This document shows positions 1 through 64,000 of a DNA stretch of 64,000 nt, piece after piece. How positions within the stretch are numbered: position 1 is the stretch's first letter; every line of letters starts with the position of its first letter. Source of the stretch: Patescibacteria group bacterium (lineage in GTDB: Bacteria > Patescibacteriota > Minisyncoccia > UBA9983); the NCBI GenBank assembly GCA_018895015.1, contig JAHIOX010000003.1, positions 962 to 64,961 of the forward strand, read 5' to 3'. A program made the position numbers and the translations under genes. A model generated the notes under the pieces. That model searched no databases, was not told the origin of the DNA, and saw nothing but the letters and a program-made list of their open reading frames with translations.

Positions 1-71
1 CATCTTGCTGTATTGACTCAATGGGCTTAAATTGATAAGCTTTTGTAAAATAGTACTTTGAGGAGGTAATT

Positions 72-263
72 ATGAAATTTATGCTTGAAGTGGAAGAATT
101 GAAAAAACTGGAATTAGTCGAAGATACTTATTCTGGAGATATTAATGAAGTTGTTGTTGCGCGGAAACCGGCAAATATGCGGCGCATAAAACGTTTGCTG
201 TCAAAAGCTGTGGATTTGCAAAATTTCCGTCTGGGAGATTTTAAAGTCACGAAAGTTGATTAA
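72..263 (+). CDS. small hypothetical protein (63 aa)
   Basis: GAGGAGG Shine-Dalgarno 7 nt upstream of ATG; intrinsic terminator directly after stop. Confidence 0.5.
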   Translation: MKFMLEVEELKKLELVEDTYSGDINEVVVARKPANMRRIKRLLSKAVDLQNFRLGDFKVTKVD

Positions 264-265
264 AT

Positions 266-305
266 AAAAAAGCGGATGTGTCGGAAGACACATCCGCTTT
301 TTCTT
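266..305. terminator. bidirectional rho-independent terminator (GCGGATGTGTC-GGAA-GACACATCCGC with A-run upstream, T-run downstream)
   Basis: perfect 11-bp stem, flanked by A6 and T6; sits between convergent genes. Confidence 0.65.
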
Positions 306-337
306 CGTCATTTTCGTCCTCTTCTTTTTTTTCACGA

Positions 338-1552
338 TTACCAATTATTCAAGAGCTCCACCGCCTTGTCCATTTGCGGGTCGCGGTCGGCTTCAAAATC
401 TTCTTTGGTGAGTTCCACGACAAAATCCGGCTCAAGGCCCTGTTCCGAGATAGACCTGCCGTTGGGCGTGAGCCAGCGCGCTATGGTAAGTTTTAGCGAA
501 GTATCAGGCGTAACCTGAATCAATTCCTGCACCGAACCCTTGCCGAAAGTTTTCTGGCCGACAAGTTTGGCTATGCCATGCTCCTGCAAAGCGCCTGCTA
601 AAATTTCCGAAGCGGAGGCGCTTCCTTCGTTTACCAATATTACAAAAGGAAGTTTTTGAAAAACATCATACCCTTTGCTTCTGAAAATCGTTTCTTCTCC
701 ATTGCTGAATTTTTCGCGCGCCACGGTTTTCCCTGCCGGCAAAAACCAGCTGGCGATATCAACGGATGATTCCAAGTATCCGCCAGGATTTCCCCTCAAA
801 TCAAGAATTAGTTTGTCGTTTCCGGAAAAAACGAATTCGCGCAAAGCTTCCCTGAAAACGTTCATTGAATTTCCGGAGAAATTATACATTTTGATAATAA
901 AAATTCCATTTGGCTTTTGCTCGGTGTCCAGAACCGGAATTTTTATAACGCCTCTTGTTACGCTGATTTCCAAAGGTTTTTCCTCGCCTTTGTGAAGAAT
1001 TGTCAGTTTTACGGCAGTATCTTTCTTGCCTCTTATGAGGCGGGCCGCTTCTTCCGCGGACATATTTTCAGTCGTCTTGCCGTCTATTTTTAAAATTTTG
1101 TCTCCGGCTTTTATTCCGACATTGTAAGCCGGCGTTCCTTTAAGCGGAGAGATGACAATTAATTGGCTGTCGCGAACCCCGATTTCCATTCCGACTCCCT
1201 CAAAATCGCCTTTCATTTCATCTTTGAATTCTTTTGATTCTTGCGGCGGAAAGAATACCGAATACGGATCGCCAAGCGAATTGAGCATTCCTTGGATCGC
1301 GCCATAAACCATTTTTTGCGAGTCTAAATTTTCATTTTCCACATATTTTGACTCTATGGTTTGCCATACCGTCCAAAACGGGGAAAAATCAACCTGCGCC
1401 GGCTTTCCGGTTTCCTTATTGAACAAAACATTGATTTTTTCTATGGAATGCCTGTTATAATAACCAAAAAAGGCTCCTCCGGCAAAAACGCCTGAAATTA
1501 CAGCTAAGCTTATCAGCGACAATGCTAATTTTTTTTTCCAGCCAAGTTCCAT
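338..1552 (-). CDS. ctpA: C-terminal processing (tail-specific) peptidase, S41 family, with PDZ domain and N-terminal membrane anchor
   Basis: GNPGGYLESS and VNEGSASASEI motifs typical of S41 peptidases. Confidence 0.85.
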   Translation of the reverse strand: MELGWKKKLALSLISLAVISGVFAGGAFFGYYNRHSIEKINVLFNKETGKPAQVDFSPFWTVWQTIESKYVENENLDSQKMVYGAIQGMLNSLGDPYSVFFPPQESKEFKDEMKGDFEGVGMEIGVRDSQLIVISPLKGTPAYNVGIKAGDKILKIDGKTTENMSAEEAARLIRGKKDTAVKLTILHKGEEKPLEISVTRGVIKIPVLDTEQKPNGIFIIKMYNFSGNSMNVFREALREFVFSGNDKLILDLRGNPGGYLESSVDIASWFLPAGKTVAREKFSNGEETIFRSKGYDVFQKLPFVILVNEGSASASEILAGALQEHGIAKLVGQKTFGKGSVQELIQVTPDTSLKLTIARWLTPNGRSISEQGLEPDFVVELTKEDFEADRDPQMDKAVELLNNW

Positions 1553-1593
1553 TTATTTTATTATAAACTAAAGCGTGTTATAATCCAAATAAT

Positions 1594-2508
1594 ATGATTT
1601 CCACATATAAATATAAAAATTTAAGGTGGCTGGACGTAGAATCTCCGACTGTTGACGATGTAAAGTCTTTGATAAGCAAATATCCAATACATCCTTTAGT
1701 CGCGGAGGAACTTCTGAGGCCGACGCGCCGGCCGAAAACGGACGCTTATGAAGATTTTATTTATCTTATCCTTCACTTCCCTGTTTTTGAGCAAGAGCGC
1801 AAAACTTCCGCCAGTTATGAAATAGATTTTATCATTGGGAAAAATTTTTTAATCACAGTCCACTATAAAACCATAACCACGCTTTATGAAATAGGCAAAA
1901 TGTTTGAAGTGGGCACGATGATGAGCGGCGGAAAGATGGTAAAAGATTCCGGATTGCTTACTTTTTATATAATCAGGCAAATGTATGATTACGCGATGAG
2001 GCAAATGGACCACATACAGGCAAAAATAGACGTTATTGAGGAAAACATATTTAAGGGGCGCGAGCAGGAAATGGTGGAAAGAATCTCGCTGATTCACAGA
2101 GACATTCTGGATTTTCAAAGGTCCCTTCACGCGCATTCCAGCACTTTGAATTATTTGGAAATAGTCGGGGAAAAAATTTTTGGACCTGAATTCGCGCGCC
2201 ACACAAAAAAAATGACGGGCGAATATTCCAAAGTGAAAAGCCTTTTGGAAAATTGCCAAGAAACGATAGAATCGCTGCGGAGCACGAATGATTCCGTGCT
2301 TACCGATAAAACCAACAATGTTATGAAAATGCTTACGCTGATGGCGTTTATCACTTTTCCTTTGATGCTTTTTTCTTCCATATTCAGCATGAACACGATA
2401 TCCACTCCGATTCTGGGGATGAAAGGCGATTTTTGGATTATTCTCATGATAATGCTGACGTCAATGAGCACGATGATAATAATGTTTAAGCGCAAAAAAT
2501 GGTTTTAG
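1594..2508 (+). CDS. corA: CorA-family divalent cation transporter
   Basis: cytoplasmic N-domain plus two C-terminal TM helices; (F/Y)(S/G)MN motif FSMNT preceding last TM. Confidence 0.6.
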   Translation: MISTYKYKNLRWLDVESPTVDDVKSLISKYPIHPLVAEELLRPTRRPKTDAYEDFIYLILHFPVFEQERKTSASYEIDFIIGKNFLITVHYKTITTLYEIGKMFEVGTMMSGGKMVKDSGLLTFYIIRQMYDYAMRQMDHIQAKIDVIEENIFKGREQEMVERISLIHRDILDFQRSLHAHSSTLNYLEIVGEKIFGPEFARHTKKMTGEYSKVKSLLENCQETIESLRSTNDSVLTDKTNNVMKMLTLMAFITFPLMLFSSIFSMNTISTPILGMKGDFWIILMIMLTSMSTMIIMFKRKKWF

Positions 2509-3911
2509 ATTTAAAAATTTACAATACGCTTGCGCGCTCAAAAGAAAAATTTAAGCCGCTGGGGCCTGGTAAAATAAAATTTTACCAGTGCGGCCCGACG
2601 GTTTATTGGACGCAGCATATCGGCAATATGCGCGCGGTTGTATGCGCCGATTTTATAATTAGAACATTAAAATATCTTGGTTATGACATTAAATTCGTCC
2701 GCAATTACACGGATGTCGGCCATCTTACAAGCGACGAGGACGAAGGTGAAGATAAAATGGAAAAAGCGGCTAAGCGGGAAAAATTAAGCCCGCGAGAAAT
2801 TGCTGAAAAATACATCAAAATTTACGAAAATGATACGAGGGCGTTAAACATTATTGAGCCGTCTGAAAAACCGAAAGCAAGCGAGCATATCCAGGAAATG
2901 ATAGAAATGATAGAAATTTTAATGGATAAAGAATACGCTTATAAAACGGATTTGGCCGTGTATTTTGACGTTTCAAAAGCAAAAGATTATACGAAATTGT
3001 CAAAGCAAACTTTGGAAGAAATGTCCGTTGGCGCCGGCAAGGGCGAGGTGGCGGACGCGGAAAAGCGCGACCCGGCTGATTTTGCACTTTGGTTTTTCAG
3101 AAAAGGAAAGCACGAAAAGGCATTGCAATACTGGCCTTCCCCGTGGGGCGACGGCTTTCCTGGTTGGCATATTGAATGCTCCGCGATGGCTAAAAAATAT
3201 TTGGGCGCGACAATGGATATTCACATGGGCGGAGTTGAACACATTTCTATTCATCACACGAACGAAATCGCGCAGAGCGAATCCGCGAATAACGCCCCGC
3301 TTGCCAATTATTGGATTCACAACGAGCACTTGGTCGTGGACGGAAGAAAAATGGCAAAGTCGGAAGGCACAGGCTACAGCCTGGAAGAAATAAAAGAAAA
3401 AAATTTTAGCCCCGTAGCTTTAAGATATTTTTTCACGCAGGCGCATTATCGCTCAAAGCAAAATTTCACATGGGAAGCGATGGAGTCCGCGCGAAACGGA
3501 TTGAAGCATTTATATAATCAAGTTAGAATTCTCCACTTGGACACTGGATGTCCAAGTGGACATCCAGTGTCCGTTAACGAAGAATACAAAAATAAATTTA
3601 TTGAAAAAATCAGCGACGATTTCAATATTCCGCAGGCGCTCGCAGTGGCGCAAGAATTATTAAAAGCGGATTTGCCGGACAAAGACAAACTGGCGACTAT
3701 TTTGGATTTTGACAAAGTTTTTGGCTTGAAACTCGCCGATGCAATGGCATTTGCGGAGGCGCCTAAAGAGGTCGTTGAGTTGGCAAAAAAGCGCGAGGCG
3801 ATGAGAAAAGAAAACAAATGGGCCGAGGCGGACATTGTCCGCGAGCAAATAAAAAACCTCGGATATGAGATTGAGGACGCGGGAAAAGGGTATGTTCTCA
3901 AAAAAATCTGA
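2499..3911 (+). CDS. cysS: cysteinyl-tRNA synthetase
   Basis: CGPTVY...HIGN (HIGH), WHIECS zinc site, KMAKSEG (KMSKS). Confidence 0.95.
   Translation: MVLDLKIYNTLARSKEKFKPLGPGKIKFYQCGPTVYWTQHIGNMRAVVCADFIIRTLKYLGYDIKFVRNYTDVGHLTSDEDEGEDKMEKAAKREKLSPREIAEKYIKIYENDTRALNIIEPSEKPKASEHIQEMIEMIEILMDKEYAYKTDLAVYFDVSKAKDYTKLSKQTLEEMSVGAGKGEVADAEKRDPADFALWFFRKGKHEKALQYWPSPWGDGFPGWHIECSAMAKKYLGATMDIHMGGVEHISIHHTNEIAQSESANNAPLANYWIHNEHLVVDGRKMAKSEGTGYSLEEIKEKNFSPVALRYFFTQAHYRSKQNFTWEAMESARNGLKHLYNQVRILHLDTGCPSGHPVSVNEEYKNKFIEKISDDFNIPQALAVAQELLKADLPDKDKLATILDFDKVFGLKLADAMAFAEAPKEVVELAKKREAMRKENKWAEADIVREQIKNLGYEIEDAGKGYVLKKI
3537..3572. repeat. 36-bp compound palindromic element in frame inside cysS (TTGGACACTGGATGTCCAAGTGGACATCCAGTGTCC), encoding LDTGCPSGHPVS
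   Basis: two inverted 17-bp units TGGACA-N5-TGTCCA; related copies in alaS, mnmA, leuS. Confidence 0.7.
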
Positions 3912-3936
3912 TATGGTATTATTATAGAGTTAAATT

Positions 3937-5298
3937 ATGTCGAGAGAATTTCAAAAAATATCTTCCGTCCGCATTCCGCCGCAAAATCTTGACGCGGAAA
4001 AGTCCGTCCTGGGTTCTTTAATGCTTGATTCAAACGCTATCCACGTAGTGATTGATATTTTAATTCCGGACGATTTTTATCACCAAAAACACAGAGATAT
4101 TTTCCAGGCTATGTATGAACTTTGCGAGAAAAGAGAGCCGATTGATGTTTTATCTGTTTCCAGCCGCTTAAAAGAAAAAAAGATGCTAGACGGAGTTGGC
4201 GGCAGTTCTTATCTGGCTGAACTTGTAAACTGCGTTCCTACCGCGAGCAATGTAAAGCACTACGCGGAGCTTGTAAGAAAAAAAAGCATTCTAAGAAGTC
4301 TTATAGAATCATCAGACCAAATTTCCCAGCTTGGATATAATGAGGAAGACGAAGTTGATATTCTTCTTGACGAAGCTGAAAAGAAAATTTTTAATGTCGC
4401 GCGCTATTCTTTAAAGCAAAAATTTTTAAATATTAAAGTCGCGCTTGAGGACGCGTGGGAGCGTTTTGACAGGCTTCATAATTCAAAGGGCGAGTTGAGG
4501 GGAACTCCAACCGGCTTTCAGGAGCTTAATAATATTCTAGCCGGCTTTCAAAAATCAGATTTGATAATTTTGGCAGCGCGCCCGTCCATGGGAAAAACAG
4601 CGCTCGCGCTTGATATTGCCCGTAATGTCGCTTGCAGGCACAATTTGCCTATCGGTATTTTTAGCTTGGAAATGTCCAGCCAGCAGCTCGTGGACCGCCT
4701 TATTGCGGCAGAGGCGCGCGTTGATTCGTGGAAGCTCCGAACGGGCCGTTTGTCTTCTGACGATGAATTTGCCAGAATCCGAGACGCTTTGGCTTCCCTT
4801 TCTTCAGCCCCGATTTTTATTGACGACGAGGCCTCCACTAATATTATGCAAATGAGAGCGAAGGCGAGGCGCTTGCAAGCCGAGCACGGCCTTGGACTTT
4901 TGATAGTTGATTATATCCAGTTAATGGTGCCGCGGCAAAGAACCGATAGCATGGTTCAGCAAATAACCGAAATTTCAAGGTCATTAAAGGGATTGGCAAG
5001 AGAGCTTGATGTGCCGGTTTTGGCAATTTCTCAATTAAGCCGCGCGGTTGAATCGCGCAACCCGCCTATTCCAAAACTGCATGATTTGCGAGACAGCGGT
5101 AGTATTGAGCAGGACGCGGACGTTGTTATGTTTATTTACCGCGAGGATAAGTATAAAGAAAACAGCACAAAGCAAAATATCGCTGAAATTTTTATTGAAA
5201 AACACAGAAACGGCCCGACCGGGAAAATAGAGCTTTATTTTGACCCGCAGAAGGTAAGTTTTTCCAGCATAGAAAAAGGCGATTTCGGGACAATATAA
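3937..5298 (+). CDS. dnaB: replicative DNA helicase DnaB
   Basis: DnaB N-terminal domain (NLDAEKSVLGSLMLD), Walker A ARPSMGKTA, no intein. Confidence 0.95.
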   Translation: MSREFQKISSVRIPPQNLDAEKSVLGSLMLDSNAIHVVIDILIPDDFYHQKHRDIFQAMYELCEKREPIDVLSVSSRLKEKKMLDGVGGSSYLAELVNCVPTASNVKHYAELVRKKSILRSLIESSDQISQLGYNEEDEVDILLDEAEKKIFNVARYSLKQKFLNIKVALEDAWERFDRLHNSKGELRGTPTGFQELNNILAGFQKSDLIILAARPSMGKTALALDIARNVACRHNLPIGIFSLEMSSQQLVDRLIAAEARVDSWKLRTGRLSSDDEFARIRDALASLSSAPIFIDDEASTNIMQMRAKARRLQAEHGLGLLIVDYIQLMVPRQRTDSMVQQITEISRSLKGLARELDVPVLAISQLSRAVESRNPPIPKLHDLRDSGSIEQDADVVMFIYREDKYKENSTKQNIAEIFIEKHRNGPTGKIELYFDPQKVSFSSIEKGDFGTI

Positions 5299-5948
5299 TG
5301 AACAATAATTTTGAAAAATTAATTGAGTATTTTTTGAAATTTCCAGGAATAGGGCCAAGGCAGGCAAAAAGATTCGCCCTTTTTTTGGCCGGAGAGGACA
5401 AAAAATTCGTTGCGGATCTTGGACAGCTTATTTCAAAAATAAAGGAAAGCGTAAGGCAATGCCCGAGCTGTTATAGATTTTACGGTTCTGTTTCTGGCGG
5501 GTCAAGCCAATGCGGCATATGCTCAAATTTAAATCGCGATAATTCCATTTTGCTTGTTGTTGAAAAAGACGCTGATTTGCAAAACATTGAGAAAAGCGAA
5601 GTTTATAACGGAAGATATTTTGTGCTTGGCGGAACAATTCCTTTGGCTAACGGTTCCGCCAAAGGCGGAACCGGCGGGTTAAGATTCAGAGAACTTTTTG
5701 AGAAAGTAAAAGTGCTTCTGCAAAGCTCAACGCGAGAAGCAAAACATTTAGAAGTTATTTTGGCTCTAAGCGCCACGATTGAAGGAGAAAATACGTCTCG
5801 TTACGCGGAAAAAATTCTGGAGCCCCTTTTGTCCAAAGGCGGGCAAGAAATAAAAATAACCCGACTTGGGCGCGGGCTTTCTACGGGCACAGAGTTGGAA
5901 TACAGCGATAGCGCTACAATTGCTAACTCTTTACGCTCGCGATGCTGA
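5298..5948 (+). CDS. recR: recombination protein RecR
   Basis: FPGIGPRQAKRFAFFL HhH motif, C4 zinc finger, Toprim; TAATG overlap with dnaB stop. Confidence 0.95.
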   Translation: MNNNFEKLIEYFLKFPGIGPRQAKRFALFLAGEDKKFVADLGQLISKIKESVRQCPSCYRFYGSVSGGSSQCGICSNLNRDNSILLVVEKDADLQNIEKSEVYNGRYFVLGGTIPLANGSAKGGTGGLRFRELFEKVKVLLQSSTREAKHLEVILALSATIEGENTSRYAEKILEPLLSKGGQEIKITRLGRGLSTGTELEYSDSATIANSLRSRC

Positions 5949-6291
5949 TTTTTGTGTATGGCTGGCGGTGGCCTTTTTTCTTGCGATAACGGGTTTTAGA
6001 TTTATATCTTAAAACTGTAATTTTTTTATCTCTTCCTTCTTCCTCAATTTTTGCCTCGACTATCGCGCCGTCCACAAACGGTTTGCCAACATGGATATCT
6101 TTATCGCCGGCGACAAGGAGAATATTATCAAATTTTAAAATTTCGCCCGCCTTGGTGTTTTTTATTTTTTCCACCTTTAACACGTCTCCGGCTTTAACTA
6201 TGTATTGTTTGCCCCCGGTTTGAATTACGGCAATTTTATCCGCCGCCGAGGCGGATTCCGCCTTCTTTTTTGTCGTTTTTACTGTTGTCAT
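5923..6291 (-). CDS. rplU: 50S ribosomal protein L21 (with N-terminal extension)
   Basis: AVIQTGGKQYIVKAGD motif; basic C-terminus. Confidence 0.9.
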   Translation of the reverse strand: MTTVKTTKKKAESASAADKIAVIQTGGKQYIVKAGDVLKVEKIKNTKAGEILKFDNILLVAGDKDIHVGKPFVDGAIVEAKIEEEGRDKKITVLRYKSKTRYRKKKGHRQPYTKISIASVKS

Positions 6292-6377
6292 AATGATTAT
6301 TATTCTATATCATATCTCGCTTAATTTCAAGCCTCTTGCGTCAACTTACATATTCTTTTTAATAATTCTAATATTTA

Positions 6378-6405
6378 CCACTTATCAGCGATAGCAAGTA
6401 AGTGG
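6378..6405. repeat. hairpin-forming intergenic repeat CCACTTATCAGCGATAGCAAGTAAGTGG (family copy 1)
   Basis: 7-bp stem CCACTTA/TAAGTGG with 13-nt loop; near-identical copies at 7019-7055 and 51248-51280. Confidence 0.5.
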
Positions 6406-6424
6406 CAGATGTAGTTTAGTTAAA

Positions 6425-6979
6425 TTATTGCAGGCTGAAATGATTTTTTAAATGCAACTCATTGTCAATTGAATCAGCGATAATCATCCTAACAAATTTT
6501 CTTATATCGTAAAATTCTATTAAATAATCTATTTCATCTTTGCAATCATATGGATGAACAAAAACACTTTTTTGAAATTCGTAAAATCCCATTTGCTTCA
6601 AATGAAATCGCAGACTTTCTCTTATCTTTTTTCTTTTTTCGGGAATATCAAAAAGCACAACGCGCCATTTTTTGTCCCATTTTTGCGGTTTCTCAATTCG
6701 CAGATTTTCCAAATCATAGGTAAGCGCCTTTTGCTTTCCGTTATCTGTTAACACTATTGTTATAGTTCCATCTAGATTTTGTTTTTCGGCAACCAATTTT
6801 GATTCATATAAGCGTTTAATCGCTCTCTTAAGCGCCCGCGCCTCAATTTCTTTCCATTCTTTGCCAATGCTTTTCAAAATCTGAAAATATGTTTTTGGAG
6901 ATCTTGTCAGCCCTAAAGTCAAGCCGCCTAAAAGCAGAAGCAATATTTTTTGTTGTATTTCGCCGTGTCCTCGCGACAT
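6425..6979 (-). CDS. putative wHTH + Cas2-fold (PaaX-like) regulator
   Basis: C-terminal WRVVLFDIPE...RKKIRESLRFHL...GFYEFQKSVFV resembles the Cas2/PaaX fold; flanked by hairpin repeats on both sides. Confidence 0.4.
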   Translation of the reverse strand: MSRGHGEIQQKILLLLLGGLTLGLTRSPKTYFQILKSIGKEWKEIEARALKRAIKRLYESKLVAEKQNLDGTITIVLTDNGKQKALTYDLENLRIEKPQKWDKKWRVVLFDIPEKRKKIRESLRFHLKQMGFYEFQKSVFVHPYDCKDEIDYLIEFYDIRKFVRMIIADSIDNELHLKNHFSLQ

Positions 6980-7018
6980 AATTTTATTTTATGATACCTT
7001 TTTAAAAATTACCATATA

Positions 7019-7055
7019 CCAGCGATAGCAAGTAAGTGGTAAGCAAGTAAGTGGT
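7019..7055. repeat. hairpin-repeat family copy 2 with internal duplication of GCAAGTAAGTGG
   Basis: ACCAGCGATAGCAAGTAAGTGGTAAGCAAGTAAGTGG. Confidence 0.5.
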
Positions 7056-7076
7056 AAATTGGCAAATTATCGATTC

Positions 7077-8045
7077 TTATATTATTTCTATCAGTTTCTT
7101 TAATTTTTCAAGCCTCAATTTTGCGCTTGTAGCTTCCTCGGGACAACGCAAATCTTTTCTTAAAATATAAGCCCAAAGCACCCAGATAGTGTTTGAAACT
7201 GCGCGCTCAAACAGTCGCCCTTCAACTAATTTTTCAAAATTTTCAATCGGATTTAATTTAAGATATTCTCTTGTCATTTGCAATTTTATTTCTTCAAAAT
7301 CTGGACGATTTTCTATTGACGCCAAAAACACAGACAAACTAAAACTCGGGTCGCCAAAGGCAACCTCCTCCCAGTTTATAAAACGCAGGATTTCTTTTAC
7401 AACAAAGCAATGTCCGATATGAGCGCTTTCAAAAACAAAAACCCGCGGCGCCTTATCCAAAATTGGCTGATATTTTTCATGCAAAACTTTTTCAGCCATT
7501 GGCAGTAATTCCTCAATCTTTTTTCTCAAATTATCACATCTTGAATCCTTGGAAATATCGTTTAGTTTGTTGTGCCATTTTTCAATATTAACAGAATAAT
7601 CTGATTTATTATCCAAATATGGTTTAATTTCTTCCGCGATAGGAATTTTGTTAATTTTTGCAATCAACTTCACGACTTCTGGAAAATACTTTTTTTGTTC
7701 GTCCGGCGAATAATCAGAAAACGGTTTGCCTTCCAGATATTCTTCAAACAGCACTGGTTTAATAAAACCGCTTTTGTCAAAGTAATAAGGTTCCGGCGCA
7801 ACTCCATGTGGCTTTACATATTTAAGCATTTTATATTCTTTTTCAATCTCATTACATTGCGCTGGTGTTTCGTTTCCAATAACGCGAAAAACATATTTTT
7901 TATCCTTGTGCTGAATCAAAAAATTCCAATGGCCGGAAGGATCTTTGGGGTCAATATCAGTAATTTTAAAATCCTCCTTAATTCCTAACGGTTGGACTAT
8001 TTTAATATATTCAATTATTTCTTTAATTTTTGGCGCTTTCCACAT
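7077..8045 (-). CDS. APH/choline-kinase-like phosphotransferase (protein-kinase-like fold)
   Basis: HIGH-type HxD region and WEEVAFGDPSFSL (DxD...DL) motifs typical of the aminoglycoside/homoserine kinase II family. Confidence 0.55.
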   Translation of the reverse strand: MWKAPKIKEIIEYIKIVQPLGIKEDFKITDIDPKDPSGHWNFLIQHKDKKYVFRVIGNETPAQCNEIEKEYKMLKYVKPHGVAPEPYYFDKSGFIKPVLFEEYLEGKPFSDYSPDEQKKYFPEVVKLIAKINKIPIAEEIKPYLDNKSDYSVNIEKWHNKLNDISKDSRCDNLRKKIEELLPMAEKVLHEKYQPILDKAPRVFVFESAHIGHCFVVKEILRFINWEEVAFGDPSFSLSVFLASIENRPDFEEIKLQMTREYLKLNPIENFEKLVEGRLFERAVSNTIWVLWAYILRKDLRCPEEATSAKLRLEKLKKLIEII

Positions 8046-8110
8046 ACTTTATTTTATCATAAAAAAAGGCCGCCCCAAAGAAAAGGGACGGCTGATTAAA
8101 ACGGAGATAA

Positions 8111-8776
8111 TTAGTGGCGTATCCACCACCAAGCGAAACAAGTGAAAAGAAAAACAACAATTCCTGTAATCCAGTGAAACAAAAACGCTCCGAAGCAAAC
8201 TCCAACAACAGCGAGTAAAATAATAATTTGAAATACTCTATCCAATAAATCGCCGAGAGAAACTCCAAACACTTTTTTTCTGTTTAAAAAAGAGTTTTCT
8301 ATTCGCTCTCGGATTTGTTTCATTGGATCCGGTTCTCGCTGGTCAATGATTGTATCTTTTCTAATCCATTCTGCAAATTGTTTCTTTGCATTTTCCACAA
8401 GCTCGTCTTCTCTATCCTTTCCAACTTCTGTGAGATCTTTTTTTCGGCAGATACGCGTAATTTTTATTACAAAACCTTTTTGCGCAAGAGCCATGAGTAA
8501 AGTTTTGGGATCTGTCATTCTGCCTACATATTGAAACCTTCTGAAAACTGCCGGATGATCTTCGCCGTATGGCCCCATGAGTTCCTCGTTGTGTACGAGA
8601 ATATCAAGTTTTCTGAACAAGGTAGCAAATGTGCTTTGGTCGTTTTTATCCGGCAAACCATCTTCGGAGAGCGGGTTGTACGCGCTGTACACATCTCTAT
8701 GAATTCGTTCGGGGCCAATAATAGTTAGATGCCTTTTCATTAATTGTTTGGCTAATAGCTCCGTCAATTCCGTCAA
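8111..8776 (-). CDS. hypothetical protein with C-terminal TM hairpin; N-terminus uncertain (TTG start in track; RBS+ATG present in another frame)
   Basis: ORF only; see findings. Confidence 0.35.
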   Translation of the reverse strand: MTELTELLAKQLMKRHLTIIGPERIHRDVYSAYNPLSEDGLPDKNDQSTFATLFRKLDILVHNEELMGPYGEDHPAVFRRFQYVGRMTDPKTLLMALAQKGFVIKITRICRKKDLTEVGKDREDELVENAKKQFAEWIRKDTIIDQREPDPMKQIRERIENSFLNRKKVFGVSLGDLLDRVFQIIILLAVVGVCFGAFLFHWITGIVVFLFTCFAWWWIRH

Positions 8777-8870
8777 TCGTGATAAGGAACCATAATCCTT
8801 TGTTTAGTATCATTTTTAATCCCCCTTTTTTATTTCAATTTCAAGATTCAAATTTTCTAAAATAAGTATA

Positions 8871-9950
8871 TCACACCTCCTCCGGCTTGTCAATCATTTG
8901 CGGCTCCACGCCGATTGCCTCGCCTGTTATGCGCAAGACATCTTTATCTATCTTATTGAGTTCTTTGTAAGAGCTGTTGTAAGTATTTACTGTCGCTCCG
9001 AGATTCGCACCGAGCTTTTTCATAAACTGTTCGTAGCTTCCCAAATGCCTGCCCAAATCCTCCACCCTTTTTCTGATTTCTTTTGCCGATTCTTCAATTT
9101 GCAAAGCGCGCAAGCCCTGCAAAACCGTCTGCAGATACGCCATAAAGGAAGTCGGAGAAACGATTATCACATGCCTCTGCTGAAACGCGTATTCAATCAA
9201 ATCTTTTGTCTGCGTTTTTACGGCGCCAACTTGATTGATAAGCAAATCATAATATATCGCTTCCGAAGGAATAAACATAAAAGCGAAATCCATAGTTCCC
9301 TCTTTCGGCCTGATGTATTTCGCGGTTTCATCAATGCGGTTTTTTAAATCCTGCTTGAATATTTTTTCCACTTTTTCGCGTTCCGTTGGATTTTTCTCTT
9401 CAAGAATACGGTTGTAATTTTCCAGAGAAAATTTTGAATCAATGGGCAGAATTTTATCCTTGTCCAAGAAAATAACGGCGTCAACAATTTCTCCGTCGTT
9501 GAATTTATACTGCATTTGGTATCTGTCCGGCGGAAGAACGTTTTTCAGGACGGTTTCCAGATAATATTCGCCGAGCACGCCGCGCCGTTTCGGGTTCTGA
9601 AGAATGTCCTGCAAATTTTGTAGCTGGTCAGCGAATCCGACAACTTGCTTGTTTGTTTCGTCAAGCTTAACAAGCCGCTCAGTGACATCGCGGATAATTT
9701 TTGAGCTTTCGCCGAATTGCTGCTGAATCACTCTGGTTGACTCGCCCAACTGCTGTTGCATAAGCCTTGATGATTCTCCTAATTTCATATCAAGAGTGCC
9801 TCTTATTTCTTTCAATTGTTCCTGCATCATTAAAAATGAATCGCCGTTGCCTTCTTCTTTTTTCCCGCTTTTCCGCGCCCAAAAAAATATGACCGCGCCG
9901 GCGATTAATCCTGCAACAATAGCGAAAAAAATATAAACAAATTGAGCCAT
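8871..9950 (-). CDS. rmuC: DNA recombination protein RmuC
   Basis: N-terminal TM, coiled-coil with Q/E repeats, conserved RmuC C-domain (FAFMFIPSEAIY...). Confidence 0.7.
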   Translation of the reverse strand: MAQFVYIFFAIVAGLIAGAVIFFWARKSGKKEEGNGDSFLMMQEQLKEIRGTLDMKLGESSRLMQQQLGESTRVIQQQFGESSKIIRDVTERLVKLDETNKQVVGFADQLQNLQDILQNPKRRGVLGEYYLETVLKNVLPPDRYQMQYKFNDGEIVDAVIFLDKDKILPIDSKFSLENYNRILEEKNPTEREKVEKIFKQDLKNRIDETAKYIRPKEGTMDFAFMFIPSEAIYYDLLINQVGAVKTQTKDLIEYAFQQRHVIIVSPTSFMAYLQTVLQGLRALQIEESAKEIRKRVEDLGRHLGSYEQFMKKLGANLGATVNTYNSSYKELNKIDKDVLRITGEAIGVEPQMIDKPEEV

Positions 9951-9973
9951 ATATTTTAAAGTATAACAGTTTT

Positions 9974-12280
9974 TTACAAATTTTCCAAGTCTTCCGCGGT
10001 GAATTCAATTTTCGCGCCGGGCTTGAATTCGCCGGATATCATTCCTTTCGCAATTTTTTCTTCAATTTTTTCCTGGATTGCCCTTTTCATCGGCCTTGCG
10101 CCAAAAACCGGGTCGTAGCCAATTTTTGCCACTTTTTCAATCAGCGCGCCGTTGATAACCAACTCCAAGTTTTTTTCCGCGAGGCGCGAGTTTAATTTTT
10201 CAAGCATTATTTTCGCGATTTGCTTAAGCGCTTCTTGTTTTAACGGGCTAAAAATAATAATGGCGTCAAAGCGGTTTAAAAGTTCCGCCCTGAAAATTCC
10301 CTGCCCCTGTATGAAATCAATAATTTTGTTTTTTTCTGAAGCCGGATTGGCGCCTTGCTGGACTATTTCCCAAATTAATTTTGATGCCGCGTTTGATGTC
10401 GCGATGATTACGCTGTTGCGCGTGAATACTTTTTTCCCGGAAGCGTCGGAAAAAAATCCTTCATCCAGAATTTGGAGAAACAAATCTTCAACATCGCGGT
10501 GAGATTTTTCAAATTCATCCAACAGGATAATATTGTAAGGTTTTTCACGGACGGCGCTTGCTAAAATGCCCGGCTCGCCGGTGTCAAACGCTCCTATTAA
10601 TTTTTTCAGGCCGCCTTCTTCTTGATATTCCGTCATATCAAGCCGTATCATGGCGTTTTCGCTTCCAAAATAAACTTGCGCCAGCGCTTTCGCTGTTTCG
10701 GTTTTCCCGACCCCGGTCGGCCCGAGAAAAAGAAAAGAGGCAATCGGTTTTTTTGTGTCATGAATTTCCATTCTCGCTCTCCTGACCGCTCCGCTTATCG
10801 CCGAGATTGCTTCGTCTTGGTCTATAATTCTTTGGCGAAGTATTTGCTCAAGATTGGAAAGTTTTTCTTTTTCTCCCGATTCCAATTCGCCGATAGGCAT
10901 TTTGATTTTTTCTTTTACAAAATTCAGCACATCTTCAGCGCCGGCAAAATCCGCGGCTTTTGTCGCGGCAACTCTTGCAGAAACGTTTTCTAAAACATCA
11001 ATGCCTCGCTCAGGAAGAAACCCTTCTGTTAAATATCTGGTGGAAACTCTGGCTATCTCTTTTATAGCCGGATAAGTAACAATAATCCCGTGTTTTTTTT
11101 CCGCTACATCAGCTACGTCCTCAAGGATTTGAACAAGCTCGCCTTCGCCCGGCTCTTTAATCCGAACGGTTTCAAAATATTGCATTAGCGAGGAGTCGGG
11201 TTCAATAACGCGCTTAAAATCATCAGAATCCTCCATAGCGATAAATTGAAGCGCGGAGCTGGCAAAATAAGGGCTTAATACTTGGCTAACGGAAACATTA
11301 AGTCCGGCAACGGATTTCACGAATTTGCCGAAATTATCAATAATTAGAATAATGTTGCCGGCGGCAACGGCATCGTCAAAAATTTTTAGCAAAAGCTCTT
11401 CCATCTCTCCTTTTGTTTTGGCTGAAGCGGCTAAAACATTGGCGTCCAATTCAACGGCCCTTTTGTGTTCAAGCGCCGGATGAATTTTGCCTCGCTCTAG
11501 CAAATCAATAAAGGCGCGGACTATTTTTCTTTTTACTGTTCCCGCTTCACCGACAAGCAATACGTTCGCTTGGCTTGTTTTTAAAAGCGCGGATTCAATG
11601 GCTAAAACTTGCTGTTGATGTTCGGCGGAATATAAGCTGAAAGAAGCTTGCGTGAATAAAAACTCATGCGAGAATTGGTCCAAAGTATAAGTGGCGCCAA
11701 AACACCAATCCTTGGCGATTCCCGGAATGCGGGCTAAATTTTCTTTCAGCCACCACTGTTTTTTTCCCATTCTTTCTTTGTATTTTCGCTCTCCCCATTT
11801 TGATACTGCCAATAAATCCTCTTCTTTCCCAGAGGCGCCAAGGCGCAAAAAGCAAAAATCGGCGATTGCCGCATCCATCCGCTTTTTCTGATTTTCCTCT
11901 TTGCCAAAAAAATAAAAAAGCGGAATCAGCGCGAATAAAGGCGCGATTAAAAACGGCGACAGAAGCCAAATAATCAACGTGACTGCGGCTGTTACGGTTT
12001 CGGCTATAAGAGACGCAAACCCCATAAATATTACGGCCATGCGCATTACAAAGCCTACAAGGCGCGTTATCGCGTTAACTGCGAGAGTTTCAAAAAAACG
12101 CCCGATATCAAATCCTTGCCCGCGGTATTCGCGCATTCTTTTCCATGGCTGGAATAATGTTTTTAGCAGAAGAGAAAGGGAGAAAAAGTGCGTTAGAAAC
12201 CAAAATATATTTTTCCAAATAATAAAACCTTGCCGTATCGCCCTGCCGTAATGCCAGACAAAATATTCTAAAATAATCAT
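9974..12280 (-). CDS. ClpA/ClpB-family AAA+ ATPase with N-terminal 4-TM membrane domain and degenerate first ATPase module
   Basis: second module intact (GPTGVGKTE Walker A, IILLDEFEK Walker B, ARPMKRAIQ sensor-2); first module has GEAGTVKRK and IIDNFG instead of GxxGVGKT/DE. Confidence 0.7.
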   Translation of the reverse strand: MIILEYFVWHYGRAIRQGFIIWKNIFWFLTHFFSLSLLLKTLFQPWKRMREYRGQGFDIGRFFETLAVNAITRLVGFVMRMAVIFMGFASLIAETVTAAVTLIIWLLSPFLIAPLFALIPLFYFFGKEENQKKRMDAAIADFCFLRLGASGKEEDLLAVSKWGERKYKERMGKKQWWLKENLARIPGIAKDWCFGATYTLDQFSHEFLFTQASFSLYSAEHQQQVLAIESALLKTSQANVLLVGEAGTVKRKIVRAFIDLLERGKIHPALEHKRAVELDANVLAASAKTKGEMEELLLKIFDDAVAAGNIILIIDNFGKFVKSVAGLNVSVSQVLSPYFASSALQFIAMEDSDDFKRVIEPDSSLMQYFETVRIKEPGEGELVQILEDVADVAEKKHGIIVTYPAIKEIARVSTRYLTEGFLPERGIDVLENVSARVAATKAADFAGAEDVLNFVKEKIKMPIGELESGEKEKLSNLEQILRQRIIDQDEAISAISGAVRRARMEIHDTKKPIASFLFLGPTGVGKTETAKALAQVYFGSENAMIRLDMTEYQEEGGLKKLIGAFDTGEPGILASAVREKPYNIILLDEFEKSHRDVEDLFLQILDEGFFSDASGKKVFTRNSVIIATSNAASKLIWEIVQQGANPASEKNKIIDFIQGQGIFRAELLNRFDAIIIFSPLKQEALKQIAKIMLEKLNSRLAEKNLELVINGALIEKVAKIGYDPVFGARPMKRAIQEKIEEKIAKGMISGEFKPGAKIEFTAEDLENL

Positions 12281-13680
12281 GGCTTTTTTTTGCCCTTCTT
12301 AATTTCAATACCCAGTTCATCCAGCTGTTCTTTTGCAATTTCGCTTGGAGCGTTCATCATCAGGTCTCTGCCGTCTCCTGTTTTTGGAAACGCGATAACC
12401 TCGCGAATGTTTGGTTCGCCTTGCAGAATTGCGACTAATCTGTCAATTCCGAGCGCGATTCCGCCGTGCGGAGGAGCGCCGTATTCATACGCTTCAAGCA
12501 AGTGGCCGAATTTATCCAGCGTTTCTTGTTCGCTTATGCCAATTATTTCAAAAACTTTTTTTTGCAATTCAGGATCGTTGATTCTAATACTGCCAGAGCC
12601 AAGTTCATGCCCGTTACATACCATGTCATACAGTTTTCCTGTTATTTTCAAAGGATTTTTTCCAAGCAAGCCAATATCTTCGTCTTTTGGCGAAGTAAAC
12701 ATGTGGTGCATTGGAGCTATTCTTTTCTCTTTTTCGTCGTATTCAAAAAGCGGGAAATCTATCACCCAGCCAAAAGCTAACTCGTCAATGTTTTTTTTAT
12801 CATTTCTTAAGTCCGGCTTGTCGTTTTTGTATTTTTCCATCGCTTCTTTATAAGTAAGCCGCGGCCATGGAAGCCGCGTGATTTTTTTTCGCGGAAATAA
12901 AGTTTTTACAAGGGAGGTTATTAAATCCTCAATTAAATTTATTATTGTTTCTTGGTCCGCGAAACTCATTTCCAAATCAAGTTGGGTATGTTCCGGCTGG
13001 CGGTCTCCGCGCGTGTCTTCGTCGCGGATTGCTTTAGCCACTTGAAAATATTTTTCAACGCCGGCAATCATTAAAAGCTGTTTATACTGTTGAGGAGATT
13101 GCGGAAGAGCGTAAAATTTTCCTTGATGCAAACGCGACGGCACCACAAAGTCCCGCGCTCCTTCAGGCGTAGATTTTGTTAGAAGCGGAGTTTCAATTTC
13201 TATAAAATCGCGCTCTGATAAATAATCGCGAAAGTATTTTACGATATTATGCCTCACCATTAAATTTTTTTGCATGCGTTCTCTGCGCAAATCCAAATAC
13301 CTGTATTTTAGGCGGATTTCTTCATTTATTTCATATCCGTTGGTCCCAATTTCAAAAACCGGCGTTTTTGATTTATTTAAAACACTAATTTTATTCGCGG
13401 AAATTTCAATGCCCCCGAGCGGCAATTCGGGATTAATCATATTTTCAGGCCTTTTTTTAACCTCTCCTTCCATCTCTATAACCCATTCTGGACGCAAACC
13501 GTTGGCTATTTCATGAGTTTCTTTATTGCCCGGAGTTATTACTGTTTGGACTTTGCCGGTAGAATCTCTTAAATCAATAAAAATAAGCTTGCCGTGGTCG
13601 CGCCGAACATCAACCCAGCCCGCCAGCTTTACGCTTTCCCCAATCTTATTCGCAATATCTTTAATTAAAATTCGTTTCAT
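12277..13680 (-). CDS. aspS: aspartyl-tRNA synthetase, short form lacking the bacterial GAD insertion
   Basis: OB anticodon-binding N-domain; QSPQQYKQLLM...FRDEDTRGDRQPEHTQLDLEMSF; GAPPHGGIALGIDR; AFPKT. Confidence 0.8.
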   Translation of the reverse strand: MKRILIKDIANKIGESVKLAGWVDVRRDHGKLIFIDLRDSTGKVQTVITPGNKETHEIANGLRPEWVIEMEGEVKKRPENMINPELPLGGIEISANKISVLNKSKTPVFEIGTNGYEINEEIRLKYRYLDLRRERMQKNLMVRHNIVKYFRDYLSERDFIEIETPLLTKSTPEGARDFVVPSRLHQGKFYALPQSPQQYKQLLMIAGVEKYFQVAKAIRDEDTRGDRQPEHTQLDLEMSFADQETIINLIEDLITSLVKTLFPRKKITRLPWPRLTYKEAMEKYKNDKPDLRNDKKNIDELAFGWVIDFPLFEYDEKEKRIAPMHHMFTSPKDEDIGLLGKNPLKITGKLYDMVCNGHELGSGSIRINDPELQKKVFEIIGISEQETLDKFGHLLEAYEYGAPPHGGIALGIDRLVAILQGEPNIREVIAFPKTGDGRDLMMNAPSEIAKEQLDELGIEIKKGKKKP

Positions 13681-13684
13681 GTTT

Positions 13685-14353
13685 TTACTTATGTTTTGGG
13701 ATTAAAAGCAAAATTGAAATGGATAAAAGCCCGATATACTTAGCGCAAAAAGCCGCGAGAGTCAAAAAATAATTATTGTGAAAATACATAAGCGAAGTAA
13801 CGCCAAACATAAAAGAGGTTATAATTATGAGTACATTTTTTATTTTTTCAGTTTTGCCAAGATGTTTTAAAAATTTTTTTGAAAAAACATATACCCAAGT
13901 CATTCCTACTAAAAACCCCGCCAGGCGAGTAATCCACGCGGTTATAGGATTCGCGTTCCAAAAAATCAAGCCGGATGAATGTATGACAGGCAGGCGAAAA
14001 TCGTAAATTTGAATCACAACCACAGTTAAGCCAACGGCTAATAATATGCCCGGGAACAGCCGTATTTTTTTTGTATTAATCCCGGAAAGAGAAAGAGGGA
14101 TTCTCCACGCGTATGCAAGCATTATGAAAAATAAAAAAATGGCTATGTTATATGACCAAGCCGCTATCCTTAAATTGTCCGTAAAGAGCATCGCGGACAA
14201 GAAAAGTTGGTAAAGAGCGAAAATGAAAAAAACTATAGCAAATTCTTTAATTTCTTTATCTTTAAAATCGCCCTTAATATAAGACTTATACAAGCCAAAT
14301 CCAATAAGCGCCAGAATGAAAATTTGTATAAAATGCAAAAATGTGGATACCAT
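13685..14353 (-). CDS. polytopic membrane protein, unknown function
   Basis: 6-7 predicted TM helices, AT-rich. Confidence 0.4.
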   Translation of the reverse strand: MVSTFLHFIQIFILALIGFGLYKSYIKGDFKDKEIKEFAIVFFIFALYQLFLSAMLFTDNLRIAAWSYNIAIFLFFIMLAYAWRIPLSLSGINTKKIRLFPGILLAVGLTVVVIQIYDFRLPVIHSSGLIFWNANPITAWITRLAGFLVGMTWVYVFSKKFLKHLGKTEKIKNVLIIITSFMFGVTSLMYFHNNYFLTLAAFCAKYIGLLSISILLLIPKHK

Positions 14354-14379
14354 ATAAAATAAGTATAACTATCGTTATT

Positions 14380-16074
14380 TTATATCTTTTTTATAAATTC
14401 CTCAAGCCGTTTGTCGTGTTTTTGATAATCCTGTTCTGGCGATGTATTTGGCGGTTTAATATCGCCACGCGGCAATTCTACGGAAAAAGTTGATCCTTTG
14501 CCCGGGCCATCGCTTTTGGCGTAAATTTTCCCGTTATGCGCTTTGATTATTTCTTTTGAAACATAAAGCCCTAACCCAAGGCCTTCGGTATGAACTTGAA
14601 AAATGTCTTCTCCTGCGCGCGTAAATTTTTGAAAAATCCGCGCCTCTGTTTCTTCGCCCATACCAATACCTGAATCCAGTACTTCAAAAAAAATCCGCCC
14701 GTTTTCATTGTCCGCATAAAGATTGATTTTAACAAACCCTTTTTCTGTATATTTTATAGCGTTGTCAATTAAATTATTAAAAACTTGCTGAATCTTGTTT
14801 GAGTCAACCATCGCAATAAAATTTTCCGTTTCAGCAATTTTTAAACTCATTTCTATGTCTTTTTTTTCTTTGACGGCTATTGTTTTAAACTCGTCAACAA
14901 TTCCACTGATCATTTCTTTTAAATCGGTTTTTTCAAAATTGTATTGCATCTTTCCTCTTTCTATTTGGCTTAGATTGAGAAAATCGTCAATTAAAAACAT
15001 CAGCCGGTTCGTTGATTGCAAAACTCTTTTAAGCATTTTTTTCGCCCTGACTGGAACGCGCCCGAAAGACCCCTCAAGCATCATTGAAGAATACCCTTTA
15101 ATGGCCGTTATCGGTGAACGCAATTGATGCGACGCGATTGTGATAAATTCCGATTTTGCCTCATCCAGTTTTTTTAATCTTACATTTGCCTCCTCCAATT
15201 CTTTAGCCAATTCCTCCATCTCCTCGCGCGTTTTCACTTCTTTTAGTACGCTTTTGATTAGTAAATAGCTAAAACCAAGAAACGCAGCCATTATTACGCT
15301 ATTTAAAATAAATTGGTCCAATGATTCTGACAACAAAAATTTGATGAAAAGAATAACAATTAAAATTGCGCTAAATAACTCTGTGGCGATAACTTTAATA
15401 TTAAAAAGGTTGTATTTCAAAATAGCATAAGTAAAAATAATAGGATGTAAAATAATTAAAAACATTCCATAAGGAGACATAAATGGGATACCATACATTA
15501 AAGGGAAATTCGTAGCGCCACCAATAACTCCTATAAATAAACCTCCAAATAAATATTGAATCTGTTTTTGTTTCACTGCGTCATTAGAGCTTTTTTTATA
15601 AACTTTAATCATTTGGTAAAATGCATAGCTAAAAAAACCAATATAACATACGAATATATAAATCGTGTATAAAAATCCTGCCTGTGGCCAGTAAGGGAAA
15701 ATAAATATTGGTTGTATATTTTTTATGAAATAAGGACTAAAACTAAAAGGAACAAAGATAAACGTTATTAAATATCCAATAATCAATAATTTTCTTTTCT
15801 TTTGATGTAATTCTAATATGGAAAGTATCCAATGAAGAATTAGAATTGGAATAAAAATGGCTCCTAAGTTAAGCATACGGGACCAAAAAAGTGCTTGTTC
15901 AAAATTATTTTGTAATAACCAAATTCCATAAGAAAAAGTCCAAAGAGCAAAAGATAAACTAAATAAACCAAATAATCTATTTGATAAACTTTTTTTATCT
16001 TTAAGCAAAACAAGAACTGCAAAAAATGTGTTAGAAATAGCTGCTATAAAAGCAATAATTATAAAAAATTTCAT
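14380..16074 (-). CDS. sensor histidine kinase with N-terminal multi-TM sensor domain (no adjacent response regulator)
   Basis: HisKA H-box ASHQLRSPI; HATPase N-box NLIDNAIKYT, G-boxes DSGIGM / GLGLGL. Confidence 0.8.
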   Translation of the reverse strand: MKFFIIIAFIAAISNTFFAVLVLLKDKKSLSNRLFGLFSLSFALWTFSYGIWLLQNNFEQALFWSRMLNLGAIFIPILILHWILSILELHQKKRKLLIIGYLITFIFVPFSFSPYFIKNIQPIFIFPYWPQAGFLYTIYIFVCYIGFFSYAFYQMIKVYKKSSNDAVKQKQIQYLFGGLFIGVIGGATNFPLMYGIPFMSPYGMFLIILHPIIFTYAILKYNLFNIKVIATELFSAILIVILFIKFLLSESLDQFILNSVIMAAFLGFSYLLIKSVLKEVKTREEMEELAKELEEANVRLKKLDEAKSEFITIASHQLRSPITAIKGYSSMMLEGSFGRVPVRAKKMLKRVLQSTNRLMFLIDDFLNLSQIERGKMQYNFEKTDLKEMISGIVDEFKTIAVKEKKDIEMSLKIAETENFIAMVDSNKIQQVFNNLIDNAIKYTEKGFVKINLYADNENGRIFFEVLDSGIGMGEETEARIFQKFTRAGEDIFQVHTEGLGLGLYVSKEIIKAHNGKIYAKSDGPGKGSTFSVELPRGDIKPPNTSPEQDYQKHDKRLEEFIKKI

Positions 16075-16076
16075 GA

Positions 16077-17159
16077 TTATTTATATTGAACTAATTTGAA
16101 ATTATTTTTTTTAAATAAATAAAAAATATCTTTGGTTTGTTCAATGTTGATTTCTCCTATACCAAAATTTTCCCATTTATTTTCCATTACTAAAAGAATT
16201 AATTCTGCCAAACAGGCATATGCTTGTTCTTTAGAAAGCCCGAAATTAAAATGATAATTTATTCCTGGGGTTTGTACTGCTATTTGATCAAATAGCAGAA
16301 TATCTCCTCGCGCCCTCAATGTTTTAGTAGATGGATTCGGCGGCTGAGTGATATCAAGTACTATAGCTTCCCTTTTCAAATAATCTGGTTTTATTATAGC
16401 AGACGAGGCATTAGTAGCGATAATAACAAAATCATAATTTTTTATTTCTGAAATATTTATCGTTGTATCAATTTTTAAATTTGGATTAATTTTTGTTGAC
16501 AAACAATCTTCTTTTAATGTTTTTAAATTTTGTGAGGTTTTACCAACGAGTAGCAATTTATTAATATTTTCTCTGATAAGTAATTTACTAAAAATTTTAC
16601 CAAGCATGGTGGTAGCACCAATAATAGCAAATGAAATTCTGGAATCTTTATTTTGATGCTTTAAAATTTCTTTAATATTTTCAATGCCAAGAATAGAAAG
16701 TAGCGCATAACTATTTGTTAAATAGACGCGACTCTTGCCTTTTATTGTTAATCCGCCTTTGGTAATTACGGAATTATAAGCTGCTAACGCAGATATTTTT
16801 ACACCAAGCCGTTCTGCTAATTTTAATGCCTGAAGAATTTTCTTTTCAGCTAATTCATTATCAGCGACAATTTGTTCTGGCAACAAAGAATGGCTTATAA
16901 TACATCCTTTTATTTCTTTTCCATTTTTATCAATTACTCCTGTAATTTCAGAAACAACAATCGGCCAGAGTGTTTTGCAAATAAATTTTATAATATTTTT
17001 AGGTAAAAATTTACCAAGAGGAAATTTTCTATAAAAATCATCGATTGAACGAGGATGTACTAGCCAAGCAAATTCGTATTTTCCCATTAGATACTTACTA
17101 ATTCTTCTTGGGAAAAAAGCGATAATTAAACCATCTCTTATAACTTTTAAGATTTGCAT
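16077..17159 (-). CDS. putative NAD(P)-binding oxidoreductase (shikimate-DH/acyl-ACP-reductase-like architecture)
   Basis: Rossmann GxxGxxG (IIGATTMLG) in C-terminal half; family assignment tentative. Confidence 0.3.
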   Translation of the reverse strand: MQILKVIRDGLIIAFFPRRISKYLMGKYEFAWLVHPRSIDDFYRKFPLGKFLPKNIIKFICKTLWPIVVSEITGVIDKNGKEIKGCIISHSLLPEQIVADNELAEKKILQALKLAERLGVKISALAAYNSVITKGGLTIKGKSRVYLTNSYALLSILGIENIKEILKHQNKDSRISFAIIGATTMLGKIFSKLLIRENINKLLLVGKTSQNLKTLKEDCLSTKINPNLKIDTTINISEIKNYDFVIIATNASSAIIKPDYLKREAIVLDITQPPNPSTKTLRARGDILLFDQIAVQTPGINYHFNFGLSKEQAYACLAELILLVMENKWENFGIGEINIEQTKDIFYLFKKNNFKLVQYK

Positions 17160-17164
17160 TTATT

Positions 17165-17866
17165 TTATTTCAATGCTGAATTTAAAATCGCCTGATTGGC
17201 ATAGACCTTTTTATTTTCAGATATGTTTCTAAACCCTGTTTTTTTTAATAATTCTTTTTGTTCGTCATAATTGAATAAAATTTGTTTTTGTTGGCCAGTT
17301 TTCTTAAGTTTATTAGCATAATAAAGAATTTTTAAGGATGCGGGAATGAATTTAAATATTTGTATTACAGTAGCAATTATTCCTTTTTGCTTTCCAATTT
17401 TTTTAAAATGTTCTAAATAAATTCTAGATGGCCTAAATTCTTCTATCAAATTTACTAGGACTATTTTCCCATTTGGTTTAATGATTCTATAAAACTCTTT
17501 TGCTACTTTTTTTCTTGTTTCGCGATCAATAAGAAACAAAACATTTATTGAAACAATTTTATCAAAATAGCTATCAGCAAATGGTAATTTTTTTGTAAGA
17601 TCGGCTAATAATACTTCCGCTTTTGAATTTTTACTCTCATAGATATTTAATGCCTCTTGAGAAAAATCCAAACCAATAATCCTTGCTCCTTTTTTTTCTA
17701 ATAATATAGCTAGATTTCCAGTTCCCGCTCCAGCATCTAAAATTTTTTCTCCTCGTCTGATGTTTAATTTTTCACAAACCGTAATTAGTAGTTCTTGGTA
17801 TGGAATCACTAAATTCAAAATATCATAAACCTTAAAATATCTATTCCAAAATTTTGGACTAAGCAT
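17165..17866 (-). CDS. class I SAM-dependent methyltransferase
   Basis: motif I ILDAGAGTGNL, motif post-I IGLDFS. Confidence 0.8.
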   Translation of the reverse strand: MLSPKFWNRYFKVYDILNLVIPYQELLITVCEKLNIRRGEKILDAGAGTGNLAILLEKKGARIIGLDFSQEALNIYESKNSKAEVLLADLTKKLPFADSYFDKIVSINVLFLIDRETRKKVAKEFYRIIKPNGKIVLVNLIEEFRPSRIYLEHFKKIGKQKGIIATVIQIFKFIPASLKILYYANKLKKTGQQKQILFNYDEQKELLKKTGFRNISENKKVYANQAILNSALK

Positions 17867-17873
17867 TAAAATT

Positions 17874-17955
17874 ATTATACCATAACCCGTCTTCTATCTC
17901 AAAATAAAATCTTGCGACTCGCAAGCGATCGCTTGCCAACGGTAACATTTTTATT
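17874..17955 (-). promoter_or_regulatory. leaderless sigma70-type promoter (TTGAGA-17-TATAAT-7-ATG) with upstream GCAAGCGATCGCTTGC palindrome; module copy A
   Basis: -35/-10 spacing, 16-bp perfect palindrome at 17921-17936; about 85% identical module at 19298-19380. Confidence 0.45.
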
Positions 17956-18047
17956 TAGATGATTTTAGATGATTGCGAAAATCCGCAAGGTATGCTTATA
18001 TTAAATCAGATAAGTTAGTATATTTGCATAAAAGGAGGTGAGAGAAA

Positions 18048-18245
18048 ATGAGTAAATACTCCAAGGAAGACGCGGCTAGAGATACGGGTGTGTCCACAAA
18101 AGAAGTGAGTAAAACGTGGCACGAGGCTCGCAATGATGCTTCAAGAAATGGTTTTCTCAGCGAGCGCAACGCAAATAAAGTGCGCGATTCCGAATCAGGC
18201 TCTACTCTCTACAACATCTTTAAAAAAGTCGGCCTCGCGAAATGA
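18048..18245 (+). CDS. small hydrophilic protein (65 aa)
   Basis: AAAGGAGGTGAGAG SD 7 nt upstream of ATG. Confidence 0.5.
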   Translation: MSKYSKEDAARDTGVSTKEVSKTWHEARNDASRNGFLSERNANKVRDSESGSTLYNIFKKVGLAK

Positions 18246-18273
18246 GGAATCCGGCATGGATGCCCGCAAAATA

Positions 18274-18636
18274 TCACTCGCGGACATCCATTTTTCGTTT
18301 CAATCCTTTTACCGCATTTATATGTTGTGCAACATACCAAGCAAAATAAACAGAAAATTTATAAGAAGCATCTATGTTTTTTTTACTTGACAGATATCTT
18401 TCTGCCGCAATCGGCACATCACCTAAAATTTCTACATAAAGCTTACTGCGCTTTTCTTCAGACAAGATAAAATAGTCCAGTGCGTTGCTAATTAACGGGC
18501 TTATATATTTTTTAGTATTGGAAAAGATAGAATCATCTTTTATTAAAATTTCTATTTCTTCTTCTTTGCTTTTTGGTTGGAATTTTTTATTCTCCATTAT
18601 ATTAATTATACCACACTCATTGCAAAAATCCGCCAA
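18274..18636 (-). CDS. hypothetical protein (120 aa)
   Basis: ORF; possible internal leaderless start at MENKKF preceded by TATAAT. Confidence 0.4.
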   Translation of the reverse strand: MADFCNECGIINIMENKKFQPKSKEEEIEILIKDDSIFSNTKKYISPLISNALDYFILSEEKRSKLYVEILGDVPIAAERYLSSKKNIDASYKFSVYFAWYVAQHINAVKGLKRKMDVRE

Positions 18637-18660
18637 AAGGAGGTGAAAGGCATGGATAAA

Positions 18661-19290
18661 TTACATTTTTTCGGTCCTGAAGACGATGGCACTGTTTTTG
18701 AACCCCTTTATCAAGTTTTTGTATCCTTCCTGTTCTACTATTTCCCAAGCTCGAGTGTACTCATTTGTGCCATGATTTTTTGACCTTAAAATATTTTTCT
18801 CCAGCCGTGAGTTGTCTTTTAATATGTCCAGATAAATATATTTGAGCAGGGCGTGGACAATGATATGGTTTTTAATAATTTCCGACTCGGTAAAATATTT
18901 ATTGTCTACAATTATCTCTTTTTTGATTTTATTTAAAACCAATAATCTATGAATAAGTTCGTGCGTCAATGTGTCAACAAATTCATCCGGAGAAAAACCG
19001 CTCTTAATAATTATTGGATTGCTAAATTGGCGAGGATTCACGCTCACAATATATACATCTATAACATCTCTGTTAAATTCTAAACCAGTAATATCACACA
19101 AACCTAACAATATTCTCTGTTCGTATTTCGTCCATTCTTTCTTGTAATTTTCCACTCGCTCCAGCACATTTTCTTTTTCAGGAATAGGATAATTTTCCCA
19201 TTCCGGATTGGATTTGACATAATTTATAAAAATAGGGTCAAGAAAACGATTGTATTCAATTATGATTTTTGGTATTTTTACAGCTTCCAT
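18661..19290 (-). CDS. hypothetical protein with HExxH motif (HELIHRL), possible ImmA/IrrE-like metallopeptidase
   Basis: HExxH motif only; leaderless promoter copy B upstream. Confidence 0.4.
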   Translation of the reverse strand: MEAVKIPKIIIEYNRFLDPIFINYVKSNPEWENYPIPEKENVLERVENYKKEWTKYEQRILLGLCDITGLEFNRDVIDVYIVSVNPRQFSNPIIIKSGFSPDEFVDTLTHELIHRLLVLNKIKKEIIVDNKYFTESEIIKNHIIVHALLKYIYLDILKDNSRLEKNILRSKNHGTNEYTRAWEIVEQEGYKNLIKGFKNSAIVFRTEKM

Positions 19291-19297
19291 TCTATTA

Positions 19298-19380
19298 ATT
19301 ATACCACAGCCCGCTTGTTACCTCAAAATAAAATGTCGCGACTCATGAGCGATCGCTTGCCAACAGTAACATTTCTATAT
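19298..19380 (-). promoter_or_regulatory. leaderless promoter (TTGAGG-17-TATAAT-7-ATG) with upstream GCGATCGC palindrome; module copy B
   Basis: near-duplicate of module at 17874-17955. Confidence 0.45.
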
Positions 19381-19475
19381 GGTTTTAGCCGGCAAAATTA
19401 ATAATTTCAAAATGCAAGTTTACGCGCGATAGCAAACAAATTGGCATTTTGTTTTTTGGATTCGATTTTTTTGGC

Positions 19476-20144
19476 TTAATGCTGTTTAATCAGCTCTGCG
19501 ATTTCGGACATTACTTTTTCCGCGCCCTCCTCCAAACTTATTTCTCCGAGCGAATAAATCGGCTTGCCGATTTTTACTTTCACTTTGTTTTTTCGCAAAA
19601 GAGTTTTTGTGGAAAGTATGCCAAAATTTCCGATAATTCCAACCGGAACGATCGACGCTTTTGTCTGCTGATGCAAAAATGCCACTCCTCTTTTTCCTTG
19701 GCGAAGCTTGCCGTCTTTTGTCATCCCGCCCTCCGGATAAATCCAAACATGCGCTCTATTATTCAATGCCTTTATTGTTTCTCCCAAGGCCTTTAACAAA
19801 TCGCCGTCCGCTTTATCTACAGGAATGGAGCCGTTTATGCGCACATATGTCGTCATTAATATTGAGAATGGAAATGAAAAACGATTCTTCCAATTAAAAA
19901 ACTCTCTTAACACCAAAAACCTTATTGGAAAAAATTCATGTGGATAAAAACTTTTCCTTGGCATTGCCGCGGCGCTAATCGGTCCGTCTATATAGCTCGC
20001 GTGATTTGACGCGAAAATAATAGATTTGTTTTCTAATCCGCGCAAATTTTCCTGGCCCTCAATTTCATAATGAACAAAAAACTTTAAAAATAAGTAAATT
20101 GGCCAATAAGTTATTGCCTGAAAAATTTTAGCAATTGATGCCAT
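19476..20144 (-). CDS. plsC: 1-acyl-sn-glycerol-3-phosphate acyltransferase
   Basis: NHASYIDG (HxxxxD) and PEGG motifs. Confidence 0.85.
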   Translation of the reverse strand: MASIAKIFQAITYWPIYLFLKFFVHYEIEGQENLRGLENKSIIFASNHASYIDGPISAAAMPRKSFYPHEFFPIRFLVLREFFNWKNRFSFPFSILMTTYVRINGSIPVDKADGDLLKALGETIKALNNRAHVWIYPEGGMTKDGKLRQGKRGVAFLHQQTKASIVPVGIIGNFGILSTKTLLRKNKVKVKIGKPIYSLGEISLEEGAEKVMSEIAELIKQH

Positions 20145-20164
20145 ATGCTTATTATAATTTTACT

Positions 20165-20386
20165 TTATTCATTAATTTGAATTGTTTTATGCCTGGAAGT
20201 ATGGCCGGAAATTATTTTAACGCCTGAAACCGGCGTATTGAAATAATCCGCGAGAACGCGAATAACAGCTTGATTTGCCATTCCTCTTATTGGCGGCTCT
20301 TTAACCCAAACCTCAAAATCAGATTCGCCGATTTTTTCAATTTTTTCTTCCTTAGCCCCGGGCTTTACTTTTACAAAAATTTTCAT
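20165..20386 (-). CDS. DUF167/YggU-family protein
   Basis: RGMANQAVIRVLADYF...VKIISGHTSRHK matches the YggU signature. Confidence 0.7.
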   Translation of the reverse strand: MKIFVKVKPGAKEEKIEKIGESDFEVWVKEPPIRGMANQAVIRVLADYFNTPVSGVKIISGHTSRHKTIQINE

Positions 20387-20467
20387 AAATTCATTTTACC
20401 ATATTATTTCCCAAGCAAAAAATCGGAAACTTGTTTTCCGATTTTTTGAGCGCAATCCTATTGATTT

Positions 20468-21478
20468 TTACAATAATAGGTCGTTCGCGAAAAGGTCGCT
20501 TATTACAGGAGTTTGCCTGATGCTTTTTTGTTTAGCGTAATCAAACGCCTCTTCAATAACCACGTCTCTGCCTTCCATTAAAATCAAATCTTTGTCGTGG
20601 TCATATTTATCCGCAAACCCTCTCAACATTCCCATGTCAACGAAATAATAACTGAACTGCCCGTTTTGCATTGACGCGTATTCATACGCCGTACCGGTTT
20701 CAGTAGTCGCCATATTTATTATTCTTCCAGTCACCATCAAATCGGTCATTCCTCCGGCAAGGCAAGAATCAAAAATAAAAACTATTCTTGAAGTTTTGAA
20801 TTCCGCGAAAGCGTCTCTTAATTCTCCGTCCCAAATCGAAACCAGATTAGTTCCGTCATGAGCCACAATTGATTCGTCTAAAAATTCCGTATCGCCATCT
20901 GCGGCATTGCCGCTCATTCCATGCCCGCTGAAAAAGAATACCACTTCATCATCAGGCCCTGCCACACCTTCAATTTCCTGAATAGCGCCAATGATATTCG
21001 CCCGCGTGGCGTTCACGGCCCCTTTCCCTTCCTCGTCAATAAAAGGATAGATATTGTCTGAATCAAATCCGTAAAGAGTCTTGAGCGCAGTAATCATATC
21101 TCTGGCGTCATCGTCTGCGTAATTAAGATCGTATGCCGTTCCAGGATAATCGGAAATCCCGACAATAATTGCGTAACGATTCCCGACGGAAGGTTCTCCT
21201 AAAATTCCTGTTGTTGCGAACCGGCCCGGCCGCGCGAGCTTAATTTTTTCTGCCGCGTTAAACTTCTTCGCGTCATTTATATCGTCTGATTTGCCAACAG
21301 TGGCTTTTTTGAATAATTTAATATTCTCGGCATGGACCGGCTTGTATCTGTCCGGCTTTGCCGGGCGCTCAAACGACGGCGCCGCAGGAAAAGCCGACGC
21401 TGTTCCTAAAAAAGCCAGATTCACGCCAAACGCCATTGCCGCAACCAATAAAACATTCAGTTTATTTTTTGTTGTCAT
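20468..21478 (-). CDS. secreted caspase-domain (peptidase C14) protein
   Basis: signal peptide; YAIIVGISDY, FFFSGHGM (His) and FIFDSCLAGG (Cys) catalytic dyad motifs. Confidence 0.7.
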   Translation of the reverse strand: MTTKNKLNVLLVAAMAFGVNLAFLGTASAFPAAPSFERPAKPDRYKPVHAENIKLFKKATVGKSDDINDAKKFNAAEKIKLARPGRFATTGILGEPSVGNRYAIIVGISDYPGTAYDLNYADDDARDMITALKTLYGFDSDNIYPFIDEEGKGAVNATRANIIGAIQEIEGVAGPDDEVVFFFSGHGMSGNAADGDTEFLDESIVAHDGTNLVSIWDGELRDAFAEFKTSRIVFIFDSCLAGGMTDLMVTGRIINMATTETGTAYEYASMQNGQFSYYFVDMGMLRGFADKYDHDKDLILMEGRDVVIEEAFDYAKQKSIRQTPVISDLFANDLLL

Positions 21479-21531
21479 ATTTTTTGTTTAATTTATTTTT
21501 TTGATAATTTTAATCGACCTCTAATTAAATT

Positions 21532-22032
21532 TTATCTCCTTGCTAAAAATAAGGCAATGAACGGAATTATCAGCCACCAGAAAAAAGCCGCGTTTGACGC
21601 GAATAAATTTTGTATCAGTGGCGAGAAAGTAAAAATTTCGCGCGCCGGAAAAAAATGAAAAATATAGCTAAGTAAAAGCCCGGCGCACGCGAAGCTTAGC
21701 AATAAAGATTTCCACCAATTTTTTCTTGCAGAACTATAGTCGCCTGACAATGATTTTGAAAAAAGAAATGTTAAAATAGCGGCAAGAACGACAAAGACAG
21801 CCGCTTTGATTAAAAATTCTTCAAACACGCCCCTTCCGCCTGCCAGCTTATTGAGGTAATAAAAATTTTCAAAAAGAAAACCTGAAACATAAAGAGAAAA
21901 TAAAAGAGAAACCAATTTTGACTTGCCTGCGAAAATTCCGTAAAAAAAACCCAGTGCGATAAAGACAAAAACAACTATAATGTCCCATGAAGGATTGCGC
22001 AACAGCGCGCTGATTTGATTAAAGTCCTTCAT
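21532..22032 (-). CDS. small polytopic membrane protein (CvpA-like architecture, tentative)
   Basis: 4 TM helices; weak family assignment. Confidence 0.3.
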
Positions 22033-23125
22033 TTTTTAATTGCTCTATTAATTCTTTCGCCTTTTTGGATATTTTTTTAGGCGTTCTGACAAAAAGTTTT
22101 ATGATTAAATCCCCCCTCGTTGATTTCTGGTAAAAAGGCACCCCTTTCCCGCGGATTCTTAAAATTTCTCCGGGGTCAACGCCGGCGGGAATTTTAATTT
22201 TTATTACGCCGTCCAATGTTTTAATTTCTCTTTCGCACCCAAGAGCGGCCTCTGACATTTTTATATCCAAATCCATTATTAGATTTTCTCCTTCTCTTCG
22301 AAAAACAGAATGTTTTGCAACATGAATTTTAACATATAAATCACCGGCGATTCCGCTCGCGAGCGCTTCGCCCATGCCGATAATCTTAATCATTTCTCCG
22401 TTTTGAATTCCCGACGGTATTTTAACGATGACTTCCTCATTTTTCATCAGCACGCCGTCGCCTTTGCATGAAGAGCATTTTTTTTCAGGTATACTGCCTT
22501 TGCCGGAACATTTGCCGCATTCTTTATAGGTTGTGAAAACTCCGAAAAACGATTTTCTTGTTTCGTGGATTTTGCCGGCGCCTTGGCAGGCGGAGCATTT
22601 TTGCGTCGCGGAGCCGGGCTCCGCTCCAGATCCTTTGCATTTTTCGCACAAAGATGATTTTGTCAGAAGAACCCGGCGCTCCGCGCCGAAGATCGCTTCT
22701 TCAAAAGAAAGTTCTATGTCAATGGAAATATCACGTCCTCTTTTTGTTCGCGCTCCGCGTTGAGATTGTCCGCTAAAAAAGTTTTCAAAAATATCGTTAA
22801 TATCCCAGCCCGAGGCTGGTCCGCCTTGGGCGGAAAAATCGGCATTGCCCCAGCCAGAGGCGGAAAAACCGGAATTGCCAAAATCCCAGCCTGGCGTTGG
22901 CCCGCCGCCTCCCCCCCCTCCAAAAACTCTTCCATAAGCGTCGTATTCAGCCCTTCTTTTTTCGTCGGAAAGCACTTGATACGCTTCGCTTATTTCCTTA
23001 AATTTCTTGTCATCGCCCTTGGATTTATCCGGATGATATTTATGCGCGAGCTTGCGAAAAGCTTTTTTTATGTCTTCTTTTGTGGCGTTGCGCGCAATCC
23101 CTAAAATTTCATAATAATCATTCAT
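22019..23125 (-). CDS. dnaJ: chaperone DnaJ
   Basis: J-domain HPD, G/F-rich linker, four CxxCxGxG zinc-finger repeats. Confidence 0.95.
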
Positions 23126-23148
23126 AGTATTTCTTTTTTTATTTTATA

Positions 23149-24237
23149 TCATTTTACTATAACTTCATAGACTTTCTTTTCTCCAGTCGGCAATTCATAT
23201 TCTAATTGTGTGTCAGAAAGCCACTTAGGTTTAAACCAAAAAAGCGGCTCATCCGTTGTCTCTACAAGCGTTTTTTCTTTAGTAAAAAGATTGTAAAGAT
23301 AAAGCTGGGATTTTTTTCCTTCTTTTTTGTATTGTTTTTTTAAATCTTCAGTTAATTGGTAATCTCCAGTCCAAACTTGCCCGGGTTGAACTGGAAGATA
23401 ACCGGTGTTGATATTTAAAGGAGAGCCGCCCATGGCGCCGTCCGGCGCTTTATAAATATCGGTTTTCCAGTTTTGAGTGTCTATCCTGAAATATCCGTTT
23501 ACATAAGCGCCGTCCGAAACGCTTCCCCAAAAATATTGTCCGTCTTCAGACCATTCAAGCATATCAAAAACGCCGATAAAATTTGAGTTCATTCTTTGCA
23601 ATTCTTTGGATGGCAATGTAAAAATATCCTCTTTGGTATTAAGATTTTTGATTACCAATGAATAATCGTCTTTGCCAGAGTAGCCTTTTTCAAGAACTAT
23701 GTATGATTCGGCAGGAGAGACACGGAAATCGGGAGAATAGTAAGATATAAATTCTTTTGGTTTTTCAGCAAGCAAAATTAAAGGTTCGCCTCTACCATTA
23801 TAGTTGTAAATCCATAATTCATTTTTATATCCAGGCTCTTGTTTTGTTTTCTTGGGGTCATAATTAAATGTCCTTATCACATATACGCCACATTGATGGA
23901 TTTCTACAGGATGATAATGCGAAGGACTAATTATATTATTTATTTTAAATCTTATAATTTCTTTATCGCTGGATAATTCTTTGACAACAACCTCAACAAA
24001 TCCCTTATCATATTCAACGCTGGGATATTCGCCTAAATGATTTATTTTAAACTCAGCTTGTTCATCTTCGCTTAAGCAAAAAAGGTATCCTGTTTTATTT
24101 TTTTGATTTGTAATAAACTTAGGAAGTATTATTTTCTCTTTTATAAAAGCATATATGCCGCCTCCTAATATTGTTAATATTATTATAAAAATAATTGTTA
24201 TTTTTTTTATTATCATGTTTTTTAAAAAATAAACCAC
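23149..24237 (-). CDS. membrane-anchored beta-rich (propeller-like) hypothetical protein
   Basis: N-terminal TM, W/Y/G-rich repeats; lies between dnaK and dnaJ. Confidence 0.4.
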   Translation of the reverse strand: MVYFLKNMIIKKITIIFIIILTILGGGIYAFIKEKIILPKFITNQKNKTGYLFCLSEDEQAEFKINHLGEYPSVEYDKGFVEVVVKELSSDKEIIRFKINNIISPSHYHPVEIHQCGVYVIRTFNYDPKKTKQEPGYKNELWIYNYNGRGEPLILLAEKPKEFISYYSPDFRVSPAESYIVLEKGYSGKDDYSLVIKNLNTKEDIFTLPSKELQRMNSNFIGVFDMLEWSEDGQYFWGSVSDGAYVNGYFRIDTQNWKTDIYKAPDGAMGGSPLNINTGYLPVQPGQVWTGDYQLTEDLKKQYKKEGKKSQLYLYNLFTKEKTLVETTDEPLFWFKPKWLSDTQLEYELPTGEKKVYEVIVK

Positions 24238-26138
24238 AAAACTCCTGATTCCGTAATCAGTTTAATTATTTTAATTCCGGGGAAAATTTGCCTTTGTTCC
24301 TCTTTATTCAGAAATTTGATTTTTATTTCCGTTTCATTTTTCTTATGATTATACTTCGCCTTAACATCAAAAAGGTCTTCAACTTTTATCCTCTGATTAA
24401 GTTCTTTAACTGCTCCGTCTTTATTTAACGACCATTCATATTTAAGCTCAGTTTTAGGCAAACTGATAATCTCGCTGTTATTGTATTGAATGCCCTTTAA
24501 TTCAGCTTTGATTTCTTTGCCTTTTTGTTTTATTTCGTCAAAATAAAACTTTGTTATGTTCTCTGCCTCGTCTTGAATTTTATAAATTGTTTGTTTGTCT
24601 CCATCCTCAATAACAGAAACAATCGGATTTACTGTGGTATTATCTATGCCCTTAACCTCTAATTTTTGAGTGCTTGGATTAAAGTAAATTTTTGCTTCCG
24701 GAGGAATTTCGTCTATTAACTCAACAATATTACTTGCCGAATTCGAGGAATTAAAAGAAAGATTATAATTGGCTGTATAGCCAACGGCAATTTCTGATTG
24801 AAATGATTTATTATTTACATTGCCTTGAGTGTCGTAAAAATTGGCGTCAAGCGAATAATCACCTTCTCCCGTGCCGATTACTTCTAATTTGTATTCTCCG
24901 TCTTGCGGTTCCAATATTTGGATAAATTTATTTCTTTCTTGAGCTGGCGGATTTTCTCCTGTCGGGTCGTCAAAGCCGTCTTCAAAATACCAAGCATTTG
25001 GTATTTCACTATATTCAATGCCATTTACGTCTTTCCCGAGTTTTCTACCTAACGGGTCTGTGATCAAAAGTTCCGCTGGCGAACCCAAAACAATAGTCAT
25101 GGCGCTTTGAGCGATACCGTTTCCTTTTTTGTAGATTCTTAATCCGTCAAATCCATTTTCGTATCCTCTAATATGATTATTGATGTCTGTTGTTTCATCA
25201 AGCGTTTTAGTGTTATACCAAGCCGGGTCTTTTACACCGTAAGTTGAGGCGAGTTTATTGTCAATAACGAAAAAATGCTGGCGGTTAATGCCGCCCCTGC
25301 CAGCATTTGCTTTTGCGATTACGGGGTTGTTTTGATTAAGGTATTGATCTAATAACGTATAATTATCAGTGTTTTTATCGGTTTTCGCGTATGCGATTCT
25401 CCAATCAGCATATCGCGCTCCGGCTATCCAGTTTACATTGCCGTTAATATATCCTCCGGGTTCGTTTTTGAGCCAATTATTTATTTCAAACGGATTAACG
25501 TCTTGTCCTTGAGCTTCGGTAATATCATAATATCTGGCAACCATTACGATTGAGGTGATAGCGCAGCCACATTGACGAATGTAATAACCGCATTCTGATT
25601 GCCCATCAACATATTTCTCGTTAGTCCATTTTAATGTCTCTTCCTCCGATGGGTAATCCGATATTACCTGCGTGTACAGCGGAACTCCTATTGATTCCAC
25701 CACATCAAACTCAATAATTCCCCAGTGTTCAGGGGAATTGCCGGTACCGGTTTCAAACCAGTTTACTATTTGAGAAATATCAGTATTGGGGCCAACTTCA
25801 TGTATGACAACAAAATAATGGCCGTAAGCCGGCCAAAAATCATTTTGGCCGGAAATACTTCCGCCATAGCCCAAATAATGACCAGCGATATTAACAGAAT
25901 TATGCGGAGCGCCTCTGTATATTTCGCCATAAGCATTTCCGCCCGGCCATTGATAAGAACCACCGCCGGCAGTATTTAATGGAAAAACATATTGGCCGCC
26001 ATTATTAACAGTTGTTCCGTCCCAGCTGAAGCTGATATTCCAATCGGGAGTGACGCCTGCAAAAACATACTTATTTGGCGCAAAGAGATAAAAAAAAATA
26101 ACAAGAAATGAGAAAATAATTAATTTATTTATTTTCAT
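24222..26138 (-). CDS. secreted protein with peptidase C39-like domain
   Basis: signal peptide; Q...CGCAITSIVMVARYY (Cys) ... HFFVID (His) arrangement of C39_2-type domains. Confidence 0.5.
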   Translation of the reverse strand: MKINKLIIFSFLVIFFYLFAPNKYVFAGVTPDWNISFSWDGTTVNNGGQYVFPLNTAGGGSYQWPGGNAYGEIYRGAPHNSVNIAGHYLGYGGSISGQNDFWPAYGHYFVVIHEVGPNTDISQIVNWFETGTGNSPEHWGIIEFDVVESIGVPLYTQVISDYPSEEETLKWTNEKYVDGQSECGYYIRQCGCAITSIVMVARYYDITEAQGQDVNPFEINNWLKNEPGGYINGNVNWIAGARYADWRIAYAKTDKNTDNYTLLDQYLNQNNPVIAKANAGRGGINRQHFFVIDNKLASTYGVKDPAWYNTKTLDETTDINNHIRGYENGFDGLRIYKKGNGIAQSAMTIVLGSPAELLITDPLGRKLGKDVNGIEYSEIPNAWYFEDGFDDPTGENPPAQERNKFIQILEPQDGEYKLEVIGTGEGDYSLDANFYDTQGNVNNKSFQSEIAVGYTANYNLSFNSSNSASNIVELIDEIPPEAKIYFNPSTQKLEVKGIDNTTVNPIVSVIEDGDKQTIYKIQDEAENITKFYFDEIKQKGKEIKAELKGIQYNNSEIISLPKTELKYEWSLNKDGAVKELNQRIKVEDLFDVKAKYNHKKNETEIKIKFLNKEEQRQIFPGIKIIKLITESGVLWFIF

Positions 26139-26143
26139 TTTAT

Positions 26144-28033
26144 TTATTCATTTTTTTCTTCAAACTCTGTGTCGCGCGGCTGATTTTGCGCGTCGTCTTT
26201 TTTCCCCTGCGGCTCTTGTTGCGCGCCAGCCGCGTTTTTATACATTAATTCTCCTATTTGCTGAAGCGTTTTTGACAAATCTTCCGAAGCTTTTTTAATT
26301 TCAGAAATGTCATTTCCATCTTTTATTTTTTTTAAGGCCTCTATTTTTTCTTCAACATTTTTTTTAATGTCTGCCGGCGCTTTGTCGCCCGCATCTCTTA
26401 AAGATTTTTCCGCCGCGTAAATAAGAGTGTCAGCGACGTTTCTGGTTTCTGTTACTTCTCTCTTTTTTATGTCTTCATCCGCGTGCGCCTCGGCATCTCT
26501 TTTCATTTTTTCAATTTCATCCGAAGATAACCCGGAAGAAGCCTCAATTCGTATTGACTGCTCCTTATTCGTGGCTTTGTCTTTTGCTTTTACGTTTAGA
26601 ATGCCGTTCACATCAATGTCAAAAATAACCTCTATTTGCGGAATGCCTCTTGGCGATGGCGGGATTCCGTCAAGAATAAATCTGCCCAAAGTTTTATTGT
26701 CGGCGGCCATTTCTCTTTCGCCTTGCAATATATGAATTTCTACCGACGTTTGGTTATCGGCGGCTGTTGAAAATACTTGGCTTTTGCCTGTCGGTATTGT
26801 TGTGTTTTTGCTGATAATTTTTGTGCAAATTCCGCCCATTGTTTCAATCCCGAGCGATAACGGTATTACGTCAAGCAAAAGAACATCTTTAATTTCCCCT
26901 GCCATTATTCCGCCTTGCACTGCCGCGCCAATGGCGACAACTTCGTCCGGATTTATGGATTTATTCGGCTCTTTGCCAAACAAATCCTTAACGGCTTTTT
27001 GAATAGCCGGCATTCTTGTCTGTCCGCCGACTAAAATAACTTCGTCAATATCTTCTATTTTAAATCCGGATTCGCCTATCGCGCGCTTGGTTATTTCTAT
27101 TGATTTTTTTACGCATTCGTCAACCAATTCTTCCAATCTGGCCCTTGTCAATTTAAGCAAAAGATGCCTTGGCCCGGTGGCGTCTGATGTTATAAAAGGA
27201 ATATTAATTTCTGTTTCAAGCGTGCTTGAAAGCTCGTGCTTCGCTTTTTCAGCGGCGTCTTTCAGCCTTTGCAGAGCCAAAAAATCTTTGGAGATGTCGA
27301 CTCCGCTTTCTTTTTTGAATTCTGACGCAATCCAGCTTATAATTCTTTGGTCAAAATCATCGCCTCCGAGATTGGTGTTGCCATCAGTGGATTTTACTTC
27401 AATAACATCGTCTCCAACCTCAAGAACCGACACATCAAAAGTGCCTCCGCCAAAATCATAAACCACAATTTGTTCGTTTTTTCTTTTGTTAAATCCGTAG
27501 GCCAGCGCGGCCGCGGTTGGCTCGTTGATAATTCTGCGTACTTTAAATCCGGCAATTTCACCAGCGTCTTTTGTCGCTTTTCTTTGGCTGTCGTTAAAAT
27601 ACGCCGGAACAGTGATAATCGCTTCCTCTATTTTTTCGCCTATTTTTGACTCGGCGTCGTGTTTTAATTTTTGAAGAATCATCGCGGAGATTTCTTCCGG
27701 CCTGTAGCTTTTGCCTCCCATTTTAATTTTTACTCCTCCCTCGGCCGATTTTTCTATGCCGTAAGAAAGCAATTCTTTGTCTCGCTTTACTTCTTCGTCT
27801 TCAAAATTGCGGCCGATTAATCTTTTTACGGAAAAAATTGTGTTTTCAGGGTTAGTAACAGCCTGCCTTTTTGCCAAAAGGCCGCTTATTCTTTCGCCTT
27901 GTTTTGAAACGGCAATTATGGAAGGAGTGGTTCTTGTTCCTTCTTCGTTTTCTATTATCTTCGGCTCGCCTCCCTTAATAATCGCCATTGCCGAATTAGT
28001 TGTTCCTAAATCAATTCCTAATATTTTTGTCAT
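26144..28033 (-). CDS. dnaK: chaperone DnaK (Hsp70)
   Basis: [16 protein letters not shown], full-length Hsp70. Confidence 0.97.
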
Positions 28034-28067
28034 ATTGTTTAATTTAATTTTAATTACTTATTGCCCG

Positions 28068-28616
28068 TTACTCGTTACGCATTACTGCTTTTCCGACTTT
28101 TACTTGCGCCGGCCTCAAAATTTTTTTATGCATTACATAGCCCTTTTGCGTTTCTTCAATTATGATACCATCTTTTTCTGGCTTATCAACTTCAATTTCT
28201 TCAACAGATTCATGTTCTTCCGGATTAAATGGCTCGCCTCGGGTTTTAATCTGTTCAACCCCGCGGGTTTGTAAAATATTCATAATTTGGCTGTAAATAT
28301 TTTTAATTCCGGATTGCCAATTTTTATCTAATTTTTGCCATTCGTCCGCGTTGCCTAACAGCCTGTCAAAACTGTCAATAAAAACAAGCATTTCTTTTAT
28401 CAGATTTTTTTCCGCGAACCTTAAAAAAACTTTTCGATTTTCCTCTTCTTCTCTTCTGGCATTGACAAAATCCGCCCGCGTTCTCTGCCAACCGGATAAA
28501 TATTCAGCTTTTTCTTCCTCGCATTTTTTGAGTTTTTCGCGCAGTTTTTTGACGAGTTCTTGAGGGCCTGTATTTTCTTCTTCAATAACAATATCTTCTT
28601 CATTTCCCATTTCCAT
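28068..28616 (-). CDS. grpE: nucleotide exchange factor GrpE
   Basis: coiled-coil N-terminus and GrpE C-terminal beta domain (GYVMHKKILRPAQV). Confidence 0.9.
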   Translation of the reverse strand: MEMGNEEDIVIEEENTGPQELVKKLREKLKKCEEEKAEYLSGWQRTRADFVNARREEEENRKVFLRFAEKNLIKEMLVFIDSFDRLLGNADEWQKLDKNWQSGIKNIYSQIMNILQTRGVEQIKTRGEPFNPEEHESVEEIEVDKPEKDGIIIEETQKGYVMHKKILRPAQVKVGKAVMRNE

Positions 28617-28624
28617 TATTTATA

Positions 28625-28652
28625 ATTATAACAACTTTAAAAATTATTGCAA
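28625..28652 (-). promoter_or_regulatory. candidate sigma70 promoter for grpE (TTGCAA-16-TGtTATAAT, 8 nt to ATG; leaderless)
   Basis: hexamers and extended -10 seen directly. Confidence 0.4.
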
Positions 28653-28663
28653 GAGTTTTTTTG

Positions 28664-28886
28664 TAAAATAAATGCCCCCTTACGTCACAACGTAAGGGGG
28701 CGAAAGCAAGGATTTTTCCCGCGCTATTCTGACTTAACCGTTTCAAAAAGTTAGCCTATTGGTTCTACCCAATAGCTGGAAACTAGCTAGAAACGGTTCG
28801 GTCAGGTAACGCCCTATCTCTTTCTTGCTTTTTCCCCACCTTGCCGAAAAAGGGGAACAAAAGCAGATAGGAAGGGACTTTTTTTA
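28664..28886. ncRNA. highly structured non-coding region (three long hairpins; terminator-like ends on both strands), strand and identity undetermined
   Basis: no ORF; CCCCCTTACG-TCACAA-CGTAAGGGGG hairpin, about 110-nt hairpin CCTGACCGAACCGTTTC...GAAACGGTTAAGTCAG, GC hairpin + T7 at 28811-28885. Confidence 0.3.
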
Positions 28887-28921
28887 ATTCTAAAATAAGT
28901 CTAGCATATTCATCGGAAATG

Positions 28922-29122
28922 TCAAGTTCTTTTTACTGGATGGTAAAATATAGCCACCGTGCAGTTGAGAAAATCCCTCCCTGCTATGTTGGTCCCGAAA
29001 ACATTACTGACGTGACGGCTAACGATTACTACTGGGTTTTTCTCGAGCCACTTGTTTATCTCTTCCTCTAATTCATCGAATTCGTTTGCTACGCACCGTG
29101 TGAAGATTTTGACCTTTTCCAT
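28922..29122 (-). CDS. small hypothetical protein (66 aa)
   Basis: GGAGGAAAAAGCA-ATG SD. Confidence 0.5.
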   Translation of the reverse strand: MEKVKIFTRCVANEFDELEEEINKWLEKNPVVIVSRHVSNVFGTNIAGRDFLNCTVAIFYHPVKRT

Positions 29123-29261
29123 TGCTTTTTCCTCCGGTTTTTTTATTTTATTTTTTCAAAGTTCCACTTCCCTTAAATTAATCTGGTGTCAGACAAACTT
29201 AAGGGAAATGAGAAGCATTTTGTTATTAGGTAGCTTCTCTTTAACCTTTACGATATCTATT

Positions 29262-29579
29262 TTATTCGCCTCCTTTCTTTTGCAGCCACTCGTCTACAAG
29301 TTTTTTGTCCCCTCTTTCCAATATCAGCTCCGGTTTGTCGTGAGCATATTTATGCACTAACGAGATATAATCCGGTTTATATTTGCTGATTATGGAAGCG
29401 ACGACCTTTCTTGCCTTTCGGCGGCTACAATCCTTGATTACTCTTGTATATCTTTTTAGCTCCGAGCCGCGTTTTGCAAATGACAGTATAAACGCGAAAT
29501 CAAAGCACTCCTTGCGCTGCGATTCCGGTTTGGCAATGCCAGGGTTCGCAGCCACACGTTTACCAAGGATCTTATACAT
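29262..29579 (-). CDS. basic hypothetical protein (105 aa)
   Basis: AAAAGGAGA SD before ATG. Confidence 0.45.
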   Translation of the reverse strand: MYKILGKRVAANPGIAKPESQRKECFDFAFILSFAKRGSELKRYTRVIKDCSRRKARKVVASIISKYKPDYISLVHKYAHDKPELILERGDKKLVDEWLQKKGGE

Positions 29580-29740
29580 TCCATTCTCCTTTTCAGGTTC
29601 GATTTGTATTTTTTAATTCTGACATAAGTTTAGCACACCCGCTGAAAATGTCAATAGCGCGATTTACGCGCTTGCAATTCAATCAAAAAAAAGTATAATG
29701 GCCAAAGAAAGCGTTAAAAAATGCGATGGGAGGGTTAATT

Positions 29741-29932
29741 ATGGCAAGCGATGTCTTTATTTCAGATGACCCGGTTATCTCCGGCAAATTAACAAAACTT
29801 GGGTATTCGTTTTCCACGGCTGTCGCCCATGGCAATAGAGATCTTGCTAATGCCATTCTAGTAGAGGCCGAAAAAATCAAAAGAAAATACAGGATAGAAA
29901 AATCTAAGTTAAAATTAGTAAAAAAACCATAA
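29741..29932 (+). CDS. small hypothetical protein (63 aa from ATG with GGGAGGG SD)
   Basis: SD-ATG spacing; track ORF 29726 starts 5 codons earlier. Confidence 0.45.
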   Translation: MASDVFISDDPVISGKLTKLGYSFSTAVAHGNRDLANAILVEAEKIKRKYRIEKSKLKLVKKP

Positions 29933-29946
29933 AGGAGGTGAAGGCC

Positions 29947-30030
29947 ATGCTTAAATTTCCCGCAAGGAAAAACAGGTTGCGACTCATTGGCACAACGGCA
30001 ATGAATTGCGGCAGCGACTCTGGTTGCTGA
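29947..30030 (+). CDS. 27-aa peptide MLKFPARKNRLRLIGTTAMNCGSDSGC
   Basis: perfect AAAGGAGGTGAAGG SD 6 nt upstream; terminator follows. Confidence 0.3.
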   Translation: MLKFPARKNRLRLIGTTAMNCGSDSGC

Positions 30031-30036
30031 CTTTGG

Positions 30037-30090
30037 CCCGGTGGAGGATCTTTCTAATGATTCTCCACCGGGTCTTATTTATTTTTATTT
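30037..30090 (+). terminator. rho-independent terminator (CCCGGTGGAG...CTCCACCGGG + T-rich)
   Basis: 10-bp GC stem followed by TCTTATTTATTTTTATTT. Confidence 0.65.
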
Positions 30091-30096
30091 GTCAGC

Positions 30097-30138
30097 ATGT
30101 CAACCTGCCACGTCGACATGCCACGTTGACATGGCATG
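30097..30138. repeat. intergenic compound palindrome CATGTCAAC-CTGCCACGTCGAC-ATGCCAC-GTTGACATG sharing the CTGCCAC/GTCGAC motif of the mnmA tandem repeat
   Basis: direct sequence comparison. Confidence 0.5.
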
Positions 30139-30290
30139 CCAATCCAAAATGGTCGCGATTTTCAGCGATCGCACGATTTCGTGGCCTTTTTTAAATTTAT
30201 CAAAATAAAAAAACCCGCTGGCTGGCTGAATAAATCAGTTAACCCGCGGGCTTAAATTCACCTCCTTTTATTTTTTTGTCTCTTTGGTGA

Positions 30291-30476
30291 CTACTCCTCG
30301 TCCCAGCCACGGGCACATACTTTGCGAAACGCAACGCAATCACAGGGGCAATGGTTCTGCAAGAAGTCCTCCCAAGGAAGATTTTCTTGGTCCTTTTCCT
30401 TCAGTGCCTCGTCATGCAAAGGGCACAGACTGTCTTTTGTTGTCAGTATGTTCATCAGAACTCTCCTGTCCTCCAC
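30291..30476 (-). CDS. small Cys/His-rich hypothetical protein (likely starts at MNILTT with GGAGAG SD)
   Basis: ORF with SD for internal ATG; weak. Confidence 0.3.
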   Translation of the reverse strand: MEDRRVLMNILTTKDSLCPLHDEALKEKDQENLPWEDFLQNHCPCDCVAFRKVCARGWDEE

Positions 30477-30746
30477 CTTCCTTTTATAACTACCAAAGAT
30501 AGCTTGCTAAAAGGTAAGGATTTACAAGGCCAAACTCATATAAAATCAATGTGCTTTCTTTATAATCTGCTAAAATATTAGCACATTTAATACCTATTTG
30601 TCAAGCATTTTTGTGTATTTCCAAAATATGGCTCAAAATAAGACGATATTAGGCAATAAACGCTGAACAAAATATCAAACAAAAAATTAAATCTAAAATG
30701 GTTGCGATTTTCAGCGATAGCATTTTTTTATGACCTTTTGTTTTTT

Positions 30747-31160
30747 TTATTTATTAAAATACTTTTTAAAAGCCAGGTATTCTTCTTTGCCGAAAAATTC
30801 CAAGGGTTTGAATTTGTATTTTTCCGGATTAATCCAGGCATAACTTGAGTGTTCTCGAGAAAGTCTAATCGCCATGGACATTAAATCGGCTTCATAAACA
30901 ATAATAAATACTTTAAAATCTTTAAAAAATCTTCGGTAATAAAAAGCAGGTTTGTTTAACTTATATTTAATGTTCCCCAATTCTTCTTTTATTTCTCTTC
31001 CTAAAATCTTCTCAAGCGCAATGTCTTTGTCTGATTCTCTTATCCTTCCACCGGGCAAATCAAGCTTATCTCCAGATTCATTCTTTAAAAATAAAAATTC
31101 TTTTTCTTTTTTCAGAAGAACCTTGATTGATATTTGATAAACGGCATTTTGCTCATCCAT
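30747..31160 (-). CDS. NUDIX hydrolase
   Basis: Nudix box GGRIRESDKDIALEKILGREIKEELG. Confidence 0.85.
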   Translation of the reverse strand: MDEQNAVYQISIKVLLKKEKEFLFLKNESGDKLDLPGGRIRESDKDIALEKILGREIKEELGNIKYKLNKPAFYYRRFFKDFKVFIIVYEADLMSMAIRLSREHSSYAWINPEKYKFKPLEFFGKEEYLAFKKYFNK

Positions 31161-31217
31161 ACATAAATTATAATTTATTTATAATTTTTTGCAAAATAAA
31201 AAAACCATTAAAACGAA

Positions 31218-31253
31218 GAAATAAAAAACCCGCAAGCTCATCAAGCTTGCGGG
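31218..31253 (-). terminator. rho-independent terminator (CCCGCAAGCT-CATCA-AGCTTGCGGG + U-run on minus strand)
   Basis: 10-bp stem, T7 tract. Confidence 0.6.
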
Positions 31254-31300
31254 TTAAATTTTATCACCCCCTTAATTAAATTTACTTCACACTTTCTTTC

Positions 31301-31672
31301 TCAATCCTCGGATCCCCTTTCTTTTTCTAAGTTTTTTTGCGCTCTTTCATGCGCTAAGGCAGTAAGGTTTTTGAATAAATGCTCACAAATTTTTTTCTTT
31401 GTCAGCTCAATGCCATAATCTCTGCCGGCAAGAAAAACTTTTGTGAGCAATGTTTCAAGCTCATCTCTTGTCTTATCAATATAAAACAGAGATTGAACTA
31501 ATCCTGATTCTGGCTTATCGCCAGATTCGTGCTTTAAAAAAGACAGCACGTTTACATCCTGCAAAAGTTTCCTTGCATCCTCATCATTTTCTGCATCAAT
31601 GACAAACACAGAAATTTCGCCATTCTCTTCTGTGGCCACAAAACTAATCTCCATATCCATCTCCTTTCCCAC
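31301..31672 (-). CDS. acidic hypothetical protein (123 aa)
   Basis: GGAAAGGAG SD before ATG; terminator downstream. Confidence 0.45.
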   Translation of the reverse strand: MGKEMDMEISFVATEENGEISVFVIDAENDEDARKLLQDVNVLSFLKHESGDKPESGLVQSLFYIDKTRDELETLLTKVFLAGRDYGIELTKKKICEHLFKNLTALAHERAQKNLEKERGSED

Positions 31673-31936
31673 GGCTTGCCTTTCGGTTCAAGACTTATAA
31701 GGGGTATTCTTTAATATATTTTTAAGTCAAGGAACTTTCAAAGAACTTTTTTTATTTTCTTGCAAAATTATACACCCTTTGTTTAATTTTGTCAATAGCA
31801 CGATGCTTGACTTTTTTTGGGATATACGCTCCTGAGCCAAAATGCGCACGCAACTCATGGTAAAAAAGGCGCACGGCCCGGAGAAACAAAAAATTTCTCC
31901 GGGCCATATTTATTTTAAATTTGTAAAACAAAAAAC

Positions 31937-31972
31937 AACACACAAATCGCGCTATAGCGCGATTTGTGTGTT
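31937..31972. repeat. perfect 36-bp palindrome AACACACAAATCGCGCTA|TAGCGCGATTTGTGTGTT with no spacer
   Basis: 18/18 complementary arms; candidate operator or cruciform. Confidence 0.5.
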
Positions 31973-32006
31973 GGTGCTAAAATAATCAAAATAAAAAATG
32001 CTCGCG

Positions 32007-32053
32007 GTCTGACCGGAAAAGCAGATGTGCAGCACTCGGTGCTGCACATCTGC
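32007..32053 (-). terminator. terminator hairpin GCAGATGTGCAGCAC-TCG-GTGCTGCACATCTGC
   Basis: 15-bp perfect stem followed by UUUUCC on minus strand. Confidence 0.55.
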
Positions 32054-32082
32054 GATATTTCTATTCTCTATAAAAAAGCCTA

Positions 32083-32307
32083 TTAAACCTGCGTGGCCGA
32101 TGATTGGCCTTTTGCTTTGATAGCCGTGATTAAAACATAAATAGCGGACAAGCCGACAAGAATATAAACTATGCGGGCTAAAATAGATGCGGCGCCGAAA
32201 ATCGCGGCAACTAAATCAAAGCTTAGCAAACCGACCAATCCCCAATTCAAACCTCCAACAACAAGAATAATAATGGCTACCCAATCAAGAATATTTAATT
32301 TCTCCAT
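32083..32307 (-). CDS. DUF378-family small membrane protein
   Basis: LDWVAIIILVVGGLNWGLVGL...FDLVAAIFG signature. Confidence 0.7.
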   Translation of the reverse strand: MEKLNILDWVAIIILVVGGLNWGLVGLLSFDLVAAIFGAASILARIVYILVGLSAIYVLITAIKAKGQSSATQV

Positions 32308-32372
32308 AAAATTTTATAAAAAAACAAGTAATAACAAATTCGACCTTTATGCTTTTATTATACCACAATATT

Positions 32373-32801
32373 TTATCTCTTTTTCCACTGCGGCGCTTTT
32401 CGCGCTTTTTTGAGGCCGAACTTGCGGCGTTCCTTCATTCTTGGATCTCTTGTCAAAAGCCCGGCTTTTTTTAAAGAGTCTTTTAATTCCAAATCCGCTT
32501 TTACCAAAGCGCGGCTGATTCCGTGGCGGAGCGCCTCCGCTTGCGAATGAATGCCGCCGCCGTTAATTTTTACGGAAACTTTAAATTTTTTTGTTTTTGC
32601 TTTTTTCAGCGCTTCGTGAATTATATGCATTAATTCTTGGGTTGGGAAATAATCTTCCGCGTTTTTGTCATTGACCTTAATTTCCGATTTCACGCTTGTA
32701 AAAAGCCTCACTCTCGCCACTGAAGTTTTTCTTCTGCCAACGGCTTCAAAATATTTTGCGGCTTGCTTTGCGGTTGTTTTTTTTGTTTTAATGTCTTCCA
32801 T
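32373..32801 (-). CDS. rpsI: 30S ribosomal protein S9
   Basis: GGGIHSQAEALRHGISRAL ... LTRDPRMKERRKFGLKKARKAPQWKKR. Confidence 0.95.
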   Translation of the reverse strand: MEDIKTKKTTAKQAAKYFEAVGRRKTSVARVRLFTSVKSEIKVNDKNAEDYFPTQELMHIIHEALKKAKTKKFKVSVKINGGGIHSQAEALRHGISRALVKADLELKDSLKKAGLLTRDPRMKERRKFGLKKARKAPQWKKR

Positions 32802-32823
32802 TTATTTTAATTTTCCGTTTTAA

Positions 32824-33186
32824 TTATTTGCTTATTATTAAATTCTTCATCATTTGTTTTCTCAATTTATTCTTTGGAAGCATGCCCATTATCGCCTTTT
32901 TTAAAACATATTCAATTCCTTTTTTTTCCAAGACTTTTTCCATCGGCGCTATTTTTAAACCGCTTGGATACCCTGAAAAAGTTTTATATCCTTTTTGTTT
33001 CTTTTTTTTATCCGATATGTCCATCTTGTCCGCGTTTAAAACTGTTAATTTTAAATCAGAGACGCGATTCGGCGTGAAATCAGGCTCTTTTTTTCCGCGC
33101 AAAACCGTTGCCGCGTCCGAAGCGACTCTGCCTAACATTTTATTTTTTGCGTCTATTGTGTATTCCATAATTTTAAACAAACTCAA
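32824..33186 (-). CDS. rplM: 50S ribosomal protein L13
   Basis: LGRVASDAATVLRGK...SGYPSGLK motifs. Confidence 0.9.
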   Translation of the reverse strand: MSLFKIMEYTIDAKNKMLGRVASDAATVLRGKKEPDFTPNRVSDLKLTVLNADKMDISDKKKKQKGYKTFSGYPSGLKIAPMEKVLEKKGIEYVLKKAIMGMLPKNKLRKQMMKNLIISK

Positions 33187-33520
33187 TTATAGCCATTTTA
33201 GCGGCGTCGCCTTTTCTTGGGGGCAATTTTGTAATTCTCGTATAGCCGCCCTTTCTATCTTTGTGTTTCGGCGCTATTTCGCTAAAAAGCTTTTTCGCGC
33301 CATCCTTGCCAATTCTGGAAATAATTAATCTGTTGTTCGCGACGGTGTCTTTTTTGGCTCTTGTAACAAATTTTTCCACATACGGCCTCAATTCTTTCGC
33401 TTTGGCTTCGGTAGTTTTTATTTTTTCGCTTAAAATTAAATTATGCGCCAGCGATTTCATTAGCGCCCGCCTCGCGTTTGTTTTTCTGCCGAATTTTCTT
33501 CCAGTTTTTTTATGTTTCAT
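33173..33520 (-). CDS. rplQ: 50S ribosomal protein L17
   Basis: MKHKKTGRKFGRKTNARRAL...GGYTRI. Confidence 0.95.
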   Translation of the reverse strand: MKHKKTGRKFGRKTNARRALMKSLAHNLILSEKIKTTEAKAKELRPYVEKFVTRAKKDTVANNRLIISRIGKDGAKKLFSEIAPKHKDRKGGYTRITKLPPRKGDAAKMAIIEFV

Positions 33521-33553
33521 AATATTTTAATTATATTATTGCTGGCATGCCGG

Positions 33554-34522
33554 CTATTTTAATATTAAGCCGTAATTTCCCAAAGCCCGCCTGATTTCTT
33601 GAACAGCTTTTTTCCCTATACCCTCCATTTCCAGCAAATCAGATTCTTTTTTTCTCGCAAGCCCGCCAATAGTTCTAATCCCGGACTGCGAAAGCGCGTT
33701 AAGCGTTCTTGAAGGAAGCTGAATATCCTCCACTCTTATTTTCAGCGTATCTGACGCGCCAATGTCCGATTCTTCTTTTTGCTCCTCATCTTCTTCAGAT
33801 TCTTTAATTCTGTCTTTTTCTTCTTTCTCTTCTTCTTTAAAGCCGATGATTTCTTTTAATTGCAATATCATAATTTCAATCGCTTTTTCAAGAGCTTCGC
33901 GCGGAGAAATTATTCCGTCTGTTTCAATAAAAAACCTAAGCCGGTTATAGTCCGTTCTGTCGCCAACGCGCATATTTTCCACCTCGTAATTAACGCGTCT
34001 TATCGGAGTGAAAATCGCGTCAAGAATAATGGTGCCGACTTCCACTTTATCAGTTTGCAGCCTGTCGCGCATAACATAACCAAGCCCTTTTTCTATTGTT
34101 AGTTCAGCGTTAAAACTCGCGTCTTTGGATACTAACGTGACAATATGCTCGTCTTTATTTAAAATCTCAACTTGCGTTGGAATTCGTATGTCTTTTGCCG
34201 TGATTTTTTTCACGCCATTCACGGAAATTGTCACTTTTTGCGGCTCGTCAGCGTGCACCTTGAATCTTATTTTTTTAAGGTTTAAAAGAATTGTTATCAC
34301 GTCTTCTTTAATGCCGTCTATTTTGGAAAATTCATGAGAAACTCCGTTTATTTTTACTGCAGTAATCGCGGCTCCGGGGATAGAAGACAATATTATCCTT
34401 CTTAAAGAATTCCCGAGCGTGTAGCCATAGCCGGAATAAAGGCCGTCAATTTCATAAACGCCTTTGTTGCCATCCTCGGAAACTATTCTTGGTTTTGAAG
34501 GTAAAGCGATTTTGTATTCCAT
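33554..34522 (-). CDS. rpoA: DNA-directed RNA polymerase subunit alpha
   Basis: N-terminal dimerisation domain (GNSLRRILLSS) and C-terminal domain. Confidence 0.95.
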   Translation of the reverse strand: MEYKIALPSKPRIVSEDGNKGVYEIDGLYSGYGYTLGNSLRRIILSSIPGAAITAVKINGVSHEFSKIDGIKEDVITILLNLKKIRFKVHADEPQKVTISVNGVKKITAKDIRIPTQVEILNKDEHIVTLVSKDASFNAELTIEKGLGYVMRDRLQTDKVEVGTIILDAIFTPIRRVNYEVENMRVGDRTDYNRLRFFIETDGIISPREALEKAIEIMILQLKEIIGFKEEEKEEKDRIKESEEDEEQKEESDIGASDTLKIRVEDIQLPSRTLNALSQSGIRTIGGLARKKESDLLEMEGIGKKAVQEIRRALGNYGLILK

Positions 34523-34549
34523 ATAAATAAATTTGTTAGTTATTAATTA

Positions 34550-35128
34550 TTAAATTGACGGTTGGCTGATAATTTCTCCTTCTTTTTTTGCTTTATCTAA
34601 TTTTATCCATGCCGGCGGATTGTATTTTTTGATTTTTATATCAATATCTTTAAAAATCGCTTTTTCAGCGGATTGCGGCCTGATGCATATTTTATCTCCG
34701 GATTTTATTTTACACGAGGGAACATTTACCTTGCGGCCGTTGACCATTATGTGTCCGTGCGACACAATCTGCCTGGCCGATGACCTTGAATTGCAAAAGC
34801 CGAGCCGGAAAACAACATTGTCAAGCCGCGATTCAAGCGCTTCAAAAAGAAGCGCTTCGGTGTCTCCTTTGCTTTTTTTATTCGCCCCTTTCAAATAATT
34901 TGAAAATTGCCGTTCCCTGATTCCGTAAGTCAGCTTTATTTTTTGCTTTTCCATCAGCTGAAGCCCGTATTCAGAACGATTTTTCGGTCTCCTGCTTTTG
35001 GTTTTTTTAGACATGCCGGGCGCGTAAGGCTTGCGGCTAAGCGGGCATTTGGGCGTAAAGCACTTATCGCCTCTTAAAAAAAGCTTTTCGCCGATTCTTC
35101 TGCATTTTTTGCATTTATTTTCTAACAT
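34550..35128 (-). CDS. rpsD: 30S ribosomal protein S4
   Basis: Cys4 N-terminus, S4 RNA-binding domain (RLDNVVFRLGF). Confidence 0.95.
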   Translation of the reverse strand: MLENKCKKCRRIGEKLFLRGDKCFTPKCPLSRKPYAPGMSKKTKSRRPKNRSEYGLQLMEKQKIKLTYGIRERQFSNYLKGANKKSKGDTEALLFEALESRLDNVVFRLGFCNSRSSARQIVSHGHIMVNGRKVNVPSCKIKSGDKICIRPQSAEKAIFKDIDIKIKKYNPPAWIKLDKAKKEGEIISQPSI

Positions 35129-35134
35129 TTATTT

Positions 35135-35569
35135 TTAAACCCTTCTTGGTTTTTTAGCTTTCGGCCCGTTATGCGGAATAGGGGTTCTGTCGGAAATTTT
35201 ATTAATAATAATATTTTTCGCGGCAAAAGCGCGGATCGCGGATTCTCTGCCCGCGCCAACGCCCTTTATCACGACATCAACTTCTTTAATGCCAATCATT
35301 TTTGCTTTTTCAGCCAGAAGGTCAGCGACCTTGGAAGCGGCAAAAGGGGTGCCTTTTTTCGCGCCCTTAAACCCCAAGCTTCCGCTGGTTGACCACATTA
35401 TATTGTTGCCGCTGATATCAGTCAGGCTAATCAAAGTATTATTGAATGTGGACTGAATGAATAAAATTCCGCTGGCCAATTTCTTTTTTGGAACCTTGCC
35501 AAGAGAACGGCTTTTTAATTCCTGGTCAACGCTGGAACCCCCTTTTTTTATAATACGTTTTTTTCCCAT
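35135..35569 (-). CDS. rpsK: 30S ribosomal protein S11
   Basis: conserved S11 core ...RESAIRAFA... Confidence 0.95.
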   Translation of the reverse strand: MGKKRIIKKGGSSVDQELKSRSLGKVPKKKLASGILFIQSTFNNTLISLTDISGNNIMWSTSGSLGFKGAKKGTPFAASKVADLLAEKAKMIGIKEVDVVIKGVGAGRESAIRAFAAKNIIINKISDRTPIPHNGPKAKKPRRV

Positions 35570-35572
35570 AAA

Positions 35573-35953
35573 TTATTTCTTTTCAACTTTCTTCTTTCCG
35601 CTACCCATTGTAACGCGCACATTCCCCTTGATTGTTCTTGTGTTTGTTTTGGTACGCTGGCCCCTGGATGGAAGGCGTTTGCTGTGCCTGGATCCGCGAT
35701 AGCTTTTTATTTCTTTTAATCTTTTAATGTTCGCTGATACTTCTCTCCTCAAATCGCCTTCAACGCGATATTTTTCAACCAGCCCCATTAGCGCGTTGAA
35801 CTCTTTTTCAGAAACATCTTTCGCCAATTTATCAAAAGAAATTTTGGCGTCATCTAAAATTTTTTTCGCGCGCGATTTTCCAATGCCAAAAATGTAAGTT
35901 AAGGCAACTTCCAATCTTTTTTTATCCGGTATTTCTGTTCCTGCTATTCTCAT
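35573..35953 (-). CDS. rpsM: 30S ribosomal protein S13
   Basis: MRIAGTEIPDKKRLEVALTYIFGIG. Confidence 0.95.
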   Translation of the reverse strand: MRIAGTEIPDKKRLEVALTYIFGIGKSRAKKILDDAKISFDKLAKDVSEKEFNALMGLVEKYRVEGDLRREVSANIKRLKEIKSYRGSRHSKRLPSRGQRTKTNTRTIKGNVRVTMGSGKKKVEKK

Positions 35954-35955
35954 AA

Positions 35956-36072
35956 TTATCCTTGTCTTTGTTTATGCTTTGGATTCTTTTTGCAAATAAC
36001 ATAAATGCGGCCTTTTCTTTTAACCAGCTTGCAGGAATTGCAAAATTTTTTGACCGATGTTTTAACCTTCAT
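35956..36072 (-). CDS. rpmJ: 50S ribosomal protein L36 (38 aa; not in ORF track)
   Basis: translates to [38 protein letters not shown]; expected infA-rpmJ-rpsM position. Confidence 0.85.
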
Positions 36073-36085
36073 CTTCTTGAAAAAA

Positions 36086-36301
36086 TTATAATCTTTGAAT
36101 AATTCTACCCCTCTCTTCGCCATAAGGGCTGGTTTGAACTTTTACTTTGTCGCCAACCAAGACCTTAATTCTGTAAATTCTCATTTTTCCGGCAAGATAG
36201 CCCAAAAGTTCCTTCCCATTTTCCATACGCACACGAAATGTGGCATTAGGTAATGCCTCTGTTACTGTGCCGATGGAAATTTTTTCAGACCTGTCTGCCA
36301 T
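36086..36301 (-). CDS. infA: translation initiation factor IF-1
   Basis: S1-like OB fold, ...[20 protein letters not shown]...GRI. Confidence 0.95.
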
Positions 36302-36343
36302 CTTTGCTTCGTTTAAAAGTATATCAAATTAACAATAGAAATG

Positions 36344-36916
36344 TCAATAGCTAAACAATGTTAGCATTCCAATGATTTTTTTGGAAAACTCTTCGGCCGA
36401 GGCAGGGCCGTTGGCGGTGATAATTTTTCCGTCAATAACTACATCTTCGCCAACATATTCAGCGCCGTTTTCTTTCAAAATTTTTATCGGCCATTTGTCC
36501 AAAGGCAACGACCATACAGTCGCTTTTTTCCCGCGCAATACTCCGCATTTCGCCAATATAATCGGAGCGATGCATATAGCTCCCAAAACTTTATCGCTGG
36601 CAATTATTTCTTTCGCGACGCGGCAGCATTCCGCGTTGTCAGCGTAAGCGGCGGCTCCGCCGCCGCCGACAAAAATTACCGCGTCGTAATTCTTAGTTTC
36701 TAGCTCTTCAAGAGTCAAATCAATATCAATATCTCCGCCGTCAACGCCAAGAGCTTTTCCTTTTCTAGAGCTAACAGTAATTATTTTTGCGCCGGCGTCC
36801 TCTAAATTTTTTTTTGGAGTAAAATATTCCTCATCTTTAAAATTCCTAAAGGCGACAATCATCGCGATTTTTTTGCCTTCCTGCCTGCGCAGGCAGGTTA
36901 AAAAATTACTGCTCAT
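36344..36916 (-). CDS. DJ-1/PfpI-family protein
   Basis: GAICIAP nucleophile-elbow motif, class I glutamine-amidotransferase-like fold. Confidence 0.7.
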   Translation of the reverse strand: MSSNFLTCLRRQEGKKIAMIVAFRNFKDEEYFTPKKNLEDAGAKIITVSSRKGKALGVDGGDIDIDLTLEELETKNYDAVIFVGGGGAAAYADNAECCRVAKEIIASDKVLGAICIAPIILAKCGVLRGKKATVWSLPLDKWPIKILKENGAEYVGEDVVIDGKIITANGPASAEEFSKKIIGMLTLFSY

Positions 36917-38126
36917 TTTTTAAAATAATTTCAATGTGAACGCGCGATTTATTTTTCGGCATTGTCTGCCACCAAGAAGGCTTAAAAAACAGTTCGGCTT
37001 TCTCTATATAAGGATAGTCTCTGAAAACAGCAAGGTAATCCTTGTCCTGCGCGTTCATTAAGTTATTAACCAAAGCGCTTGAATCAACACCCCAAACAAA
37101 ATGCGCCTTGCCTTTTAAATTAAAAGAAAATTCAGTGTCGTCCGCATTTCTTGATATGAGCTTAAATTCAAGATTTTCAATATTCGCGACTTCAATATCG
37201 GCATTTTTATTTTCCGAAATATACTTTTTAGCCAAAACTTTTGAAAGATCGCCGTCATTTATCAAAAATCTAACCGCCTTGCCTTTTTCTTTAAAAATGA
37301 ATTTGCCTGTTTGCGGGTTGGAAACATCATCCTCAAAGTCTATTTTTATGGCATCTTTATACGGCAGATAGCCCGACGGCTCTTGTTTTAAAATATTTTC
37401 CATCAAATAATCCTCAATTTTCTTTTTTAAGCTGTTTCTCGCCCGGTCAATGTCTTCATCCGTTACAGTCAGCGAACTTTCTTTAACTTTGATATCGGTT
37501 TTAGATCGGGCGTATATTTTTTCATATCTTGGATTTCCTTTAAAGCCCGGTATTGTGAAATCAACAAGTCCGGTGTTATATTCTTCGCCGTCTTTATCCG
37601 CGTAAACAGCGGCTTCAACGGAACCGAAACCTGGCACGACAACTGGCTCTTGAATTCTGTAAATTTTTCCTTCAGGCGATTCAAAGCGTGTTTGCGCGAC
37701 AAGTTTTTGAGCGTCTGAACTGTACTGGTTGTAAATTACTATGCGGCCGCTCGCTTTTTTCCCGCCATCCGAAATTCCGGTGGCATATGATTGCTGGGAT
37801 AATTCATAATCCATTTGCGCTATTTCAAATTTTAAATCGCCCGCCTCGCTTCCGCGGACCGCCTTGAAGGTAGAATCAATGGCGATAAATTCCTGGCGAG
37901 GGATAATTTTAACCGTTGCCGAGGCAAAAGCGTCTAAAACCATGCCAAGCAGAGCTATAAAGATTGCCGCCAGCGAAATCCAGAAAATTATTTTTAGAGT
38001 CTTTTTCCCGCGCCCGCGCGACCTTAGAATCTCTTCCTTTAATTTCTCCGGCTCCGCGACAATAATCCTCGGAGGCATTTTTTCTTTTTTGACTGTTAAA
38101 ATGTCTTGAATTATTTTTTTGGCCAT
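36906..38126 (-). CDS. membrane-anchored hypothetical protein (406 aa)
   Basis: single N-terminal TM; ORF. Confidence 0.4.
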   Translation of the reverse strand: MAKKIIQDILTVKKEKMPPRIIVAEPEKLKEEILRSRGRGKKTLKIIFWISLAAIFIALLGMVLDAFASATVKIIPRQEFIAIDSTFKAVRGSEAGDLKFEIAQMDYELSQQSYATGISDGGKKASGRIVIYNQYSSDAQKLVAQTRFESPEGKIYRIQEPVVVPGFGSVEAAVYADKDGEEYNTGLVDFTIPGFKGNPRYEKIYARSKTDIKVKESSLTVTDEDIDRARNSLKKKIEDYLMENILKQEPSGYLPYKDAIKIDFEDDVSNPQTGKFIFKEKGKAVRFLINDGDLSKVLAKKYISENKNADIEVANIENLEFKLISRNADDTEFSFNLKGKAHFVWGVDSSALVNNLMNAQDKDYLAVFRDYPYIEKAELFFKPSWWQTMPKNKSRVHIEIILKNEQ

Positions 38127-38128
38127 AT

Positions 38129-39313
38129 TTATAAAATTTTATTGGCAAAAATTGCTTCCATCATTAAAAAAATATCTTTGCCCGCCTGCCCCGCCTTTGG
38201 CGGGGCAGGCGGATTAAAATAATGCGCGATTCCTTCCGGCATAATTTTATTAACGATAAACGGCTTGCCTAAAATGGTAAATTCCGCGGAAAAATCCTCC
38301 TCGGCGCATTTTATAAATTCCTTGCTTACAGGATCGTCGCCGGCCAGAAAAACATTCTGCGGAAGAGGCTTGTTTTCAAAAATAATTTTCAGCGCTTTGT
38401 AAAAAAAATCGCGCCATTCTTTTTTTGCCTTTTCAATTATTAAAGATATTTTTTGCGAGTTGCTTTCATCCGCGTGGCCGTTTAGATATGTCTGCAGCAT
38501 TGATTCCGCCTCATCCGGAAAAGCGTTAAATTCAGACGCTATTTTTCTTAACAGAAAATTTCGTCCGCGCGAAAAAGAAACTGTTTCTTCCAGATTGTCA
38601 TTGCGTATTAGTGAAAGTTCAGTAACTTCTCCGCCTATATCAATAAGAATCAGTCCGTCGCTGGTGTTAATTATGCCGTTTAAAATTTTAAAAGCCACCA
38701 TGGGAAAAGTTTTAAATTGCAAAGATATGTCGCCAAAATTTTTCAAGACTTCTTCTTCTATTTCATCTTTAACTTCCTTTACCCCTAAGCTCATGTGAAT
38801 ATACGCTTTAATTTTTTTGGCGGTTTTATTTATCGGGGAATTCGTATGGTAGCCGTTAAGTTCGGTTTTTAAAATTTCGTGTTCAATAAATTCGGGCTCG
38901 CCGCGCAATGGTTCCAATTTGGACGACCATTTCTTTTTAAAAAACTTTTCTTCGTCCATCATTAATTTTTCAAAAAAATCCTCCGTAATTTTAAAAGGCT
39001 TTTCTTTTTCAATGCTTATTATTTTTGTCTGCGATATGAACCATGGAGAAAAAAATACGCACAAGGCGGCATCAGGCCCTTTTGGAAAATCTTTGAGAAG
39101 CTGCCCAAGATTTTTTTTAAGAGCGCTGCGCGCGCAGCGCCAAAACGCGTCAAAATCAACATCCAAAAGAAAATTAACCGGCACTCTTCCCGAAGAGATT
39201 ATTTCAGGCTTGCCTTCTTTATCTTGCTTTATCAGCATTCCGCCGACAGAAGCGCTCGCCATGTCAAACACCGCGATCACTCTTTGTTTTTTCTTTTCGC
39301 CAAAAAGACTCAT
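38129..39313 (-). CDS. actin-like ATPase domain protein (FtsA/PilM superfamily, tentative)
   Basis: VIAVFDMASASVGG and LILIDIGGEVTELSLI phosphate-binding-like motifs. Confidence 0.4.
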   Translation of the reverse strand: MSLFGEKKKQRVIAVFDMASASVGGMLIKQDKEGKPEIISSGRVPVNFLLDVDFDAFWRCARSALKKNLGQLLKDFPKGPDAALCVFFSPWFISQTKIISIEKEKPFKITEDFFEKLMMDEEKFFKKKWSSKLEPLRGEPEFIEHEILKTELNGYHTNSPINKTAKKIKAYIHMSLGVKEVKDEIEEEVLKNFGDISLQFKTFPMVAFKILNGIINTSDGLILIDIGGEVTELSLIRNDNLEETVSFSRGRNFLLRKIASEFNAFPDEAESMLQTYLNGHADESNSQKISLIIEKAKKEWRDFFYKALKIIFENKPLPQNVFLAGDDPVSKEFIKCAEEDFSAEFTILGKPFIVNKIMPEGIAHYFNPPAPPKAGQAGKDIFLMMEAIFANKIL

Positions 39314-39338
39314 TGAAAATATTATAGCATAAAATAAT

Positions 39339-41120
39339 TTACTCCAACACCGCCTTGATGCGCCGGATGCCAGCCGCGCTTGCCTCTTCTTTTAGAATCT
39401 TAAATTTGCCAAGTTCGCCGGTTTTTTCAACATGCGGACCGCCGCAAATTTCCGCGCTGAAAGCGTGTACTGAATACACCTTTACTTTGTCTCCGTATTT
39501 TTGTTCAAAAACGCCAAGCGCTCCGGATTTTCGGGCTTCTTCCAAGCTCATTTCCTCGCAAATTACAGGGAGATTTTCCCGGATTTTTTCATTCACAATA
39601 TCTTCGACTTGCTTAATTTGCTCCGGTGTAACTTTCTGCGAATGCGAAAAATCAAAACGCAGGCGTTCCGCCGTTATATTGCTCCCTTTTTGGATAACGT
39701 GATTGCCTAAAACATCCCGCAACGCCTGATGCAAAAGATGCGTGGCAGTATGATATTTTGTGGTCTGCTCGCCGGCGTCAGCCAGCCCGCCCTTAAACAT
39801 TCCGGCCGAAGCAGTGCGTGAAAGCTCCTGATGCTTTTGAAATTCTTCTCTAAATTCTTCTCTAAACTTTTTAAACTCTTCTTCGTCCACAAGCAAACAC
39901 CTTTCTGCAAGTTCTTCTTGAATCATTTCTAGCGGGAAACCAAAAGTCTCATAAATATAAAAAGCTTTTTTTGCATCAACTCTGTTAAATTTTTTTATCT
40001 CTCGCCCGGATTCTATTTTTTGCGCTTCTCCAATTAAATTTAATTTATTCAATTCTTTTAATCCCCTTTCCAAAGTTTTTCCAAATCTTTCTTCTTCATT
40101 TTCAAGTTCATTAAAAATTTTATCTTTACTTTCCTCAACTTCAGAATAAATATCTTTATAAATTTCAATCACGGCTTTTGTGACTTCAGCGATAAAGTTT
40201 TTTTCAATTCCTAAAATTTTTCCGTGCCGAACAGCCCTTCGAATCAATTTGCGCAAAACATAACCTCTGCCTGCATTTGACGGCTCCACGCCGTCGGCAA
40301 TTATAAAAACGCTCGCCCTAATATGGTCCGCGATAATTCTTTTTGCACGCACTTGGACATCCAGTGTCCACTTGGACACTGGATGTCCAAGTGATTCAAT
40401 TTTTTCCATTATCGGCTCAAACAAATCTGTCTCGTAAACATTGTTTTTGCCCTGCATCACCATAGCAATTCTTTCCAGCCCCATCCCGGTATCAACATTT
40501 TTTTGTTTTAAGGTCTCAAATCTGCCATCAATGGTTTTGTTATATTCCATAAAAACATCGTTCCATATCTCAATTCCATTTATGAACATTTCTGTGTCCG
40601 GGCCGCACGGGCCTGTTGCGCCGGCCGGTCCCCACCAATTATCTTCCATGCCTTTATAAAAAATTTGTTCCTTTGGAATTCCGAGCGATTGCCAGATTCT
40701 CGCTGATTCATCGTCACGCGGCGCGTTTTCGTCTCCTTCAAAAACCGTTACAAACAATCGTTCCGAAGAAATCCCAAGCCATTCTTTGTTGGTTAAAAAT
40801 TCAAAACTCCATTCAATCGCCTCTTTTTTGAAATACGAGCCAAAACTCCAATTCCCGAGCATTTCAAAAAAAGTAAGATGGCTTTCGTCTCCCACCTCGT
40901 CAATATCAATAGTGCGAACGCATTTTTGCGAATTTGTCACCATGTTCCCGCCAGGATGTTTTTCACCCATTAAATAAGGCACGAGCGGATGCATTCCGGC
41001 AGTGGTAAAAAGCGCGGTCGGGTCTGTTTCAGGAGGAATCAAAGAAGCCGAAGGAATAATAGTGTGCCCTTTTGACTCCATAAACTTCAAAAATTTTTCT
41101 CGGATTTCCTTGGATGTCAT
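39339..41120 (-). CDS. alaS: alanyl-tRNA synthetase lacking the C-terminal C-Ala domain (593 aa)
   Basis: N-terminal catalytic motifs (FTTAGMHP, FFEMLGNWSFG), editing HTATHLLHQAL...CGGPHV; ends before the C-Ala domain. Confidence 0.9.
   Translation of the reverse strand: MTSKEIREKFLKFMESKGHTIIPSASLIPPETDPTALFTTAGMHPLVPYLMGEKHPGGNMVTNSQKCVRTIDIDEVGDESHLTFFEMLGNWSFGSYFKKEAIEWSFEFLTNKEWLGISSERLFVTVFEGDENAPRDDESARIWQSLGIPKEQIFYKGMEDNWWGPAGATGPCGPDTEMFINGIEIWNDVFMEYNKTIDGRFETLKQKNVDTGMGLERIAMVMQGKNNVYETDLFEPIMEKIESLGHPVSKWTLDVQVRAKRIIADHIRASVFIIADGVEPSNAGRGYVLRKLIRRAVRHGKILGIEKNFIAEVTKAVIEIYKDIYSEVEESKDKIFNELENEEERFGKTLERGLKELNKLNLIGEAQKIESGREIKKFNRVDAKKAFYIYETFGFPLEMIQEELAERCLLVDEEEFKKFREEFREEFQKHQELSRTASAGMFKGGLADAGEQTTKYHTATHLLHQALRDVLGNHVIQKGSNITAERLRFDFSHSQKVTPEQIKQVEDIVNEKIRENLPVICEEMSLEEARKSGALGVFEQKYGDKVKVYSVHAFSAEICGGPHVEKTGELGKFKILKEEASAAGIRRIKAVLE
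40349..40393. repeat. palindromic element (TTGGACATCCAGTGTCCA-CT-TGGACACTGGATGTCCA) in frame inside alaS, encoding LGHPVSKWTLDVQ
   Basis: same 17-bp units as the cysS element, in swapped order. Confidence 0.7.
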
Positions 41121-41394
41121 TAGAAATCATGATACCAAAAAAAACCTAAAATAAAAAGAACTCCGCTTGTAATTAATTGTTTTTCTCTGGGGTGGGATTA
41201 TCACTTTGATGATGGACCTTCATGGTACGTTGACGGAAAAACGATGACGATTTATATTGACGAAAGATTAGATAATAAAAAGCTAAGAGAATTTAAAAAA
41301 ATGAAATGTAAAATAAGCACGCGCGAGTGGACAGAATCTAAAATCTGATTTGTTGAGTCATCGCTCAGCTAAGCCTTGATTAAAAATTGAGTCA

Positions 41395-41416
41395 AGCCCA
41401 GCTGGGCTTTTTTATT
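41395..41416 (+). terminator. terminator hairpin AGCCCAGCTGGGCT + T6ATT after a short plus-strand ORF remnant
   Basis: GC stem + T-run. Confidence 0.4.
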
Positions 41417-41532
41417 GTTCCATATAGCTTTTTACGCCAAGGGTAACTCTTGGATATTAGATATACTTTGAGATTATACCAACTTCTAGCGATAACACGA
41501 AAATGGAATAATCTATAAAAACAGAAATTTGA

Positions 41533-42612
41533 TTATTTTATAATCCCGCCGCCTAGGAGAGTCTGGCCGTCATAAATTACCAAAGATTGGCCGGGGGTAA
41601 TCGCCCTCTGCGGTTTTATAAATTCAACGTGGCAGGTCGACGTGGCAGGTCGACGTGGCAGGTCGACTATGCGGCAGGATTGCAACGGCTGGCGGTATCG
41701 GATGCGCGCTTTTAACAGCTTGGAAACTGGATTTCCACTTGGAAATCCAGTTTCCAAGCAATCCGGCGACTTTCCCGAAATCCAATTCACATTTTTTATT
41801 TTTGCTTCTTTTTTGTAAATTTTTTTTTCATCCGCCTTGCTCGCCACAATCAAAAGATTTTTTCTTATATTTTTATACACTACATAATAAGGAACGCCGC
41901 CGCCCTTGCCAAACCCGCGCCTTTGGCCAATCGTGTAAAGCGGCAAACCATCGTGTTCGCCGATGATTTTTTCATCAGCAGTAATAATTTTCCCTTTTTT
42001 TAATTTTAAATTCTTTTTCAAAAATTCGTTATGCCCGCCCTTAAGAAAACAAATATCCTGACTTTCTTTTTTCAAATACGGCAAACGCAAATCATCCGCC
42101 ATTTTTTTTATTTCTTTTTTCATAAAATCGCCCAAAGGGAAAAGCGTCTTGCCCAAAATTTTTTGGTTTAAGTTATACAAAAAATAACTCTGGTCTTTGC
42201 TTTTATCTTTAGCAATTTTCAATTTATAATTTTCGATTTTCAATTTTTTAATATAATGTCCCGTGGCGATACGATCCGCGCCTGCCATTTTCGCCTCTTT
42301 CAAAAATTTGCTGAATTTAATAAGCTTGTTGCACACGACGCACGGATTTGGCGTCTTGCCGGCCGCATATTCCGAAATAAAATAATCAATAATCCGCTTT
42401 TTGAATTCTTCGCGCCAATCCCACACCAAAAACTTGATACCTATTTTTTTGGCTACAGCGCGCGCCGCGCGCTCCGGCTCTTTGCAGCCCGGCGCCAATC
42501 TCAAAAAAACGCCAACAACACCATAGCCTTGCTGTTTCAGCAACGAGGCGGCAACAGACGAATCCACCCCGCCTGACATCGCGACAAACGTTTTCTTTAT
42601 TGTTTTTTTCAT
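41533..42612 (-). CDS. mnmA: tRNA-specific 2-thiouridylase MnmA
   Basis: PP-loop SGGVDSS, conserved catalytic Cys, C-terminal ARIRYRQ...TPGQS. Confidence 0.9.
   Translation of the reverse strand: MKKTIKKTFVAMSGGVDSSVAASLLKQQGYGVVGVFLRLAPGCKEPERAARAVAKKIGIKFLVWDWREEFKKRIIDYFISEYAAGKTPNPCVVCNKLIKFSKFLKEAKMAGADRIATGHYIKKLKIENYKLKIAKDKSKDQSYFLYNLNQKILGKTLFPLGDFMKKEIKKMADDLRLPYLKKESQDICFLKGGHNEFLKKNLKLKKGKIITADEKIIGEHDGLPLYTIGQRRGFGKGGGVPYYVVYKNIRKNLLIVASKADEKKIYKKEAKIKNVNWISGKSPDCLETGFPSGNPVSKLLKARIRYRQPLQSCRIVDLPRRPATSTCHVEFIKPQRAITPGQSLVIYDGQTLLGGGIIK
41628..41666. repeat. 3 x 13-bp perfect tandem repeat CGTGGCAGGTCGA within mnmA (in frame)
   Basis: 39 bp = 13 codons, encoding VDLPRRPATSTCH. 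Confidence 0.7.
41720..41758. repeat. palindromic element (TGGAAACTGGATTTCCA-CT-TGGAAATCCAGTTTCCA) in frame inside mnmA, encoding LETGFPSGNPVS
   Basis: same architecture as the cysS/alaS elements with A/T substitutions. Confidence 0.7.
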
Positions 42613-42614
42613 GT

Positions 42615-43334
42615 TTACCTCAAATATTTCGCCTTGTTGAGTTTGTGCTCGTCAAAATTTTTGGCGAAATGGATATTTAAATTTTTGTCGGAAAGATAAT
42701 ACCAATACGAAGAAACTGTCGGGTTAAGCGCCGCCTCTATTGATTCAATGCCAGGATTGCATATCGGCGCCGGCGGAAGGCCCTTGTATAAGTAAGTATT
42801 GTAAGGAGAATCTATTTTTAAATCATCAATAGTAAGGTCAGAGCTTTTTTTGTCAATTATATGCGCGAACACCGCGTCAACCTGAAGAAGCATTCCGGTT
42901 TCAAGCCGTTTCCACAAAATTCCGGAAACAATTTTTTTATCTTCGGGAGTGAGCGCCTCTTTTTCCAAAATAGACGCCATGACAATAATTTCCGGCTTAA
43001 CATCGCCGGCTTTTTCTTTAAAATTATCTTCCATTTTTTTAATGATTTCTTCCTCGGTTTCCAGCGAAGTAAAAAAATAAGTGTCAGGAAAAAGATACCC
43101 TTCTTTCCCGTCCGCGATTTTGAGAAAATTGTCTTTGTTAAAATTTTTAAAGCCAGCGAATTTTTCGGCGATATCCCTTGAAGAATATCCTTCCGGAATC
43201 GTAATTCTAATTTGCGGCAAAGCAGTAACCGCAGATGGAGCCTTTTTTAAAACACAGAGAAGCAAAAAAGGCATTGATGAAATAAAAATAAATCCCAATA
43301 AAACGGCAAGCGCTATTTTTGTTTTTGAACTCAT
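42615..43334 (-). CDS. mltG: endolytic murein transglycosylase MltG (YceG-like)
   Basis: N-terminal TM; FPDTYFF, ASILEKE, LQVDAV, YNTYLYKGLPPAPICNPG motifs. Confidence 0.8.
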   Translation of the reverse strand: MSSKTKIALAVLLGFIFISSMPFLLLCVLKKAPSAVTALPQIRITIPEGYSSRDIAEKFAGFKNFNKDNFLKIADGKEGYLFPDTYFFTSLETEEEIIKKMEDNFKEKAGDVKPEIIVMASILEKEALTPEDKKIVSGILWKRLETGMLLQVDAVFAHIIDKKSSDLTIDDLKIDSPYNTYLYKGLPPAPICNPGIESIEAALNPTVSSYWYYLSDKNLNIHFAKNFDEHKLNKAKYLR

Positions 43335-43345
43335 ATAAAAAATGG

Positions 43346-44530
43346 CTAAATAGGCAGATTGGCAGGCGCTTCGCTTTTCTTCGCTTCAATTCTGCCAAAA
43401 GTCGGAGTCTCCGCAACTCTGCCAGGAAAATGAAAAATGGTTGCCAGTTCTTCCGTGTTTAAAACAAACGGACTGTGTTCATACGGTATGTAAAAATAAG
43501 AACGCTGGCGATACGCGTTAAGCATTTCTTTTTTCATCGCTTGTTCCCTCCTATTTTTAAACAAATAATCAACCGAAGTGGCTCTTGTCGGTTTAAACCC
43601 GTTTAGATTCAACGTATTATACTGCTTCATTGACGCAACTAAAGAAGCGATATTAACCGGATTAAACACATCGTTTCTCGCCAAATACATGGCGCGAATA
43701 CCGGTGTCAAATCCAAGCTTTGAAACATCGCGCTCAATCGCTTCTATTATTGTTTTTTTGCCTGGCGTAAGTTTTGCGGCGCTTTTGCCGCCGTCAGCAT
43801 TTTCCTTTCCATCGCTTCCCTCTTCCATTATTTTTTCAATTATTTTTTTGCCGGATTCTTTCCAATCGGTTTTTGTCGCTCTTATTAAAATTTGAAACCA
43901 GGCCTGTTCGCCGTCTTTTAGAGAACCCATAAACTCAAGAAATGAAGTTATCGGGTCTATCTTTTGCTCTTCTTTCAAAGCCGTATCGTCCAATCCGTAA
44001 TCAACGTAAGTTTTGATTGGATACGCGTCTTCGGCGGTAAGAGCGAATTCCGTCCCCCAGCACCCCCATTCTTTTCCAAATTCTTTATTGCCAAAAAATA
44101 TTCTTGAGTAATCATCGGCTTCTTTAATTTCCACATCCGAATATTGCGCGTAAATTTGCGCCTCAACAAGATTCCTGAAAAATTTTTGCGTGCAAATAAA
44201 AAAATGGATATTGCCGCCGATGCTGACGATTTCCAAACTGAACCAAGGCCTTAAAAATCCATGCCAGTATTTTTCCACAAAATTGCCGTCTTTTGTCTGA
44301 TGCAAAGTATTCAAAAAAAGCTCCATGGCGCGCGGGCTTTTAAGAATTTCTCGCGGAAGTTTTATTTCCAAAAGAGACCAGCTTAAACTTGTTATAAAGC
44401 GCGCGTTGATATATTGAATCCAAAGTCGCCAAAAAACAAAAACCAGTATGGCAGGCATCCAAAAAAGCCGAGTGTTAACCATCGCCTGAATGGCGTATTT
44501 AAAAAGCACGGAAAAACTAAGCAAAGACAT
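43346..44530 (-). CDS. membrane-anchored hypothetical protein (394 aa)
   Basis: ORF with N-terminal TM helices. Confidence 0.4.
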   Translation of the reverse strand: MSLLSFSVLFKYAIQAMVNTRLFWMPAILVFVFWRLWIQYINARFITSLSWSLLEIKLPREILKSPRAMELFLNTLHQTKDGNFVEKYWHGFLRPWFSLEIVSIGGNIHFFICTQKFFRNLVEAQIYAQYSDVEIKEADDYSRIFFGNKEFGKEWGCWGTEFALTAEDAYPIKTYVDYGLDDTALKEEQKIDPITSFLEFMGSLKDGEQAWFQILIRATKTDWKESGKKIIEKIMEEGSDGKENADGGKSAAKLTPGKKTIIEAIERDVSKLGFDTGIRAMYLARNDVFNPVNIASLVASMKQYNTLNLNGFKPTRATSVDYLFKNRREQAMKKEMLNAYRQRSYFYIPYEHSPFVLNTEELATIFHFPGRVAETPTFGRIEAKKSEAPANLPI

Positions 44531-45545
44531 ATTTGCCGTCCTTATTCTTTGTAAAATAATCGCGGTTTTGCAAATTTATGATAATGGTATTTTTCTTTAC
44601 GTATCTCTCTTTTGAAACAATGTCAATAATTTCTTCTTTGGTAAGCGGACCTTTTAATTTAATGATTTCTTTGATTACATCTTTTACGGCGCCGGTTTTA
44701 TACCCCCATTCTTCAAGTGCGTAAAGTCCTCTGCCAACCAAAACAAACCTGGCGTCTTTTATAAGTTCGTTATGGACGGTTGCCGAATGCGCCTGTCTGG
44801 AAAAATAATCGCTGATTTTTTCCGAAACCTCCATAAAATGCATCGGCGAACCTTGCTTTCTTAAAACCAAAAAAGCAAAATCGCGCATTCCTCTTGGGTT
44901 AACGCGCGGAGAACTAGCCAAGCCCCATTCTCCTAAAGCGTTGCTAGCTATAATTTTTGAAATATTAAGCCAGGAACGAAGTATTTCATCGCTGATTTTT
45001 CTTTTTAAATTATCTTCCGAGCGTTTTTTAAGCAAAGCGATAATTTCCTGCTCCGGGATAAGCTCGCTTTTGTTCAATTCATTATGCAAACTTCTTAAAA
45101 TAGCGTGGATTGCTTCCGCCTCGCGCTTGTCAATTGTCCAGCGATGATAAAATTCTTCGTCCTCTTTTATTTTTTCAAATTCATTGCCAAGAACCAGCAA
45201 AAAGAAAACATGATTTTTTTGTTTCGGATTATCCGCCAAATAGTCTAAAATTTCCCGCTCGGAAATAACCTTGCCTTTTTTATCCATAAGTTCTTGGATC
45301 TCGGCAAAATTGCCGCGCGCCGCTTCAAAAGAAGGATTTTGCCTGATTGAATTTAACGCAAAATTTTCTATCTGCCTCACTCGCTCTCTTGTGATGCCGT
45401 ATTTCTGGCCTATTGATTCAAGAGTTTTTCTGTCGACTTCGTTTCCAAGGCCATAACGCTGGACAACAACGTCCTTGGCCCTGTCCTTAAGGCCTGATAT
45501 AAAATTTTTTGTAAGACTATCCGGTTTAAATGTAAGCACTGTCAT
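44517..45545 (-). CDS. sigma-70 region-4-like HTH domain protein (N-terminal), function unknown
   Basis: TLESIGQKYGITRERVRQIENFALNSIR matches the sigma70_r4 HTH. Confidence 0.5.
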   Translation of the reverse strand: MTVLTFKPDSLTKNFISGLKDRAKDVVVQRYGLGNEVDRKTLESIGQKYGITRERVRQIENFALNSIRQNPSFEAARGNFAEIQELMDKKGKVISEREILDYLADNPKQKNHVFFLLVLGNEFEKIKEDEEFYHRWTIDKREAEAIHAILRSLHNELNKSELIPEQEIIALLKKRSEDNLKRKISDEILRSWLNISKIIASNALGEWGLASSPRVNPRGMRDFAFLVLRKQGSPMHFMEVSEKISDYFSRQAHSATVHNELIKDARFVLVGRGLYALEEWGYKTGAVKDVIKEIIKLKGPLTKEEIIDIVSKERYVKKNTIIINLQNRDYFTKNKDGKYVFA

Positions 45546-47932
45546 TTTATAACTATATTAATTAATTTATTCGGCACAAAAATTACCTTTTGAATTATTT
45601 GGTTTTTTGCGCTTGCCTGCCGTCCAGGCAGGTCTGTATACCTTTTAACATTTTCTCTCTTTAATGTCAAATCTTTCGCTTCATTTTCAGCGATTCCAAT
45701 TGGCGCTTCAAACCTGTCGCGCGTCTTGCCATTAATTTGCACGACAAGTTCAAACGTTTCTTCTTTTATTTTTTTCGGGTCATACTTGGGCCAAGGCTGT
45801 TCAAAAATAGAGTTTTTGTTTTTTAATTGGCTCCATAATTCTTCCGCGATATGCGGCGCGAAAGGACTTAAAAGTGTAACAAGCAACGCGTAATCCGTAA
45901 CGCGTAATTCTTTTTCTTTTTCCATCTGGTTTAACAATATCATTAAAGCGCTGATGGCAGTATTGAATTTAAAATTTTTTATGTCTTCGCCAACTTTTTT
46001 TATTGTTTTATGCAATAAAGTTTCTAAAGATTTGGACATTAAACGTCCACTTGGACATTTAATGTCCAAGTTAGTTTTTAGTTTCCAAACCTTCTCTAAA
46101 AATCTTTTCACCCCCATTATTCCTGTCGGATTCCACGGCCCGCCCTGTGAATACTCGCCCATAAAACACAAATACATTCGCACCGCGTCAACTCCGAAAT
46201 TCTTTACAAGCTCGTCAGGGTCGATCACATTCCCGCGCGACTTTGACATCTTTTGCCCGTCAGGGCCAAGAATAATGCCTTGATGCGTTAGCGCGGAAAA
46301 AGGCTCATTAAATTCTATATGCCCTAAATCTTTTAATGCCTTTGTAAAAAATCTTGAATATAAAAGATGCAAAACGGCATGTTCTGAACCTCCAACATAC
46401 ATATTAACAGGGAGCCATGATTTTATTTTTTTCGCATCAGCGAATTTGTTGCTGCTTTTAGGATCGGCGTAGCGCAAAAAATACCATGACGAGCACACAA
46501 AAGTGTCCATGGTATCGGTTTCTCTTTTTGCCGGCCCTCCGCATTTCGGGCATTTTGTTTTAATAAATTTTTCAGAATGCGCGAGTGGCGATTTTCCTTC
46601 CTCGGTCGGCAAATAATTTTTAACATTTGGCAATTTGACAGGCAAATCTTTTTCCGGAACCGGAACCTCGCCGCATTTATCGCAAAAAATTATCGGAATC
46701 GGCGCGCCCCAGTATCTTTGTCTTGAAATCAACCAGTCGCGGAGTTTATAATTTATAGTTTTTTTAGCGCCAAGTTTTTTTATCATTTCGTCTTTTGGCG
46801 CGAGTGGCGCTTTTATTATCGGTAAATTGAATTTCTTGGCAAACTCAAAATCGCGCTCATCGTAAGCCGGCACAGCCATAATCGCTCCGGTGCCGTAATG
46901 AGCCAGAACATAATCAGAAACAAAAATAGGAACTTCTTTATTAGTCGCGGGATTTATCGCCTTGACGCCTTTTAACTCAACGCCTGTTTTTTGCTTGTCT
47001 GTTTCCATTCTTTGCAAATCAGTTTTTTTCTTTGACTGTTCAATATACCCTTCAACTTCATCCAGATTTGAGATTTGAGATTTGAGATTTGAGATTATTT
47101 CGTGTTCCGGCGCAATAACGCAATAAGTACAACCCAAAATAGTGTCAATTCTTGTCGTAAAAACCTCTAAAAAGTTTTGGTCATTTGGATTTTGGGATTT
47201 GTTTGGAAATTGGAAATTGGAAATTGGAAATTGAATCAGAGTACCCTCTGATTTCCCTATCCAATTTTTTTGCATTAGCTTTGTCTTTTCAGGCCAATCC
47301 AATCCATCTAAACCTTCGAGGAGCTTATCTGCGTATTTTGTAATTCTAAAAAGCCATTGTTCAATGTCGCGCTGAACGACAATTACATCGCATCTTTCGC
47401 ATTTGCCGTCAACAACTTGTTCATTTGCCAAAACCGTATGGCATTTCGGGCACCAGTTTGCCGGCGCTTTCTTTTTATAAGCAAGCCCGTTTTTATAAAG
47501 CTGAAGAAAAATCCACTGGGTCCATTTGTAGTAATTCGGGTCGGCTGTGATTATTTCCCGCGACCAATCAAACATATTGCCCATGCTTTCAATTTGCTTG
47601 GACATTGCCTTGATGTTAGCATAAGTCCATTTTTCAGGATGTATCCCGCGCTTTATCGCGGCGTTTTCAGCCGGCAGGCCAAAGGCGTCAAAACCGATTG
47701 GCGACATAACATTAAAACCGCTCATCTTTTTGAAACGGGCGTAAACATCGGCCGGCGCGAAATTATACCAATGGCCGATATGCAAATCGCCGGAAGGATA
47801 AGGAAACATCACCAAGTGGTAAAAATTTTTCTTTCCCTTAACAGAATCTTTCGTTTTATAAATCCCAGTTTCTTTCCATTGCCTTTGCCATTTCCGTTCA
47901 ATTTTTTGAGGATTATATTCCGTCATTTTCAT
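45542..47932 (-). CDS. leuS: leucyl-tRNA synthetase
   Basis: HIGH (HIGHWYN), KMSKS, CP1 editing domain, zinc-binding Cys motifs. Confidence 0.95.
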   Translation of the reverse strand: MKMTEYNPQKIERKWQRQWKETGIYKTKDSVKGKKNFYHLVMFPYPSGDLHIGHWYNFAPADVYARFKKMSGFNVMSPIGFDAFGLPAENAAIKRGIHPEKWTYANIKAMSKQIESMGNMFDWSREIITADPNYYKWTQWIFLQLYKNGLAYKKKAPANWCPKCHTVLANEQVVDGKCERCDVIVVQRDIEQWLFRITKYADKLLEGLDGLDWPEKTKLMQKNWIGKSEGTLIQFPISNFQFPNKSQNPNDQNFLEVFTTRIDTILGCTYCVIAPEHEIISNLKSQISNLDEVEGYIEQSKKKTDLQRMETDKQKTGVELKGVKAINPATNKEVPIFVSDYVLAHYGTGAIMAVPAYDERDFEFAKKFNLPIIKAPLAPKDEMIKKLGAKKTINYKLRDWLISRQRYWGAPIPIIFCDKCGEVPVPEKDLPVKLPNVKNYLPTEEGKSPLAHSEKFIKTKCPKCGGPAKRETDTMDTFVCSSWYFLRYADPKSSNKFADAKKIKSWLPVNMYVGGSEHAVLHLLYSRFFTKALKDLGHIEFNEPFSALTHQGIILGPDGQKMSKSRGNVIDPDELVKNFGVDAVRMYLCFMGEYSQGGPWNPTGIMGVKRFLEKVWKLKTNLDIKCPSGRLMSKSLETLLHKTIKKVGEDIKNFKFNTAISALMILLNQMEKEKELRVTDYALLVTLLSPFAPHIAEELWSQLKNKNSIFEQPWPKYDPKKIKEETFELVVQINGKTRDRFEAPIGIAENEAKDLTLKRENVKRYTDLPGRQASAKNQIIQKVIFVPNKLINIVIK
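46033..46073. repeat. palindromic element (TGGACATTAAACGTCCA-CT-TGGACATTTAATGTCCA) in frame inside leuS, encoding LDIKCPSGRLMS
   Basis: same TGGACA...TGTCCA unit architecture with a TTAAA core. Confidence 0.65.
47064..47097. repeat. 4.8 x 7-bp microsatellite AGATTTG inside leuS (reads as ISNLKSQISNLD)
   Basis: perfect heptamer repeats; reading frame preserved. Confidence 0.7.
47204..47231. repeat. 4 x 7-bp microsatellite TGGAAAT inside leuS (reads as QFPISNFQFP)
   Basis: perfect heptamer repeats 100 bp from the previous array. Confidence 0.7.
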
Positions 47933-48404
47933 GCGAATCTTTCAATTTTTTAATTCCTATCCAAACAAGAATAGCGAGGGCTATGCCTAAAATTATAAAT
48001 CGCAAATAATCATTCATCGCCGACCAATACCCGAGCGTGCCTACAATCAAAGAGACAAGGCCTCCAAAAGACAGCCCGAGAGAAACCGCTTCGGACATGG
48101 CAATACTGAAACCGAGAACCAAAGAAACAACACCCGCGACAATCCAAACTATAAAAACATTCCTTTTGTAAAAATCATTGTCTTTATCGTATTTTTCCTG
48201 GCACTCGCGCTGTTTTTCGTAATCCATTTGCCGCTCGGGAACAGGTTCAGTATAAACTGATTTAGGCACGCCGTATTCCGCCGGACAATAATCGTCGTAT
48301 TTCGGCTCGTTGTAAAAAGTTTTTATGCCGTAATTAAAAAACAAGTTAAGCACGATTATGATTCCCAAAACAAGAATGAGTTTTTTGAAATTAATGTTTT
48401 TCAT
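47913..48404 (-). CDS. membrane protein, unknown function (163 aa)
   Basis: N-terminal TM + two C-terminal TMs. Confidence 0.4.
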   Translation of the reverse strand: MKNINFKKLILVLGIIIVLNLFFNYGIKTFYNEPKYDDYCPAEYGVPKSVYTEPVPERQMDYEKQRECQEKYDKDNDFYKRNVFIVWIVAGVVSLVLGFSIAMSEAVSLGLSFGGLVSLIVGTLGYWSAMNDYLRFIILGIALAILVWIGIKKLKDSHENDGI

Positions 48405-48429
48405 ATAAATTCATAATACCATAATTATT

Positions 48430-49488
48430 CTAAATCTTAAATTCCACCACATCCCCATCTTTTACAATATAATCTTTGCCCTCGGTGCGGATAAGGCCTT
48501 TTTCACGCGCGGCGGCGTACGAGCCGGCGCTAAGCAAATTCTGCCAATTTATTACATCCGCGCGGATGAATTTTTCTTTGAAGTCCGTGTGAATCGCGGC
48601 GCCCGCCTCTGGCGCGCGCGAATCTTTTTTAATCGTCCACGCGCGCGTCTCGTCCTCGCCGGTCGTGAAAAAAGTAATCAAGTTAAGCAATTTATACGCC
48701 TCAACAATCAGCTTATCAATCCTGCTTTGCGCGCCAAGCTCGTTTTTTTCTTCCTCGCTTATTTCAAGCAAATCCTCTTCGGTTTTTATATCAAGCGCAA
48801 CATGATCCTTCCCCTCTATGTCCGGGATGGAGAAAGGCAATTTCTGGCCGCTCTCAATATCGGACACATTATAGACATAAAGAATCGGCTTGAATGTAAG
48901 AAGATGTAAATCTTTCACAAGGGCGAGTTCGTCTTCACTTAAACCAAGCTCGCGCGCCGGTTCGCCCTTTTCCAGCGCTAACTTTATTTTTTTCACAACT
49001 TCCATTTTTTTTATTGCTTCTTTATCAAGCGCCCTTGCTTCTTTTTCCAGCTTCTGAACCCGCTTGTTCACTGCATCCAAATCAGCCAAGATTAATTCCG
49101 TTTCAATAATTCCAATATCGTTTTCCGGGTCTATTTTGCTATGCACATGAATAATTTTTTCATTTTTAAAAACCCGCACCACTTCCGCGATAACATCCAC
49201 TTCGCGGATATTAGCCAAAAATTTATTTCCAAGCCCCTCGCCTTCTGACGCGCCCTTTACCAACCCCGCGATATCAACAAACTCAATGACGGCCGGCACG
49301 ATTTTTTTGGAACGCGAAAATTCCGCCAGCTTTTGCAAACGCTCATCCGGAACTTGCACTACGCCAACATTAGGGTCAATGGTGCAAAACGGATAATTTT
49401 GTATATCAACTTGTTTTCTCGTGAGCGCCTTAAAAAGCGTGGACTTCCCAACATTCGGCAAACCGACTATTCCGATGGATACTGACAT
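48430..49488 (-). CDS. ychF: ribosome-binding ATPase YchF (Obg-family)
   Basis: G1 GLPNVGKST, TGS domain C-terminus. Confidence 0.95.
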   Translation of the reverse strand: MSVSIGIVGLPNVGKSTLFKALTRKQVDIQNYPFCTIDPNVGVVQVPDERLQKLAEFSRSKKIVPAVIEFVDIAGLVKGASEGEGLGNKFLANIREVDVIAEVVRVFKNEKIIHVHSKIDPENDIGIIETELILADLDAVNKRVQKLEKEARALDKEAIKKMEVVKKIKLALEKGEPARELGLSEDELALVKDLHLLTFKPILYVYNVSDIESGQKLPFSIPDIEGKDHVALDIKTEEDLLEISEEEKNELGAQSRIDKLIVEAYKLLNLITFFTTGEDETRAWTIKKDSRAPEAGAAIHTDFKEKFIRADVINWQNLLSAGSYAAAREKGLIRTEGKDYIVKDGDVVEFKI

Positions 49489-49550
49489 AAATATAATCTA
49501 GCAGATTGCTGGAAAAATAAAAATGGGCCGCGCGATGCGACCCGTACTTT

Positions 49551-50099
49551 TCAGATTATTTCATCTATTAAATTCAACTTTTTTGCCTCCTCGGCGCCGA
49601 GCACCCTGGACTCTTTGCAAAGCTTTTCAACAGGTTCGATACTCATCCCGCTTCTTTTGACCAGAATCCTAAAAATAGAGTTTTGATATTCCCATGATTT
49701 TGCCAAAGAATCATGCCTTTTTTGCTCATCAATTAATTCGCTTAGACTCCGAGTTACATTTATATAATGCATAATTAGGCAAGCATGCCTAACGGCTTTT
49801 CTCGTCCTGCAGGCCTGCAAAACAACAGAAGCCATTGAATTGGCTTCTCCTAGAACAACGCCAATGACAGGCGCCACTGACAATCTTATGCTGTCATAAA
49901 TTTGCAGTCCCGGCAAAACTTCTCCGCCGTCGCTTTTAATATAAAGCGTAATTTCTTCAGAACTGCGAGCATTCAGCCACGCAAGAGAAAAAATTATCCT
50001 GTCCGCCTGCGTTGGAGTTATTTTACCCGTCAAATGTATTATACGTTTTTCAAGCAAATCTTTGGAAAATTGCAATTCCATTTCGTTTATCAATTTCAT
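49551..50099 (-). CDS. ClpP-family protease subunit, divergent (Ser and His present, Asp position replaced by Ser)
   Basis: YIKSDGGEV / IYD, ANSMAS (Ser), LIMHY (His); no ERD motif. Confidence 0.6.
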   Translation of the reverse strand: MKLINEMELQFSKDLLEKRIIHLTGKITPTQADRIIFSLAWLNARSSEEITLYIKSDGGEVLPGLQIYDSIRLSVAPVIGVVLGEANSMASVVLQACRTRKAVRHACLIMHYINVTRSLSELIDEQKRHDSLAKSWEYQNSIFRILVKRSGMSIEPVEKLCKESRVLGAEEAKKLNLIDEII

Positions 50100-50413
50100 A
50101 GCACCGCCTCCTTCTCTATTTGCGCTTGAATGTATTTTGTTAATTTGCTATTATATTAATATAATAAATTTTTTCAGAAATGTCAATGCAAGCGGGTCGA
50201 TTTTATCAAATTTTAAACAATATTTAAAATGGAAAAAGAGGAAAAATTTCCTTTATCGCCGAAAAAAGAAACTGAAGAAAAAAGAGGAGCGGTTGTGACT
50301 CCTGACCTAGGCGAAGTTTTAACAAAAGAAGCAGCCGACGAAAGAAAGCGAGAGCGTGAGGAAAGTCCAAACTGGTGGAGAGAACAGCCATAAAACGGTG
50401 TATAATTAAAATA

Positions 50414-51244
50414 ATGACACAAGTGGGTTGCCATGTTTCAATCGCGCGAGGCATAGAAAATTCGCCGAAAATAGCGTATGAATTGGGATGCGAGGCGATG
50501 CAGATTTTTACGCGTTCGCCGCAGGGCGGCGCGGCCGCTAAAATTTCAGAAGAAACCGCCAAAAAATTTAAAGTGGAATGCGGAAAATACAAAATCAAAA
50601 ATATTTATGTCCATACGCCGTATTACATAAACCTCGCTTCAAAAAATAACCGCGTCCGATACGGTTCAATCAACGCCATAAGAATAGAACTTGAAAGGGC
50701 CGGCGCGCTCGGCGCGAAATACGTGATGACCCATCTCGGCTCCGCAAAAGAATTGGGCGCGGAAGAATCTTTTAAAAAAGTTATTGAGGGACTGAAAAAA
50801 GTTTTGGACGGATATAAAGGAACAACGAAACTTCTTATTGAAAACAGCGCCGGCGCCGGAGATATAATCGGCGCGGATTTTGAAGAAATCGGGAAAATCC
50901 TATCGGAGCTAAACGCCCTGCCTGCGCTGGCAGGCATTTGCCTGGACACCCAGCACAGTTTTGCGTCCGGCTACGACTGGAAAAATGATTTTGATAAAAA
51001 TATGAAAATTTTGGGAAAACATATCGGATTTAAAAATGTGAAGCTCATTCACGCGAACGACAGCGCGAGCGAGACTGGCTCGCGCAAAGACAGGCACGCT
51101 AATATCGGCGACGGGAAAATCGGTTTGGAAGGGTTCAAAAAAATCGCGCGTTTCGCGAAAAAAAACAAAATAGATATGATTTGCGAAACCGCTTATCCGG
51201 GCGTAATACAGGACATAAAAATCCTGAAAAACTTCATTAGATAA
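50414..51244 (+). CDS. nfo: endonuclease IV (AP endonuclease family 2)
   Basis: VGCHVS, HTPYYINLAS, LIENSAG, CLDTQHSFASGYD, HANDSA..GSRKDRHANIG; TATAAT 7 nt before ATG. Confidence 0.9.
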   Translation: MTQVGCHVSIARGIENSPKIAYELGCEAMQIFTRSPQGGAAAKISEETAKKFKVECGKYKIKNIYVHTPYYINLASKNNRVRYGSINAIRIELERAGALGAKYVMTHLGSAKELGAEESFKKVIEGLKKVLDGYKGTTKLLIENSAGAGDIIGADFEEIGKILSELNALPALAGICLDTQHSFASGYDWKNDFDKNMKILGKHIGFKNVKLIHANDSASETGSRKDRHANIGDGKIGLEGFKKIARFAKKNKIDMICETAYPGVIQDIKILKNFIR

Positions 51245-51247
51245 ATT

Positions 51248-51280
51248 TACCACTTATCTGCGATAGCAAGTAAATGGTAA
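51248..51280. repeat. hairpin-repeat family copy 3 (CCACTTATCTGCGATAGCAAGTAAATGG)
   Basis: matches 6378-6405 and 7019-7055. Confidence 0.5.
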
Positions 51281-51301
51281 ATATGTAAATCTATTGATTG
51301 C

Positions 51302-51350
51302 GCAAATTGGAAAAGTTGAAAAAAACCGAAAATCTACTAGAATAAAAAAC
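51302..51350 (+). promoter_or_regulatory. duplicated promoter module (GCAAATTGGAAAAGTTGAAAAAAACCGAAAATCT; TTGAAA-16-TAGAAT) upstream of the peptide gene
   Basis: 34-bp identical copy at 53605-53638 forms the tRNA-Ala promoter. Confidence 0.5.
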
Positions 51351-51379
51351 AGATAAAGATTATTGGCAAGGAGGAGATT

Positions 51380-51508
51380 ATGGAAAAACCATATGAAAAA
51401 CCACGAATCAAAAAGCTGGAGAAAATGACTTTCCCAATGGATATCATCACAAAAAAGACAGGGAAAGTAGTCTGCAAACAATGCTCCAGCTGCCACAACT
51501 GCCGATAA
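51380..51508 (+). CDS. 42-aa Cys-rich peptide MEKPYEKPRIKKLEKMTFPMDIITKKTGKVVCKQCSSCHNCR
   Basis: AAGGAGGAG SD 6 nt upstream; strong terminator downstream; not in the 60-aa ORF track. Confidence 0.45.
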   Translation: MEKPYEKPRIKKLEKMTFPMDIITKKTGKVVCKQCSSCHNCR

Positions 51509-51530
51509 CTTTTAAAGTTATTGGCCAACT

Positions 51531-51567
51531 CAAAAGCCCCGACGTCGGGGCTTGATTTTTTTTATTC
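51531..51567. terminator. bidirectional terminator AGCCCCGACGTCGGGGCT + T8
   Basis: 9-bp GC stem, T8 run; A-run on the other side. Confidence 0.65.
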
Positions 51568-51570
51568 CTG

Positions 51571-52575
51571 TTATTTTTTTAACGCGTCTTCCAGCGCCGA
51601 ATAAAAATCTTGGCCGGCCGATTCCGGCCTCTCTTCAAAACCGTACAATTCTTTAAAAATTTGCGTGGGGTCAACAACCGCTATTTCTATTCCCCTTTTT
51701 TGCAATTCTCTCAAAATTCTCAAGTGCTCTTTAAACCAACTTTTGCCAATCCCAAATGTTCTTTCTAATTCATCAGCGGTTTCTCTAATTTTTTCTTTTG
51801 CGTCCTCCTTGTATTCTTTTCCTGGCGCTGTTAAATCCATCTTCCCGATTTTTAGCCAGCTCAATCCCCTTTTTACCAAACTTTGCCTGTAAGTAACGGC
51901 GGGCGACAAGGAATAAATAACTAAATCATAGCCGTCCGGCAAACCTTCTGAACCGTCAAAACGCTTCAGCTTGCCGTCAGCGTCTCTTTCGTTATCCAAG
52001 CCATGCACATCTTCTATAATATTTGCGTTCCCTTGCCATTTCGGAGGAAAAATTTTTTGATAATCTCTATCCCAAGAAATAATGCTTTGCTCGGAACATT
52101 TTTCAGACAGCTCCTTAGTTAAAACAGTTCTTAATGTCGCTTTTCCAGATATGCCGATTCCGCTGACTAAAATGTTAAAAGGTTCCGGAGACTGCTTTGA
52201 TTTATTGACAAATTTTTCCTTAACGCCATCAACGAAATTTCCGAATTTCTCCAGTTTTTGAAAATATTTTTCCGGAGAACTGAAAAATCCCCTCTGGCGC
52301 GACTCCGGATTTACAGAAGAAAGATTTTTAGCTCCCAAATAATTTAATACTAAAAGCTCTAATTCTTCTCTTTCAAAATCTTCCGCCTTAAAATCTCCTT
52401 TTTCATAATCAGAAAGATGTTTCTGGGTCAATTCAAACCATCTTTTATCCTGCTCCTCAATTGAAAAATTATTTAGGTTTTCCCAAATTTCAGGATTTAT
52501 ATTTCTCAAAAAATTCTCAGTGGCTGATTTCCTTTCTCCATCCTCAATTTTATTTTCCAACATACTTTCTTTCAT
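51571..52575 (-). CDS. P-loop NTPase/kinase-like hypothetical protein
   Basis: deviant Walker A VSGIGISGKATL; no close family recognisable. Confidence 0.45.
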   Translation of the reverse strand: MKESMLENKIEDGERKSATENFLRNINPEIWENLNNFSIEEQDKRWFELTQKHLSDYEKGDFKAEDFEREELELLVLNYLGAKNLSSVNPESRQRGFFSSPEKYFQKLEKFGNFVDGVKEKFVNKSKQSPEPFNILVSGIGISGKATLRTVLTKELSEKCSEQSIISWDRDYQKIFPPKWQGNANIIEDVHGLDNERDADGKLKRFDGSEGLPDGYDLVIYSLSPAVTYRQSLVKRGLSWLKIGKMDLTAPGKEYKEDAKEKIRETADELERTFGIGKSWFKEHLRILRELQKRGIEIAVVDPTQIFKELYGFEERPESAGQDFYSALEDALKK

Positions 52576-52585
52576 GCCAATAATC

Positions 52586-53575
52586 TTAATTTAATTTTAA
52601 AATTTTTTCAATCTCGCTCCTGTTTTGATTCAATAATTCCAGCTCCTTAAACAACCCGTTGTTTGCGTGCCGCCAATCTTTTTTATTTCCGGACAATATG
52701 GCATGCAAACAAAAAGCCAGCGCTCTTTCCAAGACCGCGAAATTAATGGCGTCCAATAAAAACTTCTTCTCCGGTAAAGACAGTTTTCTCTCTTTTTGGT
52801 AACCGCCTATCAAGGCGCGGAAATTATCATTGCTCCATTTTTTCCAATTATTCGTAAAGCACCATCCCCTGCACGCCTGGCCCAAATCTAAAACAATCTT
52901 TCCGTAATAAGCTCTGTCAAAATCCACTATTGCCGAGATTTTATTTTTATTCCACAAAACATGCCGTTTCCCTAAATCTTCATGTATCATGCCAGCGGGC
53001 AAAATGTTGGGAAAATCCAAAGATAAAATTTCTTTTTCGTATTTTTCCAAAAACTTTCCTCTGTCTTTAAAACTGCTTTTTAAAATGATCGCCTTCGCTT
53101 GCTTAAAATGTTTCTGCGTTTCTTTCAAATCAAAAATATTCGTTCTTTTATTTTTAGTTTTGTAGTTTTCCGTAAGCGAATGAAACCGTCCCACTACTTC
53201 TCCGAACTTTTTTATCTCGCCTATCAAAGGATTCAGCTTCTCTGCCGCGTTTGAAAATTCTCTTAAATATCCGCAATGCTTTTTCCAAGAAACAATTTCC
53301 TCTCCATCATTAGTTTTAACCGGGCAATACACCGGAAAATTATTTTTCTTTAGGTAATTTAAAAGCTCTAATTCAGCCTCTATCTCTTTCTTGCTGCGCC
53401 AGCGATGCCCAAACGGGCATAATCTTAAAAAATATGATTTGTCCGCGGTTTTTATTACATACGCTATATTTCCGCTGGTTGCCAAAGGGCTGATCTTTTT
53501 TATTTTTTCCAAATTGAATCGCGCCAAAATTTTACCCAAGGCAACGGAAGAAAATTTTTGTTTGCTCAATCGCAT
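52586..53575 (-). CDS. APH/homoserine-kinase-II-like phosphotransferase
   Basis: IHEDLGKRHVLWN (HxD) and IVDFDRAYYGKIVLDLG motifs. Confidence 0.6.
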   Translation of the reverse strand: MRLSKQKFSSVALGKILARFNLEKIKKISPLATSGNIAYVIKTADKSYFLRLCPFGHRWRSKKEIEAELELLNYLKKNNFPVYCPVKTNDGEEIVSWKKHCGYLREFSNAAEKLNPLIGEIKKFGEVVGRFHSLTENYKTKNKRTNIFDLKETQKHFKQAKAIILKSSFKDRGKFLEKYEKEILSLDFPNILPAGMIHEDLGKRHVLWNKNKISAIVDFDRAYYGKIVLDLGQACRGWCFTNNWKKWSNDNFRALIGGYQKERKLSLPEKKFLLDAINFAVLERALAFCLHAILSGNKKDWRHANNGLFKELELLNQNRSEIEKILKLN

Positions 53576-53604
53576 AAATTTATTTTATTATACAACACCC
53601 TAAC

Positions 53605-53647
53605 GCAAATTGGAAAAGTTGAAAAAAACCGAAAATCTGCTAATATC
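53605..53647 (+). promoter_or_regulatory. tRNA-Ala promoter (TTGAAA-16-TAATAT), second copy of the duplicated module
   Basis: hexamers 53619-53624 / 53641-53646, 13 nt upstream of the tRNA 5' end. Confidence 0.5.
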
Positions 53648-53659
53648 ATTACTGTGATT

Positions 53660-53732
53660 GGGCCCGTAGCTTAGTTGGTAGAGCGCCTCGTTTGCAACGA
53701 GGAGGTCAGCGGTTCGAATCCGCTCGGGTCCA
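53660..53732 (+). tRNA. tRNA-Ala (anticodon UGC)
   Basis: cloverleaf with 7-bp acceptor containing G3:U70, anticodon loop TTTGCAA, T-loop GGTTCGAATCC; CCA not encoded. Confidence 0.9.
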
Positions 53733-53778
53733 CAACGTCAGGTTTTAAAAAATTTGTTGATGGTGTATAATTGGAAGG

Positions 53779-54780
53779 ATGAAAAAAACAATTCTTACCG
53801 GCGACAGGCCCACTGGCAAATTGCACCTTGGCCACTATGCCGGCTCATTATTAAACAGGATAAAACTGCAGGAACAACACAACCAGTTCATAATGATAGC
53901 CGACACACAGGCATTGACCGACAATGCGGAAAATCCCGCGAAGATTCGCGAAAATGTTTTGGAAGTGGCGCTTGATTATCTTGCTATCGGCATTGACCCG
54001 AATAAAACCACCATATTTATACAATCTTTGATACCGGAGCTCGCGGAGCTTACGATGTATTTTCTGAATTTGGTAACTCTTGCAAGATTGCAAAGAAACC
54101 CGACCGTAAAATCCGAGATGGCACAAAAGGGGTTTGGCGCGGATGTGCCTGCCGGTTTTTTAATTTATCCCATAAGCCAAGCGGCAGACATCTTGGCCTT
54201 TAAAGCCGATTTGGTGCCGGTCGGCGAAGACCAATTGCCGATGATAGAACAGGCCAACGAAATAGTTGAAAAATTCAATAGGTTTTACGGCCCGGTTTTC
54301 AAAAAAGTAAAAGCCGAACTTTCTGAAACAGGCAGGCTCCCGGGCATAGATGGAAAAAGCAAAATGAGCAAATCGCTGGACAACGCCATTTATCTTTCCG
54401 ACACCGCTGAAGAAATAAAAAAGAAAGTAATGGATATGTACACCGACCCAGGACATATACACGCCGAAGACCCTGGCAAAGTGGAGGGCAATATTGTTTT
54501 CAGTTATTTGGACGCCTTTGGCGCGGACAAAAAAGAACTGGAAAAAATAAAAGAGCGCTATCAACGCGGAGGGCTTGGCGATGTGGCGCTGAAAGAAAAA
54601 CTGATTAACATACTCGAAGAATTAATAAACCCAATCAGAGAACGGCGCGAGATTTTATCCAAAAATCCAAAAGCGATTATGTCCATGCTTGAAACCGGAT
54701 CTGAAAAAGCCAGATCTGTCGCGAAAGAAACTCTGTCAGAAGCCAAAAAAGCGATGCGATTAAACTATTTTTCAGAATAA
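53779..54780 (+). CDS. trpS: tryptophanyl-tRNA synthetase
   Basis: GDRPTGKLHLGHY (HIGH), KMSKS. Confidence 0.95.
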   Translation: MKKTILTGDRPTGKLHLGHYAGSLLNRIKLQEQHNQFIMIADTQALTDNAENPAKIRENVLEVALDYLAIGIDPNKTTIFIQSLIPELAELTMYFLNLVTLARLQRNPTVKSEMAQKGFGADVPAGFLIYPISQAADILAFKADLVPVGEDQLPMIEQANEIVEKFNRFYGPVFKKVKAELSETGRLPGIDGKSKMSKSLDNAIYLSDTAEEIKKKVMDMYTDPGHIHAEDPGKVEGNIVFSYLDAFGADKKELEKIKERYQRGGLGDVALKEKLINILEELINPIRERREILSKNPKAIMSMLETGSEKARSVAKETLSEAKKAMRLNYFSE

Positions 54781-54786
54781 ACGCTT

Positions 54787-55623
54787 ATGATAGGAGTTAT
54801 TTTATCATCCATAGCGACTTTTTTTGATGAAATTTCCTCTTCAATCGGGAAAAACAAGGTAAACAACCACGAAGAAAGCGCTTACACAATGGGTTTTTTG
54901 TGCCTTATCTGGGGCGCTATTTTTTTCTTTGTAATCGGGCTTTTAAAAGGAGGCGAGTTTTATTTTTCTTTGGCTTCCCTGCCCACTTTCAGCATTCGCG
55001 CCTTTCTTGAAATAATCCAGATGCACATAAGCGTACTTGCCGTTGTAAAAGCGGACAGAACAACTTTTAATTTCATACGCGTCGGCACTCTGCCTCTGCT
55101 GTTTATCGTTGACTTATTAATGGGATACGCTATAGACCCAAAACAAATGCTCGGCATCGGCATTATCATATTGGCTTTTATAATTATTCTTTTAAGCCAC
55201 AAATTCGGTAAAAAAGGATTCGGGCTTGTTTTATTTACCGCGATAAACGCCGTCGCCACAATCTCGCTTTATAAATACGATATAACGAATTTTAATTCCG
55301 TTGAAGCGGAGCAAGGCATAATTTACGCGATTTTGATTATTTACTTTTTCATTGTCGCCCATTATGTCGCCAAAGAAAACCCTCTGCGTTTTTTGAAAAA
55401 ACCGATTTTCTTTACACAGTCAATCACACAAGGCATCGGCGGAGTGATTGAAAGTTTCGCGTACAGCTTCGGCCCGGCTTCCATTATTCTCGCGGCAAAA
55501 AGATCTTCCGCGATTTTATGGTCAACCCTCTCTGGAAATTTTTACTTTAAAGAAAAACACATTCTGTTTAAATTATTTTTGTTCGTGTTTTTAACGGCAG
55601 GCATTATATTGCTCGTGCTTTAA
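54787..55623 (+). CDS. polytopic membrane protein (EamA/DMT-like, tentative)
   Basis: about 10 TM helices in two halves. Confidence 0.4.
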   Translation: MIGVILSSIATFFDEISSSIGKNKVNNHEESAYTMGFLCLIWGAIFFFVIGLLKGGEFYFSLASLPTFSIRAFLEIIQMHISVLAVVKADRTTFNFIRVGTLPLLFIVDLLMGYAIDPKQMLGIGIIILAFIIILLSHKFGKKGFGLVLFTAINAVATISLYKYDITNFNSVEAEQGIIYAILIIYFFIVAHYVAKENPLRFLKKPIFFTQSITQGIGGVIESFAYSFGPASIILAAKRSSAILWSTLSGNFYFKEKHILFKLFLFVFLTAGIILLVL

Positions 55624-55632
55624 TTTTCAAAA

Positions 55633-56877
55633 TTATTCATAACGCAACGCTTCTATCGGATGCTTGCGCGAAGCTTTGCGCGCCGGATAAATACCGAATA
55701 CCAGCCCGACAAACGCCGCCACGCAAAAACCGATGATTGCGGCTGAAACAGGGAAAGCAAAAGACCAATCCATTGCTAAAACACTTGTTAAAATAATTGC
55801 CGCGGCCAAAGAAAAAATAGCTCCCAGCGCGATTCCAATAATTCCTCCAGTTACAGTCAGCGCGATTGCCTCGAACAAAAACTGAAACAAAATATCGCTG
55901 TCCGTAGCTCCAATGGCTTTTCTCAAACCAATTTCCCGGGTTCTTTCCGTTACTGAAACAAGCATTATATTCATAATTCCGATTCCTCCGACAATCAGCG
56001 AGATTGCCGCAACGGCAACCAAAAACATAGTAAGAATATCGGTTATTGTGCTGACCATTTCCATGGCATCTGCCTGGCTTGTCACGTTAAAATCGTCTTT
56101 TTCCGGATCGGTTATATTGTGAGAATTTCTCAAAGTAATTTCTATGTCTTCAACTGTCCGAATAATATTTTCTTCAGTATCCGCCTCCACTATCAGATGC
56201 TGAAAATGTTTAATCCCCAAAATATACCTTTGAGCCGTAGTGTACGGCATAATCACCACTTCGTCAAAACCTATAAGCATTCCTTGTCCTTTTGTGTCTA
56301 AAACGCCGATTACTTTGAAATTTCTTCCTTTGATTTTTATCTTCTGGCCGACCGCTTCATTATAATTTTCAAAAAGTTCTTCCTTTACTCCTGAACCGAT
56401 AACAACCACATCCGCGTAACTCTTGACATCATCCTCGGTAAGAAATCTGCCTTGGCCCGAACTTACATTGTAAAGTTTTTCAGCGGCGTCAGTCATTCCA
56501 TAAATAGTCGCCTGGTATGTCTCGCTTCCAAACGCGACGCTCTCACTGCCAAAAACTAACGGCATAATCGTTGTAATATGAGGAGCATTGCTTTTTTGGG
56601 CAAGCGCGTCAACATCTTTTTGCTTCAACGAATCGGAAAATATGGACATGATATCAGTCGGCCCTTTTGGTTGTCTGCCCGGAGCGATTTCAATCACTTT
56701 GGAACCGACTTGACCTTGTATCTGGCCTAATATCAAATTTTGCGCTCCTTGCCCCAAAGCGGCTATAAGTATTATGGATGTAATGCCAATAACTATCCCG
56801 AGAACAGTAAGAGCGGAGCGGGATTTATTCACCCTAAGCCCTTCAAAAGAAGTTTTAAATATATTTTTGAACTTCAT
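55633..56877 (-). CDS. ABC transporter permease, MacB/FtsX-like
   Basis: N-terminal TM, large periplasmic domain, C-terminal FtsX 3-TM bundle. Confidence 0.85.
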   Translation of the reverse strand: MKFKNIFKTSFEGLRVNKSRSALTVLGIVIGITSIILIAALGQGAQNLILGQIQGQVGSKVIEIAPGRQPKGPTDIMSIFSDSLKQKDVDALAQKSNAPHITTIMPLVFGSESVAFGSETYQATIYGMTDAAEKLYNVSSGQGRFLTEDDVKSYADVVVIGSGVKEELFENYNEAVGQKIKIKGRNFKVIGVLDTKGQGMLIGFDEVVIMPYTTAQRYILGIKHFQHLIVEADTEENIIRTVEDIEITLRNSHNITDPEKDDFNVTSQADAMEMVSTITDILTMFLVAVAAISLIVGGIGIMNIMLVSVTERTREIGLRKAIGATDSDILFQFLFEAIALTVTGGIIGIALGAIFSLAAAIILTSVLAMDWSFAFPVSAAIIGFCVAAFVGLVFGIYPARKASRKHPIEALRYE

Positions 56878-57605
56878 TTAATAAATGTGTGATGGCGGCT
56901 TGCGACTTTTTCGTCTTTTTCTATTAATCCGTCTTTCAAGCGAATGATTCTTTGCGAGTATTCGGCAGTATATGTTTCGTGGGTTATAAGCACGATTGTA
57001 TTGCCGCTCTCGTGCAAGCTATCAATAAGTTCCATAATCTGCCCGCCGGATTTTGAATCCAAATTACCAGTCGGTTCATCAGCAAACACAATGGAAGGAT
57101 TATTCACAATAGCTCTGGCTATTGCCACCCTTTGCTGTTCCCCGCCTGAAAGCTGGGAGGATTGATGGTTAATTCTATGCCCCAACCCGACTTTTTCAAT
57201 GGCCCGCATCGCTATATCATTCCATTCCGGCTCTTTTTTACCCGAATACATAAGAGGCAATTTTACATTCTCAAAAACAGTCGCGCGCCTCAACAAATTA
57301 AAAGACTGGAAAATAAAACCCATTTTTTCATTTCTTACTTTTGCGATTTCTTCTTTGGAATAATCGTCAATTGTTTTCCCTTCAAATCTGTACTCGCCTC
57401 TTGTGTGCCTGTCTAAAAATCCGAGTATGTGAAGCAATGTTGATTTTCCGGAGCCGGAAGGCCCCATTATGGCGACGAATTCTCCCGCGTTGATATCAAA
57501 AGAAACGCCACGCAACGACGGCGTTTCAACATCCTCGTTATAGTAAATTTTTTCTAAATTTTTAACCGCAATAATCGGCATTTTATTCCTCTTTAACAAA
57601 AACAA
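56874..57605 (-). CDS. ABC transporter ATP-binding protein (MacB/LolD-type)
   Basis: Walker A GPSGSGKST, signature LSGGEQQR, Walker B VFADEPT. Confidence 0.95.
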   Translation of the reverse strand: MFLLKRNKMPIIAVKNLEKIYYNEDVETPSLRGVSFDINAGEFVAIMGPSGSGKSTLLHILGFLDRHTRGEYRFEGKTIDDYSKEEIAKVRNEKMGFIFQSFNLLRRATVFENVKLPLMYSGKKEPEWNDIAMRAIEKVGLGHRINHQSSQLSGGEQQRVAIARAIVNNPSIVFADEPTGNLDSKSGGQIMELIDSLHESGNTIVLITHETYTAEYSQRIIRLKDGLIEKDEKVASRHHTFIK

Positions 57606-59145
57606 TTACTTTGTCGCCTTGGTTTATTCCTTCAAGAATTTCAATATTGCCTTCGGTATCTCTGATCCCGATTTTTACGCTGACTTCTTTTACATTTTCC
57701 CCGTCAAGTACGCGCGCGGTCTTGCCATTGTTTTTATCGATCACCGCCCTTTGCGGAATCGCGAATACCGCTTGTCTTTCCGCGGTAACAATATCAACAT
57801 TAGCTGTCATGCCTGGCTTTACGCGATCGTCCTCTTTAATGAACTGCATTGTTATCTTATAAGTGGCGACGCCTTCAATAATGGTTTCTGCCGGGTCAAT
57901 CGCGACGACAATCGCCTCAAACAAAACATCGTCGCTGTAAGCGTCAAGCGTAACTTTCGCTTTGTCGCCGATTTTTACTTTAGCAATGTCCGCTTCCGGA
58001 ACATTCGCTTCAATTTCGTATTTCGCGTCGCTCACAACGGAAACCAGCGCGCTGTTAGCTGAAACAATCTCGCCGACTTTGGCATCCTGCTTTGTAATAA
58101 CCCCATTTATCGGAGACGCTATAACGCCTTTTTCAATCTGCGCTTGAATAACTTGAATCTTTGCTTCGGCCTGGCCCACCTGCGCTTCTTGCGCCGCAAT
58201 CTGTTCAAGCGTGGCGCCCGCCTTTTTCAAAAGCAGTTCGTTTCCCGCCAGCATAAGGCTTGACTGGGCTGTTTTAAATTTTTCATCCGCTGAAGAAAGA
58301 TTGACAATGGCTGTGTTTATATTAGTTCGCGCGGTGGAAATATCGCTCTTATAAGCGTCCAAAGTCGTTTTGCTGAGAGTGGAATCAACCATAAGCGCGT
58401 TCACGCCAAACGCGAGCAAATCCAAATAATTTCTTACTGCTTCCAAATTCTTTTTAAAATCCTCGGTATAAAATTCAGGATTTCCGGAAACGTTAATCGC
58501 GTTTGCCGACGCCTGCCATTTTGCCAATGATTGCTCCAAATTAAAACGAGCCCATTCCACTTCATTCTCTTTGTAAAATCCCATGAAATTAATTTGCGGA
58601 TTCGCCGTTCTCGGGTTGCTGAATAATTGGTCTGTTTTGCCCCTGATGGCGTCGTCAGACTTTGTATAAGCGTCTTGCAATTTATCCGCCAGATTTATTC
58701 TCGCGTCTTGGAGAGAAACTTTTGCATTATCAACTTTTGTTTCCGCTACTTTGATTTCTTCAGGCCTTACGCCTTTTTTCAGCTCTTCAAGTTTGGCTTT
58801 TTGATACGCGACATTTGTTTCGGCTTCGTTTCTCTGCGCGATTAGCTCGCTCGCGTCAAGTTGCGCCAGCGCCTGCCCGGCAAAAACATTGTCGCCAACT
58901 TTAACATTCACCCAACCAATCCGCCCCATTTTTTCAAACGCCAAGCTAACCTCTTTAGCCGGCTTTACGCGGCCCGTCACGCTTACCTCCTGAACAATGT
59001 CGCGCCTTTCAGCGATTATATAATCATAAGGGCTGGCATTTTTACCTTTAAAATACGCGTACGCCCAATAAGAAGAAGCCGCGATAATTATTAAAATAAC
59101 AATAAGCGCCGGTTTTTTTATCATGTTCGTAATGTGTGTTTTCAT
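57583..59145 (-). CDS. efflux periplasmic adaptor (membrane-fusion protein, HlyD/MacA-like)
   Basis: N-terminal TM, long coiled-coil, beta-barrel C-terminus. Confidence 0.7.
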   Translation of the reverse strand: MKTHITNMIKKPALIVILIIIAASSYWAYAYFKGKNASPYDYIIAERRDIVQEVSVTGRVKPAKEVSLAFEKMGRIGWVNVKVGDNVFAGQALAQLDASELIAQRNEAETNVAYQKAKLEELKKGVRPEEIKVAETKVDNAKVSLQDARINLADKLQDAYTKSDDAIRGKTDQLFSNPRTANPQINFMGFYKENEVEWARFNLEQSLAKWQASANAINVSGNPEFYTEDFKKNLEAVRNYLDLLAFGVNALMVDSTLSKTTLDAYKSDISTARTNINTAIVNLSSADEKFKTAQSSLMLAGNELLLKKAGATLEQIAAQEAQVGQAEAKIQVIQAQIEKGVIASPINGVITKQDAKVGEIVSANSALVSVVSDAKYEIEANVPEADIAKVKIGDKAKVTLDAYSDDVLFEAIVVAIDPAETIIEGVATYKITMQFIKEDDRVKPGMTANVDIVTAERQAVFAIPQRAVIDKNNGKTARVLDGENVKEVSVKIGIRDTEGNIEILEGINQGDKVIVFVKEE

Positions 59146-59216
59146 CTTTTTATTATATAATTGTTTTGATAAAATGCAAAAACGTGATAAGATGTAAAGT
59201 AAATCAATATTAGCTT

Positions 59217-60464
59217 ATGGATTTATTCAGCGAATTAAAAGAACGGGGCTTAATATACCAAGTTTCCAACGAAGAAGAAGCAAAAAAAATCTTTGGGCAA
59301 AAGGGCTCTTATTTTTATATTGGCTTTGACGCCACCGGGCCCAGTTTGCATGTCGGCAATCTTCTCGCGATTATTTTCGCCAAACGGCTTGAGAACGCCG
59401 GACTTAAACCGATTATTTTAATCGGCGGAGCCACCGGCATGATAGGCGACCCAAGCGGAAAAGCGCAAGAAAGAATTTTGAACACCGAGCAAGATGTCAA
59501 AAAATTCGCCGTTTCAATAAAAAAACAGCTATTAAATTTTTTCAGCGCCAAAAACGCCAAAATTTTAAACAACTGCGATTGGATCAAAAATCTTTCCGTG
59601 ATAAATTTTTTGCGCGATATTGGTAAAAACTTCAGCGTTAACGAAATGCTTGCCAAAGAATCAGTGGCGGCCAGATTAAAAACAGGGATTTCTTTTACCG
59701 AATTCAGCTATATGGTTTTACAAGCGTATGATTTTCTCGCTCTTTTTAAAAAATACGGGTGCAAACTGCAAATCGGCGGCTCTGACCAATGGGGCAACAT
59801 AACAGCAGGGCTGGAATTGATAAGAAAATCGGCGGGAGGAGAAGCGCTCGGCCTGACCGTTCCTTTAATCACAAAAAACGGCGGCGCCAAATTCGGGAAA
59901 ACAGAGGAAGGCGCGGTATGGCTGGACCATAAACTCACATCCCCTTATCATTTTTATCAATTTTGGCTTAACACGGACGACAAAGACGCGGTTAAATTTT
60001 TAAAATATTTTACTTTTCTGGCGCTTGAAGAAATAGAAAAATTAAAACAGACGCTTGAAAACAATCCGGAAAAAAGAGAAGCGCAAAAAATTCTAGGAAA
60101 AGAAATTACGATTTTTGCCCACGGAGAAAACGCTTTTAAAAGGGCTGAGAAAATATCCGGCTTGTTGTTTCGCGGAAAAATCAAAGAATTAAGCGAAAGC
60201 GAACTTAAAGAAGCGTTCGGAGGATTGGCTGGAGAAAGAATGGGGAAATTTGAAGAAATGAACATCGCGGATTTTCTAGTTTTGTCAAAAGCATCCGGCT
60301 CAAAACGCCAGGCCCGCGAAGACATAACAAACGGCGCGATTGAGCTGAACGGAAATGAAATAAAAGACTTGAATTATTTTGTGGCGAAAAAAGACGCGCT
60401 TTTCGGGAAATACATAGTCATCAAACGCGGCAAGCGCGACTATTTTGCGGTGGAAATAAAATAA
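59217..60464 (+). CDS. tyrS: tyrosyl-tRNA synthetase
   Basis: HVGN (HIGH), KFGKT (KMSKS), C-terminal S4 domain. Confidence 0.95.
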   Translation: MDLFSELKERGLIYQVSNEEEAKKIFGQKGSYFYIGFDATGPSLHVGNLLAIIFAKRLENAGLKPIILIGGATGMIGDPSGKAQERILNTEQDVKKFAVSIKKQLLNFFSAKNAKILNNCDWIKNLSVINFLRDIGKNFSVNEMLAKESVAARLKTGISFTEFSYMVLQAYDFLALFKKYGCKLQIGGSDQWGNITAGLELIRKSAGGEALGLTVPLITKNGGAKFGKTEEGAVWLDHKLTSPYHFYQFWLNTDDKDAVKFLKYFTFLALEEIEKLKQTLENNPEKREAQKILGKEITIFAHGENAFKRAEKISGLLFRGKIKELSESELKEAFGGLAGERMGKFEEMNIADFLVLSKASGSKRQAREDITNGAIELNGNEIKDLNYFVAKKDALFGKYIVIKRGKRDYFAVEIK

Positions 60465-60495
60465 AAAACGGGGAAGCAAACTGCTTCCCCTTAAT
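60465..60495. terminator. bidirectional terminator GGGGAAGCAAACTGCTTCCCC
   Basis: 8-bp GC stem; A-run/T-run flanks. Confidence 0.5.
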
Positions 60496-60506
60496 AATTA
60501 AATATT

Positions 60507-60791
60507 TCAACAAGTTTTTACGGCGTACCATCGCGGCTCGCCGTAAAAATGACCTCCTGGATTCTTATAATAATCCGGAAACTCAACGAACTTCGCCCAA
60601 AGCGGGACAGATAGAAAAGTTCCTCTTTTTGTTTTTATATTGCCTATTTCTCCATTAATAGAAGCAAAAAAAGAAATTTCCCCGGCGCGCACATACACGT
60701 GCGAAACCTCTGATAAAATCCGGTATTTTTTCCGCGGATCTATCTCCATTTTCCTGCGACTCCCGTTCTTGACCAACCTAAATCCTTTCAT
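60507..60791 (-). CDS. hypothetical protein (94 aa from ATG with AAGGAGGA SD; track ORF extends further 5')
   Basis: SD-supported internal start, ATGA overlap with upstream gene stop. Confidence 0.4.
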   Translation of the reverse strand: MKGFRLVKNGSRRKMEIDPRKKYRILSEVSHVYVRAGEISFFASINGEIGNIKTKRGTFLSVPLWAKFVEFPDYYKNPGGHFYGEPRWYAVKTC

Positions 60792-61354
60792 ACCATCCTC
60801 CTTTCTTCTTTTTTTGCCAATCTTCCTATTATCGCTCCGTGAAGAGCAATAATAGAAAATATCAACATCGCAAAAATCGCGATTTCTATGCTGGCTACTT
60901 CCAGAATAGCCAAGGTGGCGCAAAACAAATGCCCTGCCTGGCGTGTTTTGCCGTAAAGATGGCACATTTTGCGATTATCCACAGGCATGCCTATATGCAA
61001 AAGCATAACCTGTATTTCAAAAACAAAAATCGCAAGAATTGCAAGGCCAACAAAACTATCGCTAGATTTCCGCGCTAAATGCAAAAGAACAGCGAGCATC
61101 AACGCGCGATCTCTCGCAGGGTCAAGAATTTCGCCAATGATAGTTTCCTGCTTTAAAAATCTGGCAGAAATGCCGTCTAGCGCGTCTGTCATTCCGGCTA
61201 AAAACAAAAACAACAAAATTACGCCCGCACTGGAACCGCAGAAAAAAGATTTAACATACAGGCCAATAAAAATAAAGCCTGATGCTGTAATTAAGTTCGG
61301 AATTGTCCAAATTGCGCTTTTGTCCTTTGGCGCGAAAATTCCTTTCTCATTCAT
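60788..61354 (-). CDS. CDP-alcohol phosphatidyltransferase (PgsA-like)
   Basis: DGxxAR...G...D...D motif (DALDGISARFL...GEILDPARDR). Confidence 0.8.
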   Translation of the reverse strand: MNEKGIFAPKDKSAIWTIPNLITASGFIFIGLYVKSFFCGSSAGVILLFLFLAGMTDALDGISARFLKQETIIGEILDPARDRALMLAVLLHLARKSSDSFVGLAILAIFVFEIQVMLLHIGMPVDNRKMCHLYGKTRQAGHLFCATLAILEVASIEIAIFAMLIFSIIALHGAIIGRLAKKEERRMV

Positions 61355-61466
61355 TGCTAATCACCTTCCTTTTTTCGCTTCCGCCGATTGGCGGATGGCG
61401 GATTAAATTTTCAAAAATGCTTTATTTAAGATTAAACACTTAAAAAGTCAAAAAGTCAACTATTTA

Positions 61467-62165
61467 TTATTTGCCAAATCTGCGCTGGCGGTTTTGAAAT
61501 TCTTCTATCGCCTCTTCCAAATCTTTTTCGCTGAAATCAGGCCACATTTTTGGAGAAAAATATATCTCCGAATAAACCCCCTGCCACGGAAGAAAACCCG
61601 AAAGCCGCTGTTCTCCGCTGGTGCGTATAATCATATCCGGGTCTGGCTGGCCGGCGGTATAAACATATTTGTTAAAAATTTCTTCGTTCATTTCTTCAGG
61701 CGCGATTTTTGCTTCAATTATTTTTTTAACGGTATCAACAATTTCCTGCCTTCCGCCATAACTTATCGCGAGATTCAAAGTCTCTCCAGTGTTATTTTTC
61801 GTGATTTCCATCACTTCTCTTGCCAATCTTCGCAAATTTTTCGGCAAGCGTTCAATTTGGCCCATGATGTTAAGCTTAATATCGTTATTGATAAAAAAGT
61901 CCTTTTCTTTTTCAAGACAATATTCTAAAAGCTTCATTAAATAAGAAACCTCTTCCTCGCTTCTTTTCCAGTTTTCAGTGGAAAAAGCGTAAATCGTAAG
62001 ATGCTTCACTTCAAGCTCGCGGCACCTTTTGGCAATTTTCTTAAAATTTTCATACCCGGCCCGATGGCCTTCCAGCGTAGGCAGCCCGCGTTGTTTCGCC
62101 CACCTGCGATTGCCGTCCATTATAATAGCGATGTGTTTAATTTTTTTATCTTTTTCGTCAGTCAT
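61467..62165 (-). CDS. uppS: undecaprenyl-diphosphate synthase (cis-prenyltransferase)
   Basis: HIAIIMDGNRRWA, FSTENW, RTSGEQRLSGFLPWQ. Confidence 0.95.
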   Translation of the reverse strand: MTDEKDKKIKHIAIIMDGNRRWAKQRGLPTLEGHRAGYENFKKIAKRCRELEVKHLTIYAFSTENWKRSEEEVSYLMKLLEYCLEKEKDFFINNDIKLNIMGQIERLPKNLRRLAREVMEITKNNTGETLNLAISYGGRQEIVDTVKKIIEAKIAPEEMNEEIFNKYVYTAGQPDPDMIIRTSGEQRLSGFLPWQGVYSEIYFSPKMWPDFSEKDLEEAIEEFQNRQRRFGK

Positions 62166-63090
62166 GTTTATTGTTTATTGCCAGCCAAAAAATAACGGCT
62201 ATCCCCAAAGACAAAATGATAGGCAAAATATTTTTCTTCAGCCAAATTTTTAAATCAAATTTTTGCTTTGGAGTTATTTTTTCAAAAAATTTTCTTGTTT
62301 CTTTTTCAAGCTCCTCCTTGCCTAAAATTGCTTTAAGCTTTCCGTTATGCGCCAAAGAAACAGCGCCTCTTTCTTCAGAAACAACAAGGCAAAGCGCGTC
62401 TGTTTTTTCCGAAAGGCCCAGCGCGGCGCGATGCCTTGTGCCGAATTTTTTAACTGATTCTATTTTTTCCGCGAGCGGAAGATGAACGCCAAACCGCTTA
62501 ATCTTATCTCCTTCAACAATTGCGGCGCCGTCATGCCCCGGAGAATTTTTATCAAAAATGCTTAGCAAAATCGGCTCGGAAATTTTTCCGTTAAGAAAAA
62601 AACCGCCGTCAACGTATCGCTCAACCGGCGTTTTGCCAGAAAAAACAATCAGCGCTCCGGTATTGGCTTGCGCGAAACTCCATACAACCCGCAAGATTAT
62701 TTTCAGCGCGTCTTCCGAAGTCGCCAAAAACTTTCTTCTGATTCCTAAAATTCCTATCATTTCAAAAAATCTTCTTAGCTCTTTTTGGAAAACAATAAGC
62801 ATAACGATCAAAAACGCCCCGAAAAAATATTTAAAAATTATTTGGGTCAGCGTAAGATTAAAAAACAAAGCCATTCCGTAAACTAAAATCATCGCGAAAA
62901 TACCCATGATAATCGGTATTGATTTTGTTTTTATAAAAAGCATCAAAACCGCGTATGTTATGATAGCGACAACCGCAATGTCAAAAATATCCTTAAATTG
63001 AAAAACCGAAATAATATCTCCGACTTTAGAAAATACAACTCCGGCCGTGTTTGTTCCATTGCTTATATGATTTAGCGCCTCAGAAAACAT
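62158..63090 (-). CDS. cdaA: diadenylate cyclase CdaA (DAC domain with N-terminal TMs)
   Basis: GALIVF, HDGAAIV, TRHRAALGLSEKTDALCLVVSEERG. Confidence 0.8.
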   Translation of the reverse strand: MFSEALNHISNGTNTAGVVFSKVGDIISVFQFKDIFDIAVVAIITYAVLMLFIKTKSIPIIMGIFAMILVYGMALFFNLTLTQIIFKYFFGAFLIVMLIVFQKELRRFFEMIGILGIRRKFLATSEDALKIILRVVWSFAQANTGALIVFSGKTPVERYVDGGFFLNGKISEPILLSIFDKNSPGHDGAAIVEGDKIKRFGVHLPLAEKIESVKKFGTRHRAALGLSEKTDALCLVVSEERGAVSLAHNGKLKAILGKEELEKETRKFFEKITPKQKFDLKIWLKKNILPIILSLGIAVIFWLAINNKHD

Positions 63091-63109
63091 TTTTCAATCA
63101 TACCATTTT

Positions 63110-63868
63110 TTAAAAAAATAGAGAAATCGCGAAGAAAATAACGCTGGCAAAAATGATTAGCGGACCGGCCGCGAATCCCGTAATCGCGGACAATGCAACT
63201 CCCAAAACACAGCTCAAAATACCCAAAGCGAGCGCGCCCCAGGAATACTGGAACAAATTGCGGCTCAATTTTTTGGAGGCGGCGGCCGGAGTTATGACCA
63301 GCGCGCCTATCAAAAGCGAACCCGCCACTTTTATTCCAAGCGCGACGATGACCGCGATCGCCAAAAGATAAATCAAGTTATATTTTTTTATTTTTATATT
63401 GTTAGAAACGGCAAGGTCTTCCGATATGGACGAAATTATCAGTTTGGGATAAATGGAATATATAATCGCGACTACGCCGATACTTAACACAGCGGAGATA
63501 ATCGTATCCAACAAAGACACGCTTGATATATCGCCGACCAAAGCGTGAAGCAATTCGTGTTCCGGCGTAACCAAAAACCCGATTGCCAGACTTAAAACGA
63601 AAATAACTCCAACCAAAGATTCAGTCGGCAAATCCGTCCGCCCTTCCAAAAGCCATATCAGCAAAATTCCAAGCAAAAGAAAAATAAAAGCTCCATACGA
63701 TACATTAAACCCCCATAGCAATGCCAATCCAATGCCCGGCAAAGCGACATGGCCAAGCGCGTCTCCTACCAGCGCCATCCTTTTTGTAATCATCAGCGAC
63801 CCAAGGTAGCCGGCGGCTCCGCCGACAAAAATCGCCGTTATTAAACTGTATAAATAATCAATGGCCAT
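63110..63868 (-). CDS. ABC-3 type metal (Zn/Mn) transporter permease
   Basis: LVGDALGHVALPGIG signature (GDAxSHxxLPG), 8 TM. Confidence 0.75.
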   Translation of the reverse strand: MAIDYLYSLITAIFVGGAAGYLGSLMITKRMALVGDALGHVALPGIGLALLWGFNVSYGAFIFLLLGILLIWLLEGRTDLPTESLVGVIFVLSLAIGFLVTPEHELLHALVGDISSVSLLDTIISAVLSIGVVAIIYSIYPKLIISSISEDLAVSNNIKIKKYNLIYLLAIAVIVALGIKVAGSLLIGALVITPAAASKKLSRNLFQYSWGALALGILSCVLGVALSAITGFAAGPLIIFASVIFFAISLFF

Positions 63869-64000
63869 GGTTATGTTTGTATAATTTTATTTCTCCGCCG
63901 TAAAGCCGGTTTAAGCTATCCCCGCCTAACACCTCCTGCGGCGCGCCATAACAGACGGCTTTTTTATTCAAGCAAAGAACGCTGTCCGCAAACTTATAAA
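63858..64000 (-). CDS. ABC-3 metal transporter ATP-binding protein, C-terminal fragment (truncated by window edge)
   Basis: translated C-terminus ...ADSVLCLNKKAVCYGAPQEVL...LYGG; stop overlaps znuB-like start. Confidence 0.5.
   Translation of the reverse strand, partial: YKFADSVLCLNKKAVCYGAPQEVLGGDSLNRLYGGEIKLYKHNHGH

Follow-up and report, generated by a model that had tools for sequence, protein, structure and literature searches.

Rickettsia palindromic elements (RPEs), about 100-150 bp long, are selfish palindromes of a reduced genome that insert into essential genes without breaking the frame and are translated as extra loop peptides, a behaviour shared by the repeats described here. RPE-1 has been termed "longer palindromic insertions" (PMC3733652). 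In the REP/REPIN-RAYT system, intragenic in-frame REP copies are reported in repair and aminoacyl-tRNA synthetase (aaRS) genes (PMC3733652), a REP lies in frame inside the tnpA gene itself in subclass 2.4, and atypical untagged repeats accompany TnpA-Y1 subclasses 2.6 and 3 (PMC6006769). Our literature search found no account of the repeats described below in Patescibacteria (candidate phyla radiation, CPR), as the earlier note on this DNA had supposed.

The window, that is, the whole 64-kb stretch of Patescibacteria DNA that was analysed, carries four copies of one palindromic element, all in frame, in cysS, alaS, mnmA, and leuS, where the earlier note had placed them. They share the architecture aCT-[TGGAnA-N5-TnTCCA]-AG-[TGGAnA-N5'-TnTCCA]-AGt, with AG at the centre of the coding strand in 4/4 copies, and since the aCT/AGt flanks extend the palindrome, the element is 42 nt long (14 codons). 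In cysS (2499-3911, + strand, 470 aa), the copy at 3535-3572 (+) reads ACT-TGGACACTGGATGTCCA-AG-TGGACATCCAGTGTCC and encodes LDTGCPSGHPVS; its 3' end is eroded, with the second unit lacking its last A and the AGT flank missing. The alaS gene (39339-41120, - strand, 593 aa) contains at 40350-40393 (-) the same units as cysS with both loops flipped and in a different phase, CACTTGGACATCCAGTGTCCA-AG-TGGACACTGGATGTCCAAGTG on the coding strand, with perfect 21-nt arms and encoding LGHPVSKWTLDVQ. The copy in mnmA (41533-42612, - strand, 359 aa), located at 41718-41759 (-), is the n=A variant with perfect 20-nt arms: its coding strand is GCTTGGAAACTGGATTTCCA-AG-TGGAAATCCAGTTTCCAAGC, encoding LETGFPSGNPVS. 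Finally, leuS (45542-47932, - strand, 796 aa) carries at 46030-46071 (-) a copy with one arm mismatch, ACTTGGACATTAAATGTCCA-AG-TGGACGTTTAATGTCCAAAT on the coding strand, encoding LDIKCPSGRLMS. All four peptides are as previously quoted. The earlier count of "four of five palindromes" was inaccurate: the window has several other palindromes, some of them in frame too.

A chance origin of these copies is excluded. The single-unit pattern matches the window 6 times, where chance would give 0.09; for the double pattern, allowing up to 3 mismatches, the corresponding figures are 10 and 0.01. Looser pattern scans of the window returned no further copies beyond chance. As ssDNA, each copy folds into a hairpin of 15-20 bp (z = -7 to -11).

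The doublet consists of two inverted 17-nt hairpin units with 2 nt between them, each unit formed by a 7-bp stem and a 3-nt loop. With ACT/AGT closing its ends, it is able to form a single long hairpin in ssDNA; this hairpin is paired in 94.3% of cells, with up to four pair types per column. The covariation score was 0.402 versus 0.136 in shuffles, and none of the 500 shuffles reached 0.402. Stem covariation involves all four arms with G-U pairs nearly absent, so the palindrome is a DNA-level one. Among 76 copies, the flank (a)ACT is conserved at 100% for T, 96% for C, and 88% for A.

The family is one sequence dispersed in many unrelated genes and lineages. Scanning 596 Gb of species-representative genomes for one exact 22-base pattern, we found 27 genomic loci versus about 0.07 expected by chance (our own arithmetic, from 4^22), as well as 71 metagenome loci. 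Titled records with the exact pattern belong to Patescibacteria or unclassified MAGs, with one exception; the scan of IMG/VR viral contigs with this pattern gave zero loci, thus no sign of phage carriage. Representative genomes have only 1-3 exact copies, and most CPR genomes are free of the element, the collection as a whole having yielded just those 27 loci. Three hits to the exact pattern were set aside as atypical, namely L003 and L052 (other flanks) and L061 (a 19-bp tandem array). Outside the window, we considered 77 non-redundant copies. Their hosts are functionally diverse, including topoisomerases, repair helicases, ligase, SMC, GTPases, glycosyltransferases, membrane proteins, and others (topA, gyrA, ligA, uvrB/D, lepA, gatB, tsaD, and transketolase are among the named genes). 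The proposal of a dispersed palindromic family in frame in essential genes is supported. The preference for aaRS and tRNA-modification genes suspected from the window disappears.

The element is translated. The genome-wide search for the dyad that accompanied that proposal finds the family elsewhere with 68/75 copies (~90%) inside ORFs that reach 150 aa or more; each orientation and each of the three phases is represented. The length is divisible by three, and 43/75 copies have no stop in any of the three phases of the strand they use, so that an insertion nearly always leaves the frame intact: the suggested selfish, translation-filtered behaviour holds, with the qualification that "tolerated only in frame" says less than it seems. 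The CTAAG-first variant, open in one phase only, occurs in that phase only, and stop-containing combinations of variant and phase are absent. The coding-strand orientation is biased about 3:1 towards AG but shows no dependence on the majority gene strand; we rejected the idea that orientation follows replication or the majority gene strand, as 8/11 CT-oriented copies lie in genes co-oriented with their neighbours. A function of the peptide at the protein level was also rejected, because different phases give unrelated peptides.

At the protein level, the mnmA insert adds about 10 aa in comparison to solved MnmA and to empty orthologues, and in the AlphaFold model of the window MnmA it is unstructured (pLDDT below 50). 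In cysS, alaS, and leuS, the element fills a variable linker which is about as long or longer in other species. Thus, the loop or linker placement proposed earlier is sound, but a clear net insertion is seen only in mnmA. At a given site, the element is present in some orthologues and absent from others; the mnmA site A shows a patchy filled/empty pattern. No clean empty site was found at high identity, the closest empty mnmA and transketolase alleles having about 75% aa identity, and the gain of filled alleles over these empty ones is only about 10 aa.

In other CPR genomes, we identified a gene for a Y1 HUH protein of about 220 aa (JGI name RayT), which appears single-copy and embedded among housekeeping genes. 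The protein matches Pfam Y1_Tnp with 28.5 bits (cutoff 23); its best NCBIfam match is REP_Tyr_transpos (E 4.5e-10, 39.6 bits, below the cutoff of 80), and the NHYH and Y..YFN.KY motifs are conserved. At six loci from separate lineages (L004, L014, L103, L106, L107, and L109), the same hairpin occurs three times: it lies in the 5' flank, again within the coding sequence, in frame and ahead of the HUH motif, and once more at the stop codon. For L103, this is visible for the 5' and internal hairpins, since the locus end cuts the gene. In L108, the 3' and internal hairpins are seen, and there is one unit immediately upstream of the gene.

These hairpins are relatives rather than exact TGGAnA types (TGGAAGC, TGGGGAC, CCGAAAC, GAAGTC). 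Those of L107 are doublets, TGGAAGCTAAACTTCCA-N3-TGGAAGTTTAGCTTCCA, and share a contig with a TGGAAAC doublet in topA (L012); L108 has nine such units within 3.3 kb of its Y1 gene and none in the remaining 15 kb; in L014, the Y1 hairpin and a doublet 460 nt away have a 13-nt core in common; in L109, the internal palindrome has the family arms TTGGAGACTAAG...CTTAGTCTCCAAG. In L004, the Y1 hairpins do not resemble the doublets of that genome. The exact TGGAnA-type internal hairpin was absent from all 269 Y1 proteins examined, we found no Y1 locus bearing exact TGGAnA units, and the 64-kb window, the part of this genome that was covered, contains no Y1 gene. The Y1 loci look like a REPtron-like arrangement of related hairpins, a link that fits the "nuclease recognition site" mentioned in the earlier note.

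Our preferred explanation, to which we assign a probability of roughly 0.6, is that the element belongs to a REP/REPIN-like non-autonomous miniature repeat family of Patescibacteria, adapted to gene-dense genomes. The architecture corresponds to a very small REPIN, i.e., a REP doublet, and the hairpins at the Y1 loci suggest that the element is probably handled by a RAYT-like tyrosine transposase. Such a Y1 HUH enzyme would make or maintain copies on ssDNA. Copies would survive where housekeeping proteins have surface loops that tolerate them, because almost no intergenic space is available and the 14-codon element is mostly stop-free. Short-patch homologous recombination of conserved flanks probably also contributes to the same-site spread in related lineages. 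The absence of a Y1 gene from the window, of exact TGGAnA hairpins from the Y1 proteins and loci, and of a clean empty site at high identity, together with the dissimilar hairpins of L004, counts against this explanation.

At orthologous sites, the element is identical at 39-42 of 42 positions, versus an identity of 58-80% in the flanks. We examined the flank identity gradient as a sign of recent co-transfer of element and flank, and it was weak at best (76% at 0-15 nt versus 68% at 120-240 nt). We place this pattern among the evidence for our explanation, but such strong conservation at orthologous sites also counts against it, as it could instead mean a host function.

The same sites also show fast turnover, with centre flips, flips of unit loops, doublets collapsing to solo units, and near-clonal cassette swaps. 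Over 2373 nt, L020 and L080 share 99.83% identity, with 2 of their 4 differences due to the AG->CT flip of the centre; in a protein cluster of at least 90% identity, the Ser form is found in 3 members and the Leu form in 7. L110 and L020 are identical at 3627/3629 positions outside the site and differ in the hairpin cassette. Homologous recombination alone, without transposition, can explain this cassette swap, a point that counts against our explanation. Solo units and partial duplications occur, and L026 has CCGAG in both units.

The best-surviving alternative, which we nevertheless judge improbable, is that the palindrome is selected by the host for protein binding or for DNA/RNA structure, as an RNase III-type or regulatory mRNA hairpin, a chromosome-organising site, or a replication-related site. 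It would account for the much higher conservation of the element compared with the essential coding sequence around it, for the strong covariation, and for the retention of the same site across divergent lineages with the 17+2+17 architecture kept even where the stem sequences change; in the window, moreover, the orientation of the copies tracks the change in GC skew. However, presence among orthologues is patchy, host genes vary between genomes, both orientations and all phases occur, and most CPR genomes are without any copy. Also against it, the centre flips freely between near-identical strains, and one element is replaced by an unrelated hairpin with nothing else changed. The near-absence of G-U pairs argues against selection at the RNA level, and the Rfam scan of the window, in which only one tRNA reaches the gathering score, left the elements unmatched.

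Slightly less probable still is a purely mutational origin, in which palindromes in permissive loops are created and perfected by template switching (quasi-palindrome correction) and by hairpin-mediated repair, and neither a mobile element nor a dedicated enzyme is involved. Template switching would yield flips like those seen at the centre and in individual unit loops, such as the doubled CCGAG of L026, and the four arms change in concert. The same loops are home to several palindrome families that are unrelated to one another; in close relatives, the leuS site contains an unrelated palindrome of about 72 nt at exactly the same position. This process can account for the maintenance of symmetry once a copy exists, but it fails to explain how the same 22 or more specified bases and the ACT flank came to be in dozens of unrelated genes of distant CPR classes, and it leaves unexplained the clustering of cognate hairpins around Y1 genes.

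We regard as very unlikely that the element is a minimal MITE, made of two abutted terminal inverted repeats (TIRs) of a DDE-type insertion sequence mobilised in trans. Inverted repeats with a 2-nt spacer do recall IS circle junctions, and both solo and doublet forms exist. Nevertheless, no direct duplication flanking the element (target-site duplication) was seen, each arm is itself a hairpin, and about 0.7 Mb of loci contained no full-length IS bounded by these arms; a stem sequence free to covary fits recognition of structure rather than of TIR sequence. Although library artefacts can yield perfect short palindromes, an origin from assembly, adapters, or chimeric reads can be all but dismissed, as the elements come from independent assemblies of many projects and assemblers, are always in frame in otherwise intact genes, show many covarying variants, and are conserved at orthologous positions.

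Extending the REPIN-like interpretation, we propose more tentatively, and with slightly more doubt than belief, that Patescibacteria have their own ancient REPIN-RAYT-like lineage of coding-compatible repeats (14 codons, symmetric, and mostly stop-free in all frames), which would live mainly inside essential genes, flip their centre (Ser/Leu), collapse to solo units, and be exchanged between strains as cassettes. These repeats would be a general source of lineage-specific loop insertions in CPR housekeeping proteins, and the many other in-frame palindrome families found at the same sites would represent the same phenomenon. If the REPIN-like interpretation is true, REP/REPIN-RAYT biology, so far mainly proteobacterial, would extend to the candidate phyla radiation and show how repeats persist in genomes almost devoid of non-coding DNA by being translatable. 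It would also explain concretely, at the level of DNA, many short insertions that are specific to single lineages in CPR aaRS, topoisomerases, and repair and metabolic enzymes. As these segments are hypervariable and recombining, they can mislead alignments, phylogenies, and strain typing. In near-clonal strains, the AG/CT flip and the cassette swaps provide a tractable marker of ssDNA processing and recombination in mostly uncultured organisms.

Among known systems, the mitochondrial palindromes (Allomyces DHEs and the coding palindromes of Nematomorpha, PMC6649704) are likewise very short two-hairpin elements found inside coding regions and rRNA variable regions, with both arms translated; they differ in being organellar, with unrelated sequences and no associated Y1 gene known. 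IS200/IS605 elements resemble the proposed system in the action of a Y1 HUH enzyme on subterminal ssDNA hairpins, in the lack of target duplication, and in a short conserved flank adjacent to the hairpin. On the other hand, no autonomous IS with TGGAnA ends was seen, the CPR Y1 gene looks like a single-copy gene in a housekeeping context, and the orientation of the CPR element does not strictly follow the presumed direction of replication. The AG bias does not match a strict lagging-strand rule, and this counts against our explanation. The comparison with RPEs drawn in the earlier note does not go beyond a functional analogy: the CPR element is 42 nt long, has an unrelated sequence, and comes from a different phylum, and RPEs are without the double 17-nt hairpin architecture.

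REP/REPIN-RAYT is the better comparison. The differences are that the 5' GT[AG]G or CGTC tag is absent, (a)ACT being the conserved flank here, that CPR units have only 17 nt and a spacer of 2-3 nt, that about 90% of copies are in coding sequence whereas REPs are mostly extragenic, that the host is a member of Patescibacteria, and that the Y1 protein, at about 220 aa, falls below the NCBIfam RAYT cutoff. The CPR element has few copies per genome versus tens to hundreds for REPINs; this unlikeness to classical REPINs also counts against our explanation. In both cases, short hairpin units often form inverted pairs that fold into a larger hairpin, and the structure is conserved while the stem sequence varies. 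A further, tentative parallel is that, for related hairpin types elsewhere in the CPR, cognate hairpins flank a lone Y1 HUH gene.

The four in-frame palindromes that the earlier note had reported in cysS, alaS, mnmA and leuS were all found in place, with the reading frame kept: in cysS at 3535-3572 (peptide LDTGCPSGHPVS), in alaS at 40350-40393 (LGHPVSKWTLDVQ), in mnmA at 41718-41759 (LETGFPSGNPVS) and in leuS at 46030-46071 (LDIKCPSGRLMS). Their common coding-strand layout, 42 nt or 14 codons in length, is aCT-[unit]-AG-[unit']-AGt, where the unit is the 17-nt hairpin TGGAnA-N5-TnTCCA. Pattern counts in the window gave six matches to the unit (0.09 expected) and ten to the double pattern with up to three mismatches (0.01 expected), and a relaxed scan detected no more element copies there. 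Each window copy, folded as ssDNA, gives a hairpin of 15-20 bp that closes on a 4-nt loop, with z between -7 and -11. At window ~5900-6450, the genes converge and the GC skew changes sign, being positive on the left and negative on the right, a pattern that resembles a replication terminus; on both sides of this change, the coding strand of the copies is the G-rich one and carries AG.

A match to the exact pattern TGGANA-N5-TNTCCA-AG-TGGANA-N5-TNTCCA must agree at 22 specified bases, and our own arithmetic predicts ~0.07 such matches by chance in 596 Gb. Beyond the window, the pattern matched at 27 loci among species-representative genomes and at 71 metagenome loci, most of them from groundwater, and nowhere in IMG/VR. 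The 27 genome loci belong to Giovannoni-, Moran-, Nomura-, Vogel- and Zambryskibacteria, Paceibacterota, Saccharibacteria and unclassified Patescibacteria, with a single atypical match in an Acidobacteriaceae MAG. Dropping duplicates and three atypical matches left a set of 75-77 copies, and 68 of 75 are within an ORF that is 150 aa or longer. The hosts identified by Pfam include LepA, TopA, MetRS, SMC, UvrB, a MiaB-like enzyme, PCMT, RsmI, TsaD, TatD, UvrD, GyrA, GatB, glycosyltransferases, archease, prepilin peptidase and others. Since these hosts are so varied, the preference for aminoacyl-tRNA synthetase and tRNA-modification genes suggested by the window copies did not hold, and there is no special link to the synthetases.

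AG stands on the coding strand of 56 copies and CT on that of the other 21, and orientation showed no correspondence with the majority gene strand. All phases are occupied, the one read as LETxFPSGNxVSK being over-used and the W-containing one under-used. Because variants open in one phase occur in that phase only, and 43/75 copies are open in all three, we conclude that the copies are translated and that translation acts as a filter on them.

Among 76 copies, the upstream flank a-A-C-T is well conserved (T 100%, C 96%, A 88%) and the downstream flank A-G-T is looser (75%, 66% and 62%). The first loop position is Y and the last is R, and each unit is therefore a 7-bp stem with a 3-nt loop. The free stem position n can be A, C or G, all four arms changing together, and loop 2 is the reverse complement of loop 1 in most copies. 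In the long hairpin, pairing holds in 94.3% of cells, a single column showing as many as four types of pair, and the covariation score is 0.402 vs 0.136 in shuffles; the two small hairpins have covariation support too. G-U pairs are almost absent, so the symmetry belongs to the DNA, duplex or single-stranded, and not to an RNA fold.

In an alignment of 24 MnmA homologues, members of one clade differ at the mnmA site, which some have filled and others empty. Opposite the insert, the solved MnmA sequence shows a gap of 10 residues, and an AlphaFold model gives residues 284-296, the insert, as an unstructured link of low confidence joining two strands. In CysRS, AlaRS and LeuRS, the linker that holds the element is variable also in solved orthologues, as proposed, and it is no shorter there. 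Syntenic relatives differ at the mnmA site: of two that are 88% identical, L102 has the same variant with a 9-nt partial duplication and L101 a different, fully symmetric variant at the identical nucleotide position, while of two at 75% L100 has one unit and L099 no element. At the leuS site, L102 (~2290-2365) and L100 (~2530-2605) have the same flanking codons but carry between them an unrelated palindrome of ~72 nt, AGCAAGAATGTGCTTTTT...AAAAAGCACATTCTTGCT, whose differences between the two relatives compensate each other.

Other palindromes and repeats were seen in the same genes and elsewhere in the window. The C-terminal part of mnmA (~41620-41660) has a 13-nt unit, GACCTGCCACGTC, three times (peptide RRPATSTCHVEF), and the peptide PATSTCHVEF is common to several MnmA orthologues. 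A sequence related to this unit, CAACCTGCCACGTCGACATGCCACGTTGACATG, lies at 30096-30133, within a gene-poor stretch (28600-32400) with short ORFs only and no Rfam match, which also holds a perfect 38-bp palindrome (31936-31973) and a hairpin with a 15-bp stem (32021-32053). The alaS-mnmA spacer (41121-41532) is unusually long, at 413 nt, with a terminator-like hairpin, AAGCCCAGCTGGGCTT, and a possible short + strand ORF. Further in-frame genic palindromes lie at 38173-38221 (ORF 38129-39313, - strand), 36881, 45617 and 50918; a GC-rich one, GCCCGCCTGCCCCGCC...GGCGGGGCAGGCGG, encodes PPAPPKAGQAGK, and CTGCC...GGCAG 15-16-mers form another in-frame set, with one in the leuS C-terminus (PGRQA).

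At orthologous sites in topA, transketolase, ligA, rsmI, gatB and one unnamed gene, the element is identical at 39-42 of 42 positions, and the 150-nt flanks have 58-80% identity, scarcely higher immediately beside the element than farther out. This conservation is strong, and thus leaves room for a host function.

Changes within the element were also observed. Two retrieved loci, L020 and L080, share 99.83% identity over 2373 nt, and a central AG->CT change makes up two of their four differences; within a protein cluster at the level of at least 90%, three members have FPSGN and seven FPLGN; in another locus (L026), a unit loop is flipped independently; and solo units stand at sites that hold doublets elsewhere. 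In the Saccharibacteria transketolase gene, L110 and L020 are identical at 3627/3629 positions outside the site; at the site itself, L020 has the 54-nt doublet cassette and L110 one of 48 nt that bears a different solo hairpin, CTATCGGAGGTTCAACCTCCGATAG, a swap that may be plain homologous recombination. Directly upstream of this gene, whose loop cassette differs between the near-identical strains, lies a GIY-YIG-domain gene of 89 aa (L110 2211-2480, with the matching part of L020). In a set of 120 CPR transketolases, this loop either has no insert or is occupied by one of many different inserts of ~12 aa, whose DNA keeps the 17+2+17 double-palindrome plan with stems TGGAAAC, TGGAAGC, AGGAAGT and GGGAGGT. 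Two arrangements of repeats were noted at other loci. In L064 (also in L076), two 146-nt repeats (4232-4377 and 5399-5544; 96.6% identity to the L076 counterparts) flank a ~1.2-kb stretch holding the element. A contig end (L061 15-130, JAAUXU010049548.1) carries tandem copies of a 19-bp unit, TGGAGAGAGTCTTTCCAAG, which are open in all three frames and have the period of the doublet's unit plus spacer; the array may be an amplified element derivative, or unrelated.

The gene tables of the loci retrieved for the transketolase comparison showed genes for Y1 HUH tyrosine transposases (Y1_Tnp) nearby, and tblastn found Y1 homologues at five independent loci, all originally retrieved for their elements; there is no Y1 gene in the 64-kb window. 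The CPR Y1 protein (~220 aa, with NHYH and Y..YFN.KY motifs) is above the Pfam Y1_Tnp cutoff, and its best NCBIfam match, sub-threshold, is 'REP-associated tyrosine transposase'. A profile search gave at least 7593 matches, many of them in MAGs of Parcubacteria type and some with the JGI name RayT, and a representative-library search gave 18,764 clusters at E <= 1e-10. Each inspected Y1 locus has three copies of a single hairpin type: one just upstream of the ATG, one within the gene, in frame and ahead of the HUH motif, and one at the stop codon or beyond it (L014 5408-6108; L106 2650-3385; L004 1730-2530; L107 1283-2030; L109 717-1470; and L103 30-275, with the 5' and internal hairpins visible). 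The position of the internal hairpin is conserved in 120/120 inspected homologues, and the hairpin sequence depends on the lineage. The hairpins of L107 are doublets, TGGAAGCTAAACTTCCA-N3-TGGAAGTTTAGCTTCCA, on the same contig as a TGGAAAC doublet in topA (L012); L108 has nine TGGAAGC units, all no farther than 3.3 kb from the Y1 gene, and none in the remaining 15 kb, the 3' unit having the aACT flank; in L014, a 13-nt core, GAAACTAAGTTTC, is common to the Y1 hairpin and a doublet 460 nt away; and the internal palindrome of L109 has the family's arms, TTGGAGACTAAG. Exact TGGAnA units were found at the Y1 loci of none of 269 proteins, and the Y1 hairpins of L004 are unlike the doublets of the same genome.

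The observation is real, and far wider than a first look at the sequence alone could show. The best description of these sequences is a family of miniature double hairpins in Patescibacteria, REPIN-like and persisting in frame in genes, with a RAYT-like Y1 transposase as their probable partner. The arrangement of hairpins at the CPR Y1 loci is like that of a RAYT REPtron, and subclass 2.4 is reported to have in-frame REPs within tnpA (PMC6006769, section 12). Di Nocera et al. (PMC3733652) described REPs, and also REP dimers, that lie in frame inside repair genes and tRNA synthetases. This kind of element is already known, from REPs and REPINs, intragenic REPs and, by analogy, Rickettsia palindromic elements; no published account of the untagged 42-nt CPR variant was found in the searchable literature. 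Compared with the known REP/REPIN kind, the CPR element is untagged, 42 nt long and low in copy number; it occurs across the CPR, overwhelmingly inside genes, and has flip and cassette dynamics.

Follow-up and report, generated by a model that had tools for sequence, protein, structure and literature searches.

Among the closest described systems are those in which a short peptide with a conserved C-terminus is handled by a PqqD-type chaperone and a radical-SAM/SPASM enzyme, i.e., mycofactocin (MftA/MftB/MftC) and PQQ (PqqA/PqqD/PqqE), and the gene cluster described below likewise encodes these three components. Extra or unlinked copies of the precursor gene pqqA are known. In lasso peptide systems the RRE binds a YxxPxL motif, and in the prochlorosins stand-alone procA precursors with a conserved leader lie far from the single maturase, ProcM. 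Here, we report a 42-codon gene for a Cys-rich peptide close to a tRNA-Ala gene in a 64-kb stretch of DNA from a Parcubacteria (CPR) genome (the window, by which we mean the whole stretch analyzed). The interval between two promoter-like repeats that contains this gene is probably three separate things and not one cassette: an orphan precursor of a radical-SAM system, a moron-like unit with a tRNA-type promoter, and an unrelated kinase operon.

The peptide gene, the direct repeat, and the neighboring kinases

The features of the locus, in window coordinates, are the following:

51301..51339, + strand: repeat copy 1, with phased A-tracts, a putative -35 TTGAAA (51316-51321), a 16-nt spacer and the first 2 nt of a putative -10 TAGAAT (51338-51343)
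51368..51374, + strand: Shine-Dalgarno sequence AAGGAGG, 5 nt ahead of the ATG at 51380
51380..51508, + strand: 42-codon peptide gene, product MEKPYEKPRIKKLEKMTFPMDIITKKTGKVVCKQCSSCHNCR, with leader-like YEKPRI and KMTFPMDI and an invariant C-terminal CxQCSxCHxC[RK]
51534..51563, no strand given: predicted intrinsic terminator, an 8-bp GC-rich hairpin (51534-51553) plus T8, -15.2 kcal/mol, between the convergent peptide and P-loop genes
51571..52575, - strand: P-loop kinase-like protein, 334 aa, Walker A GIGISGKAT, N-terminal helical extension; second gene of the two-kinase operon
52586..53575, - strand: APH-fold phosphotransferase, 329 aa, homoserine-kinase-II-like; first gene of the operon
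53616-53611 and 53592-53587, - strand: divergent promoter-like site of the APH operon (-35 TTTCCA and -10 TATAAT, respectively), its -35 inside repeat copy 2
53604..53642, + strand: repeat copy 2, with a putative -35 TTGAAA (53619-53624), spacer, TGn and a putative -10 TAATAT (53641-53646)
53660..53733, + strand: tRNA-Ala (TGC), also the sole Rfam match around the locus
53750..53789, + strand: third, degenerate repeat copy, 29/40 identical to 51287-51326, covering the promoter-like site, Shine-Dalgarno sequence and start codon of trpS

An earlier note on this DNA had described a 34-bp exact direct repeat at 51302-51335 and 53605-53638, and it was found exactly there: in the whole 64-kb window the 34-mer has these two copies only, and 100 shuffles gave 0 matches, even with up to three mismatches allowed. 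The full extent of the repeat is 39 nt, of which 38/39 are identical with a single A/G mismatch (51301-51339 and 53604-53642), and no further match of at least 27/39 exists on either strand of the window. Both pairs of hexamers are also as the note gave them. The site in copy 1, TTGAAA-16-TAGAAT, spans 51316-51343 with a hexamer match of 10/12, and the site in copy 2, TTGAAA-16-TAATAT with a TGn extension, spans 53619-53646 with a hexamer match of 9/12; from the end of copy 2 to the 5' end of tRNA-Ala there are 17 nt. Copy 1 is the predicted promoter of the peptide gene and copy 2 that of tRNA-Ala, i.e., a duplicated tRNA-Ala promoter core appears to precede the ORF, much as the note had supposed when it wrote of a borrowed tRNA promoter. 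Promoter activity at the two copies is what we infer from these sequence features; sigma-70-type sites with 16-18 nt spacing number 16 in the region, where 8.3 are expected by chance. The possibility that the repeat is a common promoter motif, which would have told against the note, is rejected on the 64 kb examined, which contain just the two copies and the one degenerate relative. In the alignment of that relative, trpS ATGAAAAAAAC pairs with the repeat's TTGAAAAAAAC. Copies 1 and 2 and the peptide gene are identical in two public records of the same species, GCA_018896515.1 and GCA_022013055.1. In GCA_018898075.1, also of this species, the contig stops inside the APH gene, and the visible copy 1 and peptide gene are identical.

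The perfect Shine-Dalgarno sequence, the terminator of its own, and the leader-like N-terminus followed by a CxxCxxCxxC C-terminus, all of them attributed earlier to the 42-aa peptide, are in place. The gene is absent from the called genes of these public records of the species, which agrees with the remark that so small an ORF goes unannotated. Because an A-run lies on the 5' side of the hairpin, the terminator may act in both directions. In a relative, locus L015, the peptide gene is likewise convergent to the P-loop gene and the terminator arrangement between them is the same. The C-terminal region of the peptide contains no D or E. The AlphaFold model (pLDDT 65) has no confident fold and is uninformative; the window peptide has no family match in Pfam or NCBIfam, and its best E-value in PHROGs is 0.099.

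The P-loop protein with GIGISGKAT and the APH-like kinase lie on the opposite strand between the repeats, as had been stated. The APH protein belongs to PF01636 (E=2.6e-19, 70.4 bits vs. a cut-off of 23.2) and stays below the homoserine kinase equivalog cut-offs (104 vs. 271 and 90 vs. 256 bits), and its closest PDB entry is 2ppq (E=4e-9). By its fold, the P-loop protein appears closest to a group of small-molecule kinases (PanK type I, glycerate-3-kinase, uridine-kinase-like), and it probably stands outside the peptide system.

The peptide family and its radical-SAM gene cluster

The pattern YEKPxIxKxxKMxFPxDIIxxxGxxVCKQCSSCHxC[RK]-stop is common to more than 200 homologues of the peptide, of which 76 were distinct in one count. 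At 48-76% identity, they occur in 10 GTDB genomes, 194 metagenome stretches and 20 IMG/VR contigs, and they range over Desulfobacterota, Campylobacterota, Planctomycetota, Chloroflexota, CPR bacteria, Nanoarchaeota and many uncultivated phages; a tblastn search of isolated phage genomes (INPHARED) gave no peptide match. The window peptide keeps all invariant family positions and is 64-76% identical, over leader and core, to four peptides encoded directly after a PqqD-like gene (P0001, P0002, L026 and L028). Across the last 12 codons, compared in 88 distinct nucleotide versions, the residues C, Q, C, S, C, H and C never change, and the synonymous codons of these residues are used ~50:50 and are saturated, with all six Ser codons present. 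In L015, six codons of the invariant C-terminal motif VCKQCSSCHNCR differ from those of the window, and all six differences are synonymous. The peptide is under purifying selection, and a chance ORF is ruled out by the homologues and by the codon-level constraint on the invariant residues; the RiPP-precursor-type gene that the earlier note had suspected in this small ORF is real and conserved. In a check for selenocysteine recoding, TGA stood at a Cys codon in only 1/120 copies. The family is apparently large, widespread and undescribed: in the searched literature, CKQCSSC appears in no paper and the cluster is described in none. It is among the most tightly conserved small-peptide families of this search, and standard pipelines overlook the gene.

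In about one third to one half of the loci, the peptide gene follows genes for a radical-SAM/SPASM enzyme and a PqqD-like chaperone, and the peptide is therefore likely the substrate of this adjacent pair. The canonical gene order is radical-SAM/SPASM enzyme, PqqD-like protein, peptide, large MBL-domain protein, alpha/alpha-toroid protein, AsnB-type amidotransferase and GT4. PADLOC-recognized defense genes lie beside the radical-SAM clusters at 7 of ~11 distinct loci, a count that has no matched control, and the only PADLOC match among the kinases and the cluster proteins themselves is a generic one of the radical-SAM protein to viperin.

The remaining copies of the peptide are alone, mainly in phage packaging modules and often near tRNA genes. 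At 47 such stand-alone loci, radical-SAM and PqqD genes are absent although the visible sequence ahead of the peptide gene extends for at least 1.5 kb. The genes around them belong to many different PHROG families and mostly encode terminase, portal, adaptor, protease and scaffold proteins. A radical-SAM gene is also missing from 20 IMG/VR contigs that have the peptide, and one Nanoarchaeota MAG contig carries a lone copy. Stand-alone and cluster peptides reach 84-95% identity, and both groups conserve the leader residues Y, P, K-M, F-P and D-I equally well, all of which the window peptide has. Co-expression with tRNAs seems to be a recurrent theme, since five independent elements among the phage contigs have tRNA genes on the same strand as the peptide gene and 12-257 nt away from it.

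No maturase is encoded in the 64-kb window, which covers 51 kb upstream and 12 kb downstream of the peptide gene. A CxxxCxxC scan of all large window ORFs found none, and tblastn of the window with the L001 radical-SAM gene and the L001 and L002 PqqD genes as queries gave no significant match (best radical-SAM E = 0.058). The radical-SAM family search itself returned more than 1500 matches, few of them named; among the few named top matches there are no Patescibacteria, and none comes from this MAG.

Alternative readings of the locus

In the reading that we favor, a maturation system made up of a radical-SAM/SPASM enzyme and a PqqD-like (RRE) protein would act on peptides of this family, and the 42-codon ORF would be an orphan gene for such a substrate, the N-terminal YxxPxI...KMxFPxDI serving as recognition leader and the invariant C-terminal VCKQCSSCHxC[RK] as the modified part. 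The leader would be bound by the RRE, and the peptide, rather than acting unmodified, would presumably undergo maturation in trans, through an enzyme encoded at another place in the genome or present in a host cell. The Parcubacteria copy, for its part, would form a self-contained moron-like transcription unit put together from a copied tRNA-Ala promoter core of 39 nt (A-tracts, -35 and spacer), a junction-derived -10, a consensus Shine-Dalgarno sequence and an intrinsic terminator, and the copied promoter would give the peptide strong, tRNA-like expression. The APH/P-loop operon would consist of unrelated small-molecule kinases that lie between the promoter copies by chance and are read from the divergent promoter overlapping copy 2.

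The earlier note had offered two other readings of the interval. According to one, the locus is RiPP-like and the peptide receives its modification from the APH-like and P-loop kinases, e.g., by phosphorylation of the serines of CSSC. The three genes are indeed adjacent in two species (those of the window and of L015) and the Ser-Ser of the peptide is conserved, but APH followed by P-loop is a conserved two-gene operon of Paceibacterota that occurs in seven other contexts without the peptide (L016-L025), kinases are found at none of the ~200 other peptide-family loci, the operon is convergent to the peptide gene with the terminator between them, the APH protein is nearest to homoserine kinase II, and the P-loop fold resembles PanK, glycerate kinase and uridine kinase. 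The kinase operon is independent of the peptide, and a role of the kinases in its modification is extremely doubtful. Conserved enzymes next to a peptide that relatives lack or do not conserve were to count against the note, and the outcome was divided: the kinases are conserved and most relatives have no peptide gene next to them, but at other loci the peptide is strongly conserved. According to the other reading, a cassette of 2.3 kb has integrated here and left the 39-nt repeats as attL/attR-like scars. Exactly the three genes are bounded by the direct repeats; L015 has the same three genes with a different neighbor on the APH side, and the degenerate third copy at trpS hints at older duplications in the intergenic region. 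We nevertheless set the att-type cassette aside as very unlikely, since the profiled ORFs on either side are housekeeping genes with no integrase or transposase among them, the repeat lies 5' of the tRNA in its predicted promoter and outside the tRNA 3' end, and L015, the only relative with the same three genes together, has neither tRNA-Ala nor a repeat on the APH side (its peptide side is cut off). Upstream of the L015 APH gene, the best repeat-like score is 11, below the shuffled mean of 12.9; across four assemblies of the species there is no polymorphism; and GC content, considered as a sign of recent transfer, shows no anomaly (0.37-0.40 vs. an ORF mean of 0.40).

Other explanations accept the peptide as a family member and differ on what a copy without its own maturase would do. 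It could be a mimic or decoy by which phages, CPR bacteria and DPANN archaea, which all rely on host cells and would have the precursor alone, exploit or jam the radical-SAM machinery of a host, e.g., by titrating the RRE or maturase of a defense-island system, or its unmodified Cys4-His tail could bind metal. The 47 loci and 20 IMG/VR contigs that lack the maturation genes, the phage packaging-type neighbors from many PHROG families, the lone copy in Nanoarchaeota, the 84-95% identity of stand-alone to cluster peptides and the defense genes flanking 7 of ~11 distinct clusters are all consistent with this. The argument is, however, one of guilt by association throughout: the cluster proteins match no PADLOC model except the generic radical-SAM one, the defense-island count has no matched control, and the window contains no phage genes. 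We regard this explanation as unlikely. Distinctly unlikely, in our estimate, is a broader version in which the near-invariant Cys-rich peptide is a shared object of host-parasite conflict: free-living anaerobes would mature it with radical-SAM/SPASM-PqqD systems in defense islands, and phages, CPR and DPANN would carry the precursor only, often in one transcript with tRNA genes or, in the window, under a copied tRNA promoter, to feed on or jam that machinery; the product could equally be a peptide-derived cofactor of the PQQ/mycofactocin kind and the precursor an auxiliary gene. That the ORF is a decaying, functionless relic of a past phage or cluster insertion would fit the absence of partner genes nearby, but the ORF is intact, has a consensus Shine-Dalgarno sequence and keeps every invariant family position, and its C-terminal motif differs from that of L015 by synonymous changes only, the P-loop protein being 69% identical and the kinase-operon DNA ~75% identical between the two; such a relic is highly improbable.

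Should the adjacent radical-SAM/SPASM enzyme indeed have the peptide as its substrate, the family would represent a new RiPP or peptide-derived-cofactor system, and its precursor gene would have been captured repeatedly by phages and reduced-genome symbionts. For CPR biology, this would be a rare highly expressed accessory peptide, the partner enzymes of which may lie outside the cell's own genome. The locus would also illustrate how promoter copying can arm a newly acquired small gene.

Comparison with known systems

The likeness to mycofactocin and PQQ extends to the glycosyltransferase and further tailoring genes in the cluster. The cluster radical-SAM protein matches mycofact_rSAM (E=6e-40) and PqqE (E=4e-24), but it falls far below the equivalog cut-offs (MftC, 137.4 vs. 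265 bits; PqqE, 85.3 vs. 381), and its best match overall is the ACGX-system radical-SAM protein, at 185.6 bits vs. a cut-off of 400. The core of the family is CxxCxxCxxC, whereas MftA has a C-terminal Val-Tyr and PqqA a Glu/Tyr pair, and homologues of MftD/MftE and PqqB/PqqC were not seen in the family cluster.

With ranthipeptides/SCIFF and sactipeptides the family shares a Cys-rich C-terminal core and a SPASM-domain maturase, and the cluster radical-SAM protein matches the PapB and StsB models weakly. NCBIfam has no model, SCIFF included, that matches either the window peptide or the cluster peptide of L006, and Pfam has none for the window peptide. The cluster differs from these systems by its separate PqqD protein, AsnB-type enzyme, giant MBL-domain protein and GT4, and the core is near-invariant across phyla, unlike typical antimicrobial RiPP cores.

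The lasso systems resemble the family in the leader motif (Y-x-x-P-x-I in the family), the discrete PqqD-like protein and the asparagine-synthase homologue in the cluster. They differ in that the C-terminal core of the family has no Asp/Glu acceptor, a residue that lasso cores have at position 7-9, and a B2 transglutaminase-like protease was not found in the family cluster; the AsnB homologue scores above the cut-off for true asparagine synthase (292 vs. 267 bits) and below that for lasso cyclase (111 vs. 525).

Stand-alone precursors with a conserved leader, distant from a maturase gene, are what the family has in common with the prochlorosins. In the latter, however, a conserved leader is combined with hypervariable cores, and a single genome holds both maturase and precursors; in the present family it is the core that does not vary, and many of the orphan genes belong to phages or to symbionts with reduced genomes, where no maturase is visible.

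As to phage morons, the window copy is like them a small gene with its own promoter-like site and an intrinsic terminator between unrelated genes, and its homologues lie inside phage late operons. It differs from them in its place on a cellular chromosome, among housekeeping genes and without prophage genes, and in its predicted promoter, which is a local duplicate of the tRNA promoter.

The peptide gene and the repeat it shares with tRNA-Ala

The interval lies in a Patescibacteria/Parcubacteria MAG between housekeeping genes, LeuRS, YchF, ClpP and Nfo on one side and TrpS with an ABC transporter on the other. Our verdict is that it holds an orphan precursor gene of a radical-SAM (rSAM)/SPASM-associated peptide family, beside an unrelated kinase operon and tRNA-Ala. 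The features are as follows.

51301-51339: repeat copy 1, before the peptide gene
51316-51343, +: peptide promoter-like site, TTGAAA-16-TAGAAT (consensus scan)
51380-51508, +: peptide gene; SD AAGGAGG 5 nt ahead of the ATG at 51380; after the ORF end (51508) a terminator, 8-bp GC-rich hairpin plus T8, -15.2 kcal/mol
51571-52575, -: P-loop gene
52586-53575, -: APH-fold gene
53587-53616, -: divergent promoter-like site toward the APH/P-loop operon, TTTCCA-18-TATAAT
53604-53642: repeat copy 2, before tRNA-Ala
53619-53646, +: tRNA-Ala promoter-like site, TTGAAA-16-TAATAT with TGn in front (consensus scan)
53660-53733: tRNA-Ala(TGC)

The earlier note had described a 34-nt direct repeat with promoter-like hexamers at both copies, a tRNA-Ala next to the second, and a peptide gene with its own SD and terminator, and all of these are present. 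Exact copies of the 34-mer occur in the 64-kb window only at 51302-51335 and 53605-53638; none of 100 shuffles produced a match, even with 3 mismatches allowed. The repeat extends to 39 nt with a single A/G mismatch, and no further 39-mer matches it at 27/39 or better on either strand of the whole 64 kb. Phased A-tracts, -35 and spacer all lie within it, as do the first 2 bases of each -10; beyond these the copies diverge. Copy 2 is placed between tRNA-Ala and the divergent APH operon; the minus-strand -35 of the operon falls within it, and 11 nt separate the end of the operon -10 from the APH ATG, so that the transcript would have a very short leader. Directly 3' of the nfo stop and directly 5' of copy 1, an imperfect hairpin with an inner stem and without a T-run (ATTTACCA...TGGTAAAT, 51247-51286) was read by eye.

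A local promoter duplication is the best-supported reading of the repeat. It would place the upstream element, -35 and spacer of the tRNA gene before the peptide gene as well, with a promoter activity that we infer; the peptide gene is probably well expressed, and this recent 39-nt event would tie it to tRNA-like expression. The sole other window match at 27/40 or better is 53750-53789, which matches 51287-51326 at 29/40 (the maximum for 100 shuffled queries never exceeded 28) and holds the trpS promoter-like site, SD and start codon. The alignment puts TTGAAAAAAAC of the repeat onto ATGAAAAAAAC at the start of trpS, and the -35 TTGAAA onto the start ATGAAA, so a duplicated 5' end of trpS may be the source of the promoter module. 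These hints would place an older duplication of the 5' region of trpS before the 39-nt copy event, an order that we consider provisional.

Two more assemblies of the species carry the peptide gene and both copies of the repeat without a single base change; in a third, the contig stops within the APH gene, leaving the peptide gene and copy 1 in view. Annotation did miss the gene, as had been supposed: in both records with gene calls across the interval, the ORF is uncalled. No ORF of at least 110 aa in the 64-kb window contains CxxxCxxC, and tblastn of the window with the rSAM enzyme, PqqD and downstream protein of the clusters described below returned nothing significant (best rSAM E = 0.058). 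The window peptide gene is an orphan within the 64 kb, with no maturase gene detected.

Kinase and cassette readings of the interval

The peptide and the two kinases had also been proposed to form either a RiPP locus or an integrated cassette bounded by att-like repeats, and we find neither supported. The APH-fold protein scores above the PF01636 threshold; its closest match is type II homoserine kinase, under the equivalog cut-offs. The APH gene directly followed by the P-loop gene recurs in seven different Paceibacterota neighbourhoods (L016-L025), always without the peptide gene beside the pair, and neither kinase occurs at other peptide loci. The layout of the window is shared by one compared locus alone, L015 (P-loop protein 69% identical), where the peptide gene is likewise convergent and just past the P-loop gene; the two differ by six synonymous codon changes over the invariant C-terminal motif (VCKQCSSCHNCR). 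Since the operon occurs without the peptide and the peptide without the kinases, and the two are convergent with a terminator between them, we conclude that their adjacency reflects inheritance within a small clade, not functional coupling, and that the kinase operon is a separate conserved module. As for the att-bounded island, L015 has the same three genes, yet its APH gene is preceded by neither tRNA-Ala nor a sequence resembling the repeat, so the repeat belongs to the tRNA side and not to a three-gene cassette; no integrase was seen among the profiled ORFs in and beside the interval, and the GC content of the interval is unremarkable.

A peptide family with radical-SAM/SPASM clusters

Searching at the protein level gave two called homologues only, each beside a radical-SAM/SPASM and/or PqqD-like gene; so few are expected for a product of only 42 aa. 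Back-translated pattern scans widened the search to 10 loci in GTDB representative genomes (Hippea, BMS3 bacterium, Syntrophobacter, Desulfosalsimonadaceae, Desulfobacterales, Phycisphaerae, Pseudomonadota, Dehalococcoidia, Nanoarchaeota), 194 metagenome stretches, 80 of them kept for analysis, and 20 IMG/VR viral contigs. All 76 distinct peptides (one count) match YEKPxIxKxxKMxFPxDIIxxxGxxVCKQCSSCH[NGS]C[RK]-stop. The last 12 codons occur in 88 distinct nucleotide versions, and in all of them C, Q, C, S, C, H and C are unchanged, with TGC and TGT about equal, CAA and CAG about equal and all six Ser codons used. Invariant residues with freely varying synonymous codons indicate strong purifying selection on the protein, and the ORF, together with the large family, is borne out as a genuine gene. 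Neither Pfam, NCBIfam nor PHROGs matches the family, and in the literature searched no paper carries the motif or gives an account of the cluster; on these sequence comparisons, it appears to be a new rSAM/SPASM-associated Cys-rich family.

Two variants were seen. L053 and L084 carry a second, divergent paralogue (Y[TK]KP.F.K...CRQCSGCHGCR) beside the standard copy. In L086 (2532-2567), TGA replaces the third Cys codon (CKQCSS*HSCR), unique among 120 copies, and a 6-7-bp hairpin, statistically not unusual, begins 12 nt past it; this copy may have decayed to a pseudogene, contain a sequencing error or recode the codon for selenocysteine.

The seven-gene order listed below is found at 26 of the 80 metagenome loci and at 6 of the 10 genome loci, including L003, which starts at the peptide gene and was counted via its identity to L004.

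Genes of the cluster, in order
1: rSAM/SPASM enzyme, ~340 aa
2: PqqD-like protein, ~98 aa
3: Cys-rich peptide
4: protein with metallo-beta-lactamase segment, 600-1180 aa
5: protein resembling squalene-cyclase or prenyltransferase repeats, 268 aa
6: AsnB-type amidotransferase
7: GT4 glycosyltransferase

The enzyme has Radical_SAM and SPASM domains, belongs to a family of >1500 proteins at E<1e-40, and best matches the ACGX-system enzyme, AhbD, SbtM and MftC, far under every NCBIfam equivalog cut-off. Cluster-flanking genes match PADLOC defence models in 7 of ~11 distinct loci, a count made without a control set: type I restriction-modification (L009 16990-19236, L011 2993-6339, L096 2-1153), DrmMI or type IIG with an SspB/BrxP-like protein (L007 72-4994), PDC-S37/Hhe (L006 2178-8486), HEC-01A/AbiL-like (L004 6421-7725) and PDC-M51A (L100 2782-4452). 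The cluster proteins themselves are absent from PADLOC. On this uncontrolled count, a role of the clusters in phage-host conflict is possible, not established.

Stand-alone copies, tRNA genes and maturation

Seventy-nine loci have no rSAM or PqqD gene, an absence that is meaningful in the 47 with at least 1.5 kb 5' of the peptide. These stand-alone peptides adjoin phage packaging and head genes from many unrelated families, and in a PHROG scan of 129 neighbour proteins the leading families were large terminase, portal, head-tail adaptor and head morphogenesis.

Gene orders at stand-alone loci
L042: TerL, small membrane protein, peptide, portal
L073, L107: peptide, P22-type portal
L008, L043, L112: portal, peptide
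L010: portal, protease, scaffold, peptide
L045: peptide, tail fibre J
L012: peptide, TerL

Other contexts were noted. A ~246-aa Asn_synthase-domain protein, recalling the full-length AsnB homologue encoded in the clusters, lies directly beside the peptide in several loci without an rSAM gene (L074 8138-8878, L040 7024-7767, L078 306-1040, L084 141-815, L118 2865-3404, L121 743-1345). Low-GC contigs (L032, L033, L035, L038, L048, L053, L080) have a third conserved context in common: an uncharacterised 94-aa gene overlaps the peptide start and a 103-aa gene follows immediately, with a class I methyltransferase and two paralogues of ~390 aa (phrog_8198), and with neither an rSAM gene nor recognisable phage hallmark genes in these neighbourhoods. 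L073 and L077 are one 16-kb region found twice, ~48 kb apart, on the 90-kb contig JGI24724J26744_10000075; the region (compare L107) matches a 47,975-bp IMG/VR genome, and this contig probably represents concatenated copies of a circular phage genome.

Five of the six distinct tRNA clusters in 489 kb of stand-alone (phage-type) loci lie within 260 nt of the peptide on the same strand, in five independent elements (12-257 nt); cluster-type loci have a single tRNA in the 306 kb examined, 9.8 kb off the peptide.

tRNA genes close to stand-alone peptides
L027 4415-8126: 31-tRNA array, ending 147 nt 5'
L039 7869-8094: tRNA-Met, 31 nt 5'
L122 2716-2920, L123 5992-6196: tRNA-Pro, 12 nt 3'
L088 7995-8447, L110 3860-4312: tRNA-Thr, 257 nt 3'
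L026 383-852: tRNA-Ser, 256 nt 3'

Expression with tRNAs thus seems recurrent in the family, and the window would reach it through a copied tRNA promoter.

In the leading view, the peptide in the CPR cell would be matured in trans; the main rival is that it acts as a mimic or decoy, or as an unmodified metal binder. Stand-alone and cluster peptides interleave, with identity up to 84-95%, and their leader positions are equally strict, which suggests that stand-alone peptides still meet the same partner as cluster peptides.

A peptide right after PqqD-type and rSAM/SPASM genes is the standard layout of RRE-dependent maturation, and the cluster loci have the same arrangement as PQQ, mycofactocin, sactipeptides and ranthipeptides. 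Lasso-peptide RREs bind a leader motif, which the Y-x-x-P-x-I of the Cys-rich peptide resembles. From this layout and this motif we infer that the N-terminal two thirds may be the leader and the CxxCxxCxxC tail the modified part.
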